From: Azolla caroliniana
Taxonomy: Eukaryota > Plantae > Polypodiophyta
Assembly: GCA_043228905.1 (NCBI GenBank)
Contig: JBHGNT010000011.1
Location: 19,468,001 to 19,532,000, forward strand
DNA: 64,000 bases
Direction of reading: 5' to 3'
The notes below the pieces were generated by a model. It did not search any database, was not told the DNA's origin, and was given only the letters and a program-made list of their open reading frames with translations. This document shows positions 1-64,000 of the stretch, in pieces. Numbering within the stretch: the stretch's first letter is position 1; each line of letters begins with the position of its first letter. A program made the translations under genes and the position numbers.

Positions 1-127
1 TTTAGAGAAGTTGCAGTTTAAAAATAAGAAGCTAATCTTAACTTTTTCAGACTACATTTGAGAAACAGTAACATGTAAAATTCTTAATAGAGATCAAGGT
101 TTGTGAAAAGAAGGAAATTAAAGTTGA

Positions 128-3100
128 ATGAGAAAACATTTAGGTTACATCACATCACAATCAGACTCTTCTGCTGATGAAAAAGGAAATATACGTGTTT
201 TTGTTCGAGTGCGACCACTAACAAAAGAAGAAATAGACAGAGGAGAGAAATCGTGTGTACAAGTTTTGAAAGATCAGACACAATTTATCAAGGTAATGAC
301 TACCATCAGCTCCCGATGGGTGTTGATTAGAAATACTCTCTTCTGGTCTCATAAATGCAAAGATTAGTATCTTTAACAAAGGAAATTTAAAGGCTACACA
401 CAACTACACTCTCTTGTAGTGATTCAATTTTCCTGAATTGAGCTGTATTTGCTCAATGATGTAGCCCGTTATTAGCAATCAAGGTAATTTAGTAGGCACA
501 CTGTGAGCAAATTCAATTAACAAGTTTATACACTATCTGGCTCTAATGACTTTCGATTTCAATGTATTCAATAAGAAAGATTAGGATTTCTTTCACTTAG
601 TTTGACTGATTTAGAGCAATTCAGGTTAATGTTTCTGAGCACTTCCACAGTTCTGATGAGGTAAACTACATGAGAATTTTTAGCATGATTATGTCCCTTT
701 GGATAATTGCGATAGCAGGTAGACAAGGTTTACAACATTTTAGGCTTAGTAATTAGCATTATTATTTAGGATGATGTAAGTGCATGTCTAGCCGACATAC
801 ACACACATATATGTATGTATATATAATATGGTCTACTTGTTTATTTACTTTGTGATTCTTTGTATTCCTTATGCTTTCAGGTTGTAGATTACGGGTACGG
901 ATACAATGCATTGACAAGAAAGTTTCAGGTATATAGGTCACATATTTAAAAGTTGTATTAATATTCCATGATAGCCTTCCTGAATCTCTCTTCAATTTAT
1001 AGTTTGATGGTTGCCTTAGTCATGAAGTACGGCAAGATCAGATCATGGAAAGGTGTGAAGTGCAGAAACTTTTAAATTCTGTGCTAGATGGCTATTCCTC
1101 AGCCGTAATAGCTTGTGGCCAAACAGGCTCGGGTAAAACATACACCATGTGTGGTCGAAATGAGGTTTGCACTACTACATTTCATCATCTTGTTAATGTT
1201 AGTAGTAGAAGATACATAAGCAATGCATATGCAGGAAAGAAGCAGCCATGAAGATGGTCTTATTGCCCAGTGCGTAGAATGTATATTTACAGCTATGAAA
1301 TCACATGCTACTGGTAGCAATAAGAGATCCTTTTCTTTGCGAGCATCTTATTATGAGGTCTACAATGAACAGGTACTGTACTGACGTACCTATGGTACAC
1401 TACTAAACAAGTGATGCTGTAAAATTACCATAAGGAAATTTGTACTTATTCAAACATAGCTTCAGTAAGCTTATTTTGGTACTCGTTTCTATGGAGTATG
1501 GTTATGCTGGCATGCTATACAATATCTACAGTTTATATTATTATTCACTTATGTGAAAGTTGAATGAGAGGTGGAAACCCAGGAAAATAATTATCATGAA
1601 ATGACTAATAGTATAGTTAAAGAAAATAGATTACACTAACATGAAGTCTCTAACACTTCAACTTCCAATAGCAGTCACAACTACATTGGCAGAACTATAA
1701 TGATGGAATTGTTGATAATCATGGTACATTTATGACAAGTTCAAGCAAGTTCTTGCTTACAGCATCCCATGTTCCAGACTTAGTGGAGTCCATTTTGAAC
1801 GGCCATGATATTAATGACTATCCAAACACCCTTCAAACACAACCACTTATATATGAATGTTTCAGAGTTCCATCAACACAATCAAAAGAAGCCGAAGCTT
1901 GGCCCACACAACTGTATCTTGTGGAACTTACCATCACGATGTGAAGGTCTTGCTTGGAATAACTTGGAGTTGTATAGAAGTTTCTAAAATTTTCTAGAAT
2001 TCTGTAATTTCCTTTGCCTTTGCAAAAAGTGCTTTAACCTTCTTTGACCACTCCCTTTCCAGCGGGGTATTGGGCTACGAAACTCCTTGGTCTTGCCAAT
2101 GCCAAGTATGGTATGAAAGCAAGGTAAGTCTCATTCGCAATCTTGAGCAGGTCTTATCCTATGTTCAATTTTCTTGGCATCGAGTTGCTTATCGAGATAA
2201 AGCATTAATCAAACTCTGGTGATAAGGGTGTTGTAATCAAGCTCTTGTAATTATTTCATATAATATATTCGAGTTACATTCAAATGACCCCTGTCATTGA
2301 TCACTTTTGTGCCTTGTTCATAATGTAGGCTTCATTCCCACACCTATTTATATCTTCCACTTCATTCCCACACCTAGTTTACATCTTCCACTTCATTTGT
2401 CCATGGTCTCGTAAGCTTTTCCAATGCATGGTTGTATTGCATCCACTGCTCTGAAGAGGTACCCTAGATATCACATATGCAATGATGCTTTTGGTATCTG
2501 AAAAATGCAATATCTTCTCCCATTCCCTACACAGTCTCTCGGCTTGCTAGAAGCCAAAGGAGAGGTATCCATGATGCATGCATATCTAGTGTGTGAATAC
2601 TTTACAGGGTTTTCTTGGACCTATTAGGGAACTGGTGTTGAAGGAACTTCTGGTATTACTGGTAATAAACCTATAAGAGGGATCTGCAATAATTAAATTG
2701 ATTAAGTAGGAAAAAGTTCCTCTATTTTTAGAAATAATATAAGTAAAAGAAGCATAATTGAAACACTATCTTATACTTTACAGTGTTTTTTTCAAATTAG
2801 GGTTTTGTAAAATAACAGACTCTTCAAGTGGTAGTGTTAAATTAAATCTTCCACCTTGTAACGATTAAATGAAACTAAACCGTTTGATTTTTAAATTTTA
2901 TTTTTGCTTTATAGGTGAATGACTTATTACGATTGGATTCTGCTCCAAGAGATGTAAAATGGTGTGTGAAAGATGGGTATTATGTTGACAATCTGCTTCT
3001 AGTTGATTGTGAAACTGTTGATGATGTCTTTTCTGTTCTCAATGAAGGGGCCAAAAATCGTAAGGTATGTTGATATTTGAACATTTATATGTTTTTTTCA

Positions 3101-6100
3101 TTCTGTGCTGAAACATTCTTAAACTGCATTGTGTTCTACAGGTTGGATCCCATGATCTTAATAAAGATAGCAGTAGAAGTCATTGCATTATGACCCTTCA
3201 TGTTGATTCAATCACTGAGATTGAGGGGGCCTCTCCAATTGTTAGATATGGTAAAATGCTATTTGTTGACCTTGCTGGAAGTGAAAGACTAAAAAAAAGT
3301 AGAAGCTCCGGAGATATGCTGAAAGAAACAGGAAATATTAACCGATCTCTATTTACACTTGGCAAGGTAACCATTACAAGTTATGAAATGGTGTGTTGGT
3401 GTTATGATCTGTTTTTTAGTGAGTAACGAGACAAAAAATTAATGAACAGAATAATACTACATTTGCTATGGAGGGAAAGGACTAAATACAATATAATTTT
3501 CTTCATATGAATAAAGACCTATATTTCACAGTGCTTTGAGAATGGTTAAATGGTTTATATTTCGCAGTGTGTGATGCATATTCCTTCCATCTGAAGAAAG
3601 GAATTCAAATAGCCTAGAAACTGTCGCGTAGATTCTGTAAAATCACTGAATAGGAAGTTATTTAGGTGTACTGTATGATATATTTGCTTTGCATAATAAG
3701 TTTGTGTCCCAGGAGAATGAATCTAGTCTCAATGTGTACTCTAAAAACAACTAACCGTAAATGAAATCCATACCAATTGGGGATTTATAGTCTTGACAGT
3801 CTCTTTGATTGCTAGTATTATATTCTGATAGTAGTACTGTTATTTCACAATCAAGATTCAACTTAAAACGTTCTCTTTGTTGGCTTCCAGGTAATTTCAG
3901 CTTTGGCAGAGGGTAAAAAGGGTGACTTGGTACCTTACAGGTATTGGTTTTTCAACTCCTATGATGTAGATATGATCCTTCCCTGGCTGTCTTTAATATG
4001 GAGAGCTTGAAGGCGTGGCACATGCATTTCATTATCAAGTGAACAGCTGTTTATTAATTTCTCTGAGGTTCCCCTATTAAATAGAAGCAGTTGCTAGATT
4101 GGTTTTTAGCTGAAGCACCTCAAATTTGGGTCGGTTAAACCAGTGTACCACTTTCACTGGTAGTTAATATAGCTTTTTAGTGTAACCATTCCAATTGATA
4201 GGTGACCACTCTCACATGATGCCAAATTTATGATGAATTTAGCATAAACGTCTATAAATATTCAGCATTTGGATACTATACTTCCAGTGTTTGCTGCAAA
4301 CAATGCCAGTGTTAATTTAATTAGTTGAATTTTTAATTCAGTTATACTTCCAGTTTTCCATATTTATAGGGTCTTCTTTACATCTAAAAGAGTTAGATGT
4401 GTAGGCGAACTTGCCCTTATACAGAATTTCATCATATCCCTAGACCTCAATCACAGAGGACACAGACAGTTATATTCTCTAATATTAATTACATGTGACA
4501 GAACTTGAAATTGAAGTTTATTCTGATTCAGGGAAAGCATGTTAACAAAGCTTTTGATGGAATCACTTGGTGGAAACAGTCTTGCGTTGATGATTGCTTG
4601 TATCTCACCAGCCTCTTCAGTTGTTGAAGAAACATTAAGCACCTTATACTATGCCACATGTACAAAGACTATTGTGAATGCACCCTCTGTCAATATTGAC
4701 GAGAGAGACAAGGTATATATTTAAGACTGTATTCCACTTAAAGTTTTGTTAAATGTATTTGAAGCATCCTCCTCAATTGTGAGCAACTGTCTATAATCCA
4801 CGACAAGTCATAGTGCAGGTTGCCACTTGCATGCTGCTGAGGTATATGGAGGATAGGCTATTGTAATCCCAGTCATTTTTCTATTTGAAGTTTTTTGAAA
4901 TTGATGTGGAACAATTGTGTTCAGGTTATTGTAAACCTTCATAAAGAGATAGACCAGCTGAAAGAAGAAAACAGGTTGCTGCGGTCAAAGCTTGGACTGC
5001 AACCTGAAGGAGATATAACATCTAGTGCAGTACTTAAAACAAATGTGGAGATGAATCCTTCTTCTGGATTGTCCTTACCATTCACATCATTTTTGAGAAC
5101 TGCCCCACCTGCAGTTGGTGAGGAAAATGAAGCTATTCCTCCAGGCGGGATGGTAAATAGTAACAAGTGTGGATGGATGCTAGATAAGGAGAGGATGCTG
5201 ACGCAATTGCGAACTGCAGAAAGGTTGCTGTGTAAGAAAGTACCTTCCAACTCATCAGAAAACCTACAGGTAATCTGTGTTCATTTCTGTATTTATGATT
5301 TTTGTAGAATTTTACTCATATTAGGAGTCTCAAAGTAAAACTAGCAAGATTTCGAAATATACATGTTCATTTCAAATTCTGATATCATATTTAAAAAGAC
5401 ACTTCTATGTAACATTCTAGAGTTTTTAGTTGAAGTGTCTTGAGGATTCTGGTGCAACTAGTTAACCTAATCAACAACCTACCTGAACACAAAATCCAAG
5501 GAGATATTGAAGGATATTCATTATATACACATTAAAAGTTGATCTGTATAGCATAGCTTCTTGTCTATGCAAAGACAATAGGGAACCAGACTTGATATTG
5601 TGGTTTCACTTGAAAGGTAATCCACTGTTTTTGGAAAACCCTAGCCAGTTGCAAAGCAGATACATTATCTGATCAGTCAACATAGGTCACCCGTAAGAAT
5701 ATTTTGTTGGTGATGTATACTGAACCAGAATTAGCCACACGCCTTTACAATCTAAGAGAGTTTTTATAATTAATTTTTTCTTTTAGTTCCCGCACTCAGT
5801 AAAAGCCATAGCATTCAGTAAGAATATTTTTGTTGATGGTGTCTATTGAATCATAATGTCATGATAAGACTGATCAATCATATTGAATGCAACTAGATCA
5901 AAAATTTTACCAGAGTTAGTGACAGGCACCTCCAACCTAGAAGAGAGAATTCTTCATCTAATCATTTTCTCTTTCATTTCTTCTATCCATTTAGGTCACA
6001 TTAGCACATCCTACATGGCTCCAGTTTCTGTGTGCGTTTTCATGGAAGTCTTAATTGCATGATGCCCCGCAGTTATCATCATAGTGCCGTATGATTACAA

Positions 6101-6809
6101 TTGCCATGCTTATATCAGAGGTTGCATGTTGCAAAAAAACAGCAACATTTAGGAAAGACAAAGAAGTTGCTACAAATTTTCTGTTATAAAACATGCAATC
6201 TTATATCTAGATCAAATTCTTATTTGATGGAAAACATTCTGGATTGATGCATGATATGTGAACTGAACGTTTTTTGCATGTTCTAATTGATGAACTTTTG
6301 GTAGCAACTTCATTGCTTTCCTGAACACCTTGCAGGATGCTCTGCAGCATGCAAGTGTGTGGCAGCAAGAACCAGGAGCATCTGTGATAGAAGGGATAGA
6401 AAATCTACCTAGAACAAACTCTTTCTTGAGTGCACAACCCCTTCATGCATATTCAGAGGAATCTTTCAAGGGTAAAAGTCTGGATCATAACACCATAAGC
6501 AGAGGGAGAAGTGATGACACATATGGTGGTGGTCATCCCCGAAAGCTACAATTAGGAAAGCAAAGAGGCCTAGCTGCCACATATCAAGGTTTAGATGCAA
6601 ACAAACTATTCAATCGACGTAATAGAGTCAGTGTGGATCATCTCAGTTCAAGGTTGAGGTCCAAGTCTTTACCAAGAGGCACTTTGTGCAAGGGTGGATT
6701 GAAAGATCGTGGATTTCAGGGCAGCATTACGGTTAACCAGAATGCATTTCTGCGTCTTCTAGATATCGATATATCAGAACAAGATGGCTCCAATATTGTG
6801 AATATGTAA
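128..6809 (+). CDS. Kinesin motor protein, KIF12/kinesin-16-like; 10 exons, ~645 aa
   Basis: Exons assembled by hand with GT-AG borders in one continuous frame: 128-292, 881-928, 1003-1164, 1235-1372, 2915-3064, 3142-3366, 3891-3940, 4532-4712, 4925-5269, 6336-6809. Motifs: [11 protein letters not shown]-loop [18 protein letters not shown], switch I NKDSSRSH, switch [25 protein letters not shown], followed by coiled coil. KIF12-like signatures W...[33 protein letters not shown]; subfamily is from recall. Confidence 0.9.
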
Positions 6810-9800
6810 CTTTTTGGTTCCGTCAGCAAATACAATGGAATTTTCGAGAAGCAAAGGTTAGATTTTGGTTGCTGGTTCTTCAGCAGAAAAGAAGTTGTGA
6901 TGGTTTCTTAGACCCCAACTTCTGTAAAGTTGGAATCCCCAGTGGTCCGTGTAGATATCATTCTTTAAGCCTGCTAAGTTTTATCCTCTTGCCATGTATA
7001 AAATAGTTGGGATTGTTTGTATCCTGAAGTCAGAAGTTTTTATGAATATATGTAAAACTTGCTCACATGTTGGCTTGAAGTATAGCTGACCAAAAGCTTA
7101 AAATCTGGCAGCCTGTTATGTGTGTAGTCTTGGATATCTGGATGATATGATCACGTCTTTGTAACTTACTAGCATACATTAGCACTTGAATAATCTGTCA
7201 TTTTGTTCTGTGTGAATGAATTTCTTATGAAATAGGATCGTTAATTCATGACTGCTAAAGTTGTAACCATCTATCTGTGTTCTTTGTCTCAGAGCTATGA
7301 CCCGAAAATGGAAATAATTTCAGACTCGCACAGATTGTAATGGATGCATAACCTATGCACATTTTTGAAGCGATGTAGATCATTATGCTCAAAAGGGAGG
7401 CCACTCATCTTGGTAGGTCATTCCCCACTTTTGTAAAATGTGGTTTTGGCATTCAATATTTCAAGTTTCAATCTATCCCTCTGTAATCATATATGGTGTT
7501 CTTGAAATGGGCCTCTTTGCGTATTGCAAGTTAGGTCCTTATTTATTGAGAACTGCTTCAGATTTTGACTCTGAAGATTTTTGTCTTATTGGTATAGATT
7601 GCTTTGTTGGGCCACACCCTAAGTTTATAGACACGTCTGCTGGCTAATAGCTTCGAAATCCCGTTAGAATATAATTGTGCAAACTCTCCATGAGCACAGT
7701 CTCATTTCTCATGTCTTTTGTTAAATTCATTGTGGGAAGAAGTGGTTTGGTTACTTAATTTTCAAGGCCATGCGACAGGTGTTTCATTACTACGACCATG
7801 AATTCAAGAGCCATTTTTAGGTTCAGTATATTACAGCATTTTGATGGTGGATTCGGGAAAGGGCTCAGTTTGCTGAATGAGGAGCTAACTTCTGCTGAAA
7901 TAGTCAGGCAATGAGGGATTATACTCCCAATGAGGTTGTATAAATATCTCATGGTTTGAAGCCAAGATTTCATGGTAGTGTCTGCTTTATTATGAACCAT
8001 GCATTTTCACAAACTTTATTTTGTAATAGAAGTATGTGTGCTCAACATGCTCAACATTGCAAACATTTATCAGTAGCAAGTGTTTGTCGGGTGTGAACTG
8101 TGTTAGAAAAATTGAGTATTTATCATTAGCATGTGTTTGTGGGGTGTGAACTGTGTTAGCTACTTGAGCTGTGTGGGTCTTTTTAATCGCATTTTCCTGG
8201 GTTCAAATTATGAGGGTGTGAACTAAGTACAACAATAGTTGTGGTATTACTGCACGTCTTATAAAATTATACCTTTTATGTGTGCCTTCTATAGACTTAA
8301 GAGAGACCTTGGAAGCAACTTGTATGAAGAACACACTATATACGCTTTTTGCAAGATTCCCATGTTAAGTTATCCAAACTAAAAGCGTGGAGCTTAATAC
8401 GCAAGATGGGAGTATATTTTTCTTCTTTGATGAGAAATATATTGTAATGGCCTTATTAGGATTATGAGTAAAAACTATTTATGCATTCAATATTCTTGCT
8501 TATGTATTGATTTCTAACTATAGTCTATTTTGTGATTTCATTGGTGTTACTTTTCCCAAAGTTGTGTAGCTCTTATAAAGCACAACTTTCTTTAGATAGT
8601 GTATGATGGTCGTCACTTCATCATCCCATGGAGAAGATTGGATTGTCTTGAGCATGATGAAAGAAAGTGATGAATGGAGGAGTTCAAGAATAGAAAAAGC
8701 ATGTAGAGCATATTGGTGTAGGGTTTGGTGAGGTGTAGATAGAGAATAATAAAAGAACATAAGTAAGTCTTCCTTAGCATTGTTTTAGCAATTTTGGAAA
8801 AATATTAAATTCTAATGCTATTTTCAAAAGGGATGCGTTGATGGATAATCGTTAGATCAACAATCACTATAAATTTGAGGCATAGACTTGGCAGAGCTGA
8901 GAAGGCCTTCAAAGTTTACCATGACCGCAAATTAAGTCCATAGAACTAGTTGAGAGACTTAGGTGGGGTATATGCATAGGTCAAGATCATTTCAAGTGAT
9001 CCGTGGAATGCTACTAGTAGGCCACATCCTATTAAGCTTAGATTTAATATGCTAGGAGTTTATACCCTTATGTGTGGCACTACACAATGCAGGTTCACAT
9101 GGGATAGGTCCTACAAGGATATAGTTCTAGCCACATTGAATGGATGGGGTTGTACTAGAGTTGACTATTGGTTAAGGCAAGAGTAGCCTTAAATCTTTAT
9201 ATCAATCGGTTGGAGTCACCTTGTGGTGACCAAGCATGGAACGAGAATAAAGATAGTTGAATGGCTCACTAAATTTTGTGGCACCCAAATAATAGTACCT
9301 TGGTTATTGCATGCATTTCCACATTGTTCTCTTTAGCTCTTGGCACCCTAGCCTTACTATCACATGCACACCTCGGCTCAAAGGGGGGGGAGGGGGGGGG
9401 ACGGGATCACCAAACTATTGGAATCCACCAATGATGAACTCATAGACAAGAAGCTAGCTCGCTATGAGGTAGACAACCCCATCTCAAATTGACCAATCCG
9501 TTTAGGCTGCCAACCAACTAAATCATTTAAATATCGACCATTGTAAAGAGAGGTTAGAGTGCAAAATGTCTTCGTTCTATGTATAATGTAATTATGTCAC
9601 GCCCAATATATTCTACTTCTTTCATTCATCTATCTTGTTCTTTTTGTCACTGAGCACTATTATTTGTGTGTGTGTGGGTCTCTAGAGTTGGGAGAATGAG
9701 TGAGTGGGGATTGTGGGGATGGGACACATCGAAAAATAAGTAATGCGTAAATAGGTTGGAGGGTAGAAAGCTAGTACGAGTGAGTAACACTCAAGGATGT

Positions 9801-9899
9801 AGACACAAATGGTTTAAAAGATGTTGACACAAGTTGTCTGGCATTATGGTGTGGTTGGTTCTCTCAGACACAACTAAGATATTTTGCTTCCTTTTGGTA

Positions 9900-11100
9900 G
9901 TCTAATTACTAGTGTAGAAATGTTGTCCACGTTATTGACGTTGGCGATGCGATCAAATCTATGGCATCAACTTGAGAGGGGTTGATAATACCATCATCAA
10001 TTCCCACTAGGATAAGGCTATAACTTGGGGAAAATACACAACTGACACCATTGGTAGATAAGAGTAAGAAGGAAAGGAATGTATTCATTCGATAACTAGG
10101 GTTGGTTTTTTGGGAGTATAGACCCCTCCACCAAACTTCAGGATTAGAAGAAACACAACCTGATGTAATGATCATTAGCATCTAGGTATGTCATGTGTTG
10201 AAGGTACTACTAATACATGTGATATATCTGTGGATGCGCATCGTAATCAAATTGTTTGCATGAGTTGGCTTACTTTGCAATGTAGATCTAGGTACCCCAC
10301 AAATTATGAAATCCTCATTTTTTTCATACTCATATGTACTAACATGATGTTTTCTACATCTTTAATTACAACATTGTATCCCATGGTAATCTTATGTATA
10401 TATCTTGAGTTGTTCTTCGTACCGTGATCCTTCTGCGGAAATAAGTACTCAATGTTTAATAATTCATTTTGTTCTTCACCAATAATGAATTGTATGAATG
10501 GACATTTTACAATGTTTAAGAGATGCCAAAAATATTTTGTGCACTCTTTATATGATCTCCTTTTATGTAAAGAATGCTTTGGAAGGGATTCTCCTACCAT
10601 CAAAAGAGCCCCCCACTTTACGTTGGGTTCACCACAAAAAAATTGATGCGTAGAACTTAAAAGTAGTGAAATAGCTCGAAATGACTTTCTTTTACATATC
10701 TTTGAATATCACATTGCAAAATCGGAAGTTCCATGGAGCATGAGTACAAACAAAACCAACACATAATCTCAAAAAGTCTTTAAGAAAACAACCACTTCAA
10801 GAAAGCAATACAAGATTGTCTTTTGCTAGGGTTTGGGACAATATATGGTGTGCCTAAAACTTGATTGATGATACCTGTGAAATTGTACAAAAACCAATCT
10901 AACCGTTGAAGGAGTTTCCCATATAATCACTGCTTACCGCCTCTCAAGGCCCTTAGGAAGTTCTACTCTCCCCCAACCCCAATATCTAAAAATATGTAGA
11001 TCTAAGAGCTCTCCCATTTCTCTTGGCATTTGTAGAGTGCTAAGTTGTCTTATACAACTTGCCACTTATTGCTTTATCTTATGTCTAAATATTCTTTTCT
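9900..11100 (-). mobile_element. Possible highly degenerate retroelement (LINE-like) relic
   Basis: Broken minus-strand frames with weak LINE ORF2 C-terminal flavour (e.g. ..MPREMGELLDL..); many stops, no termini recognised. Confidence 0.2.
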
Positions 11101-12959
11101 TTCAAACATATTTCTTCGTCTTCATTTTTCTTCTTCACTTTCTCATGTTTTTCCTTGATTTAACATTGTTGTTGTGGATGGACTTATCTTATGGTGGTGG
11201 TGGCTTGCAATTGTTGATGATGTGGCATCATGTGGCGACCCTTTTTTTGTGCACACTTGGCGTTTGTCCCTTTATTGCCTCGTCTCTCATGTTTTTCAAA
11301 AAACTTTTAATGAAAGTATTAAAACAGGCTTTCTTTCTTAAAATATTTTAAGAGCATGGACTCACACATATTTGACCCACCTCATGTAAAAAATGTACTC
11401 AATGATGGCCATTATTCTCGAACTAATATATGATATCCTTGAACCTTCAACATACATATTTCTTCTTCCCAATTCATTGTCAGAAAAAACTTGAATCAAT
11501 ACATGCTAACAAATTATATTTGCCTCTTCTTTTTTTATAAATAAAATAAAAATCCTCCATTGGTATTAAAATAGTCCACTATTACAATGAATATTGCATG
11601 TGAATGTGGTTGCATCAGGTTTTAAACCTGATTTCAGTATACATTTGAAACATTGGACAACCATATATCCATCGTGCTTGTAACTAGAAATCCACTAAAA
11701 ATTTCTTGTACTTGAGTGAGGCCACCACATTGACAAGTGTTGCCAATGGTTTCTGAATTTTTTTTTGTAAAGGAAAACATACTTCTAATAGTTATATTAT
11801 TATGCATGACATCATATAGCCATTACTGTGGTGAAAAAGAGAATTTTTTTAATGTGAAACTCAATTCTCATCCAAACTAGGAACACAAGTTCTTTGGCCT
11901 TCCCTTATAGTTTGACAAACCATCAAACACCTAATTGGGTTGTTTCAAGGTCTTATAGGAATAGTGACTAGTTTAATCGTCAAACAATATGGTTGCAATG
12001 CTCATCTAATTGTAGATACAATACATGCACTCTCATTAGCCCAGAACCATGGAAGGCAATGGGTAATGAATGTCATTACATTCACTAGAGTGTGCCTTGG
12101 CCCATATAAAGATCCCCCATAAATTGTATGTGCAATGCTACATACAAAAATGAGATTCATAAACATGTTAGTGACTTATCACCTCTACCATAATTATGTT
12201 GTTGTAATCCTAGCCTATGTGTGTGCCTAACATAAGGGCATTAGTTTGAGCATGACATTGAACAACCTTAGTTAAAGCAACAATAGTGAACAATGTTAAC
12301 TTGACAAGCTACATACTTTACTTTGCTATCACAAGATCATGTCATAATTTTCTAGATGTACAAAAGACCCAAACCCCAATAAGTTTAATAATAGTATCTC
12401 CTTTTCCCCATTGCTTCGATACAAACACCTCATGCCCCCCATGATCTCTATAGAACTAACTTTTTACTCCTATCATACAATTATGAATGGATAGAAATGA
12501 AGACATCGAGTCCCCATTAGTTAAATAGGACCAAGTTTTCTACTGCAACATCGATGCAATAATATTGAACTAAAAAAGTATGTTTTTCCCTCTCTACACC
12601 CAAGGTTCCAATGGTAAAATAATATTGTGTGAATGGAGCAACAACTTAGTGACCACCACTTTTTAGATGGTTAAAAGGGCTTCTTCGATCATTTTTCGCA
12701 TGTGTATTCATGAGAGACATAATGTTTCAAAATGTCCTTGTAGTAATAATAAAAATGGACGTCATGGACACTCATCAATAATTACTGGACAAAAATATAA
12801 TAACATATGAGGATGCACGTTCCTTTTCCATTTTTTTAACCCCGATCCTTCTTGGGACATCGACCTACACGTGAAATGTCTCCGATCAATCTCATTGGAA
12901 TCTAGTTGCCAACTTGTTTACCTCGAAATCACATAACTACACTTCTAAATGCACATATT

Positions 12960-12961
<2 letters not shown>

Positions 12962-12994
<33 letters not shown>
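12962..12994. repeat. (AC)n microsatellite
   Basis: About 16 perfect AC units. Confidence 0.95.
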
Positions 12995-12996
<2 letters not shown>

Positions 12997-13344
12997 TAAT
13001 ATATATTACACACTTTACATTTTTAACATTTTAATGTAGAAACATAGGATAAATAAGGCTTCTAAAGTAGATAGACTAGAATCATAGTGAAATGGTGCTA
13101 AAGAGTTAAGGTGTTCCCATTGTGGCCATTAAAAGAACAAGCAAGCTATCTCATGCAATGTCACCTAAAATTGAAGTCAAGTGCCTCTAAATCTGGCCCA
13201 CCTTCTAAAAGTGGCGTAGATAATATATCCATACATCTGTATATGTACGTCTACATATTCCTCATTTCATTTCATGTATAATACATAGTCTATACCTTTC
13301 TTACAATACATGAAGTAGTTCTTGTACACCAAAGCTATAGTAGA

Positions 13345-14334
13345 ATGAAGCTACATTATATTCAGGATCATGACAATGAGCCCAATATAAGCTTAAATGC
13401 ATTCGAGTTTACCAGCAATATCAATAGACAAAATTATAACACTAGTTTGTTGAGGAACGATATAATGTTAAGCTCACTCTCGGAGCCAGCTTCTCCCCGA
13501 TTCTCGTCGACTTTCAACGAGTTTGTTAACTCTACAACTACTTATAATTCGAGTGGACATAACGCCGATTTTCATCGCAATAATAATTACATTGTAATTA
13601 ACTCTAGCCTTTCAGCTCCACAATCACCACACCCTTTCAGTAGAGCCAATGGGGGCTTCCAATCATACAGTAATGATAGTAACACCATGTCCACATTGTT
13701 GTCCAACCATATACACAAAGCTCTGGCATCGTCATCGACATCATCATCTAAGGATCAATTATATAGATCATCCATGGATATGCCATATAATAATGGTGAC
13801 CATGAAGGTGCTTATGGTACTAACCACATTCACCAGCATAATGTAAGAATCATGAGAAGGTCTAGTAGGTGGAAATCACTAGCCACATTGAAAGGTATGT
13901 TGCGACAATTCGGAAGATCAAACAGTTATTATAATTCTAGTGGAAATGATGGCCCACGGAGCTCGGTGAGCCATAATATTAACAAATCCACTAATATCTT
14001 AGGACCCAAATCAATATCATCCTCATCAGCACTAAGCTCATCAGGTTTAATCGATCCCAAATACTCTCCTCACATTCATGATCATTATACAAAGAAGAAT
14101 GTTCCCTATCATAACCACAAGTTGGTTAGCAATGGGACTAAGGCTCGCTCTCATCATCAGCGAGACGAGGATGTGACAATGAGGCAGAGAAGATCGAGTA
14201 AGGTGTCTGGCACTACATTCGAGTCGTGGCGTCCTTATCGGCTCAATGTCTTGGGGTTCTCCTCCATCCAGAGCAGCTACCGATACATGTCAACAGTATG
14301 TAAGAATTTGCAATCTTCGACATCACGAGGATGA
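13345..14334 (+). CDS. Intronless Ser/Asn/His-rich plant protein, DUF1645-like, 329 aa
   Basis: Long ATG-TGA ORF with family-like blocks in the expected order: AFEF, SEPASP/SAPQSP, SRWKSL...GRSNS, SPH..HDHYT, and C-terminal RR...TF...PYR..VLGF. Confidence 0.7.
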   Translation: MKLHYIQDHDNEPNISLNAFEFTSNINRQNYNTSLLRNDIMLSSLSEPASPRFSSTFNEFVNSTTTYNSSGHNADFHRNNNYIVINSSLSAPQSPHPFSRANGGFQSYSNDSNTMSTLLSNHIHKALASSSTSSSKDQLYRSSMDMPYNNGDHEGAYGTNHIHQHNVRIMRRSSRWKSLATLKGMLRQFGRSNSYYNSSGNDGPRSSVSHNINKSTNILGPKSISSSSALSSSGLIDPKYSPHIHDHYTKKNVPYHNHKLVSNGTKARSHHQRDEDVTMRQRRSSKVSGTTFESWRPYRLNVLGFSSIQSSYRYMSTVCKNLQSSTSRG

Positions 14335-14886
14335 TGTCTATTAGTACTCATCGGGGCACAATAAGCCATCTCAATTGGTGTCTCGAGAGACCCCGGAAGG
14401 TTGTTTAGTTTCGATATGTGGACATTATGTAAGAATTTTAGGACCATGTGTAAGACATTTGCAGTCTCTTAGATCATGTGGATGAATTTCAATAATAGTT
14501 GGGACATTCGGCCCATCCGATCTTAGATTTGTTGGAAGAATGTGTGGTTTATCTGTTTCGATACATCCATGTCGGAAAAGCCTATGTATGGTGCAACAAA
14601 GATGTTTCTGGAGTTAAGGATTTTCATTGAACCCCCAAGGATCCTGTGTGTTGATAGTAGGACACATAAATACAAAGGTGTGTGCATTTTTATGAATGAA
14701 TGTCAATTCTTCATGATGGTGTTTTTTGTTTTCTCCCGTTGTTTTTGATCCTTACTTACATGCCCAAATAGATGTAGGAGTTTTTTGGGTTGGGGTAACT
14801 TACATTATAGTGAAGGAAACTAACTCTTTTCTTTTAAGTAGAGCCTACCGATTGTTATCTATCTTTCCCATATAAAGTTATGGCTA

Positions 14887-14982
14887 CAAATGAATCCGAT
14901 TCTCTATCTTTCGCGTCTCGATTGCAAATGAATCCGATTCTCTATCTTTCGCATCTCGATTGCAAATGAATCCAATTCTCTA
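14887..14982. repeat. 38-bp tandem repeat, ~2.5 copies
   Basis: caaatgaatccgattctctatctttcgcgtctcgattg at 14887, 14925 and partially at 14963. Confidence 0.9.
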
Positions 14983-14999
14983 GATCCCGACATTGTCAA

Positions 15000-16850
15000 C
15001 ATGAAGTTACATCCAATCAAAAATTTGATTGGTCTTCTTGGTTGGGAATGTTAACATATTGCCAAGCCATTGGGTAATGTGCGTTACGATTCCAGTAACT
15101 CGTGTTTGAATTGACTTGCAATTCATCAAACCTGGAGCATAGAAAAAATGGTAGAGTTGTTGTATGGGAGAACAAAAAGGAAGCACAAGTGAGTCCCAAT
15201 ATCTAGATATTGAAATTTTAGTGCTAATCGTTTGATGCAAAAATATTTTTATGAAATGGACGTCCTTGATAGTTGAAGCATCTCATATACTAACATTTAC
15301 ATGTGAGAGAACATGAGAAGTGCAAGGTTTGAGAAGATTTTGCTGGCAACTTTATTTAGTTAATGAATGATGGGGAAGACATCGAAATTTGTTCTTGGAA
15401 AGGCTCCATAGGAAACTCCAAACTTGGTTGGTGATTTCAGATGATGTTTCTATTACCCGGATTTTAATCTAAATAGCAAAACATGTTGTTATTGACTCCC
15501 TACTATTGACACTTTTATAGCTAGAGACATTGACATTATATAAGCGCCACAAATTTCCACAATAACTAATGTTGAAATTTCCAACAATAACAACATTGTT
15601 ATTTTCGGCATGTGGAGATGCCTAAAGTATGGTCATTAGTGATCGGTATAGAACCAATATTTTTGCCATTGCCGTCCTAGATTGTAGTTGGGAATCTTGC
15701 TATTTCCAACATTATTGCATGGGATAGCAATGTCAGAAATACTAGCATCACATACCAAGAAGGGATGCAAGTGTTTCTGGAAATTTCGACAATTAAAGAG
15801 ATCCCAAGCCAAAATATTGAAACCCATCACTAGCAATGGGCCCGGTTCGGTTCGGTTTCGGTGCCTTGAAACCAAACCAAACCCTTTATATAAAACAAAA
15901 ACCAAACGAAACCGTTTATGAACATTCAAACATTTAAACCAAACTATTTAAAAAAAAGGTAAACCAAACCATTTAAACCAAAACCGTTTAGGGAAAAGTT
16001 AAAACCTAGCCACATTTAAGCCAAGCTAATTAAAAAATTAATTAAATAAAAATACAAAAAATTAAATAAGCATTTATGTTAAAATAAATAAATAAATAAG
16101 ATTAATTGAGCCATTAGATTAAATAAACAATTAAGTTAAGTGAATTAAACCAATGAAAAACATTAATTAAACCATTAAATTACATAAACATTTAATGGAT
16201 AAAAAAAGATAGCCCAAAAACCTATAAACCCTAGTTTCAAAACCAAACCGAACTGAAACCGAACCGTTTATTATTAATTAAAACTAAACCAAACCATTTA
16301 ATTATTTTGGAACTTATAAACCTTTAAACCATGGTTTAACGGTTCGGTTTGGTTTAAGCCGAAACTGGGCCCATTGCTACCCATCACCATTTTCAAGTGG
16401 GTTGCAACATTTCGATGCACTAGGACATCAATCAAAAGAGAAGGAACAATTGTGGCGTTCAGTAAAGAGGCAAATGAAACGAGAAACTAAGGAGATTGTG
16501 TGAAAAGGGCTCAAACATTGTAATAGTCGTTTACGCTTCTTCTTGTCTTCTTGGGAACTTGAGCTATAGTAAAGCTTACCTTATTCAAGGTTTGGGAAAC
16601 ACTTTTGGCTATTTGGACAAATTCCGTGTGCCCTATCAAGCAATGCCTATTTTCTCCAATGGACAAGATTTTGGGCACTCAGGACCATTTGGATGGCCCA
16701 CAATACTAAGGTCTTCGATCGCAACCAATTGCATGAAGTTAGCTTCTTTAATTAATCCCTCAGGCAATCTCTATTTGATTGTCTGCAACTTAGAGACATC
16801 AGATTGCAGATTTACACTCTTTACTTTGAGTGCTTTTAAGCTCTTTCATG
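15000..16850 (-). pseudogene. Possible degenerate hAT-like transposase relic interrupted by a MITE
   Basis: Minus-strand fragment SYWNRNAHYPMAWQYVNIP (15017-15199 ORF) resembles the hAT C-terminal dimerisation motif W....YP.L..MA..YL.IP; the rest is frameshifted. Confidence 0.3.
15831..16379. mobile_element. Non-autonomous hAT-type element / MITE, 549 bp
   Basis: Perfect 13-bp TIR TAGCAATGGGCCC...GGGCCCATTGCTA; perfect 8-bp TSD CCCATCAC at 15823-15830 and 16380-16387; subterminal AAACCG/AAACCA repeats; AT-rich core. Confidence 0.95.
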
Positions 16851-16854
16851 TCTT

Positions 16855-19800
16855 AACACCGGGTCATTTGAAATAGGTAATATGTTGCATTCTCTTTTTC
16901 ATATCTTAGCGAGATGTTAAAAAATGCCTTATTTAACCAAAATTTCAAAAAGGCTTGATGCATGCGTATGTGGTTTATGAAAACATAGCAAAAAATAGAA
17001 CTAACTAATATCACGCCAACAAAATCATCCAACGTATATTGTATCTACCATGTTTTTGTCCAAATCTTAGACAAGGGTGTATTTGTTAATGCAAGTATAA
17101 TAGTAACACGAGTCCTTGTGCATATTCTAAAAAGCATACCCCATTGAATAAGTGACTTCTTCTAGTGACTTCTTCTAGTTAGCTCTTTCATCAAGATTGT
17201 CCTCATTAGCTTCGTCAGTACGCTAAGTTGAATCGTTAGTATGTTCAGACTCTGAAATGTCTTCTAATTCAACAAGGTGCCCTGCGTCTTCATCTATAGG
17301 CTCCACAGGTTCTCTAAAAGTGATTTGGAACATCTAAGTTTCATTGATATGCTTTGCCCCAACTTCTTGGTCTTGATCAGGACAACCCCAGATACCTTGG
17401 ATCCTCATTTTGATGAAATTAACTTGCTCAAGGTCCTTCTCTAATGCAACAGAGTTCCTGATCATCTTTAAGGCGCATGTTTTAGTAGTACATGACAATA
17501 GAATGAAATTGCACAAGTAACATCAAACTGAAGAATAGACTATAGCGTTAATCTAAATTGATGTAAGTTTTATATTATATACATGTGTCAGAAAATCCAA
17601 GTTTTTTTATTTTGTAATTTTTAAAAATTTTTCCATAAAAAAATTAAAAATGGATTTTCAACTAAAATACTATGCACTACATTATATTTTAGTCTATATA
17701 GTTAGAATCTAACACAATGCGTTGGATTAAAGTCGAAAATCCAATTTTCTTTTTTCTTTTTTCAATGTTATTTATTTATTTATTTATTTCCATATAAAAT
17801 AATAATAAATGGCATTTTAACTGAAATCCGATGCATTGCATCAAATTGTAGTCTATACAGCTAGACATCGATGCATTGCATCAGATTTTAGTTAGCAATC
17901 CTTTTTCTTTTCAATTGTTTTTCATTTTCTTGAAAAATAAATAAAATTATATTAAAAAAGTGGATTTCCAATTGAAATCTAATGCACTACATCGTATTTC
18001 AATTAAAAATCCAAATTTCTTTTAGTTTTTTCATAAAACAATGAGATAATAAAAATATATTACATTTTCAACGAAAATCTGAACCATTGAGTCGAGTTTC
18101 AGTTGAAAATAAATGATAAATGAAAAAACAAAAGAAAAATATTGGATTTTCAACGGAAATCCAATGCACTGAAAATGATGTGTTTTCACTGGATTTCGTA
18201 AATAAATATATAGAAATTGAAAAAATGGATTTACAACGGAAATCCGATGCACTACATCGGATTCCCGTTAAAAACACATAATTTTAAATGGAAAAAATCA
18301 CATTTTTTTATTTTTAACATTTTTTTAGGGAAACAAATAAGAAAATTGTATTCAAACAAGGAAAAGTGATCCATTTTTTCAATTTCTATATATTTATTTA
18401 TGAGAAAAATAAAAAAAATTCAAAAAAAATACAAAAAAAATTTAGAAAAATATGAAAATTTGGAAACACATAAGAAAAAGTGGACTTTCAATAAAAATCC
18501 GATGCAGTGCAGTGGATTTCCGTTGAAAACCCATTTTTTCAATTTTTATTTATTTATTTATGGTAAAAATTGAAAAAAAAAAAATACAAAACAAATTTCA
18601 AAAAATATGAAAATTTGGAAACACATAAGTAAAAATGGACATTCAACAGAAATCCGATGCAGTGCAGCGGATTTCCGTTGAAAACCCATTTTTTCAATTT
18701 TTATTTATTTATTTATGGGAAAAATTGAAAAAGTTGAAAAAAAATACAAAACAAATTTCAAAAATATATGAAAATTTGGAAACACATAAGAAAAAGTGGA
18801 CTTTCGACAAAAATCTGATGTAGTGCAACGGATTTCCGTTGAAAACCCATTTTTTCAATTTTTATTTTTTTATTTATGGGAAAAATTCAAACAATTTCAA
18901 AAAAATACAAAAGAAATTTCAAAAAATATGAAAATTTGGAAACACATAAGAAAAAGTGGACTTTCAACAGAAATCCGATGCAGTGCAACGGATTTCCGTT
19001 GAAAAACCGTTTTTTCAATTTTTATTTATTTATTTATGGGAAAATTTCAAAAAAATACAAAAAAAATTTCAAAAAATATGAAAATTTGGAAACACATAAG
19101 AAAAAGTGGACTTTCAACAGAAATCCAATGCAGTGCAGCGGATTTCTGTTGAAAACCCATTTTTTCAATTTTTATTTATTTATTTATGGGAAACAATTAA
19201 AAAATTAAAAACAAATACAAAAAAGAATTTAAAAAATATGAAAATATGGTAACAAATAGCAAAAAGTGGACTTTCAACAGAAATCCGACATCGGATTTCC
19301 GTTGAAAACCCATTTTTCAATTATTATTTATTTATTTATGGGAAATTTTTTAAAAATACAAAAAAAATATGAAATATATGGTAACAAATAAAAAAAAGTG
19401 GACTTTCAACAGAAATCCGATGCACTGCATCGGATTTCTGTTGAAAGTCCACTTTTTCTTATGTGTTTCCAAATTTCCATTAAAAGCTATTTTTCCAATT
19501 TTTACTTATTTATTTACGAGAAAAATGAAAAATGTTTATTTATTTATTTACGGGAAATGTTTGTTTTTTCCAATATTTATTTATTTATTTATTTGTTTAC
19601 GGGAAATTCATGCAATGTATCATATTTTAGTCTATGTAGTTAGAATTCAATGCAATGCATTATGTGTTAGTTGAAAATCAAAGAGTATTTTTTAATGGAA
19701 AATTTTAAAAAAATTCCAAGACTTACAACAGGAATATGATGCACCACATCCCATTCTAGATGTATAGAGTAAAATTTGACATGCTGCATCAAATCTAGAT

Positions 19801-20576
19801 GGAATGAATCGGATTTCTGTATGACATCAAAGGCTTACTATGAGAATCTAAGAAAAACGAAAAATATCTTTACGTCATTTTTTTATATTCTAATGATTTT
19901 GGTAGAAAGCTTCTCTCACATAATCAAATATCGTAAATAGAAAGTACATAATTAAATATCATAACCAAAAAGTGAGGAAGAAAGATGCATCAAGTACATC
20001 TACTCTTACATTGGATAATGTTTATATACTAGTGTATAACTTATCTTTGACCAAAACAAGTTATCTACGACAGACCACAATGAAGATACTAAAAGAGGAT
20101 ATGGAATGTGGCTTCAAACACAACACAAAGACAAACAAGAAGCATGGCTCATAACCTCGATGAGGTTGGATTGCAGTTGGATGAAGACAATGCATTAGTT
20201 GCCATTGATGATGAGGATGAGACCGCATAAACTCATACTAGTTCATCTAATGGGTATGAAGATGATGGCATAAACTTGAAAAATGATTGTCCTGATACGT
20301 TAACTATAAATGTTGTATGGTACATCAAGATTTGGATTCATGAATTTCTATAAATATTGGTGTTAGTCATTTTGGACATTAATTTATAAGTTTGGCATGT
20401 CCATTATTTAGGCATTTTTTTGAACACCTAAATTTCCGTACATGCTAAAAATCAATATATATTTTTTAAAAATCTTTTACGCACACCCCTTTTTGTGAAT
20501 CACCCTAATTTGTGTCATTTTTTGATGGAAAGTTCTCAAAATGCGACATATTACCTGTTTCAAATGTTCCGATGTT
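16855..20576. mobile_element. 3.7-kb TIR-bounded foldback-like DNA element
   Basis: 37-bp inverted repeats 16855-16891 and 20540-20576 (32/37 identical), flanked by TCTT on both sides; inner degenerate inverted arms ~17550-17720 and ~19610-19800; central palindromic satellite. Confidence 0.65.
18370..19480. repeat. Tandem array of ~155-bp AT-rich units, each containing a ~55-65-bp palindrome
   Basis: TGGACTTTCAACAGAAATCCGATGCAGTGCAGCGGATTTCCGTTGAAAACCCA core starts at 18481, 18636, 18797, 18957, 19107, 19267 and 19399; more degenerate copies at ~17650-18270. Confidence 0.95.
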
Positions 20577-21153
20577 TCTTATCCACACTAGAATATTTCT
20601 CTTTATTATTTGTGGGTTTTCACCTCACTTTGAGGTTTCCCACTAGTAATAAAAGTGTTACTTAAGAAAAAAAAACTTCCCTTATTCTCATATCATTCTA
20701 ATTTATAGTTATAACATTAAACTTCTTAATATGCCATGGGCCCCAAACATAAGATCTCATCTTAAGTATTTGGCTCGACTATAACTTGTTGGAGGAAACT
20801 CCCTAATACTAATATTTGTGTTGTCTTTTCTTTAGTTGTGAGAGAGATTTAGGAAGGTTGAGACAATGATATATTAAAATTGTAAGATCGATAGGATACT
20901 CTTCCGTTATGTGAGCATGCAAATTTTGTTCTAGTTTTGAGTCAACTGCTCCCAATCATGAAGTTTAACTTTGAGGATACTCATAGATATTATCAGGCTG
21001 CAAAAGAAGGTGAACAATTTATGATATGTGTCATTGAGTTCATCAAGCTTCATTAGATAAGGAGCATGAAAATGTGGACGATTGTAATTTCTCTTACCTA
21101 AACATTGTAACTTCTTCGTTTACACGTGATATATGTATGTTATGTATACTGCT

Positions 21154-23153
21154 CGTGTCTAACTACATACAAATATTAAAGAGGGCAAGTGAGGGAATCG
21201 CGAGCGTAGACGGTGCTGGTCGCTCAGCTGATGGCGCGTGCGATCTCCACCGCCCGATGTGGATAAAAGACTGACAACGTTTGTCACAAGGAGCCCCACT
21301 GTCTGGCAACCTCTATAACCAGGAGCCCGACTTTGTCAAAAGGAGCCCCATTGTCTGACAACCTCTATCACTAGGAGCCCGACTCATACCAGGAGCTCGA
21401 CTAACAAAGGGCGGGAGCTTGACTCAGAAACAAACATCAAAATCTCCAAAAAATTTCAAGTGTACAACAAATATTTGCCATGAAAATGATGCATAAAAAA
21501 TACTCAAAAAAAACTTCAACTTCGAATTGCACAAAACCTAAAACTTAAAACTCAAAAATCACACAAACTTATATCTCTAAGCTTCAAATAACAAATAAAC
21601 TTAAAGTTTCAAATAACAAGTCTTACATAAAAGATAAAAACGTCAAATGTCGACAATGGGAATAATCCAAGCCAAAAACCCTAAAATGAAATATGAATAT
21701 GCACGTTACATATTAAGATTATGGCTTATGTTGGGATGATGGCAAAATGCAACCACAAATTTAAAACATGTAACAATCGAGTCCCTTGAAGTCAAGGTCA
21801 AGCCATCACAACGCAAACACCGAACCTTCTCATGATCACATATTGGCAATCGCCTCCTAGCCCGACTTGCAACTTTTTATAGTTTTCCGGTGTGGGATTT
21901 GGAAGTGTTTGGGGAGCTATCAATAAGTTCTTGCGAGATGTCTATTGTTGTGCTTCTTTTGGCACCGATTGTTGGTTGCAACTTATTGATCTGCCATCTT
22001 CTTCGTTGGTTGATTTTGGTGCACCAATGCGATACACCTTCTCAGTCATATCTTCCAATGTTTGTATACATTCCAAAATAGTTGATGGTCGAAGGTTCCT
22101 AACCCTTGCTTGAGACATTGAAGTGTTTCCTCAGCCGTTTGTATTTTGCACTTCAATGATTCCATCTCTGATGTTGTGGGGTTTGTCTCCTCGACTCGTT
22201 TTACCTCTGTCTCCACTTCTATTTCTGTATTGTGGTCCATTCACATTTCTGTACTGAATAAATGCTTACATTTACTCACAAGGTCTTGGCAATCACAATA
22301 TGAGCATTGGAGTGAGAATTATACCATAGAGTGGGAGTCGTCATCATCAAATACATGCATTTGGGATCTAAACCCTAATCTAAACCTAGATTTCACCATC
22401 ATGCAATGCATGCAAGAGTTCCTAAAGCACAAACCAAGCATATTCATATGTCATCAAATGCATGTAACATAAACCCTAAACCCAACCCTACCACAACCAT
22501 CATCGAATACATGCATTTGGGATCTAAACCCTAATCTAAACCTAGATTTCACCATCATGCAATGCATGCAAGAGTTCCAAATGCACAAACTAAGCATATT
22601 CAGATGTCATCAAATACATGTAACATAAACCTTAAAACCAAAAAAGTTTCATAATTTCTAAACCCTAAACCCAAAACAAGTAAAAACCATTAAAATATAT
22701 ACATTTGGTGACAGGTTTTGTGGATCAGATGCGGGTGCAGGTGATTGGTAGGCGCTCTTCCCTCCTAAAACCCAGACGCTTTGTTTGAAAAATAGATGAA
22801 AATGACAGGCATTAGGGTTTTTATTGTTGACCAAAATAATGAGCAGGGCTCTTGCATAAGAATAGTAGGGCTCCTCGGGTTCCCATACCAATGAGTTGGG
22901 CTCCGCGGGCTCACTAGCCAGTGTGAGTCAGGCTCCTTAGCTAGTGAGTCGGGCTCATCGGGCTCCCAAAATACTGAGTAGGGCTCCTCGGGCTCCCCAA
23001 AGAGTGAACTTTTTAAGCACGGCTCTTTATTATTATCTACAACGGACGGTGTAGATCGCACGCGCGCTCAGCTGAGCGACCTGCACCGTCCCCGTCCATG
23101 CCCGCGATTCCCTCACTTGCCGTCTTTAATATAAATGTATGTAGTTAGACACG
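21154..23153. mobile_element. 2.0-kb non-autonomous element with ~115-bp TIRs (Mutator-like architecture)
   Basis: CGTGTCTAACTACATAC..AAAGAGGGCAAGTGAGGGAATCGCG...CGCTCAGCTGA...GCGCGTGCGATCT at 21154-21266 mirrors ~23030-23153; subterminal GGAGCCCGA/GGGCTCC repeats on both arms; no clear TSD. Confidence 0.85.
22342..22641. repeat. ~156-bp tandem duplication with AAACCCTA (telo-box-like) motifs
   Basis: catcatc(a/g)aatacatgcatttgggatctaaaccctaatc... at 22342 and 22498. Confidence 0.9.
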
Positions 23154-23170
23154 TTGATACTATATCTCTT

Positions 23171-23437
23171 GTATGTATGTGTGTATGTCTTGTATGTACG
23201 TACACTGTATGTATGTATGTATGTATGTATGTATGTATATAGTATGTATGTATGTCTTGTATGTATGTATATAGTATGGATGTATAGAATCTAGATTATG
23301 TATGTATGAATGTATGTACACAACTCTACTTCCAGAGGATGAGGATGTAATTCTACACTACATACTTAGTGATCAGACATGACTAACTTTAGCAATCAAT
23401 CTGTATCTACATACATACATACATACATACATACATA
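23171..23437. repeat. (TGTA)n / (TACA)n simple repeats in inverted arrangement
   Basis: Degenerate (TGTA)n at 23171-23320 and (TACA)n at 23408-23437, just upstream of the RRM gene. Confidence 0.9.
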
Positions 23438-23499
23438 CTGATACTGTCTGTATATGTACATACTTCCTTAACTAAATTAAGTTACATACTGTGGGGGCG

Positions 23500-25042
23500 A
23501 TGGCGGCAGGTGGTACTAAGGTCTTCTCCTTCTGTGGACATGGCGATGGAGGAAGGGCATCTCGCAACAAGGAGAACCGCATCTTCCTCTGCAACCCTGC
23601 TCCCCCCCCTCCCACGTTTCTCTCACTTCCTCCTTGCAGAAGAAGAGGAAGAAGACATGGCTGTTCCACTGCCGCCTCATCGCCATGCCGCTGCCTTCTT
23701 TACACGGCTTCCGTGCTCCCACCGACCCCCCTCTACTACCACATCCCCACCCCTCAGGGCATACCTGTGGGAACCACACTTTCCCTCCACAACCTCCCCT
23801 CCAACTGTGACACGGATGCTCTTATCCGCCATCTCAACTCCCCTGGTGCCTCCTCTGTACACAGCATCCAGGTAAAAATACTCCTCCTCTTTGTGTCTTA
23901 TTTTTCTTCCATAGTTTTCTTGCTCTTGAAAATTCTTGGCCTTTGATGCCCATGTATCATGGGTCTTCTAGGTTTCAAATCATCCTACAGAGGGCAATGC
24001 TTTTGGCTATGTTACACTGGGTAGCTTGGACCAGGCATGTGCTGTGGTTGCTCAACTCGATGGAGAAGTAAAATGTCTCTTGTTCCTTTGGTATATGTGT
24101 ATAACAAGTGCTTCACTGTTGTAGTTAAGTGGGTAAAGTTATTTGGTGGAGATCAGAAAGTCATGTGTCCAACCCATATATCCTACCGTCTGCATTGGCA
24201 TGTAGTAAAGCAGTGCTTATATGGTGTGAGACTTGAACCCAGGTGCATGGATTAGTAAAAACTCAACATATCAAGGCTGCATACTTGATATGGAAGGGAA
24301 GAAAAAGAGATGAGACACCGGGAGAATGTAATTCAGTTGGCGAGACTGTCTTGTGGAACCCAGAATGTCATGTATTCAACCCCTACATTCTGCCTGGTGC
24401 CATCTAGTAAATTTGATTTGAACCCAGGAGGCCAAATATGACATCTCTAAAAGACCATTATGGCACATGAGAGAAATCCGAGGAAAAGATTAGTACGTCA
24501 GTTTTATGATGTGATGTTAAGTTAGTATTTCATCTCTTGAATTGTTGCAAATACTCGTGAGTTAGCATTGGCTAATCCATATTCTTGTTACATAGACATT
24601 CCAAGGAAGATGTGTAAGGATCGATTTTGTGAAAAGAGAGCGGCACGTAAATATCCCTACCAGAATGTCCGCTTCCAAGCCCAAGAATGGGAATAGGGTG
24701 TACATTGGCAATCTGCCTTGGAGGATGAACGATATCACTCTTCAGCAACTGTTTAGTGCATATGGTACTGTGCTTGGGGCGAAAGTGGTTAGAGAAGAGA
24801 TCAACGGAAGATCTCGTGGCTTTGGTTTCGTAGTGATGTCAACATCAGCTGAAATGGAAAGAGCCATCGCTATGCTTGATGGTTGTGTAAGTAGTAGTAA
24901 TTTAACACTAGAAATTGTTTTTTCATTCAAAACAGCAAGTTGTTTTTTGCGGACAATTCTTATTATGTTTCTCTTGTTACAGGAGATTTCAGGCCAGACA
25001 GTGAGGGTCAGTGCAGCCGTTTCTCAGGAAAATTCTAGCTGA
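23500..25042 (+). CDS. Two-RRM chloroplast ribonucleoprotein (cpRNP; CP29/CP31/CP33-like), 4 exons, ~272 aa
   Basis: Exons 23500-23871, 23972-24067, 24596-24886 and 24983-25042, all GT-AG and phase 0. Ser/Arg/Pro-rich, acid-poor N-terminus (transit-peptide-like); RRM1 degenerate (LSLHNL, AFGYVTL); RRM2 canonical (VYIGNLPW, RSRGFGFVVM). Confidence 0.85.
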
Positions 25043-27083
25043 CATTCTCTTTGGTTCAAGGGCATAGATAGGTATTGTAAATATGGTTTGAGTTTTTCAT
25101 TGACATATATCCGTGCAAACATAATCGTTTTGCCGATAGAATTTGCCTTTGGCAACGACCATATGCCTTTTGCAGTAGAATATCATAATAAACAAGATGT
25201 TCCATGCAAAGCACGATGTGATGCACTCACTACCTGTGGGCCTTTCAAAAGGCTTGATCTACTGAAAATTTTCAAAATGATCATTTCGAGTAAATTATGC
25301 TACACATTGTGCTATCAATTCTTTATAGCACGATTACAATTTTATTTATCATGGATTTGGTTCTTGAAGCAGTCACAATGTAACATGTCTTTTGAAAGTC
25401 TAGAGTAATTATGGAGATTACATGCTTTCGTTAAACATCTCTCTATCCAAAGAAAAATGCATGTGGACCCTTACGTTTTGTTAAATCTACAGAGTCATGT
25501 CTTAGTATTGAAATCCATAAACTAATGATAATTGGATGATGGAGAAGATAGGTGCAAACACATTATGTCTAAATGTTTTGAATGGTGAACATCGCGAATG
25601 GGACACCATATGTGCAAATCAGAAGGCACCATTATGGGATGCCCAATTAAAATAAATAAATATAAAATATTCATTGCAATTTCCATGCTGTTTAGAAATC
25701 AAGAATTTGCGAAATCGTATCTTGCCCTTATCGAGAACTCATTGCTTAGAGATAAAAAAGAATAGCACACATCATGATCTATTCAAAACTAACAAGATGT
25801 TGAGGTTCCTTCTTCTCTCAATGTAGACCAGCAATTGTGTTTGTGGCAAATGCAATATAATCAAGATGTCTTGTGCAAGATGATGGGATAATACCGTAAT
25901 TAGTGTGCCTTATTGGGTCAATATTCGTAGTTATGTTTGCAATATGAGCGAAACCTGATCATGTATGTTATAAGCATTGGCATTGAAGCAATAAGAAATT
26001 GCTTGACGTGTTGGTTCAAGAAGAATTGTGAATGTTTTTATTGTCTTATATGAAGAATTGTGAATGTTTTTATTGTCTTATATATATGTTGGGAGAAATG
26101 GAATTGAAATTAGAGGGGTAATATTATTCTATTTATGTTCACATTTCGCAAACACTTAAAAAGTAATGTCTTCAAGAGTTGGATTTGTGAATAATTAGTT
26201 AGGGTGGTTTCAAACAATGTAAGCAAGAGAGGTTCCAATACTATTGTGAAAATTCGAATAAATTGTGATATCTCCCTTAGGCTCATTTGAATGAAGTGAG
26301 TTGAAATTCTTGACATTTGAAAATTAAGGTCTTTGAATCGTAACTTAATAGACACTTAAAAAACCCAAGGCAAGTCACCCGCACTAAATATAGTCAAATT
26401 CATCTGTTGACATTGTTTATAAAAAGAGCAGATTTAATAGACATAAACATGTTTGTGTTTTTTCATAAACATTGAGTTTTTGCATGGATTAAATAGGAGA
26501 AACATATTTTAGATATGTAATTTGTCATATACTTTTTATTAAGTAAACTCTAAATCTCAAATTGATGTAAAAACGTGTCAATATGTTAAAAAATGTAAAA
26601 GTGAGATATTGTCATAAGAAATTGCCCCTTTGCATTCTAATTGACTTAATATCACTGAATAATCTCTATACGATAATACTTAAACAACCTTCTTATGATA
26701 TCTTAATCCACAAGCCTTGTTTGTACATAATATAAGGCCAAAGGTGGTCAAAGTTTTACATAGCTTGTCGGACAATGGTGATTAAACATTTGTATGAAAA
26801 GCTACAACTATTTTAAAATAAATAGAAGTATATGGAGGGTTCGAAACTAGCTCACAATGTTTATACATAAATGCATTGGTTTTCCAATTCACAAGAGCAC
26901 AAAACGCATAAGCAAATGATACATTGCCATTGGCGTCAGAGTTATTTACGATGTAGGGCTATTGTTGGAATCTTACTTAGCCTTGCTATGTGAAATTGCA
27001 GAGGAGTAATGGATCCTCTCTCTCAACAAGGAACAGAGGATTAGTAAGAGGAAGAAGACACCACCTGGTCTCTGATCCTTGGA

Positions 27084-30000
27084 ATGAGAAAGATGAAGAT
27101 CCAACAAACCCACAAGCATAGTCCCATTGCATTTGTTGAATTACTCAAGGCTTGCGCCATGAAGAAGGATCTTCATGAAGGTGCTCGTCTCCATGCACAC
27201 ATCCTGGAGCACCATGGCCTGCTCGAGAAGAGCCCCCGCATCGCCACCACTCTCATCAGCATGTATGCCAAATGTGGTGCGATCACGAAAGCCCGGCAGC
27301 TGTTTTGGGAACTTCCTGTTCGGGACGTTGTCTCTTGGAATGCCCTCATTGCTGGGTATGCCCAACAGGGGCAGCCTCATGAAGTTTTTATCCTTTTTGA
27401 AAGGATGCGAAAGGATAGATTGTCGCCAGATGGAGTCACCTTCACATGTGTTCTCAATGCGTGTAGCAGCATCGGAGCTCTTGATAAGGGCAAAGAAATT
27501 CATGATGAGATTGTCCATAGAGGCTTGTTGGAGAGAAATATTATGCTGGGCAATGCTTTGGTGGATATGTACGCAAAATGTGGTATGTTTGCAAAAGCAC
27601 GAAGCGTGCTTGAAGAACTCTGTATTCGCAATGTAGTCACGTGGAATGCGCTTATTGCAGGGTATGTCCAACATGGGCAAGGTCATGAAGCATTGCAAAG
27701 CTTTATACAGATGCAAAAGGAAGGCGTTGCCCCTGATGGAGTCACCTTCATTTGCATCCTGAAGTCTTGTGCTAGCACAAGGGATATCAATAAGGGCAGA
27801 AAAATTCATGATGAGATTATAACTAGGTGTTTGCTGGAGAAAAATGTTGTGCTTGGCAATGCTTTGGTGGATATGTATGCCAAATGTGGTCATCTGATGA
27901 AAGCAGCACAAGTTCTGGAAGAACTTCCTGTGCGAAATGTAGTTTCTTGGTCTACCCTAATCTCAGGGTATGTCCAAGCAGGGAGAGGTCATGAAGCTTT
28001 AAACTGTTTTGCACTGATGCAAAGAGAGGGCATCTCTCCGAATGCGGTAACATTCAGTTCCATTCTGAAGGCATGTGGTATTACAGGAGCTATTGACAAG
28101 GGCAAACAAATTCATGAAGAGGTGGTTAATAGGGGCTTATTGCTGAAAAGCGTCATGCTTGGCAATGCTTTGGTGGACATGTATGCTAAATGTGGTGATC
28201 TTTTTCAAGCAAAACAAGTGCTCGAAGAGCTTTCTCTTCGAGACATATTCTCTTGGTCTGCCTTAATTGCTGGATATGCTCAAGAAGGACAAGGACATGA
28301 AGCACTCAACTGTTTTGCAAGGATGCAAAAGGAGGGTCTCTCTCCTGATGGGGTCACTTTCATTTTACTTTTGAAGGCTTGTGCCAGCATAGGGGCTATT
28401 GACAAGGGTAGGCAAATTCATTATGAGATTTTGAATAGGGGATTACTAAATGATAGCATAGTGCTTGGCACCACCTTAGTGGATATGTATGCTAAATGTG
28501 GCATACTTGCAAAAGCACAAGAAGTTCTTGAAGCTCTTCCTGTTCGAAATGCAGTGTCCTGGTGTGCACTAATTGCAGGTTACACCCAGAAGGATCAACC
28601 TCATGAAGCACTCAACTGTTTTGAGAAGATGCAAAAGGAGGGTCTGTCCCCTGATGGAATTACCTTTATCTCTATCTTGAAGGCCTGTGGCAGCATAGGA
28701 GCTCTCGAAAAGGGTGAACAAATTCATGAGGAGATTGTCAAGAGGGGTTTGCTGGAGAAAAATATTGCTCTGGGAAATGTATTAGTAGATATGTATGCCA
28801 AGTGCGGTGCACTTGTAAAGGCTCAACAAGCGCTTGAAGATCTCCATGTTCGTGATATAGTTTCTTGGAATTCATTAATTGCAGGGTATGCCCAACATGG
28901 GCAAGGTAGTGAAGTACTAGACGCGTTTGAACAGTTACAACAGGAGGGTCTTTTTCCTGATTGTGTCACCTTTGCTTGCATCTTAAAAGCATGTGGTAAC
29001 ACAAAAGCTATTGATAAGGGCGCACAAATTTATGAGGCAATTGTGGGCAGGGGATTTCTGAAGTCAAATACTGTGCTTGGAACTGCAGTAGTGGATATGT
29101 ATGCCAAAGGTGGTGTGCTTACTAAAGCACGGAAAGTACTCGAAGAGCTTCCTATTCGAGACACAGGCTGTTGGTCTGCACTCATTGCAGGGTATGCCCA
29201 AGAGGGGCAGAGCCATGAAGCATTGAACTGTTTTGAACAAATGCTAAAGGAAGGCCTCTCTCCTAATGAGGCTACCTTAATTTCCATTTTGAAAGCTTGC
29301 AGTAGCATAGGAGCTAGTGGTAAGGGGAAACAAATCTATGATGAAATCGTTAGTAGGGGCTTGCTTGAAAACAATATCTTGCTTGGTAATGTTTTGGTGG
29401 ATATGTATGCCAAATGTGGTCTGTTTGCAAAAGCAAAAGAAGTGCTTGAAGGCCTTCCTGTCCGGAATGTGGTTTCATGGAATTCACTTATTGCAGCATA
29501 TGCTGAAAAGGAAGAAGGGCATGAGGCACTAAATTGCTTTTCTCGGATGCAAAGGGATGGCCTTCATCCAAATGATGTCACTTTCACTTGCTTGTTGAAG
29601 GCTTGTGGCAGTATTGGAGCTATTGACAAGGGCAAACGAATTCATGATGATGTTATCAGTGAGAACTTGCTAGAGAAAAATGTCATACTAGGCAATGCTT
29701 TGGTGGATATGTATGCCAAATGTGGAATGCTTGCAAAAGCACAAGAAGTGCTTGAAAATCTTTGTTTGCGAGACACCATTTCTTGGTCTACAATGATTGC
29801 AGGGTATGCTCAAGAGGGGTATTCTCATCAAGCACTGAGATGCTTTGAACAAATGCAAAGGGAGGGTCTCTGTGCAAATGAAATAACCTTTCTATCTTTG
29901 CTGAATGCATGCAATCATGCAGGGAAATTGGATGAGGCCCAAACATATTATGAGACTATGAGCAGAAAGTATGGGATTACGCCCTCATTAGAGCACCATG

Positions 30001-30353
30001 TTTGCATGGTGGTAGTTTTTGGATGTGCAGGATGTTTAGACAAAGCGATGTCAATCATTAAGACAATGCCGTATTCTAATGATCCATCAGTTTGGCTTGC
30101 ATTATTGAGTGCTTGTAGAAAATGGGAAAACGTCAAGCTTGGACGATTTGCATTCAGTAAAATAATAGAACTAGATAACAATCTTCCTGCAGCCTATGTC
30201 CTTATGGCTAATATATACATAGCTGCTGGCATGCAAGAGGATGCAGAGGAGGTTGAGAACATGAGAGTGAAGAATGCTGTTTGTACTAAGCCATGTAGAT
30301 CCTGTGTCAGGAGGTTAACTGCCAGTACAAGTGGATGTGAATGGCCCTGTTAA
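27084..30353 (+). CDS. PLS-class PPR protein 1 (9 S-P-L units, E1-E2, no intact DYW), 1089 aa
   Basis: MYAKCG motif recurs at exact 306-nt spacing (27261, 27567, 27873, 28179...); ends with L2-S2-E1-E2 (VWLALLSAC.., AAYVLMANIY). Confidence 0.95.
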   Translation: MRKMKIQQTHKHSPIAFVELLKACAMKKDLHEGARLHAHILEHHGLLEKSPRIATTLISMYAKCGAITKARQLFWELPVRDVVSWNALIAGYAQQGQPHEVFILFERMRKDRLSPDGVTFTCVLNACSSIGALDKGKEIHDEIVHRGLLERNIMLGNALVDMYAKCGMFAKARSVLEELCIRNVVTWNALIAGYVQHGQGHEALQSFIQMQKEGVAPDGVTFICILKSCASTRDINKGRKIHDEIITRCLLEKNVVLGNALVDMYAKCGHLMKAAQVLEELPVRNVVSWSTLISGYVQAGRGHEALNCFALMQREGISPNAVTFSSILKACGITGAIDKGKQIHEEVVNRGLLLKSVMLGNALVDMYAKCGDLFQAKQVLEELSLRDIFSWSALIAGYAQEGQGHEALNCFARMQKEGLSPDGVTFILLLKACASIGAIDKGRQIHYEILNRGLLNDSIVLGTTLVDMYAKCGILAKAQEVLEALPVRNAVSWCALIAGYTQKDQPHEALNCFEKMQKEGLSPDGITFISILKACGSIGALEKGEQIHEEIVKRGLLEKNIALGNVLVDMYAKCGALVKAQQALEDLHVRDIVSWNSLIAGYAQHGQGSEVLDAFEQLQQEGLFPDCVTFACILKACGNTKAIDKGAQIYEAIVGRGFLKSNTVLGTAVVDMYAKGGVLTKARKVLEELPIRDTGCWSALIAGYAQEGQSHEALNCFEQMLKEGLSPNEATLISILKACSSIGASGKGKQIYDEIVSRGLLENNILLGNVLVDMYAKCGLFAKAKEVLEGLPVRNVVSWNSLIAAYAEKEEGHEALNCFSRMQRDGLHPNDVTFTCLLKACGSIGAIDKGKRIHDDVISENLLEKNVILGNALVDMYAKCGMLAKAQEVLENLCLRDTISWSTMIAGYAQEGYSHQALRCFEQMQREGLCANEITFLSLLNACNHAGKLDEAQTYYETMSRKYGITPSLEHHVCMVVVFGCAGCLDKAMSIIKTMPYSNDPSVWLALLSACRKWENVKLGRFAFSKIIELDNNLPAAYVLMANIYIAAGMQEDAEEVENMRVKNAVCTKPCRSCVRRLTASTSGCEWPC

Positions 30354-31727
30354 GAAAACGAAACATGCTTCATAGATCAGTTGTATCCATTGCCAAATGA
30401 CATTGTCTTGTTGGGAGAGGTGAATGATGTAAACTATGCTGCAAGATCATTATCAGAGATGTATATTGTATCATAATATTTGTATATTGGGAATGGGAAT
30501 GTTCGTACAGGGTCTGCTATCCCCCAAAATGGACTACCCCAGGGTAAAGCTGCTGGCAGATGTTCTTCAGTAATGACCTGTCCAAGAACCATGAGTTCCT
30601 ATTGGACACATTCCAATCTGTGGTATATGCATTAGAATTGGTATTGGGAAGATTAGATTATCAACCCGCTTAGGATATGCATTCCTATCAAATTTTCCAT
30701 ATGGATTGATGTGGTTGAAATGGAGATTAGAGGTTGTAGATCAAGAATTATTTGTATTTATTTGGTTGCAGCATTAGTCCTTTCATAATTGAGTGAACCT
30801 TCTTGGTCCTTGAATGTATATAACCAACAATACAAGATAACCTTTGTTCTTTGCCCTGGGGATGTTTATGGGGCACTGTTACTTATTTTGAGTTGATGAA
30901 TAGTGCAATACATAATTGCATGTGGTGAAGGAGAAATACTCGCTAATAAAAATAACTCAGTCAGAATGATATTTTTTTTATAGAAATGACATATCAGAAG
31001 ATAATGCAGTATGCTGTTGATATTGAAAAAGTCCTGCATGGAATTCATGGTAACTACCAAAAGTGTTAATAATCTTTGCTAAGAAGATGAATGTACATTA
31101 CTGTCTAAGTCGAATAAAATGGGCAGCACTTTGTATACCACCATACAATCTAATATGCATGTGTAATTGTACATTGCTCATTGGAAAGGAAAAAACATTA
31201 AATGAAGCAATGCATGATACTGTGCAATAAGATTTTACAGCAGAAACAGTAGAACATTGAGTTTGGAGGAAAATCGGCAAAATTCAATGAAATGAGCCAT
31301 TTTGTATATCAAGAAAAAATAAAAAAATAAAGGGGCATGAATTATTGTCATAGTCTTGACAATTTCAATGACAAAATGGGATGTTGATTTTGATCTTTGA
31401 TTCATCACCAAGACTGAAAAGTAGGGAGCGGGCAAGTGTGGCACTATGATCTCATGATATTCATAGAAAACAATGCCCTCGTGTAAATTTGTTAGTTAGA
31501 GTAGTTGCATCTCTAACTCTGAAGTAAACCACCCACATTCTGGTTCCTGGTTTCATCCCCTGCAGGTATTCTGGCTTTGACCTGGTGAAACAGGAATAGT
31601 TTATTGTCATTGCTTTTCCATCCTCTGATGATCATGCATGCCAATAACTGCATAAATATGTGGTACAAGGTAATAAGTTGCAGCATTGTACTCATATTCA
31701 CCTAAACTAATCTCATAAACTTCAGAA

Positions 31728-32149
31728 ATACAAAATCTTTTGGAGCATCAAAATTTCACTGTACACATTTTTAAGAGCTGGAGAAAAATAGTTACTCTCT
31801 CATAGCTTCAACCTTCGGGGTGTAAACAAATATCGACTTTCATGATTTAAACCTTCTCACCCTCGTACATGCCAGCAGCTGCATAAATGATAATGGTACA
31901 CTTTTAAGAGTTGGACAAATAATTACCCTCTCCTTTGACTCTTGTAACTTCAATCTTCTGCTCGTCCTCATACATGCCCAAGACTGCATAAATGTTAGCC
32001 ATTAGAACATGGGCTGGAGCAAGATTATTATCTAATTGAATCACTTTATCAAAAGCTAATCACGCAATCTCCACCTTTCTCCATTTCTTACAAGAAACCA
32101 AGAGTGCAAGCCATACAAAATCTTTTGGCAACTATACACTCTCAAAGCT
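31728..32149 (-). pseudogene. Duplicated, degenerate copies of the E1/E2-coding 3' end of PPR gene 2
   Basis: 31937-32117 repeats 32177-32357 (240-bp offset); 31795-31890 is a further partial copy of 32137-32234. Confidence 0.85.
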
Positions 32150-34123
32150 TCAACCTTCTGAAAGTAAACAATTGTTGATTCTCATAACTTCAACCTTCTG
32201 TTCATCCTCATACATGCCAGCCGCTGCATAAATGTTAGCCATAAGAACATAGGCTGGAGCAAGATGATTATCTAATTGAATTGCTTTATCAAAAGCTAAT
32301 CTCGCAAGCTCCACCTTTCTCCATTTCTTACAAGAAACCAAGAGTGCAAGCCATACAGAAGAATCATCAAGATATGGCATTGTTTTGATCACCGACAACG
32401 CCTTACCAAAGCAACCTGCAAATCCAGAAATCACCACCATGCAAGTATGGTGCTCTATCTTCGGTATTACCCCGTATTTTCCACTCATATTCTCATAATA
32501 GGTTTGGGCCTCATCCAATTTCCCCGAATGACCACACGCATTCACAACACACAACAAGGTGATGTCATCTGGGCAGATGCCCTCCGTTTCCATTTGTGCA
32601 ATACAACACAATGCTTTACATCCTTGTCCTTGTTGTGCATACCCTCCGAGCAGTGCATTCCAAGAGACAACATCTCGAATAGGAAGCTCTTCAAGCACTT
32701 GGTGTGCTTTTGTAAGCAAGCCACATTTGGCATACATATCCACAAGAGAGGTGCCAAGCACAACATTGTTTTCCAGAAAGTGCCCCTCAAGTATCTCTTC
32801 GTGTAGTTTTTGGCCCTTTTCAATAGCTCCAATACTTGCACATGCCTTTACAATACAATTGAAGGTGATCTCATTTGGAGATAGTCTCTCCATTTGCATC
32901 CGTGCAAAACAATGGAGTGTCTCATGGTCACGTCCCCTTTGAGCATATCCTGAAATTAACGAATTCCATGTGACTATATCTCGTGTTGGAAGTCTTTCCA
33001 GCACTTGCTGAGCTTCTGCAAGTGCACCAAATTTTGCATACATATCCACCAATGTAGTGCCAAGCACAATGTCTTTCATGAGCAATCCCTTACTCACTAT
33101 CTCACTATGAATTTTGATACCCTTCGTAATATCTCCTATTTTTGTGCATGCCTTCAGAATGCAAATGAAGGTTACAATACTTGGCGAGATACCCTCCCTT
33201 TGCATCTGTTGAAAACAGTTAATGGCCTCATTACCATGTCCTTCTTGAGCATATCCACCAATAAGTGCATTCCAACAAACTACATTTCGTAAAGGAAGTT
33301 CTTCCAGCACATCCTGTGCTTTCACAAGCATACCACATCTTGCATACATATCCACCAAAGCAGTGCCAAGCATAACATTTTCCTCTAGAAAAAACCTATT
33401 AATGATCTCTTCATGAATTTGTTTGCCCTTTTCAATAGCTCGTATGCTGCCACAAGCCTTCAGAATGCAAATGAAGGTGACATCATTGGGCAAGAGGCCC
33501 TCTCTTTGCATTTGTTCAAAACAGCTGAGTGCTTCATGACCTTTGCCTTCATGAACATATCCTGATATCAGTGCTGTCCACGAGATGACATCTCGAACAG
33601 GAAGTTCCTCAAGCACTTGTCGAGCTTTTGTAAGAACACCACATTTGGCATACATGTCCACTAAAGCATTGCCAAGCACAATATTTTTGTCAAGCAAGCC
33701 CCTATTAATGATCTCATCATGAATTTGTTTGCCCCTATCAATGGCCCTTATGCTACCACAAGCCTTCAAAATGCAAGTGAAAGTAACCCCAACTGGAGAG
33801 AGGCCCTCCCTCTGCATTCTATCAAAACAATCTAGTGTTTCATTAGCATACCCCAGTTGGGCATACCCTGTGATGAGAGCATTCCAAGAGATGACATCTC
33901 GAACTGGGAGGGTTTCAAGGACTCTACGAGCTTTTGCAACAGCACCACACTTGGCATACATGCTAATCAAAGCACTGCCCACATATGAGCTGCTCTTTCC
34001 CAGAAGAAACCGATGCTTGAGAATTTCCGCATGAAGTGCAGAACCTTGTTGCAGATCCTTCTTCTTGGCGCAGTCCTTCAGTAAACCCACGAAATCGAAA
34101 TCATTCTTGTTTATAATAGCCAT
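32150..34123 (-). CDS. PLS-class PPR protein 2 (5 units, E1-E2), 657 aa
   Basis: Open ORF, five MYA(K/R)(C/F)G repeats, E motifs. Confidence 0.95.
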   Translation of the reverse strand: MAIINKNDFDFVGLLKDCAKKKDLQQGSALHAEILKHRFLLGKSSSYVGSALISMYAKCGAVAKARRVLETLPVRDVISWNALITGYAQLGYANETLDCFDRMQREGLSPVGVTFTCILKACGSIRAIDRGKQIHDEIINRGLLDKNIVLGNALVDMYAKCGVLTKARQVLEELPVRDVISWTALISGYVHEGKGHEALSCFEQMQREGLLPNDVTFICILKACGSIRAIEKGKQIHEEIINRFFLEENVMLGTALVDMYARCGMLVKAQDVLEELPLRNVVCWNALIGGYAQEGHGNEAINCFQQMQREGISPSIVTFICILKACTKIGDITKGIKIHSEIVSKGLLMKDIVLGTTLVDMYAKFGALAEAQQVLERLPTRDIVTWNSLISGYAQRGRDHETLHCFARMQMERLSPNEITFNCIVKACASIGAIEKGQKLHEEILEGHFLENNVVLGTSLVDMYAKCGLLTKAHQVLEELPIRDVVSWNALLGGYAQQGQGCKALCCIAQMETEGICPDDITLLCVVNACGHSGKLDEAQTYYENMSGKYGVIPKIEHHTCMVVISGFAGCFGKALSVIKTMPYLDDSSVWLALLVSCKKWRKVELARLAFDKAIQLDNHLAPAYVLMANIYAAAGMYEDEQKVEVMRINNCLLSEG

Positions 34124-35024
34124 ATAACAGGCACAGGAAGTTCTGCTCAGAACTCAGGGAATGATGCATCTCTTGATCTCTCAAGAGATGCATTGAAAGC
34201 CTTCATTTCATTTCACGTATCAATATGTCATAGCACGAAGTTTTGCAGGCATCATTATAGCTCCTCGTGATGGCAGGCCTTCCGGCTCCTTGGTATGCAC
34301 CTCGGTTACAAGCAATTGATGTAGAGCTGTCTATGCTCTCTCCAGCACCAACATTTGGTTCTTTTTTTGTTGTGCTGGATATGCAATCCAGGTGCTCCAA
34401 TTTCGCTTGGATGAACTTTTGGCTACAGTCTCGTTAGAGCATTTTTATTTGATCAGTCATAGATTCACAGCAAAGTTGATATGTGGGTCGTGTTCACCCA
34501 CCACGGATGCATTACTATTGAAAGTCTCGAATCATTGAAACGGGACGACAGATGAGATGTTACCTCTGTAGAAGTTGAGGAATAGTTGATGTGGGTCGAC
34601 CAAACGAGATGATATCTTTATAGAAGGAGGCGAGGCACTCGGTCCCATAACCTCTTATTCGAACCAATATTTGAAAATGATCATCGACACAGGATAATGA
34701 AACACTTATTAATCAACTTGGAGGTAGTTGAGAGAGAGAGATTATAGTCGGATTCCTCTAAACACACCTTAGAGTGTTTACCTCGCCATAAGGTTCTCAC
34801 TATTGTAGTAGAGATAACAAAAGGTTTTTCTGACTCATCATGTTATTTACACAACTTCTATGAAGAGAGAGACAGAGAGATTTGTATGTTGGTGGGTGGG
34901 CTCCTGATTGCTGTTGCCCTCTGAAGCCCCAACATTTCAAATGGCTCCTGCTTCTACTATGCAACAAGACAGTAGAGTTGTCACAATTGGATTTTATCTT
35001 GCCTAGTATGATGGGAATAGTTTC

Positions 35025-35138
35025 GATTATAAGGTTTGGCATTCTATTGCCAAGGAAATCATACATCCACTTGCATTTTTGGATTATAAGGTTTGGCATT
35101 CTATTGCCAAGGAAATCATACATCCACTTGCATTTTTG
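35025..35138. repeat. 57-bp perfect tandem duplication
   Basis: gattataaggtttggcattctattgccaaggaaatcatacatccacttgcatttttg at 35025 and 35082. Confidence 0.95.
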
Positions 35139-36299
35139 GCAACCCAAACTATGAAACCACTTTTCATGGTTGTCTTCAGGTTTCTATGTTTTTGGCATAA
35201 TTAGACTATCTGGAATGCATTCATAATTCCCATTCTAGAGCGCACAACCATATCAACCGTTTGAGCGCACAGTTCAGTACCATAGCGCAAACAGGCCTTA
35301 TTACCTAGGATGGTTTGGTTCCTTGGCATGCAGCCGTCTCTTTAACTTATTTGATAGACATGTTTTGTGATTTTTATACAATTATCCATGATGAAAATTA
35401 AATAAAATGAGAGAGAGATTTACACAAGATGTAGAACTCTTCATTACTAGTTCATGATGTAGCCATGAATAGATTATGCATTACACATGGACTATATTTG
35501 CACAGTACTAATCAAGGAATATCAATTAGATTAGTAAATAAACAATGGTGTTAAGGTGCTTGCTTGTTTGCTACAAGACAAGGACATATTTCTAACACGT
35601 GCCTGCACAATACCTGATCCATATTCTCATAGAGTAAGCTGGTAATAGTCCTGTTTAATTAGTGCCTGTTACAACTCACTCTCAAGATTGTGTGGATGGG
35701 TCTTACACCGTTGGCCTCAAGACACCACTCTTCTCCATGTGTGAGACGCTTGTACTAGCAGAATCATTTTCCGTGTGACAACTCCTAGAGACAACTCCTA
35801 GAGACACCACAATGTCTCATTACCACAATCACCATTTAATCAAATCTAGTCGGCTACCAGCTTTAGGAGTTCTTGTAACGAAAAACACTCAAGACTTTTG
35901 ATCTCTTACTTATAAAACTTATGACGTAATGTGCTAAAAATATTGGTCAAAGAAATGTACACTAAAAACTAAATCTTTCATGAGTAGATTCAAGACAACG
36001 GGAAGATCACTCGGAACTCATCCTTTATCAATGAACCCATGGAAACATTGTTAAAACCATTTTTTGCCACAACGGGTACTAGGATCCAGAGTAGCATGGC
36101 CTGTGTTCCAATATAAAAATCCAGAAACTGCAGTGCGACCAGCTACTGCATCAATAACTCTCATGAACATTATGAATATCACCTTGCAACCTGTGGTCTT
36201 CTATATTGTGCCGAATTGTGTAAATAACGGATGTTACTTACAAACATCAGTCGTTTTGGATCTATCACAAACTGAGGTTCTCAAATATTTCATAGAAAT

Positions 36300-36514
36300 T
36301 GTATGTCATTTACACCACCATGTACATTCCCACCATGCGTGCTCATGAATGCAAGGCACATGCAATGGGCGAAATCTCTCATCATCATCTCACGCACTTT
36401 ATGATACCAATATATCCACATTTGGAAAGCATCTTTCCTCTGAAATGTTAATATCACAGTCGTTTATCTTTGCAGGAATTGACTCTGGTACAGGAGCCCT
36501 CATGTTCAATGCTA
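36300..36514 (-). pseudogene. Decayed DYW-domain remnant behind PPR gene 3
   Basis: Minus strand reads KMLSKCGYI...***EISPIACAL (IACAL at ~36351-36366), matching KM...GY.P and LAIACAL blocks of DYW domains. Confidence 0.5.
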
Positions 36515-38791
36515 TCATCTTCCTAAGCCATTCTTCACCCTCATGTTCTCAACCTTTTCTGCATCCTCTTGCATTCCAGCAGCTGCATAGATATTGGCCA
36601 TAATGACATATGCTGATGCAATATCATTACCCACCTGTATTACATGATCAAAAGACAGTCTCCCAAGTTTTACATAACCCCATTTTCCACAAGCACCCAA
36701 TAGTGCAAGCCAAAGTGATGGGTCATCCAAATACGACACTGATTTAATCACTGCAGTTGCCTTATCGAAACACCCAGCCTGTCCAAAAGAAATCACCATG
36801 CATGTATGATGCTCTATCTGTGGTGCTATTCCATATTTTCTGCTCATGTTCGCATAATATGTTTCTGCATCATCCAACCTCCCAGAATGACTACATGCAT
36901 TTAGTATACATAAGAAGGTAACATCATTTGGAGAGATGCCCTCTCTTTGCATTTGTTCAAAACAGTTGAGAGCTTCATGATGATAACCTTTTTCAGCATA
37001 CCCTGCAATCAGTGCAGACCAAGAGACTGTGTCTCGAACAGGAAGCTCTTCGAGCACTTCTTGTGCTTCTCCAAGCATACCACATTTCACATACATATCC
37101 ACCAAAGCATTGCCAAGCGTGATATTTTTCTCCAGAAAACACCGACTCACAATCTCTTCATGAATTTGTTTACCCTTACAAATAGCTCCTATTCTGCCAC
37201 AAGCCTTCACAATAAGAGTGAATGTAACCCCATCTGGGGAGAGCCCTTCCCTTTGCATCTGCGCAAAACAGTTGAGTGCTTCATGTCCTTGGCCCTCTTC
37301 AGCATACCCTGCAATTAGTGCGTTCCAAGAGATCGTGTCCCTTACATGAAGGTCTTCAAGAATTTTCTTTGCATTTACAAGCATACCACACTTGGCATAC
37401 ATATCCACCAGAGAGGTCTCGAGCAGAATATTTTTACCCAGCAAATCTTTGTTAACAATTTCATAGTGGAATTGTTTACCCTTGTTGATAGCTATTGACG
37501 TGCCACAGGCTTTTAAGATGGCAATATAAGTGACCCCATCTGGGGAGATGCCTTCCCTTTGCATCCGTTCCAAGCATTTTAATGCATCATAACCCCTGCT
37601 TTCTTCAACATACCCTGCAATGAGTGTATTCCAGGAGATTATGTTTCGTCCTGGATGGTCATCGAGTATCTCATGTGCTTTTTCTAGTCCACCACATTTT
37701 GCATACATGTCAATCAAAGCATTTCCAAGAACAATATTCTTCTTCAACAAACCCCTTCTGATGATCTCACTGTGAATCTCTTCACCCTCGCTAAGAGATC
37801 CTATGTTGCCACATGCCTTGAGAATACAAGTGAAGGTGATCTCACTTGGAGTGAGACCCTCTCTTTGCATCAGTGTAAAACAGCTGAATGCTTCATGGCC
37901 TCGATAGCTCTCTTGAGCATACCCTGCAATCATAGAGTTCCAAGAGACTGCATTCCGAACAGGAAGCTCTTCGAGCAAGTGCCAAGCCTTTGTGATTGCA
38001 CCACATTTTACATACATATCAACCAAAGTATTGCCAAGCACAACATTTTCCTTCAACAATCCCCTCTTTATAATCTCTTCATGAATTTTTTTGCCCTTGT
38101 TGAGTGATTTTATGCTCCCACAAGACTTCAAAATACCAGTGAAAGTGACCTCATCTGGATAGAGGCCCTCCCTCTGCATCTCTTCAAAACATCGGAGTGC
38201 TTCATGGCCTCGCCCTTTCTGAGCATATGCAGCAATGAGAATGGACCAAGTGACTACATTCCGAGAAGGAAGCTCCTTAAGCACTTGTTGTGCTTTTGCA
38301 AGCATGCCACATTTAGCATACATATCCACCAGAGCATTCCCAAGAACAATATTTGTTTCCAACAAGCCTCTATGGACAATCTCTTCATGAATGAGTTTGC
38401 CCTTGTCAAGCGCTCTTGTGATGGAACAAGCCTTGAGGATGCAAGTAAAGGTGAAGTCATCCGGAGAGAGGCCATCTAGTTGCATCCTATGAAAACTGTC
38501 CAGTGCTTCATGACCTTGACCTTCCCAGGCATACCCTGCAATGAGAGCATTCCATAAGACGACATTCCGAACGTGAAGGTTTTCAAGGACTTTCCGAGCT
38601 TCCCTAAGCGCTCCACATTTGGCATACGTTTGTATCAATGTGGTAGATGTACAAGGTTTTGTGTCCAAAAACCCAAGTTCCAGGAAGTGAGCATGTAGCG
38701 TGAACACTCCACTGAGGTTTTCCTTGTGGCCACAACTCTTGAGTAAGTCTGTAAATGTAAAATCCTTCTTGTAACATTCTCTTCTTCTCAT
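36515..38791 (-). CDS. PLS-class PPR protein 3 (6 units, E1-E2), 758 aa
   Basis: Open ORF with six S-P-L units and E motifs. Confidence 0.95.
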   Translation of the reverse strand: MRRRECYKKDFTFTDLLKSCGHKENLSGVFTLHAHFLELGFLDTKPCTSTTLIQTYAKCGALREARKVLENLHVRNVVLWNALIAGYAWEGQGHEALDSFHRMQLDGLSPDDFTFTCILKACSITRALDKGKLIHEEIVHRGLLETNIVLGNALVDMYAKCGMLAKAQQVLKELPSRNVVTWSILIAAYAQKGRGHEALRCFEEMQREGLYPDEVTFTGILKSCGSIKSLNKGKKIHEEIIKRGLLKENVVLGNTLVDMYVKCGAITKAWHLLEELPVRNAVSWNSMIAGYAQESYRGHEAFSCFTLMQREGLTPSEITFTCILKACGNIGSLSEGEEIHSEIIRRGLLKKNIVLGNALIDMYAKCGGLEKAHEILDDHPGRNIISWNTLIAGYVEESRGYDALKCLERMQREGISPDGVTYIAILKACGTSIAINKGKQFHYEIVNKDLLGKNILLETSLVDMYAKCGMLVNAKKILEDLHVRDTISWNALIAGYAEEGQGHEALNCFAQMQREGLSPDGVTFTLIVKACGRIGAICKGKQIHEEIVSRCFLEKNITLGNALVDMYVKCGMLGEAQEVLEELPVRDTVSWSALIAGYAEKGYHHEALNCFEQMQREGISPNDVTFLCILNACSHSGRLDDAETYYANMSRKYGIAPQIEHHTCMVISFGQAGCFDKATAVIKSVSYLDDPSLWLALLGACGKWGYVKLGRLSFDHVIQVGNDIASAYVIMANIYAAAGMQEDAEKVENMRVKNGLGR

Positions 38792-40512
38792 TGCTTTCCG
38801 CCGTAACGAGTTCCATGCAGAATACCATAGCTCCTTAATTCGTAGCTCTGTTAGAAACTAATCAATTTTTGTTTTGATTTTGTCCTACTAGCTCTTGTGG
38901 TGAGCCCATTCTTTATAAATACACCATGTTCAAATCTCGCTATATGCACTGCTTCACTGGAAATCAAGGAGCTACAACTCTCTCTCTTTCCCTCTCTTTT
39001 CTAGCAATGACCATATAGCCAGCGCCTTGAATACTCTGCCTCGGAAGAAGTTTCTCTCACGCCATTTATGCGTAACATCTCGACTTAGGATTTCTGCGCA
39101 GTATATACATACATAAACTCTCAAATTGAGCACATGTAATTCATAGCAAATATGGAGCACAATTATATTATGAGGAGCTTAACAGGAATGGGAAATGACA
39201 AAAAATTCGCAAAACTATTCAGCAAGAACCTTATGATTTATGTATACATTACTCAACCATGAAAATTCATGTACCACTATTATGATTTCAAATGCACTAT
39301 TATGATTTCAAATACACTATTATGAATTCATTTCCCCTTGTGGGTGACAAAATTATTCCCACGAACATGATCTAACTCATTATAATTAAGGATGTAAATT
39401 GAAAAGAATGTTAGGCAATACTAAATTATGTTTAACTATGGTAAGTTTTTATATGTGGAAACATTAATTTAAGAACATTTTGGCAAATTTTAGCCAAATT
39501 CTTTTGCATAAATGCAGTTAAGCTCGTGTCTATGTTTTCTCAAAAATTTACTAAAAACTTTAATGATGTATCAAGAAACCAGGTTGAGGTTTGGTTTATG
39601 ACACCAAAACGGTTCTTTGTATGAAAGGCTGAACAGTTCTGAAATAATTTAAATGAGGAACCAATCACTGGTAATAGGATAGGTGGTTAATCCCATGACA
39701 TTGGAAAATAGAATATTGAAAGGAAGCGACTTTTAATATAGCACATATGGTAGGTTTCATGACGAAACATTGACGCAATAACAATAAAAGAGTACTTCAA
39801 ATACTCGGAAGTTAAGGTGTTTTAAATTTTGAAAATTTTGGAAACAGTTTCGTGAAGGCAATTGCCGCGTAGAGCCTTCAATAGTCATCTTTCTATTTCA
39901 ATAAATGTTTCCTAAAAAAAAAACTTGTTCTTTTTATCCACGGATATCTAGCAGCTTTTATGGTTAATGTGGTTCTTCTGACTCCATTGGTACTTCCAAC
40001 TTCTTCAACATTTCTCATCCAATGTCACTAGGCATAACCACCATGGGCAGACACAAATCAGATAGTTTCAGATATCTTATGGCAACCCAAAGAGTTCATG
40101 TTATTCACAATCTTATGAGTAGGAATGGTACAACAAATCTTAGTTAACCGACTGAAACTATCTTCATGGTATTGTCGCATGATTTGGATCGTCACTAGGT
40201 ATTCATCCAATTGATTGGAGGATTGGATGTTACTGGATCCAAGATCATTAGGAGTTTTCTTTCAAAGTATATGGTTTTTGCGGGATTTCATGTGATTTGA
40301 CAAAGTCAACAATGGCATAAATATCTAATTGGTTCACTGACTAGAGCTTGGAAACACAGATGCACGATCATGGTGTCAGTCTCGGACATCCATAACTGTA
40401 CACATAACACAGATGCATGATCATGGTGTCAGTCTCCGTAACTGTACACATTCAGATTTGAATGTGTGCATGATGATAATTGAGAGTATGCCGCCAGAAG
40501 CTATACTGCATA

Positions 40513-42882
40513 TCAAGTGTCAAAATTATCCGAGGGATAACTGTTGCGACACATACCATCAAATCCCAACGTATTCCATGAAGAAGAACTGATATGCTCA
40601 TTCATGGTTGCTTTCCTCCCTAAACAGAAATCCACTCTCATGGCCTCAATTTTCTTTGCATCTTGTTGCAGGCCAACAGCTGCATAAATATCATACATAA
40701 TGGTATAAGCAGCAGTGCAACTATCTTCCACTTGTATTATCTGATGGAAAATCAATCTCCCAAGGTTCACATTACCCCATTTTTTGCAATAATACAATAA
40801 TGTGAGCCAAACCGAAGGATCACTAGAAGAAATCATTGTCTTAATCATTGCCATTGCTTTTCCAAGATGGCCTGCACATCCTAAAATGGCCACCATGCAA
40901 GTATGGTGCTCTAACTGTGGTGTGACACCGTACTGTTTGCTCATATTTTCATAATAAATTTGGGCCTCATTCATTTTCCCTGAGTGACTACAAGCATTTA
41001 ACATACAAAGGAAGGTTATCTCATTTGGAGAATGGCCTTCCCTTTGCATCTCTTGAAAGCACTCATGTGCTTCTTCATAATGACCTTTTTCAGCATACCC
41101 TGCGATTAGTGCAGACCAAGAAACTACATCTCGAGATGAAAGTTCTTTGAGCACTTCTTGGGCCTTTGCAAGCATACCAAATTTCGCATACATGTCTACC
41201 AATGCACCACCAAGCACAGCATTGTTCACCAATAAACCGCTATTCGCTATTTCATCATGAATCTGTTTTCCTTTCTCAACAGCTCCAATGCTACCACATG
41301 CCTTCAGAATGCAAGTGAAAGTAATCTCATCTGAAGAGAGACCCTCCCTCTGCATTAATGTGTAAGAATCAAGTGCTTCACGTCCTTTCCCCTCTTGGGC
41401 ATACCCTGCAATAAGTGCATTCCAAGAGACTATATCTCGGAAATGAAGACTTCTAAGAACTTTGTGTGCCTTTGCAAGCATGCTACACTTGGTGTACATG
41501 TCAATCATTGCAGTACCAAGCACGATATTTTTCTCAAGCAAACCTCTACTGACAATTTCGCTATGGATTTGTTTTCCTTTTCCAATAGCTCTTGTGCTGC
41601 CACAAGCCTTTAGAATACAATTAAAGGTGACCTCATTTGGAGAAAGGCCTTCCCTCTGCATCTGTGAGTAACAGTTCAATGCTTCATGACCTTGACCTAG
41701 CTGGGAAACATATCCTGCTATTAGTACATTCCAGGAGATCACATCGCGAACATAAAGTTCTTCCAACACTTGCTGGGCTTTTCCAAGTACGCCACATTTA
41801 ACATACATATCTACCAATGCCGTACCAAGTACAATGTTTTTGCTTAATAAGCCCATATTGGCAATCTCTTCATGAATTTGTTTGCCTTTGTGAATAGCTC
41901 CAATGCTGCCACAAGCCTTCAGTAAGCAAATGAATGTGGATTCATTTGGAGAGATACCTTCTATTTTCATTTTTTCCATGCAGTTTAGTGCTTCACAACC
42001 TAGTTCCATTTGGGTGTATCCTGAAATTAAAGCATTCCAAGAGACAAGGTTTCGATGAGGAATCTCCTCAAATGTTTTTTGTGCTTTCGTAAGCACACCA
42101 CATTTTGCATACATATCCACCAGTGCAGTGCCAAGAACAATACTTTCCATCAACATCTCCATGCACATAATATGGACATGAATTTGTGTGCCCTTGTCAA
42201 CAGCTCCAATACTTCCGCATGCTTTCAAAACACAAATGAAGGTAACCTCATTCGGGGAAATGCCCTCTCTTTGCATACATGCAAACAACTTCAATGCTTC
42301 ATGACCTTGATTATTTGCTGCATATCCTGCAATTAGAGTAGACCAAGAAACGACATCATGATTCTTAAGCTCTTCAAGTACTTCCTGTGCTTTTTTGAGT
42401 GCACCACATTTGGCATACATATCCACCAAAGCATTTCCTAGAATGATGTTCCTCTCCAATAAGCCTCTATGGACAATTTCATGATGAATTTGTTTCCCCT
42501 TGACAATATCTCGTGTGATGCCACAAGCCTTGACGATGCTTGTTAAGGTGACCCAAGTAGGAGAGCAGGACTCGTTTTGCATCTTTTCAAAACAAGCAAG
42601 TGCTTCAAGACCATACCCCTGCTGGGCATACCCTGCAATGAGAGCATTCCAAGAGACAACATCCTGAACTAGAAGGGTTTCAAGCACATGATGTGCTTCT
42701 GCAAGAGCACCGCATTTAGCATACATGCTGATTAAGGCACTGGCTACATAAGGGTTTGTTTCAAGCCACCCCTTTTTCAGAGTATCGTCATGTAATTCAG
42801 TGCCTTTGTAGAGGTCTTTGTTCTTTGCACACATTTTCAGTAAGTCCACAACTGTACAATCTCTCTTATCTTTGCCCATCAT
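40513..42882 (-). CDS. PLS-class PPR protein 4 (6 units, E1-E2, novel tail), 789 aa
   Basis: Open ORF with six S-P-L units and E motifs; tail after IEAMR is not recognisable. Confidence 0.95.
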   Translation of the reverse strand: MMGKDKRDCTVVDLLKMCAKNKDLYKGTELHDDTLKKGWLETNPYVASALISMYAKCGALAEAHHVLETLLVQDVVSWNALIAGYAQQGYGLEALACFEKMQNESCSPTWVTLTSIVKACGITRDIVKGKQIHHEIVHRGLLERNIILGNALVDMYAKCGALKKAQEVLEELKNHDVVSWSTLIAGYAANNQGHEALKLFACMQREGISPNEVTFICVLKACGSIGAVDKGTQIHVHIMCMEMLMESIVLGTALVDMYAKCGVLTKAQKTFEEIPHRNLVSWNALISGYTQMELGCEALNCMEKMKIEGISPNESTFICLLKACGSIGAIHKGKQIHEEIANMGLLSKNIVLGTALVDMYVKCGVLGKAQQVLEELYVRDVISWNVLIAGYVSQLGQGHEALNCYSQMQREGLSPNEVTFNCILKACGSTRAIGKGKQIHSEIVSRGLLEKNIVLGTAMIDMYTKCSMLAKAHKVLRSLHFRDIVSWNALIAGYAQEGKGREALDSYTLMQREGLSSDEITFTCILKACGSIGAVEKGKQIHDEIANSGLLVNNAVLGGALVDMYAKFGMLAKAQEVLKELSSRDVVSWSALIAGYAEKGHYEEAHECFQEMQREGHSPNEITFLCMLNACSHSGKMNEAQIYYENMSKQYGVTPQLEHHTCMVAILGCAGHLGKAMAMIKTMISSSDPSVWLTLLYYCKKWGNVNLGRLIFHQIIQVEDSCTAAYTIMYDIYAAVGLQQDAKKIEAMRVDFCLGRKATMNEHISSSSWNTLGFDGMCRNSYPSDNFDT

Positions 42883-44998
42883 GAAACAAAACCCCAGGGG
42901 GTCATGAATTACTCTGCAAGTGTGATTCGTAAACCTGTTTTTGTCCCTGTCCCTTTAAGAACAAAGAGAGAGAGGAACCTTGTACTCATGTCTAGTCCGG
43001 CATTTAAAGAGCTCCTAAGAAAAGAATAAAGTGTACTATCGGCATAGTAATCGGCAGATATAGCCCTGATGTAGTGATTCCATAAGCGTGCATTTGAATT
43101 GCCGTATGTATCCATGCTGCGTGCATTTGATTTGCAGTGTGCATTCATGCAGTTTCAGCTCGGTATCGATCCAAATTGTGTCTAAAATATCTAGTTCCAC
43201 GTTTGTATTGTTACTGTAACCATTATTATGTAGTCCCCACTACCTATTTGATGTTTATTTAACAGCAAGACGAGATAAAACAGCTTAGTTTTGTTGAGTA
43301 TAAATACTCTGCAAAAAGCTTTAACCCTCTTTCGATAACTCTATATGCATGCAAGCAAAACGCCCAAAAACATTAGATATGAAAGCTGACAAAAAAAAAT
43401 GGCATTCTTGACACGGTTCACATTTCCAAGAAAAGAAAACTTCAACATTAGGTAATATGGCGGATATGCAATGTGCTCCTTTTTTGTGCCCAACGTCCTT
43501 CATACCTCTTGAGAGAAGTGTTTAATTATGGTCTTCTACACATCTATCACTTAATGTTAAAGCCTTTATGGCATATCTACCCCCACCCCCCTCTGATATA
43601 AGAATATATATATATGTATATGTAGTGTTCCCTGTCATGAATGATCCAAGTATGCTAACCCTCCAAAAGTTTTGACAATGATCTTTACGAAAAATAGTAA
43701 TATCAACTTGTGTGAGAGCTGGGCGATTATACGTCTATAGAAAGAGATAGATCACCACGTCATGTTATGTTTTATGCTCGTAGGCATTCAATGTAGATCT
43801 TGAGTATAATTGACCTGGCTTGGATCTAAGCACCATCAACACACAACCACCCAAAACGTACATAAACAAAGTACCTCCACCTATCATATCAAGAGGAATC
43901 TGTTTCACCAATGTTGCCATTTTTGGAGACTATATCCGTCAAAGTCATTACTTGTTAGTGTTAGCCATGCATGACACTAGGAAATAAAGTTATGATAAAT
44001 TTTTTCGCACTTTAAGGATGTGCGCATTAGAGATGAGTAATTAGCCATACATGAATCTGGACATGAACCAAATGAACAAGCATCCCTTGAGTTTCTGCTT
44101 TCATGCTGTTGTTTGCTTTCACATGCTAGTGAGTCGGAGGTATTTTACAGGTTGATGGATGGCACTAAAAAAATTGTCAATAACAAACCAAATGGACAAG
44201 CATGAATAACGCCCTTTATCATAATAATACACAATGAATCTATTATTCAAGTAATAAACCCTGCATACTTGGTTTGATTTACAGGAAATATGATACACCT
44301 AACTATGACTCCAGGATGAAAACTCATAGCCAGCAAGAAGGAAGTGCAAGTGCAAGTGCACATAAGAAATTATAGTTGCCTCTTGATTTGGACATCACAA
44401 TAAACTCTGCTGCTCATCCGCTGCACCCCCAAAGCACACTAAATCCTCATCTTGGGGCAGATGCCTTTTACTATATCTAGGATTGATTTGCCAGTTGCCC
44501 CAACTGCTACTGATTTCAAAATACAGCCCTAATCTTGCAATGGGTTTTACAAACAGGTTAGGCAAATGCAATTCTTCATCTTAAGCATGAAAATAGTATC
44601 TATCAGAACAATGTTCCTGCTGAAGCTCATCACATTTGTCTGGTGTGGCCAACTCTGCAAGTGACATCAGTGCTCATTTTTGTAATCATGGAACCATTCA
44701 TCAAGCAATGTGTGGCATTGCTCTAAAAGAGACTAGAATATAATGCTTTGTGCACTTCCACTGTCATGTAAGATAGTCGAGTGATGCATCACATTGTTCT
44801 AAAAGAGACTCGAGCACAGCAGTTTTTACTTTTTGTAAGTGCACCATACCTATGGATAAACATCGGCATCCACCAAATCATCCAGGTATGTTGCCAGGGG
44901 ATTGACTAATCACAAAAGTTTGGGTTCCTTTTCATCTGTTTCTAAAATTTTCCAGTCCTTGACAATCTGACCTCAAAGTTTAGGATGTGCTACTATCA

Positions 44999-45248
44999 TT
45001 AATAGCCACCACACTCATTTTCCATCTTCACAATATCAGTGCAGCCTGAATCACAACAACCTTTAGCTTTGGGCTCTTGGTATAAATGATGTCATATTAT
45101 GGCCGTCATTACAGATAGTGATATTCTTGACAAGATGTAAAGCTTCTCTTTTACATATGCTACTGAGAGCTGAAGCAATTGCAAGCTTCTTGAAATGCCT
45201 TTCTTCATTCACTTGATCCAGAATATTATGCCTAATTAAATGCACACT
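44999..45248 (-). pseudogene. Decayed DYW deaminase remnant, in frame behind the stop of PPR gene 5
   Basis: After TGA (45249-45251) the same frame reads SVHLIRHNILDQVNEERHFKKLAIASALSSICKREALHLVKNITICNDGHNMTSFI; then frameshifted EDGK-ECGGY* at 45029-44999. HxE has become HFK and CxxC has become CNDG. Confidence 0.85.
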
Positions 45249-47960
45249 TCATGCTTTTGAATTTTCATATATAGCTTTAATTTGAGAATGTTTTACATTC
45301 CCAGTAGAAAATGAACAGACATTTCCACTTGCATCTACCCACTCACTTGTTCCTAGCTTCTTTGAGGAAGCACTTTTCCCTCTCATAGCTTCAACCTTTT
45401 CTGCATCCTCTTGCATGCCAGCTACTGCGTAAATATTAGCCATGAGGACATAAGCTGCAGCTGCAAGGTCATCGTCCACCTGAATTACCTGATCAAAAGC
45501 CAATTTTCCAAGCTCTACATTTCCCCATTTCCAACAAGCACCCAATAATGCCACCCAAACTGAAGGATCATCAAATGATGGCATTGTCTTAATCACTGAT
45601 ATTGCCTTGTCAAAACGTCCTGCGGATCCAAAAACTACCACCATGCAAGTGTGATGCTCTAACATTGCTGCTATCCCATATTCTGTGCTCATTTTCTCAT
45701 AATACAATTGGGCCTCATTGAACTTACCTGCATGGCTACATGCATTCAGCAGACATAGGAAGGTTACCTCATTTGGAGAGAGACCTTCTCTTTGAATCTG
45801 TTTGAAACAGGTCAGTGCTTCAAGAAAATGACCCTCTTGAGCATACCCAGAAATTAGTGCATTCCAAGAGGCTACATTACGACTAGGCAGTTCATCTAGC
45901 ACTTTATGAGCTTTTTCAAGCGCACCACATTTTGCATACATGTCCACTAAAGCAGTCCCAAGCAAAGTATTTTGGTCTAGCAAACCCTCGGTGACAATCT
46001 GATCATGAATTTGTTTACCCTTGTCAATAGCTCCTATGTTGGCACATGCTTTCAAGATGCAAGTGAAGGTGATCTCATTTGGGAGGAAGCCCTCCCTTTG
46101 CATACGTGCAAAACAATTGAGTGCATCATGACTTCGCTCCTCTTGGGCATATCCTGCAATTATTGCATTCCAGGAAACTACACTTCGAGCAGGAAGTTCT
46201 TCTAGCACTTCTTGCGCTTTTGCAAGTGCGCCACATTTTGCATACATGTCCACTAAAGCATTTCCCAGAGAAATATTTTTCTCCATCAAGCCCCTATTGA
46301 CAATCTCATCATGGATTTGTTTACCTTTATCCACTGCACCCATGACACCACAGGCCTTCAAAAGGCTGACGAAGATAACATCACTCGGAGAGAGGCCCTC
46401 TCTTTGCATCTGTTCAAAACAATTTAATGCTTCCAAGCCTTGCCCCTCTTGAGCATAACCTGCAATTAATGCAGACCAAGAGACTACATCCCGATCAGGA
46501 AGCTCTTCAAGCACTTCTTGTGCTGTTGCAAGCATGCCACATTTGGCATACATATCCACCAAAGCAGTGCCAAGCACCGCATTTTTTTCCAGCAAGCCCA
46601 TACTCAAAATCTGCACATGGATTTGCCTGCCCTTGTCAACAGCTCCTGTACTACCATAGGCCTTCAAGATAGAAATAAATGTGATCCCATCTGGAGAGAG
46701 GCCATCCCGTTGCATGCCTGCAAATGACCTGAGTGCCTCAAAACCTTTCTCATGTTGGGAATATCCTGCAATAAGTGCATTCCACGAAACTATGTCTCGG
46801 ATAGGAATCTCTTCGAGAACTTGTTGTGCTTTTGCAAGCTTACCACATTTGGCATACATATCCACCAACGTATTGCCAAGCAAAACATTTTTCTCCAGCA
46901 AAGCCCTATGGACAATCTCATCATGAATTTGTTCTCCCTTGTTAATAGCTCCAACACTGCCACAAGCCTTGACGATGCAAATGAAAGTGACCGCATCTGG
47001 AGATATGCCTTCCTTTTGCATTCTCTCGAAACAGTTGAGGGCTTCATGACCTTTATCTTCTTGGGTATATCCAGCAATCAATGCAGACCAGGACACTGCA
47101 TCTCGAATAGGAAGCTTTTCAAGTACTTCCTGTGCTTTTGCCACCGCACCACATTTGGCATACATATCCACTAACGCAGTGCCAAGCAACACATTCTTCT
47201 CCAACAAACCACTATGGACAATCTCTTCATGGATTTGTCTACCTTTTTCAATATCTCCCAACCTTGCACATGCCTTGAGAATGCACGTGAAAGTGATTTC
47301 ATCTGGAGAAAGACCCTCCCTTTGCATTTGTGTAAAACAAGTGAGTGCTTCGGAACCTTGTTCATGCTGGGAATATCCTGCAATTAACGAATTCCATGTG
47401 ACTACATTCCGAACAGGGAGCTCATCAAGCACTTTTCGTGCTTTTGTAAGTACACCACATTTAGCGTACATATCAACCAACGCATTGCCAAGAAAAACAT
47501 ATTTTTTCAACAAGCCCTTACGACAAATCTCTTCATGAATTTGTTTGCCCTTGTCAATAAGCCCCCTACTTCCACATGCCTTCAGGATGCATGTGAAAGT
47601 GACCCCATCTGGAGAGATGCCTTCCCGTTGCATTCTCTCAAAGCAGTTGAGAGCTTTGAAACCATGTCCTCGTTGGGTATACCCTGCAATGAGAGCATTC
47701 CAGGAGACAACATTTCGAACAGGAAGAGTTTCAAGCACTTCCTGGGCTTTCGCAAGGGCGCCGCACTTGGCATACATGCTAATCAAAGCACTGCCAACAT
47801 AAGGGCTGGTCTTTCCATAAAGAATCCTTCGCTCGAGGATATCGGCATGCAGTGCAGAGCCTTGTTGCAGATCCTTCTTCTTGGCACAGTCCTTGAGCAA
47901 TCCAACAAATGGAAAGTCATGCTTAGCATTAGCAATGTTAGGAGACTCTTCCTTCCCCAT
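45249..47960 (-). CDS. PLS-class PPR protein 5 (7 units, E1-E2, PG-box/E+ region retained), ~903 aa from first ATG
   Basis: Open ORF; first ATG at 47960; C-terminus KKLGTSEWVDASGNVCSFSTGNVKHSQIKAIY is the N-terminal part of a DYW domain. Confidence 0.95.
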   Translation of the reverse strand: MGKEESPNIANAKHDFPFVGLLKDCAKKKDLQQGSALHADILERRILYGKTSPYVGSALISMYAKCGALAKAQEVLETLPVRNVVSWNALIAGYTQRGHGFKALNCFERMQREGISPDGVTFTCILKACGSRGLIDKGKQIHEEICRKGLLKKYVFLGNALVDMYAKCGVLTKARKVLDELPVRNVVTWNSLIAGYSQHEQGSEALTCFTQMQREGLSPDEITFTCILKACARLGDIEKGRQIHEEIVHSGLLEKNVLLGTALVDMYAKCGAVAKAQEVLEKLPIRDAVSWSALIAGYTQEDKGHEALNCFERMQKEGISPDAVTFICIVKACGSVGAINKGEQIHDEIVHRALLEKNVLLGNTLVDMYAKCGKLAKAQQVLEEIPIRDIVSWNALIAGYSQHEKGFEALRSFAGMQRDGLSPDGITFISILKAYGSTGAVDKGRQIHVQILSMGLLEKNAVLGTALVDMYAKCGMLATAQEVLEELPDRDVVSWSALIAGYAQEGQGLEALNCFEQMQREGLSPSDVIFVSLLKACGVMGAVDKGKQIHDEIVNRGLMEKNISLGNALVDMYAKCGALAKAQEVLEELPARSVVSWNAIIAGYAQEERSHDALNCFARMQREGFLPNEITFTCILKACANIGAIDKGKQIHDQIVTEGLLDQNTLLGTALVDMYAKCGALEKAHKVLDELPSRNVASWNALISGYAQEGHFLEALTCFKQIQREGLSPNEVTFLCLLNACSHAGKFNEAQLYYEKMSTEYGIAAMLEHHTCMVVVFGSAGRFDKAISVIKTMPSFDDPSVWVALLGACWKWGNVELGKLAFDQVIQVDDDLAAAAYVLMANIYAVAGMQEDAEKVEAMRGKSASSKKLGTSEWVDASGNVCSFSTGNVKHSQIKAIYENSKA

Positions 47961-49590
47961 GTCTGGGAATGGAGAGCCACGCACAGCCTCGTCATTACTG
48001 ACTTTGACTTCTCCAAGGACTGACTCCAGCCATCATGGACCTGTGTATCAAATCAAACACAGGTTTGCTTTCAGAAAATATGATCAGGCATATGTGACCC
48101 ACGATCTCCTCCCGAGTCCAATGATTTTGTGCAACTTCGTGTTGCCAATTGCACCTCATGAATCGCATGGCCGGGATCGAATTTAGGTTCTCTCAAAAGT
48201 ATGAGTTTGATGCTACTTATGTAAAAAAGCATTACGCCAACAGGCAATGAGAGAAGAAAACAGAAACATAATTTTCAAAATAAAACTTCTAGGCTTAATC
48301 CTAAATATCTATTTCGATGATCTTACTATCTGAAATGGAGTGATCCTCAAGATGGTTTTTTACGAGCACGAAGTACATAACTAAGATGTACGAGATCAAT
48401 TGTGGTGACAAGACATGATATTAGTGTTGGTTGCCAATAGCCATGGTGGAGAGAGGCTATAATAAAGTTCCCTGAGTACACATGGGTGTCCTCAAGTAGA
48501 TTGGACATGGCAAGTAATGACTCAATGGCAAGTGAACATCGTCTTTTCACAAAAAAAAGAAAAAAGTGTATCTTATTCTTCAACCTTAATAGGGGAGAAT
48601 ATACCTTTTCAATTTTGATCTGGAAGTTTACATGCAATCCTCCATTCAAAATTCGATAACAATTAAGCAAACATACTAGCTTTAAGTGACAAATTCTTCT
48701 CTATCCCTTTGATACACTTCTAGTCCCATTAATAGATGCACCAAGCAAAGTCCGTGATCTTGAATTTGGAGCTTGGCATAGAATACAATAAGGTGTTGAA
48801 ATATCTTAGATCTATTAGATATGCATGCATCCCTAAGGCCACTCGTGATAAGTCAATTGCACTTTGAATAATCCATTCTCAAGGTTTTCAATATAATCCA
48901 CATAAAAAACATTCCATGTCGTACAACTCCTATCCCCATAGTGTTGTCAATTGAATATTCGCAAACTATTATTGGGGAGAGAAAAGCTCTAATATATCAT
49001 ATTTGCAACAAAGAAGCCACACCTTGTCTTAACTCTATCAAAGCAGGCAATCTTGAGTTGGAACCTGGTCCTAGCATAGAATAGACACACGCAATCTCTT
49101 GCGACATCGCGGTACGACAAATGAATTTTTTGCTTAGCTCCTATCAACACACACAATCTCCCCCCCCCCCACACACACACAATATGGCAAATGAGTCCTT
49201 TTTGGTCTTAACTACATTGACAAATGAGCCATTCCATGTAATCTTGAGTCCAGTGGTAACTTCCCCCAACATCCCATCGCCCTCCTTGTAGCTTACTACA
49301 TTATCATGTCATAGGACTTTACAAGGTCAAAATCTTCGGCAAAGTCCATGAAAGAAGAGTGGTGGCTTGACAATTCTACTTCCCATTCACATACTTCTAT
49401 GTACGTCTATCAACTAACTCTCTCTGCATCATTCCCTACTGGTGTACCTTAATGCAAATTCTCCTTCCCAACACATTTTTTGTCAAAGCTTCCTCTCCAT
49501 CATTTTGCTTGGGTGGATTATGCTGCATGCATCAGATATTGTGCAAAGCTTCTTCTCCTCCATCTTCATAGCAGCAATTGCTGCCGCAGA

Positions 49591-52143
49591 ATGAATGAGA
49601 GTCAATTTGTTGAGCTGCTCAAGGCTTGTGCAACCAAGAAGGATCTCCGTGAAGGCGCTCGACTCCATGCCCACATTCTGGAGCAGCGCGGCCTACTTGA
49701 CACCAGCCCCCACATTGCCACCACTCTCATCAGCATGTATGCCAAATGTGGTGCCATCCAGAAAGCCCATCAACTCTTTAGGGAGCTTCCAAACCGAGAT
49801 GTTGTCTCTTGGAATGCCCTCATTGCAGGGTATGCCCAACATGGGCAGATTCATGAAGCTTTTAACGTTTTGGAAAGGATGAGAAATGATGGCATCTCTC
49901 CCAATCCGATCACTTTCACTTCTGCCTTGAAGGCGTGTGGTAGCTCAGGAAGCATTGGCAAAGGCCAACAAATCCACGATGAGATTGTTGCTAGAGGTTT
50001 TCTTGAGAAAAATATAATTGTGCTTGGTAATGCTTTGGTGGGTATGTATGCAAAATGCGGCATGCTCGCAGAAGCACAACAAATGTTGGAAAGGCTTCCT
50101 ATACGAGATGTTGTCTCGTGGTCTGCACTGATTGCAGGATATGCTGAACAAGGGCATGGTAATCAAGCACTTAGCTGTCTTGATGAGATGCAAAAGGAGG
50201 GAATTACGCCAAACGAGATTACGTTTGTATGTGTTCTAAAGGCTTGTCGCAGCATCAGAGCGATTGAAAAGGGCAAGCAAATTCACAATGAGATTGCCAG
50301 CATGGGCTTGCTGAAGAAAAGTGTTATGCTTGGCAATGCTTTGGTGGATTTGTATGCCAAATGTGGCATACTTGCAAAAGCACAAGAAGTGCTTGAAGAG
50401 CTTCATATTCGAGATGTGGTCTCATGGAATTCTCTAATTGCAGGGCATGTCCTTTGGAATCAAGGACATGAAGCACTCAATTGTTTTGAAAGGATGCTAA
50501 GGGAGAGCGTCTCTCCAGATCAAGTCACATTCATTTGCATCTTAAAAGTGTGCGGACACATAAGAGATCCTGTGAAAGGAAATCAAATTCATGATGACAT
50601 TGTCAATAGAGGTTTATTGGAGAAAAATATTGTGCTTGGCAATGCTTTGGTGGATATGTATGCAAAATGTGGTGTTCTTACGAAAGCAAAACTACTACTA
50701 GACGAGCTTCCTTGTCGTGATGTAGTATCATGGTCTGCTCTAATTGCGGGATATACCCAAGAAGGCCAAGACCGTGAAGCATTGAATTGTTTTGAACAAA
50801 TGCAAAGAGAAGGTGTGTGTCCAAATGCTGTCACATTTATCTGCATTCTGAAGTCATGTGGCAGTATAGGAGCTATTGACAAAGGAAAACAAATTCATGA
50901 TGAAATCATTAACAGGGGTTTGTTGAGTGATAATGCTATTCTTGGTAATGCTTTGGTAGATATGTATGCCAAATGTGGTTTTCTTATCAAAGCACAACAA
51001 GTGCTCGAAGAGCATCCTCGTCGAAATGTTGTATCATGGAATGCACTAATTGCTGGGTATGTCCAGCATAAGCAAGGTCAAGAAGCAATGCAATGTTTTG
51101 AAAGAATGCAGAAAGAGGGTCTTGCTCCAAATGAGGCCACAATCATTTCTATTTTGAAAAGCTGTGGTGACATAGGAGCCATTCATGAAGGCAAACGCCT
51201 CCACATCGACATTGTCAACAATGCATTTCTCGAGAAAAATACTCAACTTGGGAATGCTTTGGTGGATATGTACGCTAAATGTGGATTTCTTGCAAAAGCA
51301 CGCCAGGTGCTTGAAGACCTTCCCAATCGAAATACAGTCTCATGGAATACATTAATGGCAGGGTATACTCAAGATAAACAAGGCCATGCAGCATTGGAAT
51401 GTTTTGAACAAATGCTATGGGAGGGTCACTCACCAGACAATATCACCTTCACATGCATCTTGAAGGCGTGTGGTAGTGTTGGAGCTATCGAAAAAGGAAA
51501 AAATATTCATGATACAATTCTCAACAAGGGGCTACTGCAGAACAGCATTGTGCTTGGCAATGCTTTGGTTGATATGTATGCCAAATGCGGTGCATTTGCA
51601 AAAGCACAACAAGTGCTCAATGAACTTCCTGAGCGAGACACGGTCTCTTGGTCTGCATTGATCTCAGGTTATGCTCTAAGAGGGCATTGGCTAGAAGCAT
51701 TGAACTGTTTTGAACAGATGCAAAGGGAGGGCCACTCTCCAAATGATGTAACCCTCTTATGTGTGTTAGATGCGTGTAATCACTCAGGAAAATTGGACGA
51801 GGCCGAAACATATTATGAAAATATGAGCAAAATATATGGGATCACACCAACATCAGAGCACCACACTTGCATGGTTGTGGGTTTCGGAAGTGCAGGGCGT
51901 TTTGATAAGGTATTGTCTGTAATAAAGAAAATGCCATGCTTTCTCATGCCTTCAGTTTGGCTTAGACTACTAGGTTCCTGTAAAAAATGGGGGAATGTGA
52001 AGCTCGGTAGATTGGCCTTTGATCAAGCAATGAAACTCGATAACACACTTTCAGCAGGTTCTAGTATATATGGAACTGCTGATAAGGTTGAAGCCATGAG
52101 AGAGGATGTTGGTACCAGGGAAAAAACAGAAATGAGTTTGTGA
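49591..52143 (+). CDS. PLS-class PPR protein 6 (7 units, E1, internally deleted E2), ~850 aa from first ATG
   Basis: Open ORF (frame open from 49480; first ATG at 49591; a possible splice acceptor lies just upstream); E2 shortened to LSAGSSIYGTADKVEAM. Confidence 0.93.
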   Translation: MNESQFVELLKACATKKDLREGARLHAHILEQRGLLDTSPHIATTLISMYAKCGAIQKAHQLFRELPNRDVVSWNALIAGYAQHGQIHEAFNVLERMRNDGISPNPITFTSALKACGSSGSIGKGQQIHDEIVARGFLEKNIIVLGNALVGMYAKCGMLAEAQQMLERLPIRDVVSWSALIAGYAEQGHGNQALSCLDEMQKEGITPNEITFVCVLKACRSIRAIEKGKQIHNEIASMGLLKKSVMLGNALVDLYAKCGILAKAQEVLEELHIRDVVSWNSLIAGHVLWNQGHEALNCFERMLRESVSPDQVTFICILKVCGHIRDPVKGNQIHDDIVNRGLLEKNIVLGNALVDMYAKCGVLTKAKLLLDELPCRDVVSWSALIAGYTQEGQDREALNCFEQMQREGVCPNAVTFICILKSCGSIGAIDKGKQIHDEIINRGLLSDNAILGNALVDMYAKCGFLIKAQQVLEEHPRRNVVSWNALIAGYVQHKQGQEAMQCFERMQKEGLAPNEATIISILKSCGDIGAIHEGKRLHIDIVNNAFLEKNTQLGNALVDMYAKCGFLAKARQVLEDLPNRNTVSWNTLMAGYTQDKQGHAALECFEQMLWEGHSPDNITFTCILKACGSVGAIEKGKNIHDTILNKGLLQNSIVLGNALVDMYAKCGAFAKAQQVLNELPERDTVSWSALISGYALRGHWLEALNCFEQMQREGHSPNDVTLLCVLDACNHSGKLDEAETYYENMSKIYGITPTSEHHTCMVVGFGSAGRFDKVLSVIKKMPCFLMPSVWLRLLGSCKKWGNVKLGRLAFDQAMKLDNTLSAGSSIYGTADKVEAMREDVGTREKTEMSL

Positions 52144-52425
52144 TTTGATGGAAGTGGGAATGTTCATTCAATTTCTATTACAGATGCAACACATTTTCAA
52201 AGTAAGATAGGTCTTAAAATATCACAGAATATTTCAAAATGATACACTAAAGAAATTAGCTCCAGCCTATGCCTGCATCAAATACACATCAAAGGGGAAG
52301 TAAACATATTTGGAATAGCATCTATCTTGTCCCTCACCAGCTTCGTTCATGTCATGAATACAGGTGGTTATGGTCAAGAAACCATACCACATGACAGTTT
52401 TGAAGATGACAAACATGATTGGTGG
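52144..52425 (+). pseudogene. Decayed DYW remnant behind PPR gene 6
   Basis: Stop TGA sits where the conserved Trp would be; the frame continues FDGSGNVHSISITDATHFQSKI; later FGIASIL...VHVMN...HDSFEDDKHDWW (52309-52425). Confidence 0.8.
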
Positions 52426-53747
52426 AAAAATATTTGTCATGCTGGTAGTACATAACCATTCTTTAATGGAGGTAATTTACATTATCTGAACACTCTACTC
52501 CCCTCTTAAGGATGAGGTATGAAAATCAGGAAGACTTATGCCTGGTGAGATACTTAAAATTGAAGTGGGATCCCTAGTATGACAATTATTAAGATGACTA
52601 TCACAATAGGCCATTGGCCTCACAAATAGGGAGGTGGGTGAGGATTTTCAGACTTCTCTAAAAGTTGTATTCATAGCCAATGTACAGATACCAAGAGCAG
52701 GTTGAGTCTGAGAATGAGAAGGCTCTAATGCTGCATATACCTGCATCACGGCTATTTGCAACTCCCTATGGTATTTTTTGGCAAGTTCATTTAAAATCTT
52801 CCTCTTACTGTGAGGCGTTATCCTTCTATTTTTGCTTCTTCATGTCCTACATAACACAGGTCTGAAACGAGGATGCAGTGTTTACATCCACATTTTATAC
52901 TACCACATGCACTTATCCGCTTGACTTTTACCATCGTCCATCAAAGACAGGAATGACCCAGTCCATTAATTATATCAAAGTGCTTTGGTTGTCTCCCTTG
53001 CATTTGAATGTATATAAATTGTTTCTTGATATTATCTTCATTTATAAAATTGCTGACATGTTCATCTTCATGGGTAGCCCGCAGTTCATACATCTAATGG
53101 TAGTTCTTGAATCAGGTCCTCTTAGAACATAAGGCGTGTTTCCATCATCCTCAGAAACCCAGATTCTTTTACAAACAATCATATATAACTCTAAAATGTT
53201 GGCATCTTTTAAACGGCAGATTGGCATATGAAACTGAATGAGAGACTACGTCTTAAAAGCTTGATTCACTTTTTAGTAGCAACAACCAAAGATAAATATT
53301 ATTAAATGAAAGTCATATGACTTGCAAAAGCCATTATGATGGGAAGATACTGTAGTTTAATATTTATTCACATTACAAATTTGTATCGATAGTTCAAATA
53401 CATTGGCAATATCCAAGCACCCTAATCCTGGTAATTCACATTAATGAAATTGGCCATAATCATGACCATATATCCAAAGTGCTGTCCAAATCTCTCATGG
53501 CTTATACCCATTCTAGGAGTAGTTATAAGAGTGATGCTTCTAAGACAAGTAATCTCATTCCAATTGTTCTGTCTGCAACAATTTGTAACCATTAACACTG
53601 ATCAGTACCCTTCCTTGCCTAGTGAACTTCACATCATGGTCTAGTTCACTAATATTCATAATTTGCGAAGGATGTGCCACATTTACAATCGTTGTAGTTT
53701 TACCACTTAAATATTTTATAGGAGGTAGCACACGTGTCCTCAACAGC

Positions 53748-53953
53748 ATTTGATATTGGTTCTAGTTGTCACTGTGATGGTGGTATATGAAACTGCACAA
53801 CCTTCTTACCAGACATTAATGATCATGAAATAGTGAATGAATCTTGACAGGATTTGATATTGTTTCTAACTGTCACTGTGATGGTGCTACGTGAAACTGC
53901 ACAGGTCCTTTTTATGAGAATTTAATGATCATGAAATAGAGAATGAATCTTGA
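53748..53953. repeat. ~104-bp imperfect tandem duplication
   Basis: atttgatatt...tgtcactgtgatggtg...gaaactgcaca...ttaatgatcatgaaatag...gaatgaatcttga occurs twice. Confidence 0.85.
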
Positions 53954-54514
53954 AATAACTCCAAGTTCATATGAATGTATGTTTCACTCTCCTGCCTTCA
54001 TAATTTCATTCTTATCATCAATCTTGTTGATTGACTACAATTGCATTGTGTTTCTTATAATGGAAGCATTCTCCCCAAAACTTGTATCCATCTTGCCAAA
54101 TCATCTTTGTTGAAGAAATTGCCATTGGCTTTTGCATTGCAAAGAATGCAGTTTTCTAACTTCAATCTGCAACTCATTCTTCATGAGTAATGCAAAGAAG
54201 TTTTCAAATGAAACTGTTTTGAGTCTCATCTGAATGTAGGTACTATTACCAAACTTTCAAATTTGTAGTAATGGGCGTTATAGAATCTCTTTCACCAAGC
54301 ATTTTATGCTCACAATCAACTCTCCAGGTTCTGAATCCTTGTTTCATCTTTCTTCTTGTGTCTTCATATTAACCTCTTTCTAATGCTCCTACCCTTCATT
54401 GCCTTGCAACATGTTAAAAAATGGATGTAGCTAGGTAACAAGGCCACTGACAATTTGCATTCCTTTGATTCCAAGCTCATAGAAGATCATAGGGGCCGAG
54501 AGTTCATTGTGGTT

Positions 54515-55013
54515 CTAGGTCACTCCCAACCCAATATCTAGAAGCTTATACAAATCAAGAATGACAATAATGTTAACTCCATAGAGTAAGTTCGTGGCAT
54601 TTACCTTGCCTTCACTGAATGCTCGTGGATGAAGAGTTTTTTTTTCTTCCAGAATGACCACCAATAAATATTTATGAAGTGATATCTTTATTGGTGTTGT
54701 GGAGGCCTTGATATGCATATTCATGAAAGAAAAAGAGATCAAATCCCTATTCCTTACTGTGTGAAACATCAGACCTTTTGTTGTATCACTATTCTGATAC
54801 ATTCTTTGCAACAATGCAAACTTCAAAATTATTCTCTTTCTGAGATTTTTAAGGACAATTTCCATCATTGCACGCGCTATGAGGATATTTAGACAGCATG
54901 TGTTTTGCATCAGTTTCCATACTCATTCCTGGCTTCTTCAAAGCAGCATTTCTCGCTTTCATGGCTTCTTCAATATTTTGTGCAGCATCCTGCATGCCGC
55001 AGTTGAATAAACG
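54515..55013 (-). pseudogene. Frameshifted E2, PG box and decayed DYW remnant behind PPR gene 7
   Basis: After AYVHV* the frame gives RLFNCGMQDAAQNIEEAMKARNAALKKPGMSMETDA; the 54515-54910 ORF contains KFAL...TTKGLMFHTVRN and LH..AFSEGK, colinear with DYW blocks but without HxE or CxxC. Confidence 0.7.
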
Positions 55014-57578
55014 TTAGACATGTACATAAGCTGCTGCAACAGTCTCATCAAGTCGAATAGCTGAATCAAAAGCTAATCTTCCAAGCTTTACGTTTCCCCA
55101 CTTCCTACAATATCCCAGTAGTAAAAGCCAAACTGAAGGATTCCTACAAGATGGTATTGTCTGAATCACTGACATTGCTTTGTCAAAGCGTCCAGCACAC
55201 CCAAAAAGCCCCACCATGCAAGCATGGTGCTCCAACTCTGGTATAATCCCATATTCTATGCTCATATTCTCATAATATTTTTCGGCCTCATCTAATTTTC
55301 CTGAGTGGCTAAATGCATTCAACAACGAGAGGAAGGTTAACTCGTTTGGAGCAAGCCCTTCCTTTTGCATTTGTTTAAAACAACTCATAGCTTCGGAGTC
55401 CTGCCCCTTTTGAGCATATCCTGCAATCAATGCAGACCAAGAGACAACGTCACGAAGAGGAAGTTCTTTCAGCACTTGATGTGCCCTTGTGAGGACACCA
55501 CATTTGGCGTACATATCCACCAAAGCATTTCCAAGAGCAATATTTGTGCCCAATAATCCTGCATTCACAATCTCATTGTGAATTTGTGTGCCTTTATCAA
55601 TAGTGGCTATGCAACTACAGGCACTTAGGATGCAAGTGAAGGTGACTTCATTTGGAGAGAGTCCCTCTCTCCGCATCAGCGAAAAACAGTCCAGTGCTTC
55701 ATGGCCCTGCCCCTCATGAGTGTAACCTGCAATTAATGCATTCCAGGAGACTGTATCTCTAGCAGGAAGGCCTTCAAGCACATGTGCTGCATTTGCAAGC
55801 ATGCCACATTTGGCATACATGTCCACCAAAGCAGTACCAAGCACAATATTTTTCTTCAAAAAACCCCTATGCATCACTTCTTCATGTATTTGTTTCCCAA
55901 TGTCAGGAGTTCCGATATTGCCACAAGTCTTGAGGATGCATGTGAAGGTGACCTCATCTCCAAAGATTCCCTCTCTTTGCATTCTTTCATAGCAGTTAAG
56001 GGCTTCGTGACCTTGCTCGTGTTGGACACATCCTGCAATAAGTGCATTCCATGATACTATATTTCGAACAGGAAGCTCTTCCAGCACTTGCCATGCTTTC
56101 GTAAGCATGCCACATTTTGCATACATATCCACCGAAGCATTGCCAAGTTCTATGCTTTTCTCTAGCAAGCCCCTCCTCTGAATTTCTTCATGAATTTGTT
56201 TGCCCTTATCAACTGATCTGATGCTTCCACAAGCTTTTAAAATGCAGATGAATGTGACTTCATTGGGACAAAGGCCCTCTCTTTGCATTTGTCCAAAACA
56301 GTTCAGTGCATCATGACCACACCCTTCTTGCACATATCCTGCAATTAGTGCAGACCAAGAGACAATGTCTCGAGAGGGAAGGTCTTCAAGCACTTCCTGT
56401 GCTTTAGCAAGTACACCACATTTAGCGTACATATCAACTAGTGCAGTGCCAAGAACAATGCTGTTCTTAAGCAGACCTCTATTCACGATCTCTTCGTGAA
56501 TTTGTTTACCCTTGTCAATAGCTCCTGTGTTTCCACATGCTTTTAGAATGCAGGTGAATGTGATTTCATTTGGATTGATTCCCTCCACTTGCATCCTTTG
56601 GAAACAATCAAGTGCTTCATGAAATCGCCCTTGCTGAGCATACCCACTGATGAGTGCACACCAAGTAACAGGATTTCGAACAGAAAGCCCTTCGAGCACT
56701 AGCTGAGCTTTTTCTAGTGCACCACATTTGGCATACATATCCACCAAAGCAGTGCCGAGCACAATATCTTTCCCAAGCAAACCTCTGTTGGCGATATCAT
56801 CATGAATTAGTTCACCCTTCTGAAGATCGCCTATAGTGCCACAGGCCTTTAGAATGCAGCTGAAGGTGATCCCATCTGGAGAAAGTCCCTCACTCTGCAT
56901 TCGGTTGAAACAATGGAGGGCTTTGTGGCCTTCCCCTACTCTGGCATATCCTGAAATTAGTGTGGACCAAGACACTACATTGCGGACAGGAAGCTGTTCG
57001 AGCACTTGTTGTGCTCCTGTGAGCACATGACATTTGGCATACATATCAACCAAAGCATTGCCAATCACAATGTTTTTCTTCAGCAGGCCCCTATTAGCAA
57101 TTTCAATATGAATTTGTTTGCCCTTGTCAATAGCTCCGATACCTCCACATGCCTTCAAGATGCAAATGAATGTGACCTTATCTGGTGCAAGGTTCTCCCC
57201 CTGTATCCTTTGGAAGCAGTCAAGAACATGATGGCATTGCCTCTGTTTCACATACCCTGCAAGGAGAGCATTCAAAGAGGCTAAATGTTGAACCGGAAGC
57301 TCTTCAAACACTTGCCTGGCTTTTGCAACTGCCCCGCATTTCATATACATGCTGATTAAAGCACTGGCTACATAAGGGCTTCTTTCGAGCAATCCACAAG
57401 TATTCAGAGTGATATGAGCATGTAGCCTAGAGCCATTATGCAGATCACTCTGCTGACCAAAACTCTTGAATAGCTCAACGAATTTGAAGTCCCGTTCATG
57501 AATGCCATCGTTAGGAACCTGGTTGCATGACTGGCCTGCAGCAGCAGCAGCAGCAGCAGCTCGGTCTTTTCCATCCAT
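55014..57578 (-). CDS. PLS-class PPR protein 7 (7 units, E1, truncated in E2), 854 aa
   Basis: Open ORF; poly-Ala N-terminus; terminates inside E2 through a small deletion. Confidence 0.92.
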   Translation of the reverse strand: MDGKDRAAAAAAAAGQSCNQVPNDGIHERDFKFVELFKSFGQQSDLHNGSRLHAHITLNTCGLLERSPYVASALISMYMKCGAVAKARQVFEELPVQHLASLNALLAGYVKQRQCHHVLDCFQRIQGENLAPDKVTFICILKACGGIGAIDKGKQIHIEIANRGLLKKNIVIGNALVDMYAKCHVLTGAQQVLEQLPVRNVVSWSTLISGYARVGEGHKALHCFNRMQSEGLSPDGITFSCILKACGTIGDLQKGELIHDDIANRGLLGKDIVLGTALVDMYAKCGALEKAQLVLEGLSVRNPVTWCALISGYAQQGRFHEALDCFQRMQVEGINPNEITFTCILKACGNTGAIDKGKQIHEEIVNRGLLKNSIVLGTALVDMYAKCGVLAKAQEVLEDLPSRDIVSWSALIAGYVQEGCGHDALNCFGQMQREGLCPNEVTFICILKACGSIRSVDKGKQIHEEIQRRGLLEKSIELGNASVDMYAKCGMLTKAWQVLEELPVRNIVSWNALIAGCVQHEQGHEALNCYERMQREGIFGDEVTFTCILKTCGNIGTPDIGKQIHEEVMHRGFLKKNIVLGTALVDMYAKCGMLANAAHVLEGLPARDTVSWNALIAGYTHEGQGHEALDCFSLMRREGLSPNEVTFTCILSACSCIATIDKGTQIHNEIVNAGLLGTNIALGNALVDMYAKCGVLTRAHQVLKELPLRDVVSWSALIAGYAQKGQDSEAMSCFKQMQKEGLAPNELTFLSLLNAFSHSGKLDEAEKYYENMSIEYGIIPELEHHACMVGLFGCAGRFDKAMSVIQTIPSCRNPSVWLLLLGYCRKWGNVKLGRLAFDSAIRLDETVAAAYVHV

Positions 57579-57624
57579 AAGGATGGTTCTTCTTCTTCTT
57601 CTTCTTCTTCTTCTTCTTCTTCTT
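57538..57624. repeat. (GCA)n and (CTT)n trinucleotide microsatellites around the start of PPR gene 7
   Basis: (GCA)~7-8 at 57538-57560; (TTC)~13 at 57587-57624. Confidence 0.95.
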
Positions 57625-58268
57625 CAGCAGGTGTTGCCATCACCATCTCTGTTGTATGTTGTCCAGCACCTCCCAGCTAAGGATTGTAAAAGCCATGGGG
57701 GAATGAATCAATGGTCTGGGCGGACGGTTGAAAGAGCCGAAGATCCTCATAGTAACCGAACTGCCTCCGAGCTTATCCTAGTGCCTCGAAGCGATCGGCC
57801 CAATGGCCACCACCGTCATATTCATAAATGTGCGTGAAAAACACTACAATGGGACCACAATTGATTGCGGTCACCACTAGCTACAAGGGTAGTGAGAAAT
57901 TTCTGAATTGCCGATCGGTAAGATGAACACTCCATGGAGGAAAGAATTTCTTTTTGGTCCAATATAAAGAAATTCGCGACATTGGTACTACTTCCGACTT
58001 TCATAGATATGCTTGGCTCCATGTCTACCATCAAATGCAAAAGCAATGCACATATTTCAATTATGACACAATCCATAATATCTCAAAAATAGAAAAAATA
58101 TCTCAAACTTAGATTTTGGGTCGACGTGTGTGAATTGTGCAAATACCCATTGTCTTACTCTCTAAATCTAACAAGTAGTCAAACCATTTTTGTAATTATC
58201 TCTCTCAAAGTCTCTCTTTTATTGTAATTATCTAGGTCTTATGTGTGACCCAATTTTCTCACATATTT

Positions 58269-58423
58269 ATTACAGCATATATATCCTCTTAATTTATTGA
58301 ATGACATTGTGGAATGTTGAGGTTGAACCCATGATTGACAATTGATTACAGCATATATATCCTCTTAATTTATTGAATGACATTGTGGAATGTTGAGGTT
58401 GAACCCATGATTGACAATTGATT
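58269..58423. repeat. 76-bp perfect tandem duplication
   Basis: attacagcatatatatcctcttaatttattgaatgacattgtggaatgttgaggttgaacccatgattgacaattg at 58269 and 58345. Confidence 0.95.
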
Positions 58424-58547
58424 GATTTCTCTCATAATTAGCTTACCCTAATGGTAGGTCATTTACACTATTAGGCACTACATCTTCGAAAGCCAGTTTT
58501 ATCACCGACTCTCTATTATTCAACAGATATCTCTTATTTCACTAGAT

Positions 58548-58625
58548 GTCATTGTGGAATGTAGGGGTTGAACCCATGACCACTTGGTCTCCATTGGGCA
58601 ACCTTATCAGCTAAGCTACATCCAT
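58548..58625 (-). mobile_element. tRNA-derived SINE-like head
   Basis: Minus strand TGTAGCTTAGCTGATAAGG (A-box-like) ... GGGTTCAACCCC (B-box-like) at tRNA-like spacing; no convincing cloverleaf. Confidence 0.5.
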
Positions 58626-59323
58626 ATGGCCTCTCTCTCTCTCTCTCTCACCGTAGTGGTAAGTTATTACACCGCTAGCACTACATCTTGGGTCCGACGC
58701 TCAGTTCTCTCACTTTCTTAGACATTCAGCCACATTTTTCTAAATTCTTTTGAAAATAAGTATGGCAAAATAAGTAGGCAATACAACCTAGTGGATGATG
58801 GACACAATTATTTGCGATGGATCATTTTTATCGTGCTCATATTGACATGGCACAGGGTCCCTACAAAAAGGTGTTGGGCCATGTATGGGGGGTTCGGTGC
58901 CGGAAGGTCAAGGGAGTTAATGGGTGGCCTGATGATGAAGGGCCTGCGAAGCATTGGGCTTGACTTGACCGTGTGTAAGACCCTCCTATATATGTATGTA
59001 TACATAGGACAATAGAAACATAGAGATCAATTTGGTCAATTTGTCTATCATTCTCTCAGTCCCTTGTTAACTAACTCTCCTCCGTGAGACAGAGTTAGTT
59101 ATGACAACATGCCCTCCCAAAGGTCCATCGCCATGCCACTCAACATCAATTCAGCAAACAGAGACAGATTTTGTTTTGGGACAGTTATTATAGCTCCAGA
59201 AATTTTGCCCGACCTATTTTTTTTTTCAAGCAATCGATTTAGCAGACGAGTCCTTTGGTGGAAATTGATGGTGATGGATATGGATATGGATATTTTTACC
59301 ATCCCTCATTTGCTATCACACGG

Positions 59324-62300
59324 ATGATGAAGAGAGCTCCCATGATATCTAATCCTTCCTTTTTCATTAGAACCATATCCAGTACCAAACACCAGAAGCA
59401 TGATGTCATCTTTATGCAGTTACTCAAGGCTTGTGCCAAGAGGAAGGATCTTGCGAAAGGCATTGCACTGCATGTAGATATCCAGAAGAGAGGATTACTT
59501 GGAAAGAACCCTTACATAGGCAGCTCTCTCATCAGTATGTATGCCAAATGTGGTGCTCTTGCAAAAGCTCAGCAAGTTCTCGAAGAGCTTCCAATCCGAG
59601 ATGTCGTCTCTTGGAATGCACTGATCTCGGGGTATGTCCAACAAGGGCAAGGTCATGAAGTATTTAATTTCTATGAAAGGATGCAAAGAGAGGGCCTCTC
59701 TCCAGATGAAGTTACCTTGACTTGCATCTTCAAAGCTTGTGCTCGTGTAGGAGCTATTGACAGGGGAAAGCAAATTCACCACATGATCGTTGATTGGGGC
59801 TTGTTAGAAAAGAATATTGCACTCGGGAATTCTTTGGTTGATATGTATGCCAAGTGTGGCATGCTTGCAAAAGCACAACAAGTGTTCGAACAACTTCCAA
59901 AGCGAGATGTAGCCTCTTGGTCTGCACTAATTGCAGGATATGCCCAAGGGGGTCATGGTGATCAAGCTCTTTTCTGTTTCAAACAAATGCAAAAGGAGAA
60001 TATTCCTCCAAATGAAGTTATCTTCACTTCCATTTTAATGGCCTGTGGAAACACCGGAGCACTTGACAAGGGCAAACAGATTCATGAAGAGATTGTTGCT
60101 AGGGGCTTGCTTAAGCAGAATGTTGTGCTTGGCACTGCTTTGGTGGATATGTATGCGAAATGTGGTGTGCTTGCAAAAGCTCAGCAAGTACTTGAAGAGC
60201 TTCCTGTTCGAAATCTTGTATCTTGGTCTGCATTAATTGCAGGGTATGCCAAACAGGGGCAATGGCATGAAGTACTTGCTTGTTTTCAGAGGATGCAAAG
60301 GGAGGATTTCTCTGCAGATGAGATCACCTTTGCTTGCATATTGAAGGCCTGTGGTATCACAAGAGCCATTGGAAAGGGAATACAAATTCACATGCAGATT
60401 GTGAATAGAGGATTGTTTGAGAAGCATTCTATGCTTGGCAAGGCTATGGTAGATATGTATATAAAATGTGGTATGCTTGAAAAAGCACAAGAACTGCTCA
60501 AACAACTTCATATTCGAGACATAATAGCTTGGTCTGCACTAATTTCAGGTTATGTCCAAGACGGACGTGCTCATGAAGCACTTAATTGTTTTCAACAGAT
60601 GCAAAAGAAGGGCCTCTGTCCAGATGGGGTCACCCTTACATCCATTTTGAAGGCTTGTGGCAGCATAGGAGCTATTGACAAGGGCAAACAAATTCATGAT
60701 GATATTATTAGTAGGGGCTTGTTGAAGGAAAGTATTGTGCTTGGCACTTCGTTGGTGGATATGTATGCTAAATGTGGTCTGGTTACAAAAGCTGAAGAAG
60801 TACTTGAAGAGCTTCCTGTTCGGAATGTAGTATCTTGGTCTGCACTGATTGCAGGCTATGCTCAACAAGGACTATGCCATCATGCCATCAACTGTTTTGA
60901 ACAGATGCAAAGTGAAGGACTCTATCCAGATGTGGTTACCTTTGCTTGTATTTTAAAGGCGTGTGGTAGTACAACAGCTATTGACATGGGCAAAGAGATT
61001 CATTGTGAGATTGTTGATAGGGGATTGCTAGAGAATAGTGTCATCCTTGGCAATGCTTTGGTGGATATGTACGTAAAATGTGGCGAACTTGCAAAAGCAC
61101 AAGATGTTCTTGAAGAGCTTCCTGTTTGGGATATAGTTTCTTGGTCTACACTAATTGCAGGATACGCCCAAGAGGGGAAAGGTCATGAAGCACTAGACTG
61201 TTTTGCACGGATGCAAAAAGAGGGCATCTCTCCAGATGGTGTCACCTTCACATGCATTCTAAATGCCTGTGGCAGTATAGGAGCTGTTGACAAAGGCAAG
61301 GAAATTCATGATGAGATTGTCAGCAAGGGTTTGCTAATGAAGAATATCGTGCTCGGTACTGCTTTGGTGGATATGTATGCTAAATGTGGCCTGCTCGAAA
61401 AAGCACAAGAAGTACTTGAGGAGCTTCCTCTTAGAAATGTAGTATCTTGGTCTGCACTAATTTCTGGTCATGCCCAACAGGGTCAGTGTCGTAAAGCGAT
61501 CAACTGCTTTGAAAGGATGCAAAGAGAGGGCTTCCCTCCAGATGGTGTCACATTCATTTGCATCCTGAAGGCATGTGGCAACACAAGAGATATTGATAAA
61601 GGCAAACAAATTCATGATGAGATTGTTTTTAGGGGTTTGTTGACAGAAAATATCATGCTTGGCACAGCTTTAGTGGATATGTATGCCAAATGTGGTTTGC
61701 TCCCAGAAGCACAGAAAGTTCTCAAAGAACTTCCAAATCGAAATGTAGTCACGTGGAATGCATTAATTGCAGGATATGCCCAAGAGGGGAATGGTCATGA
61801 AGCATTGAACTATTTTGCAGAGATGAAAAGGGAGGGTTTCTGCCCAAATGTTGTCACCCTGATGTGCACCTTGAAGGCCTGTGGTAGCATTGGAGCTGTT
61901 GATGAAGGTATCAAGATTCATGATGAGATTGTTGATATGGGCTTGATACAGAAAAATATAATGCTTGGGACTGCATTGGTAGATATGTATGCCAAATGTG
62001 GCTTGCTTGTGAAAGCAGCCCAAGTCCTTGAGGAACTTCCTGTTCGAGACACTGTCTCTTGGTCAGCATTAATTGCAGGGTATGCCCAAGAGGGCCACTC
62101 TGATGATGCTCTCAGTTGTTTTGCACAGATGCAAAGGGAAGGTATCTGTCCTAATGAGGTAACTTTTCTAGGTGTGCTGAATGCATGTAGCCATACAGGG
62201 AAATTGGATGAGGCCCAAACATATTATGAGAATATGAGCCAAAAATATGGGATCATACCAAAGCTGGAGCATCATGCTTGCATGATTGTGAATTTTGGTC

Positions 62301-62593
62301 GTGCAGGACATTTTGACAAAGCAATGTCTGTGATTAAAACAATGCCATCTTTTAATAATCATTCAATGTGGCTTGCATTGCTGGGTTCTTGTAGAAAATG
62401 GGGAAATGTGATGCTTGGAAAGATGGCTTTTGATAACGTGATTCGTCTCAATAATAATGTTGCATCAGCTTATGCTCTCATGGCTAATATTTATGCAAAT
62501 GCAGGAATGCAAGAGAATGCGGAAAAGGTTGAAGAAGCCACGAGAATGGACAATGAGCTAAACTATAATCAGTTTCTCGAAGCATCATTATAA
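59324..62593 (+). CDS. PLS-class PPR protein 8 (9 units, E1-E2), ~1089 aa from first ATG
   Basis: Open ORF (frame open from 59255; first ATG at 59324); N-terminus MMKRAPMISNPSFFIRTISSTK could be a mitochondrial presequence. Confidence 0.95.
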   Translation: MMKRAPMISNPSFFIRTISSTKHQKHDVIFMQLLKACAKRKDLAKGIALHVDIQKRGLLGKNPYIGSSLISMYAKCGALAKAQQVLEELPIRDVVSWNALISGYVQQGQGHEVFNFYERMQREGLSPDEVTLTCIFKACARVGAIDRGKQIHHMIVDWGLLEKNIALGNSLVDMYAKCGMLAKAQQVFEQLPKRDVASWSALIAGYAQGGHGDQALFCFKQMQKENIPPNEVIFTSILMACGNTGALDKGKQIHEEIVARGLLKQNVVLGTALVDMYAKCGVLAKAQQVLEELPVRNLVSWSALIAGYAKQGQWHEVLACFQRMQREDFSADEITFACILKACGITRAIGKGIQIHMQIVNRGLFEKHSMLGKAMVDMYIKCGMLEKAQELLKQLHIRDIIAWSALISGYVQDGRAHEALNCFQQMQKKGLCPDGVTLTSILKACGSIGAIDKGKQIHDDIISRGLLKESIVLGTSLVDMYAKCGLVTKAEEVLEELPVRNVVSWSALIAGYAQQGLCHHAINCFEQMQSEGLYPDVVTFACILKACGSTTAIDMGKEIHCEIVDRGLLENSVILGNALVDMYVKCGELAKAQDVLEELPVWDIVSWSTLIAGYAQEGKGHEALDCFARMQKEGISPDGVTFTCILNACGSIGAVDKGKEIHDEIVSKGLLMKNIVLGTALVDMYAKCGLLEKAQEVLEELPLRNVVSWSALISGHAQQGQCRKAINCFERMQREGFPPDGVTFICILKACGNTRDIDKGKQIHDEIVFRGLLTENIMLGTALVDMYAKCGLLPEAQKVLKELPNRNVVTWNALIAGYAQEGNGHEALNYFAEMKREGFCPNVVTLMCTLKACGSIGAVDEGIKIHDEIVDMGLIQKNIMLGTALVDMYAKCGLLVKAAQVLEELPVRDTVSWSALIAGYAQEGHSDDALSCFAQMQREGICPNEVTFLGVLNACSHTGKLDEAQTYYENMSQKYGIIPKLEHHACMIVNFGRAGHFDKAMSVIKTMPSFNNHSMWLALLGSCRKWGNVMLGKMAFDNVIRLNNNVASAYALMANIYANAGMQENAEKVEEATRMDNELNYNQFLEASL

Positions 62594-64000
62594 ATACGAG
62601 CTGTGTGCAGATAGATCCAACTCCTTGGAAAGACAAGAATGAGCTCTTGGACATGTCCTTTGCTCGCATGAGTAGTTTTGGATTTTAATTTCCACTAGAT
62701 TGGTATTATCCTATGTTTATAATTTCGAATGACAGGGACATGTATCTACATCGTTTGCATCAAGTTTCAACAATGTCTATGGGTTGCATGAAAATCAGAA
62801 AAAACAATGCAATCCATGTATGCTCGTGAAATAAAATATGACAAAATGTAGTTATGGCAGTCACATTCAATGTAGGGATACTTGTCAATCTGCTAAGCAA
62901 AGAACTCCAAGATGGTCATGTTTGGCATGTTTGGTGGTGGAGATCGTGGGAAATTGGTGGTTGTGGTACAAATGTCCAGACAGAATGTAAACTCTCTCAA
63001 AGGAACCTACTTTTATGCAGATTTTGAATGTGGCTATCCAATGGAGTAAGCAACCATGGAATGGTAGATGGTCGGTCACATATAACCATAAGGGGCTTAG
63101 TATTCCAGCTCACATATATCAATGATGCTCCTGTGTAACTGATTGGTATTCATAATGCATGGAGGTGTCAAATCCTCCTCTATTGCATCCGTAATCAATC
63201 TTGGATTCATCAAATACATTAATACTAATATGACAAAATACTCATACAATGCAATCAAAATGAGACTTTGAACATGCAGTGACACAATCAATCTCAAACA
63301 ATAGATATACCCTATCTTACTATTGTAGCAAATATATAGCTTATTATGCATATTGGAGGTATAGCACAACAAAGAATATATTTGAAAAATCTTAAAGAAT
63401 TCTTAATGAAACATGTAAACTAAGCAATGCAGGTGCTAAATGACATAAATAAAATATTTTTGAAACACACATAACAAGCATCCATTCAAGGGTAAGGGCA
63501 CGCTCATGGTAGGTTAGATAAATATGGAGAAAGCCACTTTTGTAATAGAGAAAATAATGAAACTCAGCTGTAACAATTGCCAAGCATTGTAATCCATATT
63601 CACAATGAGGGATGCATCCATGTATTGTTCCATGTACTAAAACCAACCTTTCAATTCAAAGAACACAAGGGATTCATCTCTTTGTCCTTCATGCAAGGTA
63701 TTAAAGACTAGCCATTTGCTTCTTGGCAAGGATTGGATTCGAAATGGTTGTGATTCATAATGTATCATCACATTCGGGAAAGGAAAGAGGGAAAGAAAAT
63801 GAGTTGTGTTCTTTGTGTCAACAAGATGTGTTTTTTGCAACAATGAGGCATGGAAACATGGAAAGAAAAGAAAGAAAGATACACTAACCTCTCTTGGAGG
63901 CCAAAATGATCCTATAAGTGAATCATGATTACAAATATGGGTGCATTGATTTTACCTATATCAAAACCAAAACAAAACTGCATGATCAATATCTTAATGC

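Follow-up and report, generated by a model that had tools for sequence, protein, structure and literature searches.

With few DYW enzymes at their disposal, ferns edit organellar sites in the thousands, and they encode thousands of PLS proteins that lack a DYW domain, which have been proposed to work with DYW donors in trans (PMC12548569, PMC13263110). These DYW-less proteins far outnumber DYW and DYW:KP proteins in the Salviniales (PMC12548569) and in the Schizaeales (PMC13263110), and have been treated by Gutmann et al. 2020 and Li et al. 2018, as cited in the same two papers. The idea of a guide-only editing factor is not new, having already been proposed for ferns (PMC12548569, PMC13263110), where it has rested on counts. 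In Arabidopsis, CRR4 pairs with DYW1 (as cited in PMC13263110) and E+ proteins act with DYW2 and NUWA (as cited in PMC11121751). MORF proteins are reported to be absent from ferns (PMC13386178). The cluster described here, found in a window of 64,000 nucleotides (the whole stretch of DNA that was analysed), is a local example of the pattern already reported across ferns and no new kind of system.

Architecture of the cluster

Eight PLS-class PPR ORFs of 657-1112 aa, none with an internal stop, lie between positions 27084 and 62593 as a tandem cluster of nuclear paralogs on both strands (Table 1), the long ORFs being found exactly where an earlier sequence-only reading had placed eight stop-free arrays. 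All eight match PPR/PPR_2 in Pfam (E 1e-76 to 1e-149) and seven match E_motif, six of them above the cut-off and gene 4 weakly, no such match being listed for gene 7; the DYW_deaminase family PF14432 is matched by none of the eight ORFs. The tandem P-L-S triplets are confirmed by a 306-nt period and by 51 alignable 102-aa units, and the arrays follow a plan of short N-terminus, partial L-S unit, four to eight near-consensus 102-aa P-L-S triplets, P2-L2-S2, E1 and usually E2. The block from P2-L2-S2 through E1 to E2 is complete in genes 1, 2, 3, 4, 5 and 8, whereas gene 6 has lost part of E2 by deletion and in gene 7 a stop interrupts it. In six of the eight genes only 6-40 aa precede the first motif and acidic residues occur within the first ~10 residues, so that to judge from sequence these N-termini bear little likeness to classical transit peptides.

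Canonical RNA-code residues (position 5 and last position; the pairs counted being ND, NN, SD, SN, TD, TN and NS) are present in 94 of the 102 P and S motifs. Variation at the RNA-contact positions stays within code-legal residues, and each of the eight genes has a code string of its own. Two P-L-S units from different genes resemble each other as much as two from the same gene, at 58% aa identity in both cases and at 0.48 versus 0.49 identity at four-fold sites, and repeat units show essentially no orthology by position from one gene to the next (four-fold identity 0.50 at the same index, 0.48 at others). The duplications therefore cannot be dated from identity over whole arrays, and the C-terminal block was used in its place.

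The ORF ends were located on a purpose-built profile of 240 positions covering S2, E1, E2 and DYW, on which they fall at positions ~76-136, all before the DYW catalytic centre; the observation that the ORFs end at differing points thus holds, the ends ranging from mid-E2 to the early DYW region. An intact HxE and CxxCH are present in no ORF. In genes 5, 6 and 7 homology continues in frame past the stop codon.

Table 1. Genes and associated remnants in the cluster, with the end of homology on the 240-position profile
Feature	Position	Strand	Homology end	Description
Gene 1	27084..30353	+	111	1089 aa; partial L-S unit, 8 full P-L-S triplets, P2-L2-S2, E1, E2
Gene 1 degenerate PG-box-like tail	about 30279-30308	+		within ORF, after E2
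Gene 2	32150..34123	-	102	657 aa; 4 full triplets; ends ~6 aa past E2
Partial E1/E2 ends of gene 2, two copies in tandem	31619..32125	-		behind gene 2 stop; at 31934-32125 (E 3.5e-16) and 31619-31693, broken by stops
Gene 3	36515..38791	-	104	758 aa; 5 full triplets; ends 2 aa past E2
Gene 4	40513..42882	-	101	789 aa; 5 full triplets; E2 ends near 40624, then 36-aa tail without significant homology
Gene 5	45249..47984	-	214	911 aa; first ATG near 47960; 6 full triplets, E1, E2; ORF keeps PG box and ~35 aa of DYW N-terminus (E+-like)
Gene 5 DYW deaminase fossil	45002..45248	-		in frame after TGA
Gene 6	49480..52143	+	143	887 aa; first ATG near 49591; 6 full triplets; in-frame deletion in E2; stop at PG-box Trp
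Gene 6 partial DYW fossil	52144..52300	+		N-terminal ~50 residues of domain, in frame; second stop
Gene 7	55014..57578	-	120	854 aa; 6 full triplets; TAA within E2, profile position ~76
Gene 7 remainder of E2 and PG box (KKPGMS)	54885..55013	-		in frame behind stop
Gene 8	59255..62593	+	102	1112 aa; first ATG near 59324; 8 full triplets; ends ~10 aa past E2

Deaminase remnants and the history of their loss

The PG box is the first conserved motif of the DYW domain, and what follows it survives to very different degrees behind the eight genes. The fossil behind gene 5 is recognised at E 3e-13 when all six frames of the window are scanned with a DYW-only profile, at E 2e-19 with a fern-specific DYW profile, and at z = 15 against 200 dinucleotide shuffles in a frameshift-tolerant profile alignment (stops being written as X in read-through comparisons). 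Beyond the TGA it has four to five more stops, as well as small deletions and a frameshift at its end, its catalytic motifs having changed from HxE to HFK and from CxDCH to CNDGH, and it sits inside the apparent 3' UTR. The sequence-only reading had called this fossil clear and had supposed an ancestor with a DYW domain; both claims are borne out, the ancestor being of PG type.

Elsewhere that reading saw more than the profiles support. The clear fossil it described behind gene 6 stands in its N-terminal part, matched by the fern-specific profile at E 6e-6 from the PG box onward over ~50 aa (z = 2.7 in the frameshift-tolerant alignment, with 2 of 200 shuffles equally high), matches further on being insignificant and its SFEDDK motif unsupported. 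Behind the stop of gene 7 there is just the rest of E2 and a PG-box trace; KKPGMS is supported and FSEGK is not. Nothing in genes 1, 2, 3, 4, 7 and 8 exceeds the null in the frameshift-tolerant alignment with shuffles, and the fern-specific profile finds no remnant for genes 1, 2, 4, 7 and 8. A moderate fossil claimed behind gene 3 falls away (E 0.047 among 24 frames tested, not significant), and of the faint ones claimed behind genes 1, 2, 4 and 8 there is a PG-box-like trace in gene 1, located within the ORF, and none behind the other three. Two further candidates were rejected. A separate or intact DYW exon in the 64-kb window is not seen, the gene 5 fossil alone being significant in the six-frame DYW-only scan and the one further match, at 12968-13168, insignificant; and membership of the DYW:KP lineage (U-to-C editing, KPAxA-type box) does not fit the remnants KKLGTSEW of gene 5 and KKPGMS of gene 7, which are of the PG type.

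The host is a fern, as its sequence relationships indicate, the closest homologs being found in Adiantum and Ceratopteris and equally truncated. The closest named ones, Adiantum capillus-veneris GOP47_0005774 (P0001) and Ceratopteris richardii KP509_23G032000 (P0005), resemble gene 5 (51-55% identity) in having regular PLS triplets and in ending 3-16 aa past E2 with no DYW, but they differ from the window's genes in their length of 1415-1427 aa and in an N-terminal extension that bears a conserved W-rich motif, and they belong to a different clade. Adiantum/Ceratopteris sister pairs have a common truncation point, at profile positions 100/105 in P0001/P0005 and 72/73 in P0013/P0058, as have the clade-mates P0007/P0107 at 64/64. 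The Pfam family PF26713 is listed for many homologs. A full DYW is retained by only four of the fern homolog matches, and in the clade that holds the window's genes, with 16 rows at 99% support in one set and 10 rows in another, no member has a DYW ORF. In the sister clades a full-length DYW ORF is seen only in P0123 and P0138, where the catalytic Glu is already replaced and the motifs read HSG and HSV.

The sequence-only reading had these domains destroyed separately. Genes 5, 6 and 7 have no lesion in common, neither a stop nor a frameshift, over profile positions 102-143; for genes 1, 2, 3, 4 and 8 separate destruction is not established, a single early loss fitting them equally well because the window's clade holds no intact DYW. 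A history in which the domain came free of constraint a single time, in a forerunner of the cluster or of the wider clade around it, when catalysis may already have come in trans, and the different ends arose by divergent decay has, in our estimate, somewhat less than even odds. It is favoured by the lack of any DYW ORF in the clade and by the sister-clade ORFs already without the catalytic Glu, and the ~5 stops in ~137 codons of the gene 5 fossil are, on a rough estimate, about as many as half the paralog dS of ~1.0 would lead one to expect. Set against this, besides the unshared lesions, are the gene 5 fossil, far better kept than the sequence behind genes 2, 3, 4 and 8, and the mutually different replacements of Glu by K, G and V, though each of these is one step from Glu.

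Constraint, transcription and function

The 28 paralog pairs, compared over the C-terminal 230 codons up to E1, give a dN/dS of 0.24 (NG86; dN 0.245, dS 1.05), and E1 and E2 in six genes give 0.27. Comparison of gene 5 with contigs 97-100% alike, from four public runs of four studies, gives a pN/pS of 0.16 (binomial p 9e-8) from 23 synonymous and 13 non-synonymous differences among the matches listed, some of which may be near-identical paralogs. Over their 7057 codons the ORFs contain no stop, against an expectation of about 379; directly behind the ORF stops the frequency is 0.054 per codon. The arrays of the cluster are under purifying selection, and constraint drops sharply past E2. Neutral evolution of the arrays, one of the outcomes that would have told against the sequence-only reading, is not observed, and the claim that selection kept them can be extended to E1 and E2.

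The evidence of expression is limited to gene 5 and the beginning of gene 6. The gene 5 contigs, from four runs of four studies and transcript-like in that their RNA nature was guessed by the tool, span about 44531-48152 only, and none covers the 1.2-kb intergenic stretch; gene 5 looks transcribed. The contigs run colinear across the stop and the fossil, and therefore show no join to a DYW exon, which was the splicing outcome that had been suggested for checking. In one relative, stretches of 9 nt and 7 nt are deleted and 1 nt is inserted at 44988-45067, in the 3' flank at and just beyond the fossil end, and there is no indel within the gene 5 array.

The reading we prefer, with a probability of roughly 0.6, is that the cluster encodes E-type guides from a PG-type PPR-DYW ancestor, in which the DYW domain decayed, the arrays were kept and editing specificity is exerted with a DYW protein in trans. 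On this reading the family originated from a C-to-U editing factor of this type; its deaminase domain lost constraint and then decayed, with lesions differing among the copies, and the array with E1/E2 continued under purifying selection, diverging mainly at RNA-code positions. Its likeliest function would be that of a specificity subunit of RNA editing, which may recognise organellar transcripts by sequence, catalysis probably being supplied by one of the genome's few DYW-bearing proteins, in a parallel to CRR4 with DYW1 or to E+ proteins with DYW2 in Arabidopsis. Organellar location, editing role and trans partner are predictions. Angiosperm E-class factors require E2, and the damaged E2 of genes 6 and 7 speaks against this reading, as do the N-termini described above.

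The same two genes, with arrays still open although part of E2 is gone, speak for an alternative in which the proteins are functional RNA binders outside editing, which stabilise or process transcripts, control translation or block sites and need no deaminase partner. Many fern relatives likewise end within E1 or E2, such ends being kept in P0013/P0058 and P0007/P0107, and a transit peptide is not obvious. We consider this improbable, however, as in six genes E1 and E2 show constraint equal to that of the array, the family lies nested within PG-type editing factors, and fern editing sites far outnumber DYW proteins (PMC13263110, PMC12548569). That the genes are young or transcribed pseudogenes with arrays open by chance is very improbable and, at the level of the whole cluster, already contradicted, since, for all the plainly decayed tails, the stop inside E2 of gene 7 and the birth and death shown by fern PPR families, the arrays have neither evolved neutrally (paralog dN/dS of 0.24 at dS ~1.0; gene 5 pN/pS of 0.16) nor gathered stops, the code positions are limited to canonical residues, and gene 5 has transcript-like contigs.

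The locus among known systems

For the preferred guide reading, the locus provides sequence-level support for one part of the idea, namely that DYW-less genes derive from PPR-DYW genes, in that it shows the deaminase part decaying and the array with E1/E2 constrained, the boundary of constraint lying at the E2 end. Its eight comparable natural guide arrays with distinct code strings are useful for target prediction and for donor-recruitment tests in heterologous editing assays; we know of no fern partner for DYW-less PLS proteins. More speculatively, and with the odds clearly against it, the cluster might work as a natural source of new RNA specificities, a cassette system in which gain, loss and shuffling of units would yield guides for a limited set of DYW or DYW:KP enzymes used in common. 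The decay of the resident DYW would then be a sign of a switch from cis to trans catalysis, and its stages might be represented within one subfamily by a full DYW ORF with Glu replaced (P0123, P0138), the E+-like gene 5, an end at E2 and a cut E2.

The restorer-of-fertility-like (RFL) clusters of angiosperms are tandem and fast-diversifying PPR clusters that evolve by birth and death and vary at code positions, their genes being of the P class and no editing factors. The window's genes are likewise tandem PPR paralogs varying at code positions, but they are of the PLS class and carry E motifs. In common with the Arabidopsis E/E+ factors they have a PLS array with E1/E2, and in gene 5 also a PG box, without a catalytic centre, and a separate deaminase is therefore implied, although their arrays are much longer and more regular than those of the Arabidopsis factors. 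The DYW-less PLS proteins of ferns have long PLS arrays cut in or after the E motifs, as do the genes in the window; however, the fern reports are transcriptome and genome counts, whereas here the decayed DYW is seen in genomic sequence behind the stops, the genes stand in a tandem cluster, and selection on their arrays has been measured.

Array layout of the eight genes

The eight PLS-class PPR genes each form one long ORF (657–1112 aa), and all eight ORFs match Pfam PPR families (E 1e-76 to 1e-149). E_motif is matched by seven of the eight, six above cut-off and gene 4 weakly, a match for gene 7 not being among those listed in the Pfam search of its ORF, and DYW_deaminase is matched by none. 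The best database relatives are proteins of Adiantum capillus-veneris and Ceratopteris richardii (50–60% identity), which identifies the window as fern nuclear DNA.

Each gene runs from a short N-terminus through a partial L-S unit and four to eight full P-L-S triplets of 102 aa to P2-L2-S2, E1 and E2, and a strict 306-nt period is present in all eight (27238–62261). Amino acid identity among 51 extracted units is 58% both within and between genes, and at four-fold sites the values are 0.49 within and 0.48 between. Since units of the same index are barely more alike across genes than others (0.50 at four-fold sites), there is almost no positional orthology of units, and the whole-protein identity of 55–65% among genes 1–8 is therefore unusable for dating their duplications. 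The varying unit number, together with the equal likeness within and between genes, suggests that whole P-L-S units have been gained and lost. Canonical code pairs (ND, NN, SD, SN, TD, TN, NS) occupy 94 of 102 P and S motifs, the RNA-code positions varying only among code-legal residues, and the resulting code string is unique to each gene.

Elsewhere in the window, an ORF or exon some 2 kb upstream of gene 1 encodes an RRM_1 domain (E 1e-16) resembling RRMs of the chloroplast RNP type, and looks like part of a multi-exon RNA-binding protein gene. A 329-aa low-complexity ORF in which Ser, Asn and His abound has no Pfam match and may be a chance ORF or a piece of an unrecognised gene, and one 2-kb stretch is markedly AT-rich.

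Features of the window, with the last position of the 240-position C-terminal profile to which homology extends
Feature	Positions	Strand	Last homologous profile position	Remark
Low-complexity ORF	13345–14334	+		329 aa
AT-rich stretch	18001–20000			GC 0.25 vs ~0.38 around
RRM_1 ORF or exon	24629–25042	+
Gene 1	27084–30353	+	111	long ORF; position inside ORF
Gene 2 tail copies	31619–32125	-		31934–32125 and 31619–31693
Gene 2	32150–34123	-	102	long ORF
Gene 3	36515–38791	-	104	long ORF
Gene 4	40513–42882	-	101	long ORF
Gene 5 DYW fossil	45002–45248
Gene 5	45249–47984	-	214	long ORF; in frame across stop
Gene 6	49480–52143	+	143	long ORF; in frame across stop
Gene 7	55014–57578	-	120	long ORF; in frame across stop
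Gene 8	59255–62593	+	102	long ORF

Ends of the reading frames and DYW fossils

The profile, which spans the end of S2, E1, E2 and DYW, was built from 16 DYW-bearing database matches and scanned in six frames with stop codons written as X. As the sequence-only reading had claimed, the ORFs end differently gene by gene: the stop codon of gene 7 lies within E2, gene 6 has a stop in place of the Trp of the PG box (the conserved first DYW motif) and an in-frame deletion in E2, the gene 5 ORF takes in some 35 aa of the DYW region, and gene 1 holds a PG-box-like stretch within its ORF. What is left of the PG boxes matches the PG type (C-to-U) rather than the KP type.

The clear DYW fossil reported behind gene 5 is confirmed, with E 3e-13 against a general profile, E 2e-19 against a fern-only profile and z = 15 against 200 dinucleotide shuffles in frameshift-tolerant alignment. 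In this fossil HxE has become H-F-K and CxDCH has become C-N-D-G-H, and it is interrupted by a number of stops and small deletions, with a frameshift at its end. Behind gene 6, the first ~50 residues of the domain are recognisable (E 6e-6, fern-only profile; z = 2.7, a value reached by 2 of 200 shuffles), and behind gene 7 only the remaining E2 and the PG box, while the far C-terminal motifs quoted earlier for both genes find no support. The supposedly moderate fossil behind gene 3 is not significant (E 0.047 among 24 frames), and neither profile scans nor frameshift-tolerant alignment detected the faint DYW remnants proposed behind the stops of genes 2, 4 and 8. Directly behind its stop, gene 2 is followed by two incomplete tandem repeats of its E1/E2 end (E 3.5e-16 for the longer, by profile scan), each interrupted by stops; the 3' end of this gene has been duplicated locally.

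Constraint and transcript evidence

Paralogs were compared over the 230 C-terminal codons up to E1, a block with positional homology. Neutral evolution of the arrays, which would have undone the earlier reading, is contradicted by a dN of 0.245 and a dS of 1.05 (dN/dS 0.24, 28 pairs) and by the absence of any stop from 7057 ORF codons, where ~379 would be expected at the in-frame stop density found directly behind the stops (0.054 per codon). E1 and E2 alone give a dN/dS of 0.27 in the six genes carrying both. Taken together, these figures place a sharp limit to constraint where E2 finishes.

Parts of gene 5 were found by run search in 16 runs from six studies, presumed to be RNA, and contigs of four of these (four studies, four organism labels) were mapped to 44300–50200. 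Expression cover is limited to gene 5 and the first part of gene 6. The contigs cover only ~44531–48152 and the gene 6 start from ~49567, none from the four runs falling in 44300–44496 or in 1.2 kb at 48240–49420, and this pattern is that of transcripts, not genomic reads. Contigs of 1304 nt (44911–46229) and 771 nt (44831–45601) are colinear across the stop at 45249 and the fossil, leaving no junction from gene 5 to a DYW exon, and the six-frame profile scan found no DYW-coding sequence in the 64-kb window beyond the gene 5 fossil. Splicing to an intact DYW exon, which would also have refuted the earlier reading, is contradicted for gene 5.

Among the differences listed between the gene 5 ORF and the contigs, some of which may come from near-identical paralogs, 23 are synonymous and 13 non-synonymous (36 in all; pN/pS 0.16, binomial p 9e-8). 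One relative carries 9-nt and 7-nt deletions and a 1-nt insertion at 44988–45067, which lie at the end of the fossil and in the 3' flank immediately past it, and none in the array. In all four runs contig depth peaks at 46467–46663, up to several thousand-fold, and many contigs there of at least 95% identity belong to other PPR genes, a sign that near-identical triplet units form a very large family in these ferns.

Fern relatives and the history of DYW loss

Of the fern database matches, only four keep a full DYW domain, and nearly all have their ends scattered over E1, E2 and the early part of DYW. Adiantum/Ceratopteris sister pairs share end points (100/105 for P0001, GOP47_0005774, and P0005, KP509_23G032000; 72/73 for P0013 and P0058), and P0007 of Adiantum and P0107 of Ceratopteris, which are clade-mates, each stop at profile position 64. 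By these shared ends, truncation appears to be older than the split between the two ferns, and it is a stable state, not a transitional one. A W-rich motif (~LW.D....P.WV.EEL.RR) precedes the first PPR motif in the fern homologs P0001, P0005, P0078, P0115 and P0120 and is absent from genes 1–8.

Genes 1–8 fall into one clade (99% support) with truncated proteins from public assemblies. Its sister clades include two proteins whose DYW ORF is full-length, P0123 and P0138; both lack the terminal DYW and carry another residue in place of the catalytic Glu (HSG and HSV), and they are apparent pseudo-deaminases, intermediate between intact and truncated forms. With these and the varied ends of the window genes, every stage of loss is present in the subfamily: a dead full-length domain, an E+-like end (PG box kept, no catalytic centre), an E2 end and a cut E2.

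No lesion at profile positions 102–143 is common to genes 5, 6 and 7, so this stretch was still open when they separated, and the gene 5 fossil has decayed, by our own estimate, about as far as half of the paralog dS would imply. The earlier description of the domains as separately destroyed therefore stands for the lesions. Every member of the clade lacks an intact DYW domain, and catalytic activity may have gone in a single event ahead of the duplications or repeatedly in their wake.

We infer that genes 1–8 may be targeted to organelles, act in editing and rely on a partner in trans; their short, often acidic N-termini would be a point against classical targeting. Thousands of fern PLS proteins without DYW or DYW:KP domains have been described in Salviniales (PMC12548569) and likewise in Schizaeales (PMC13263110), and both papers, which cite Gutmann et al. 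2020 and Li et al. 2018, propose DYW domains as in-trans donors, like DYW1 for CRR4 in Arabidopsis. The main conclusion of the sequence-only reading holds, but its novelty was overstated, such DYW-less proteins being already published. What the locus adds is the fossil itself, measured selection that breaks off sharply after E2, and arrays of cassette-like regularity; it is a genuine, well-preserved case of a known fern phenomenon.
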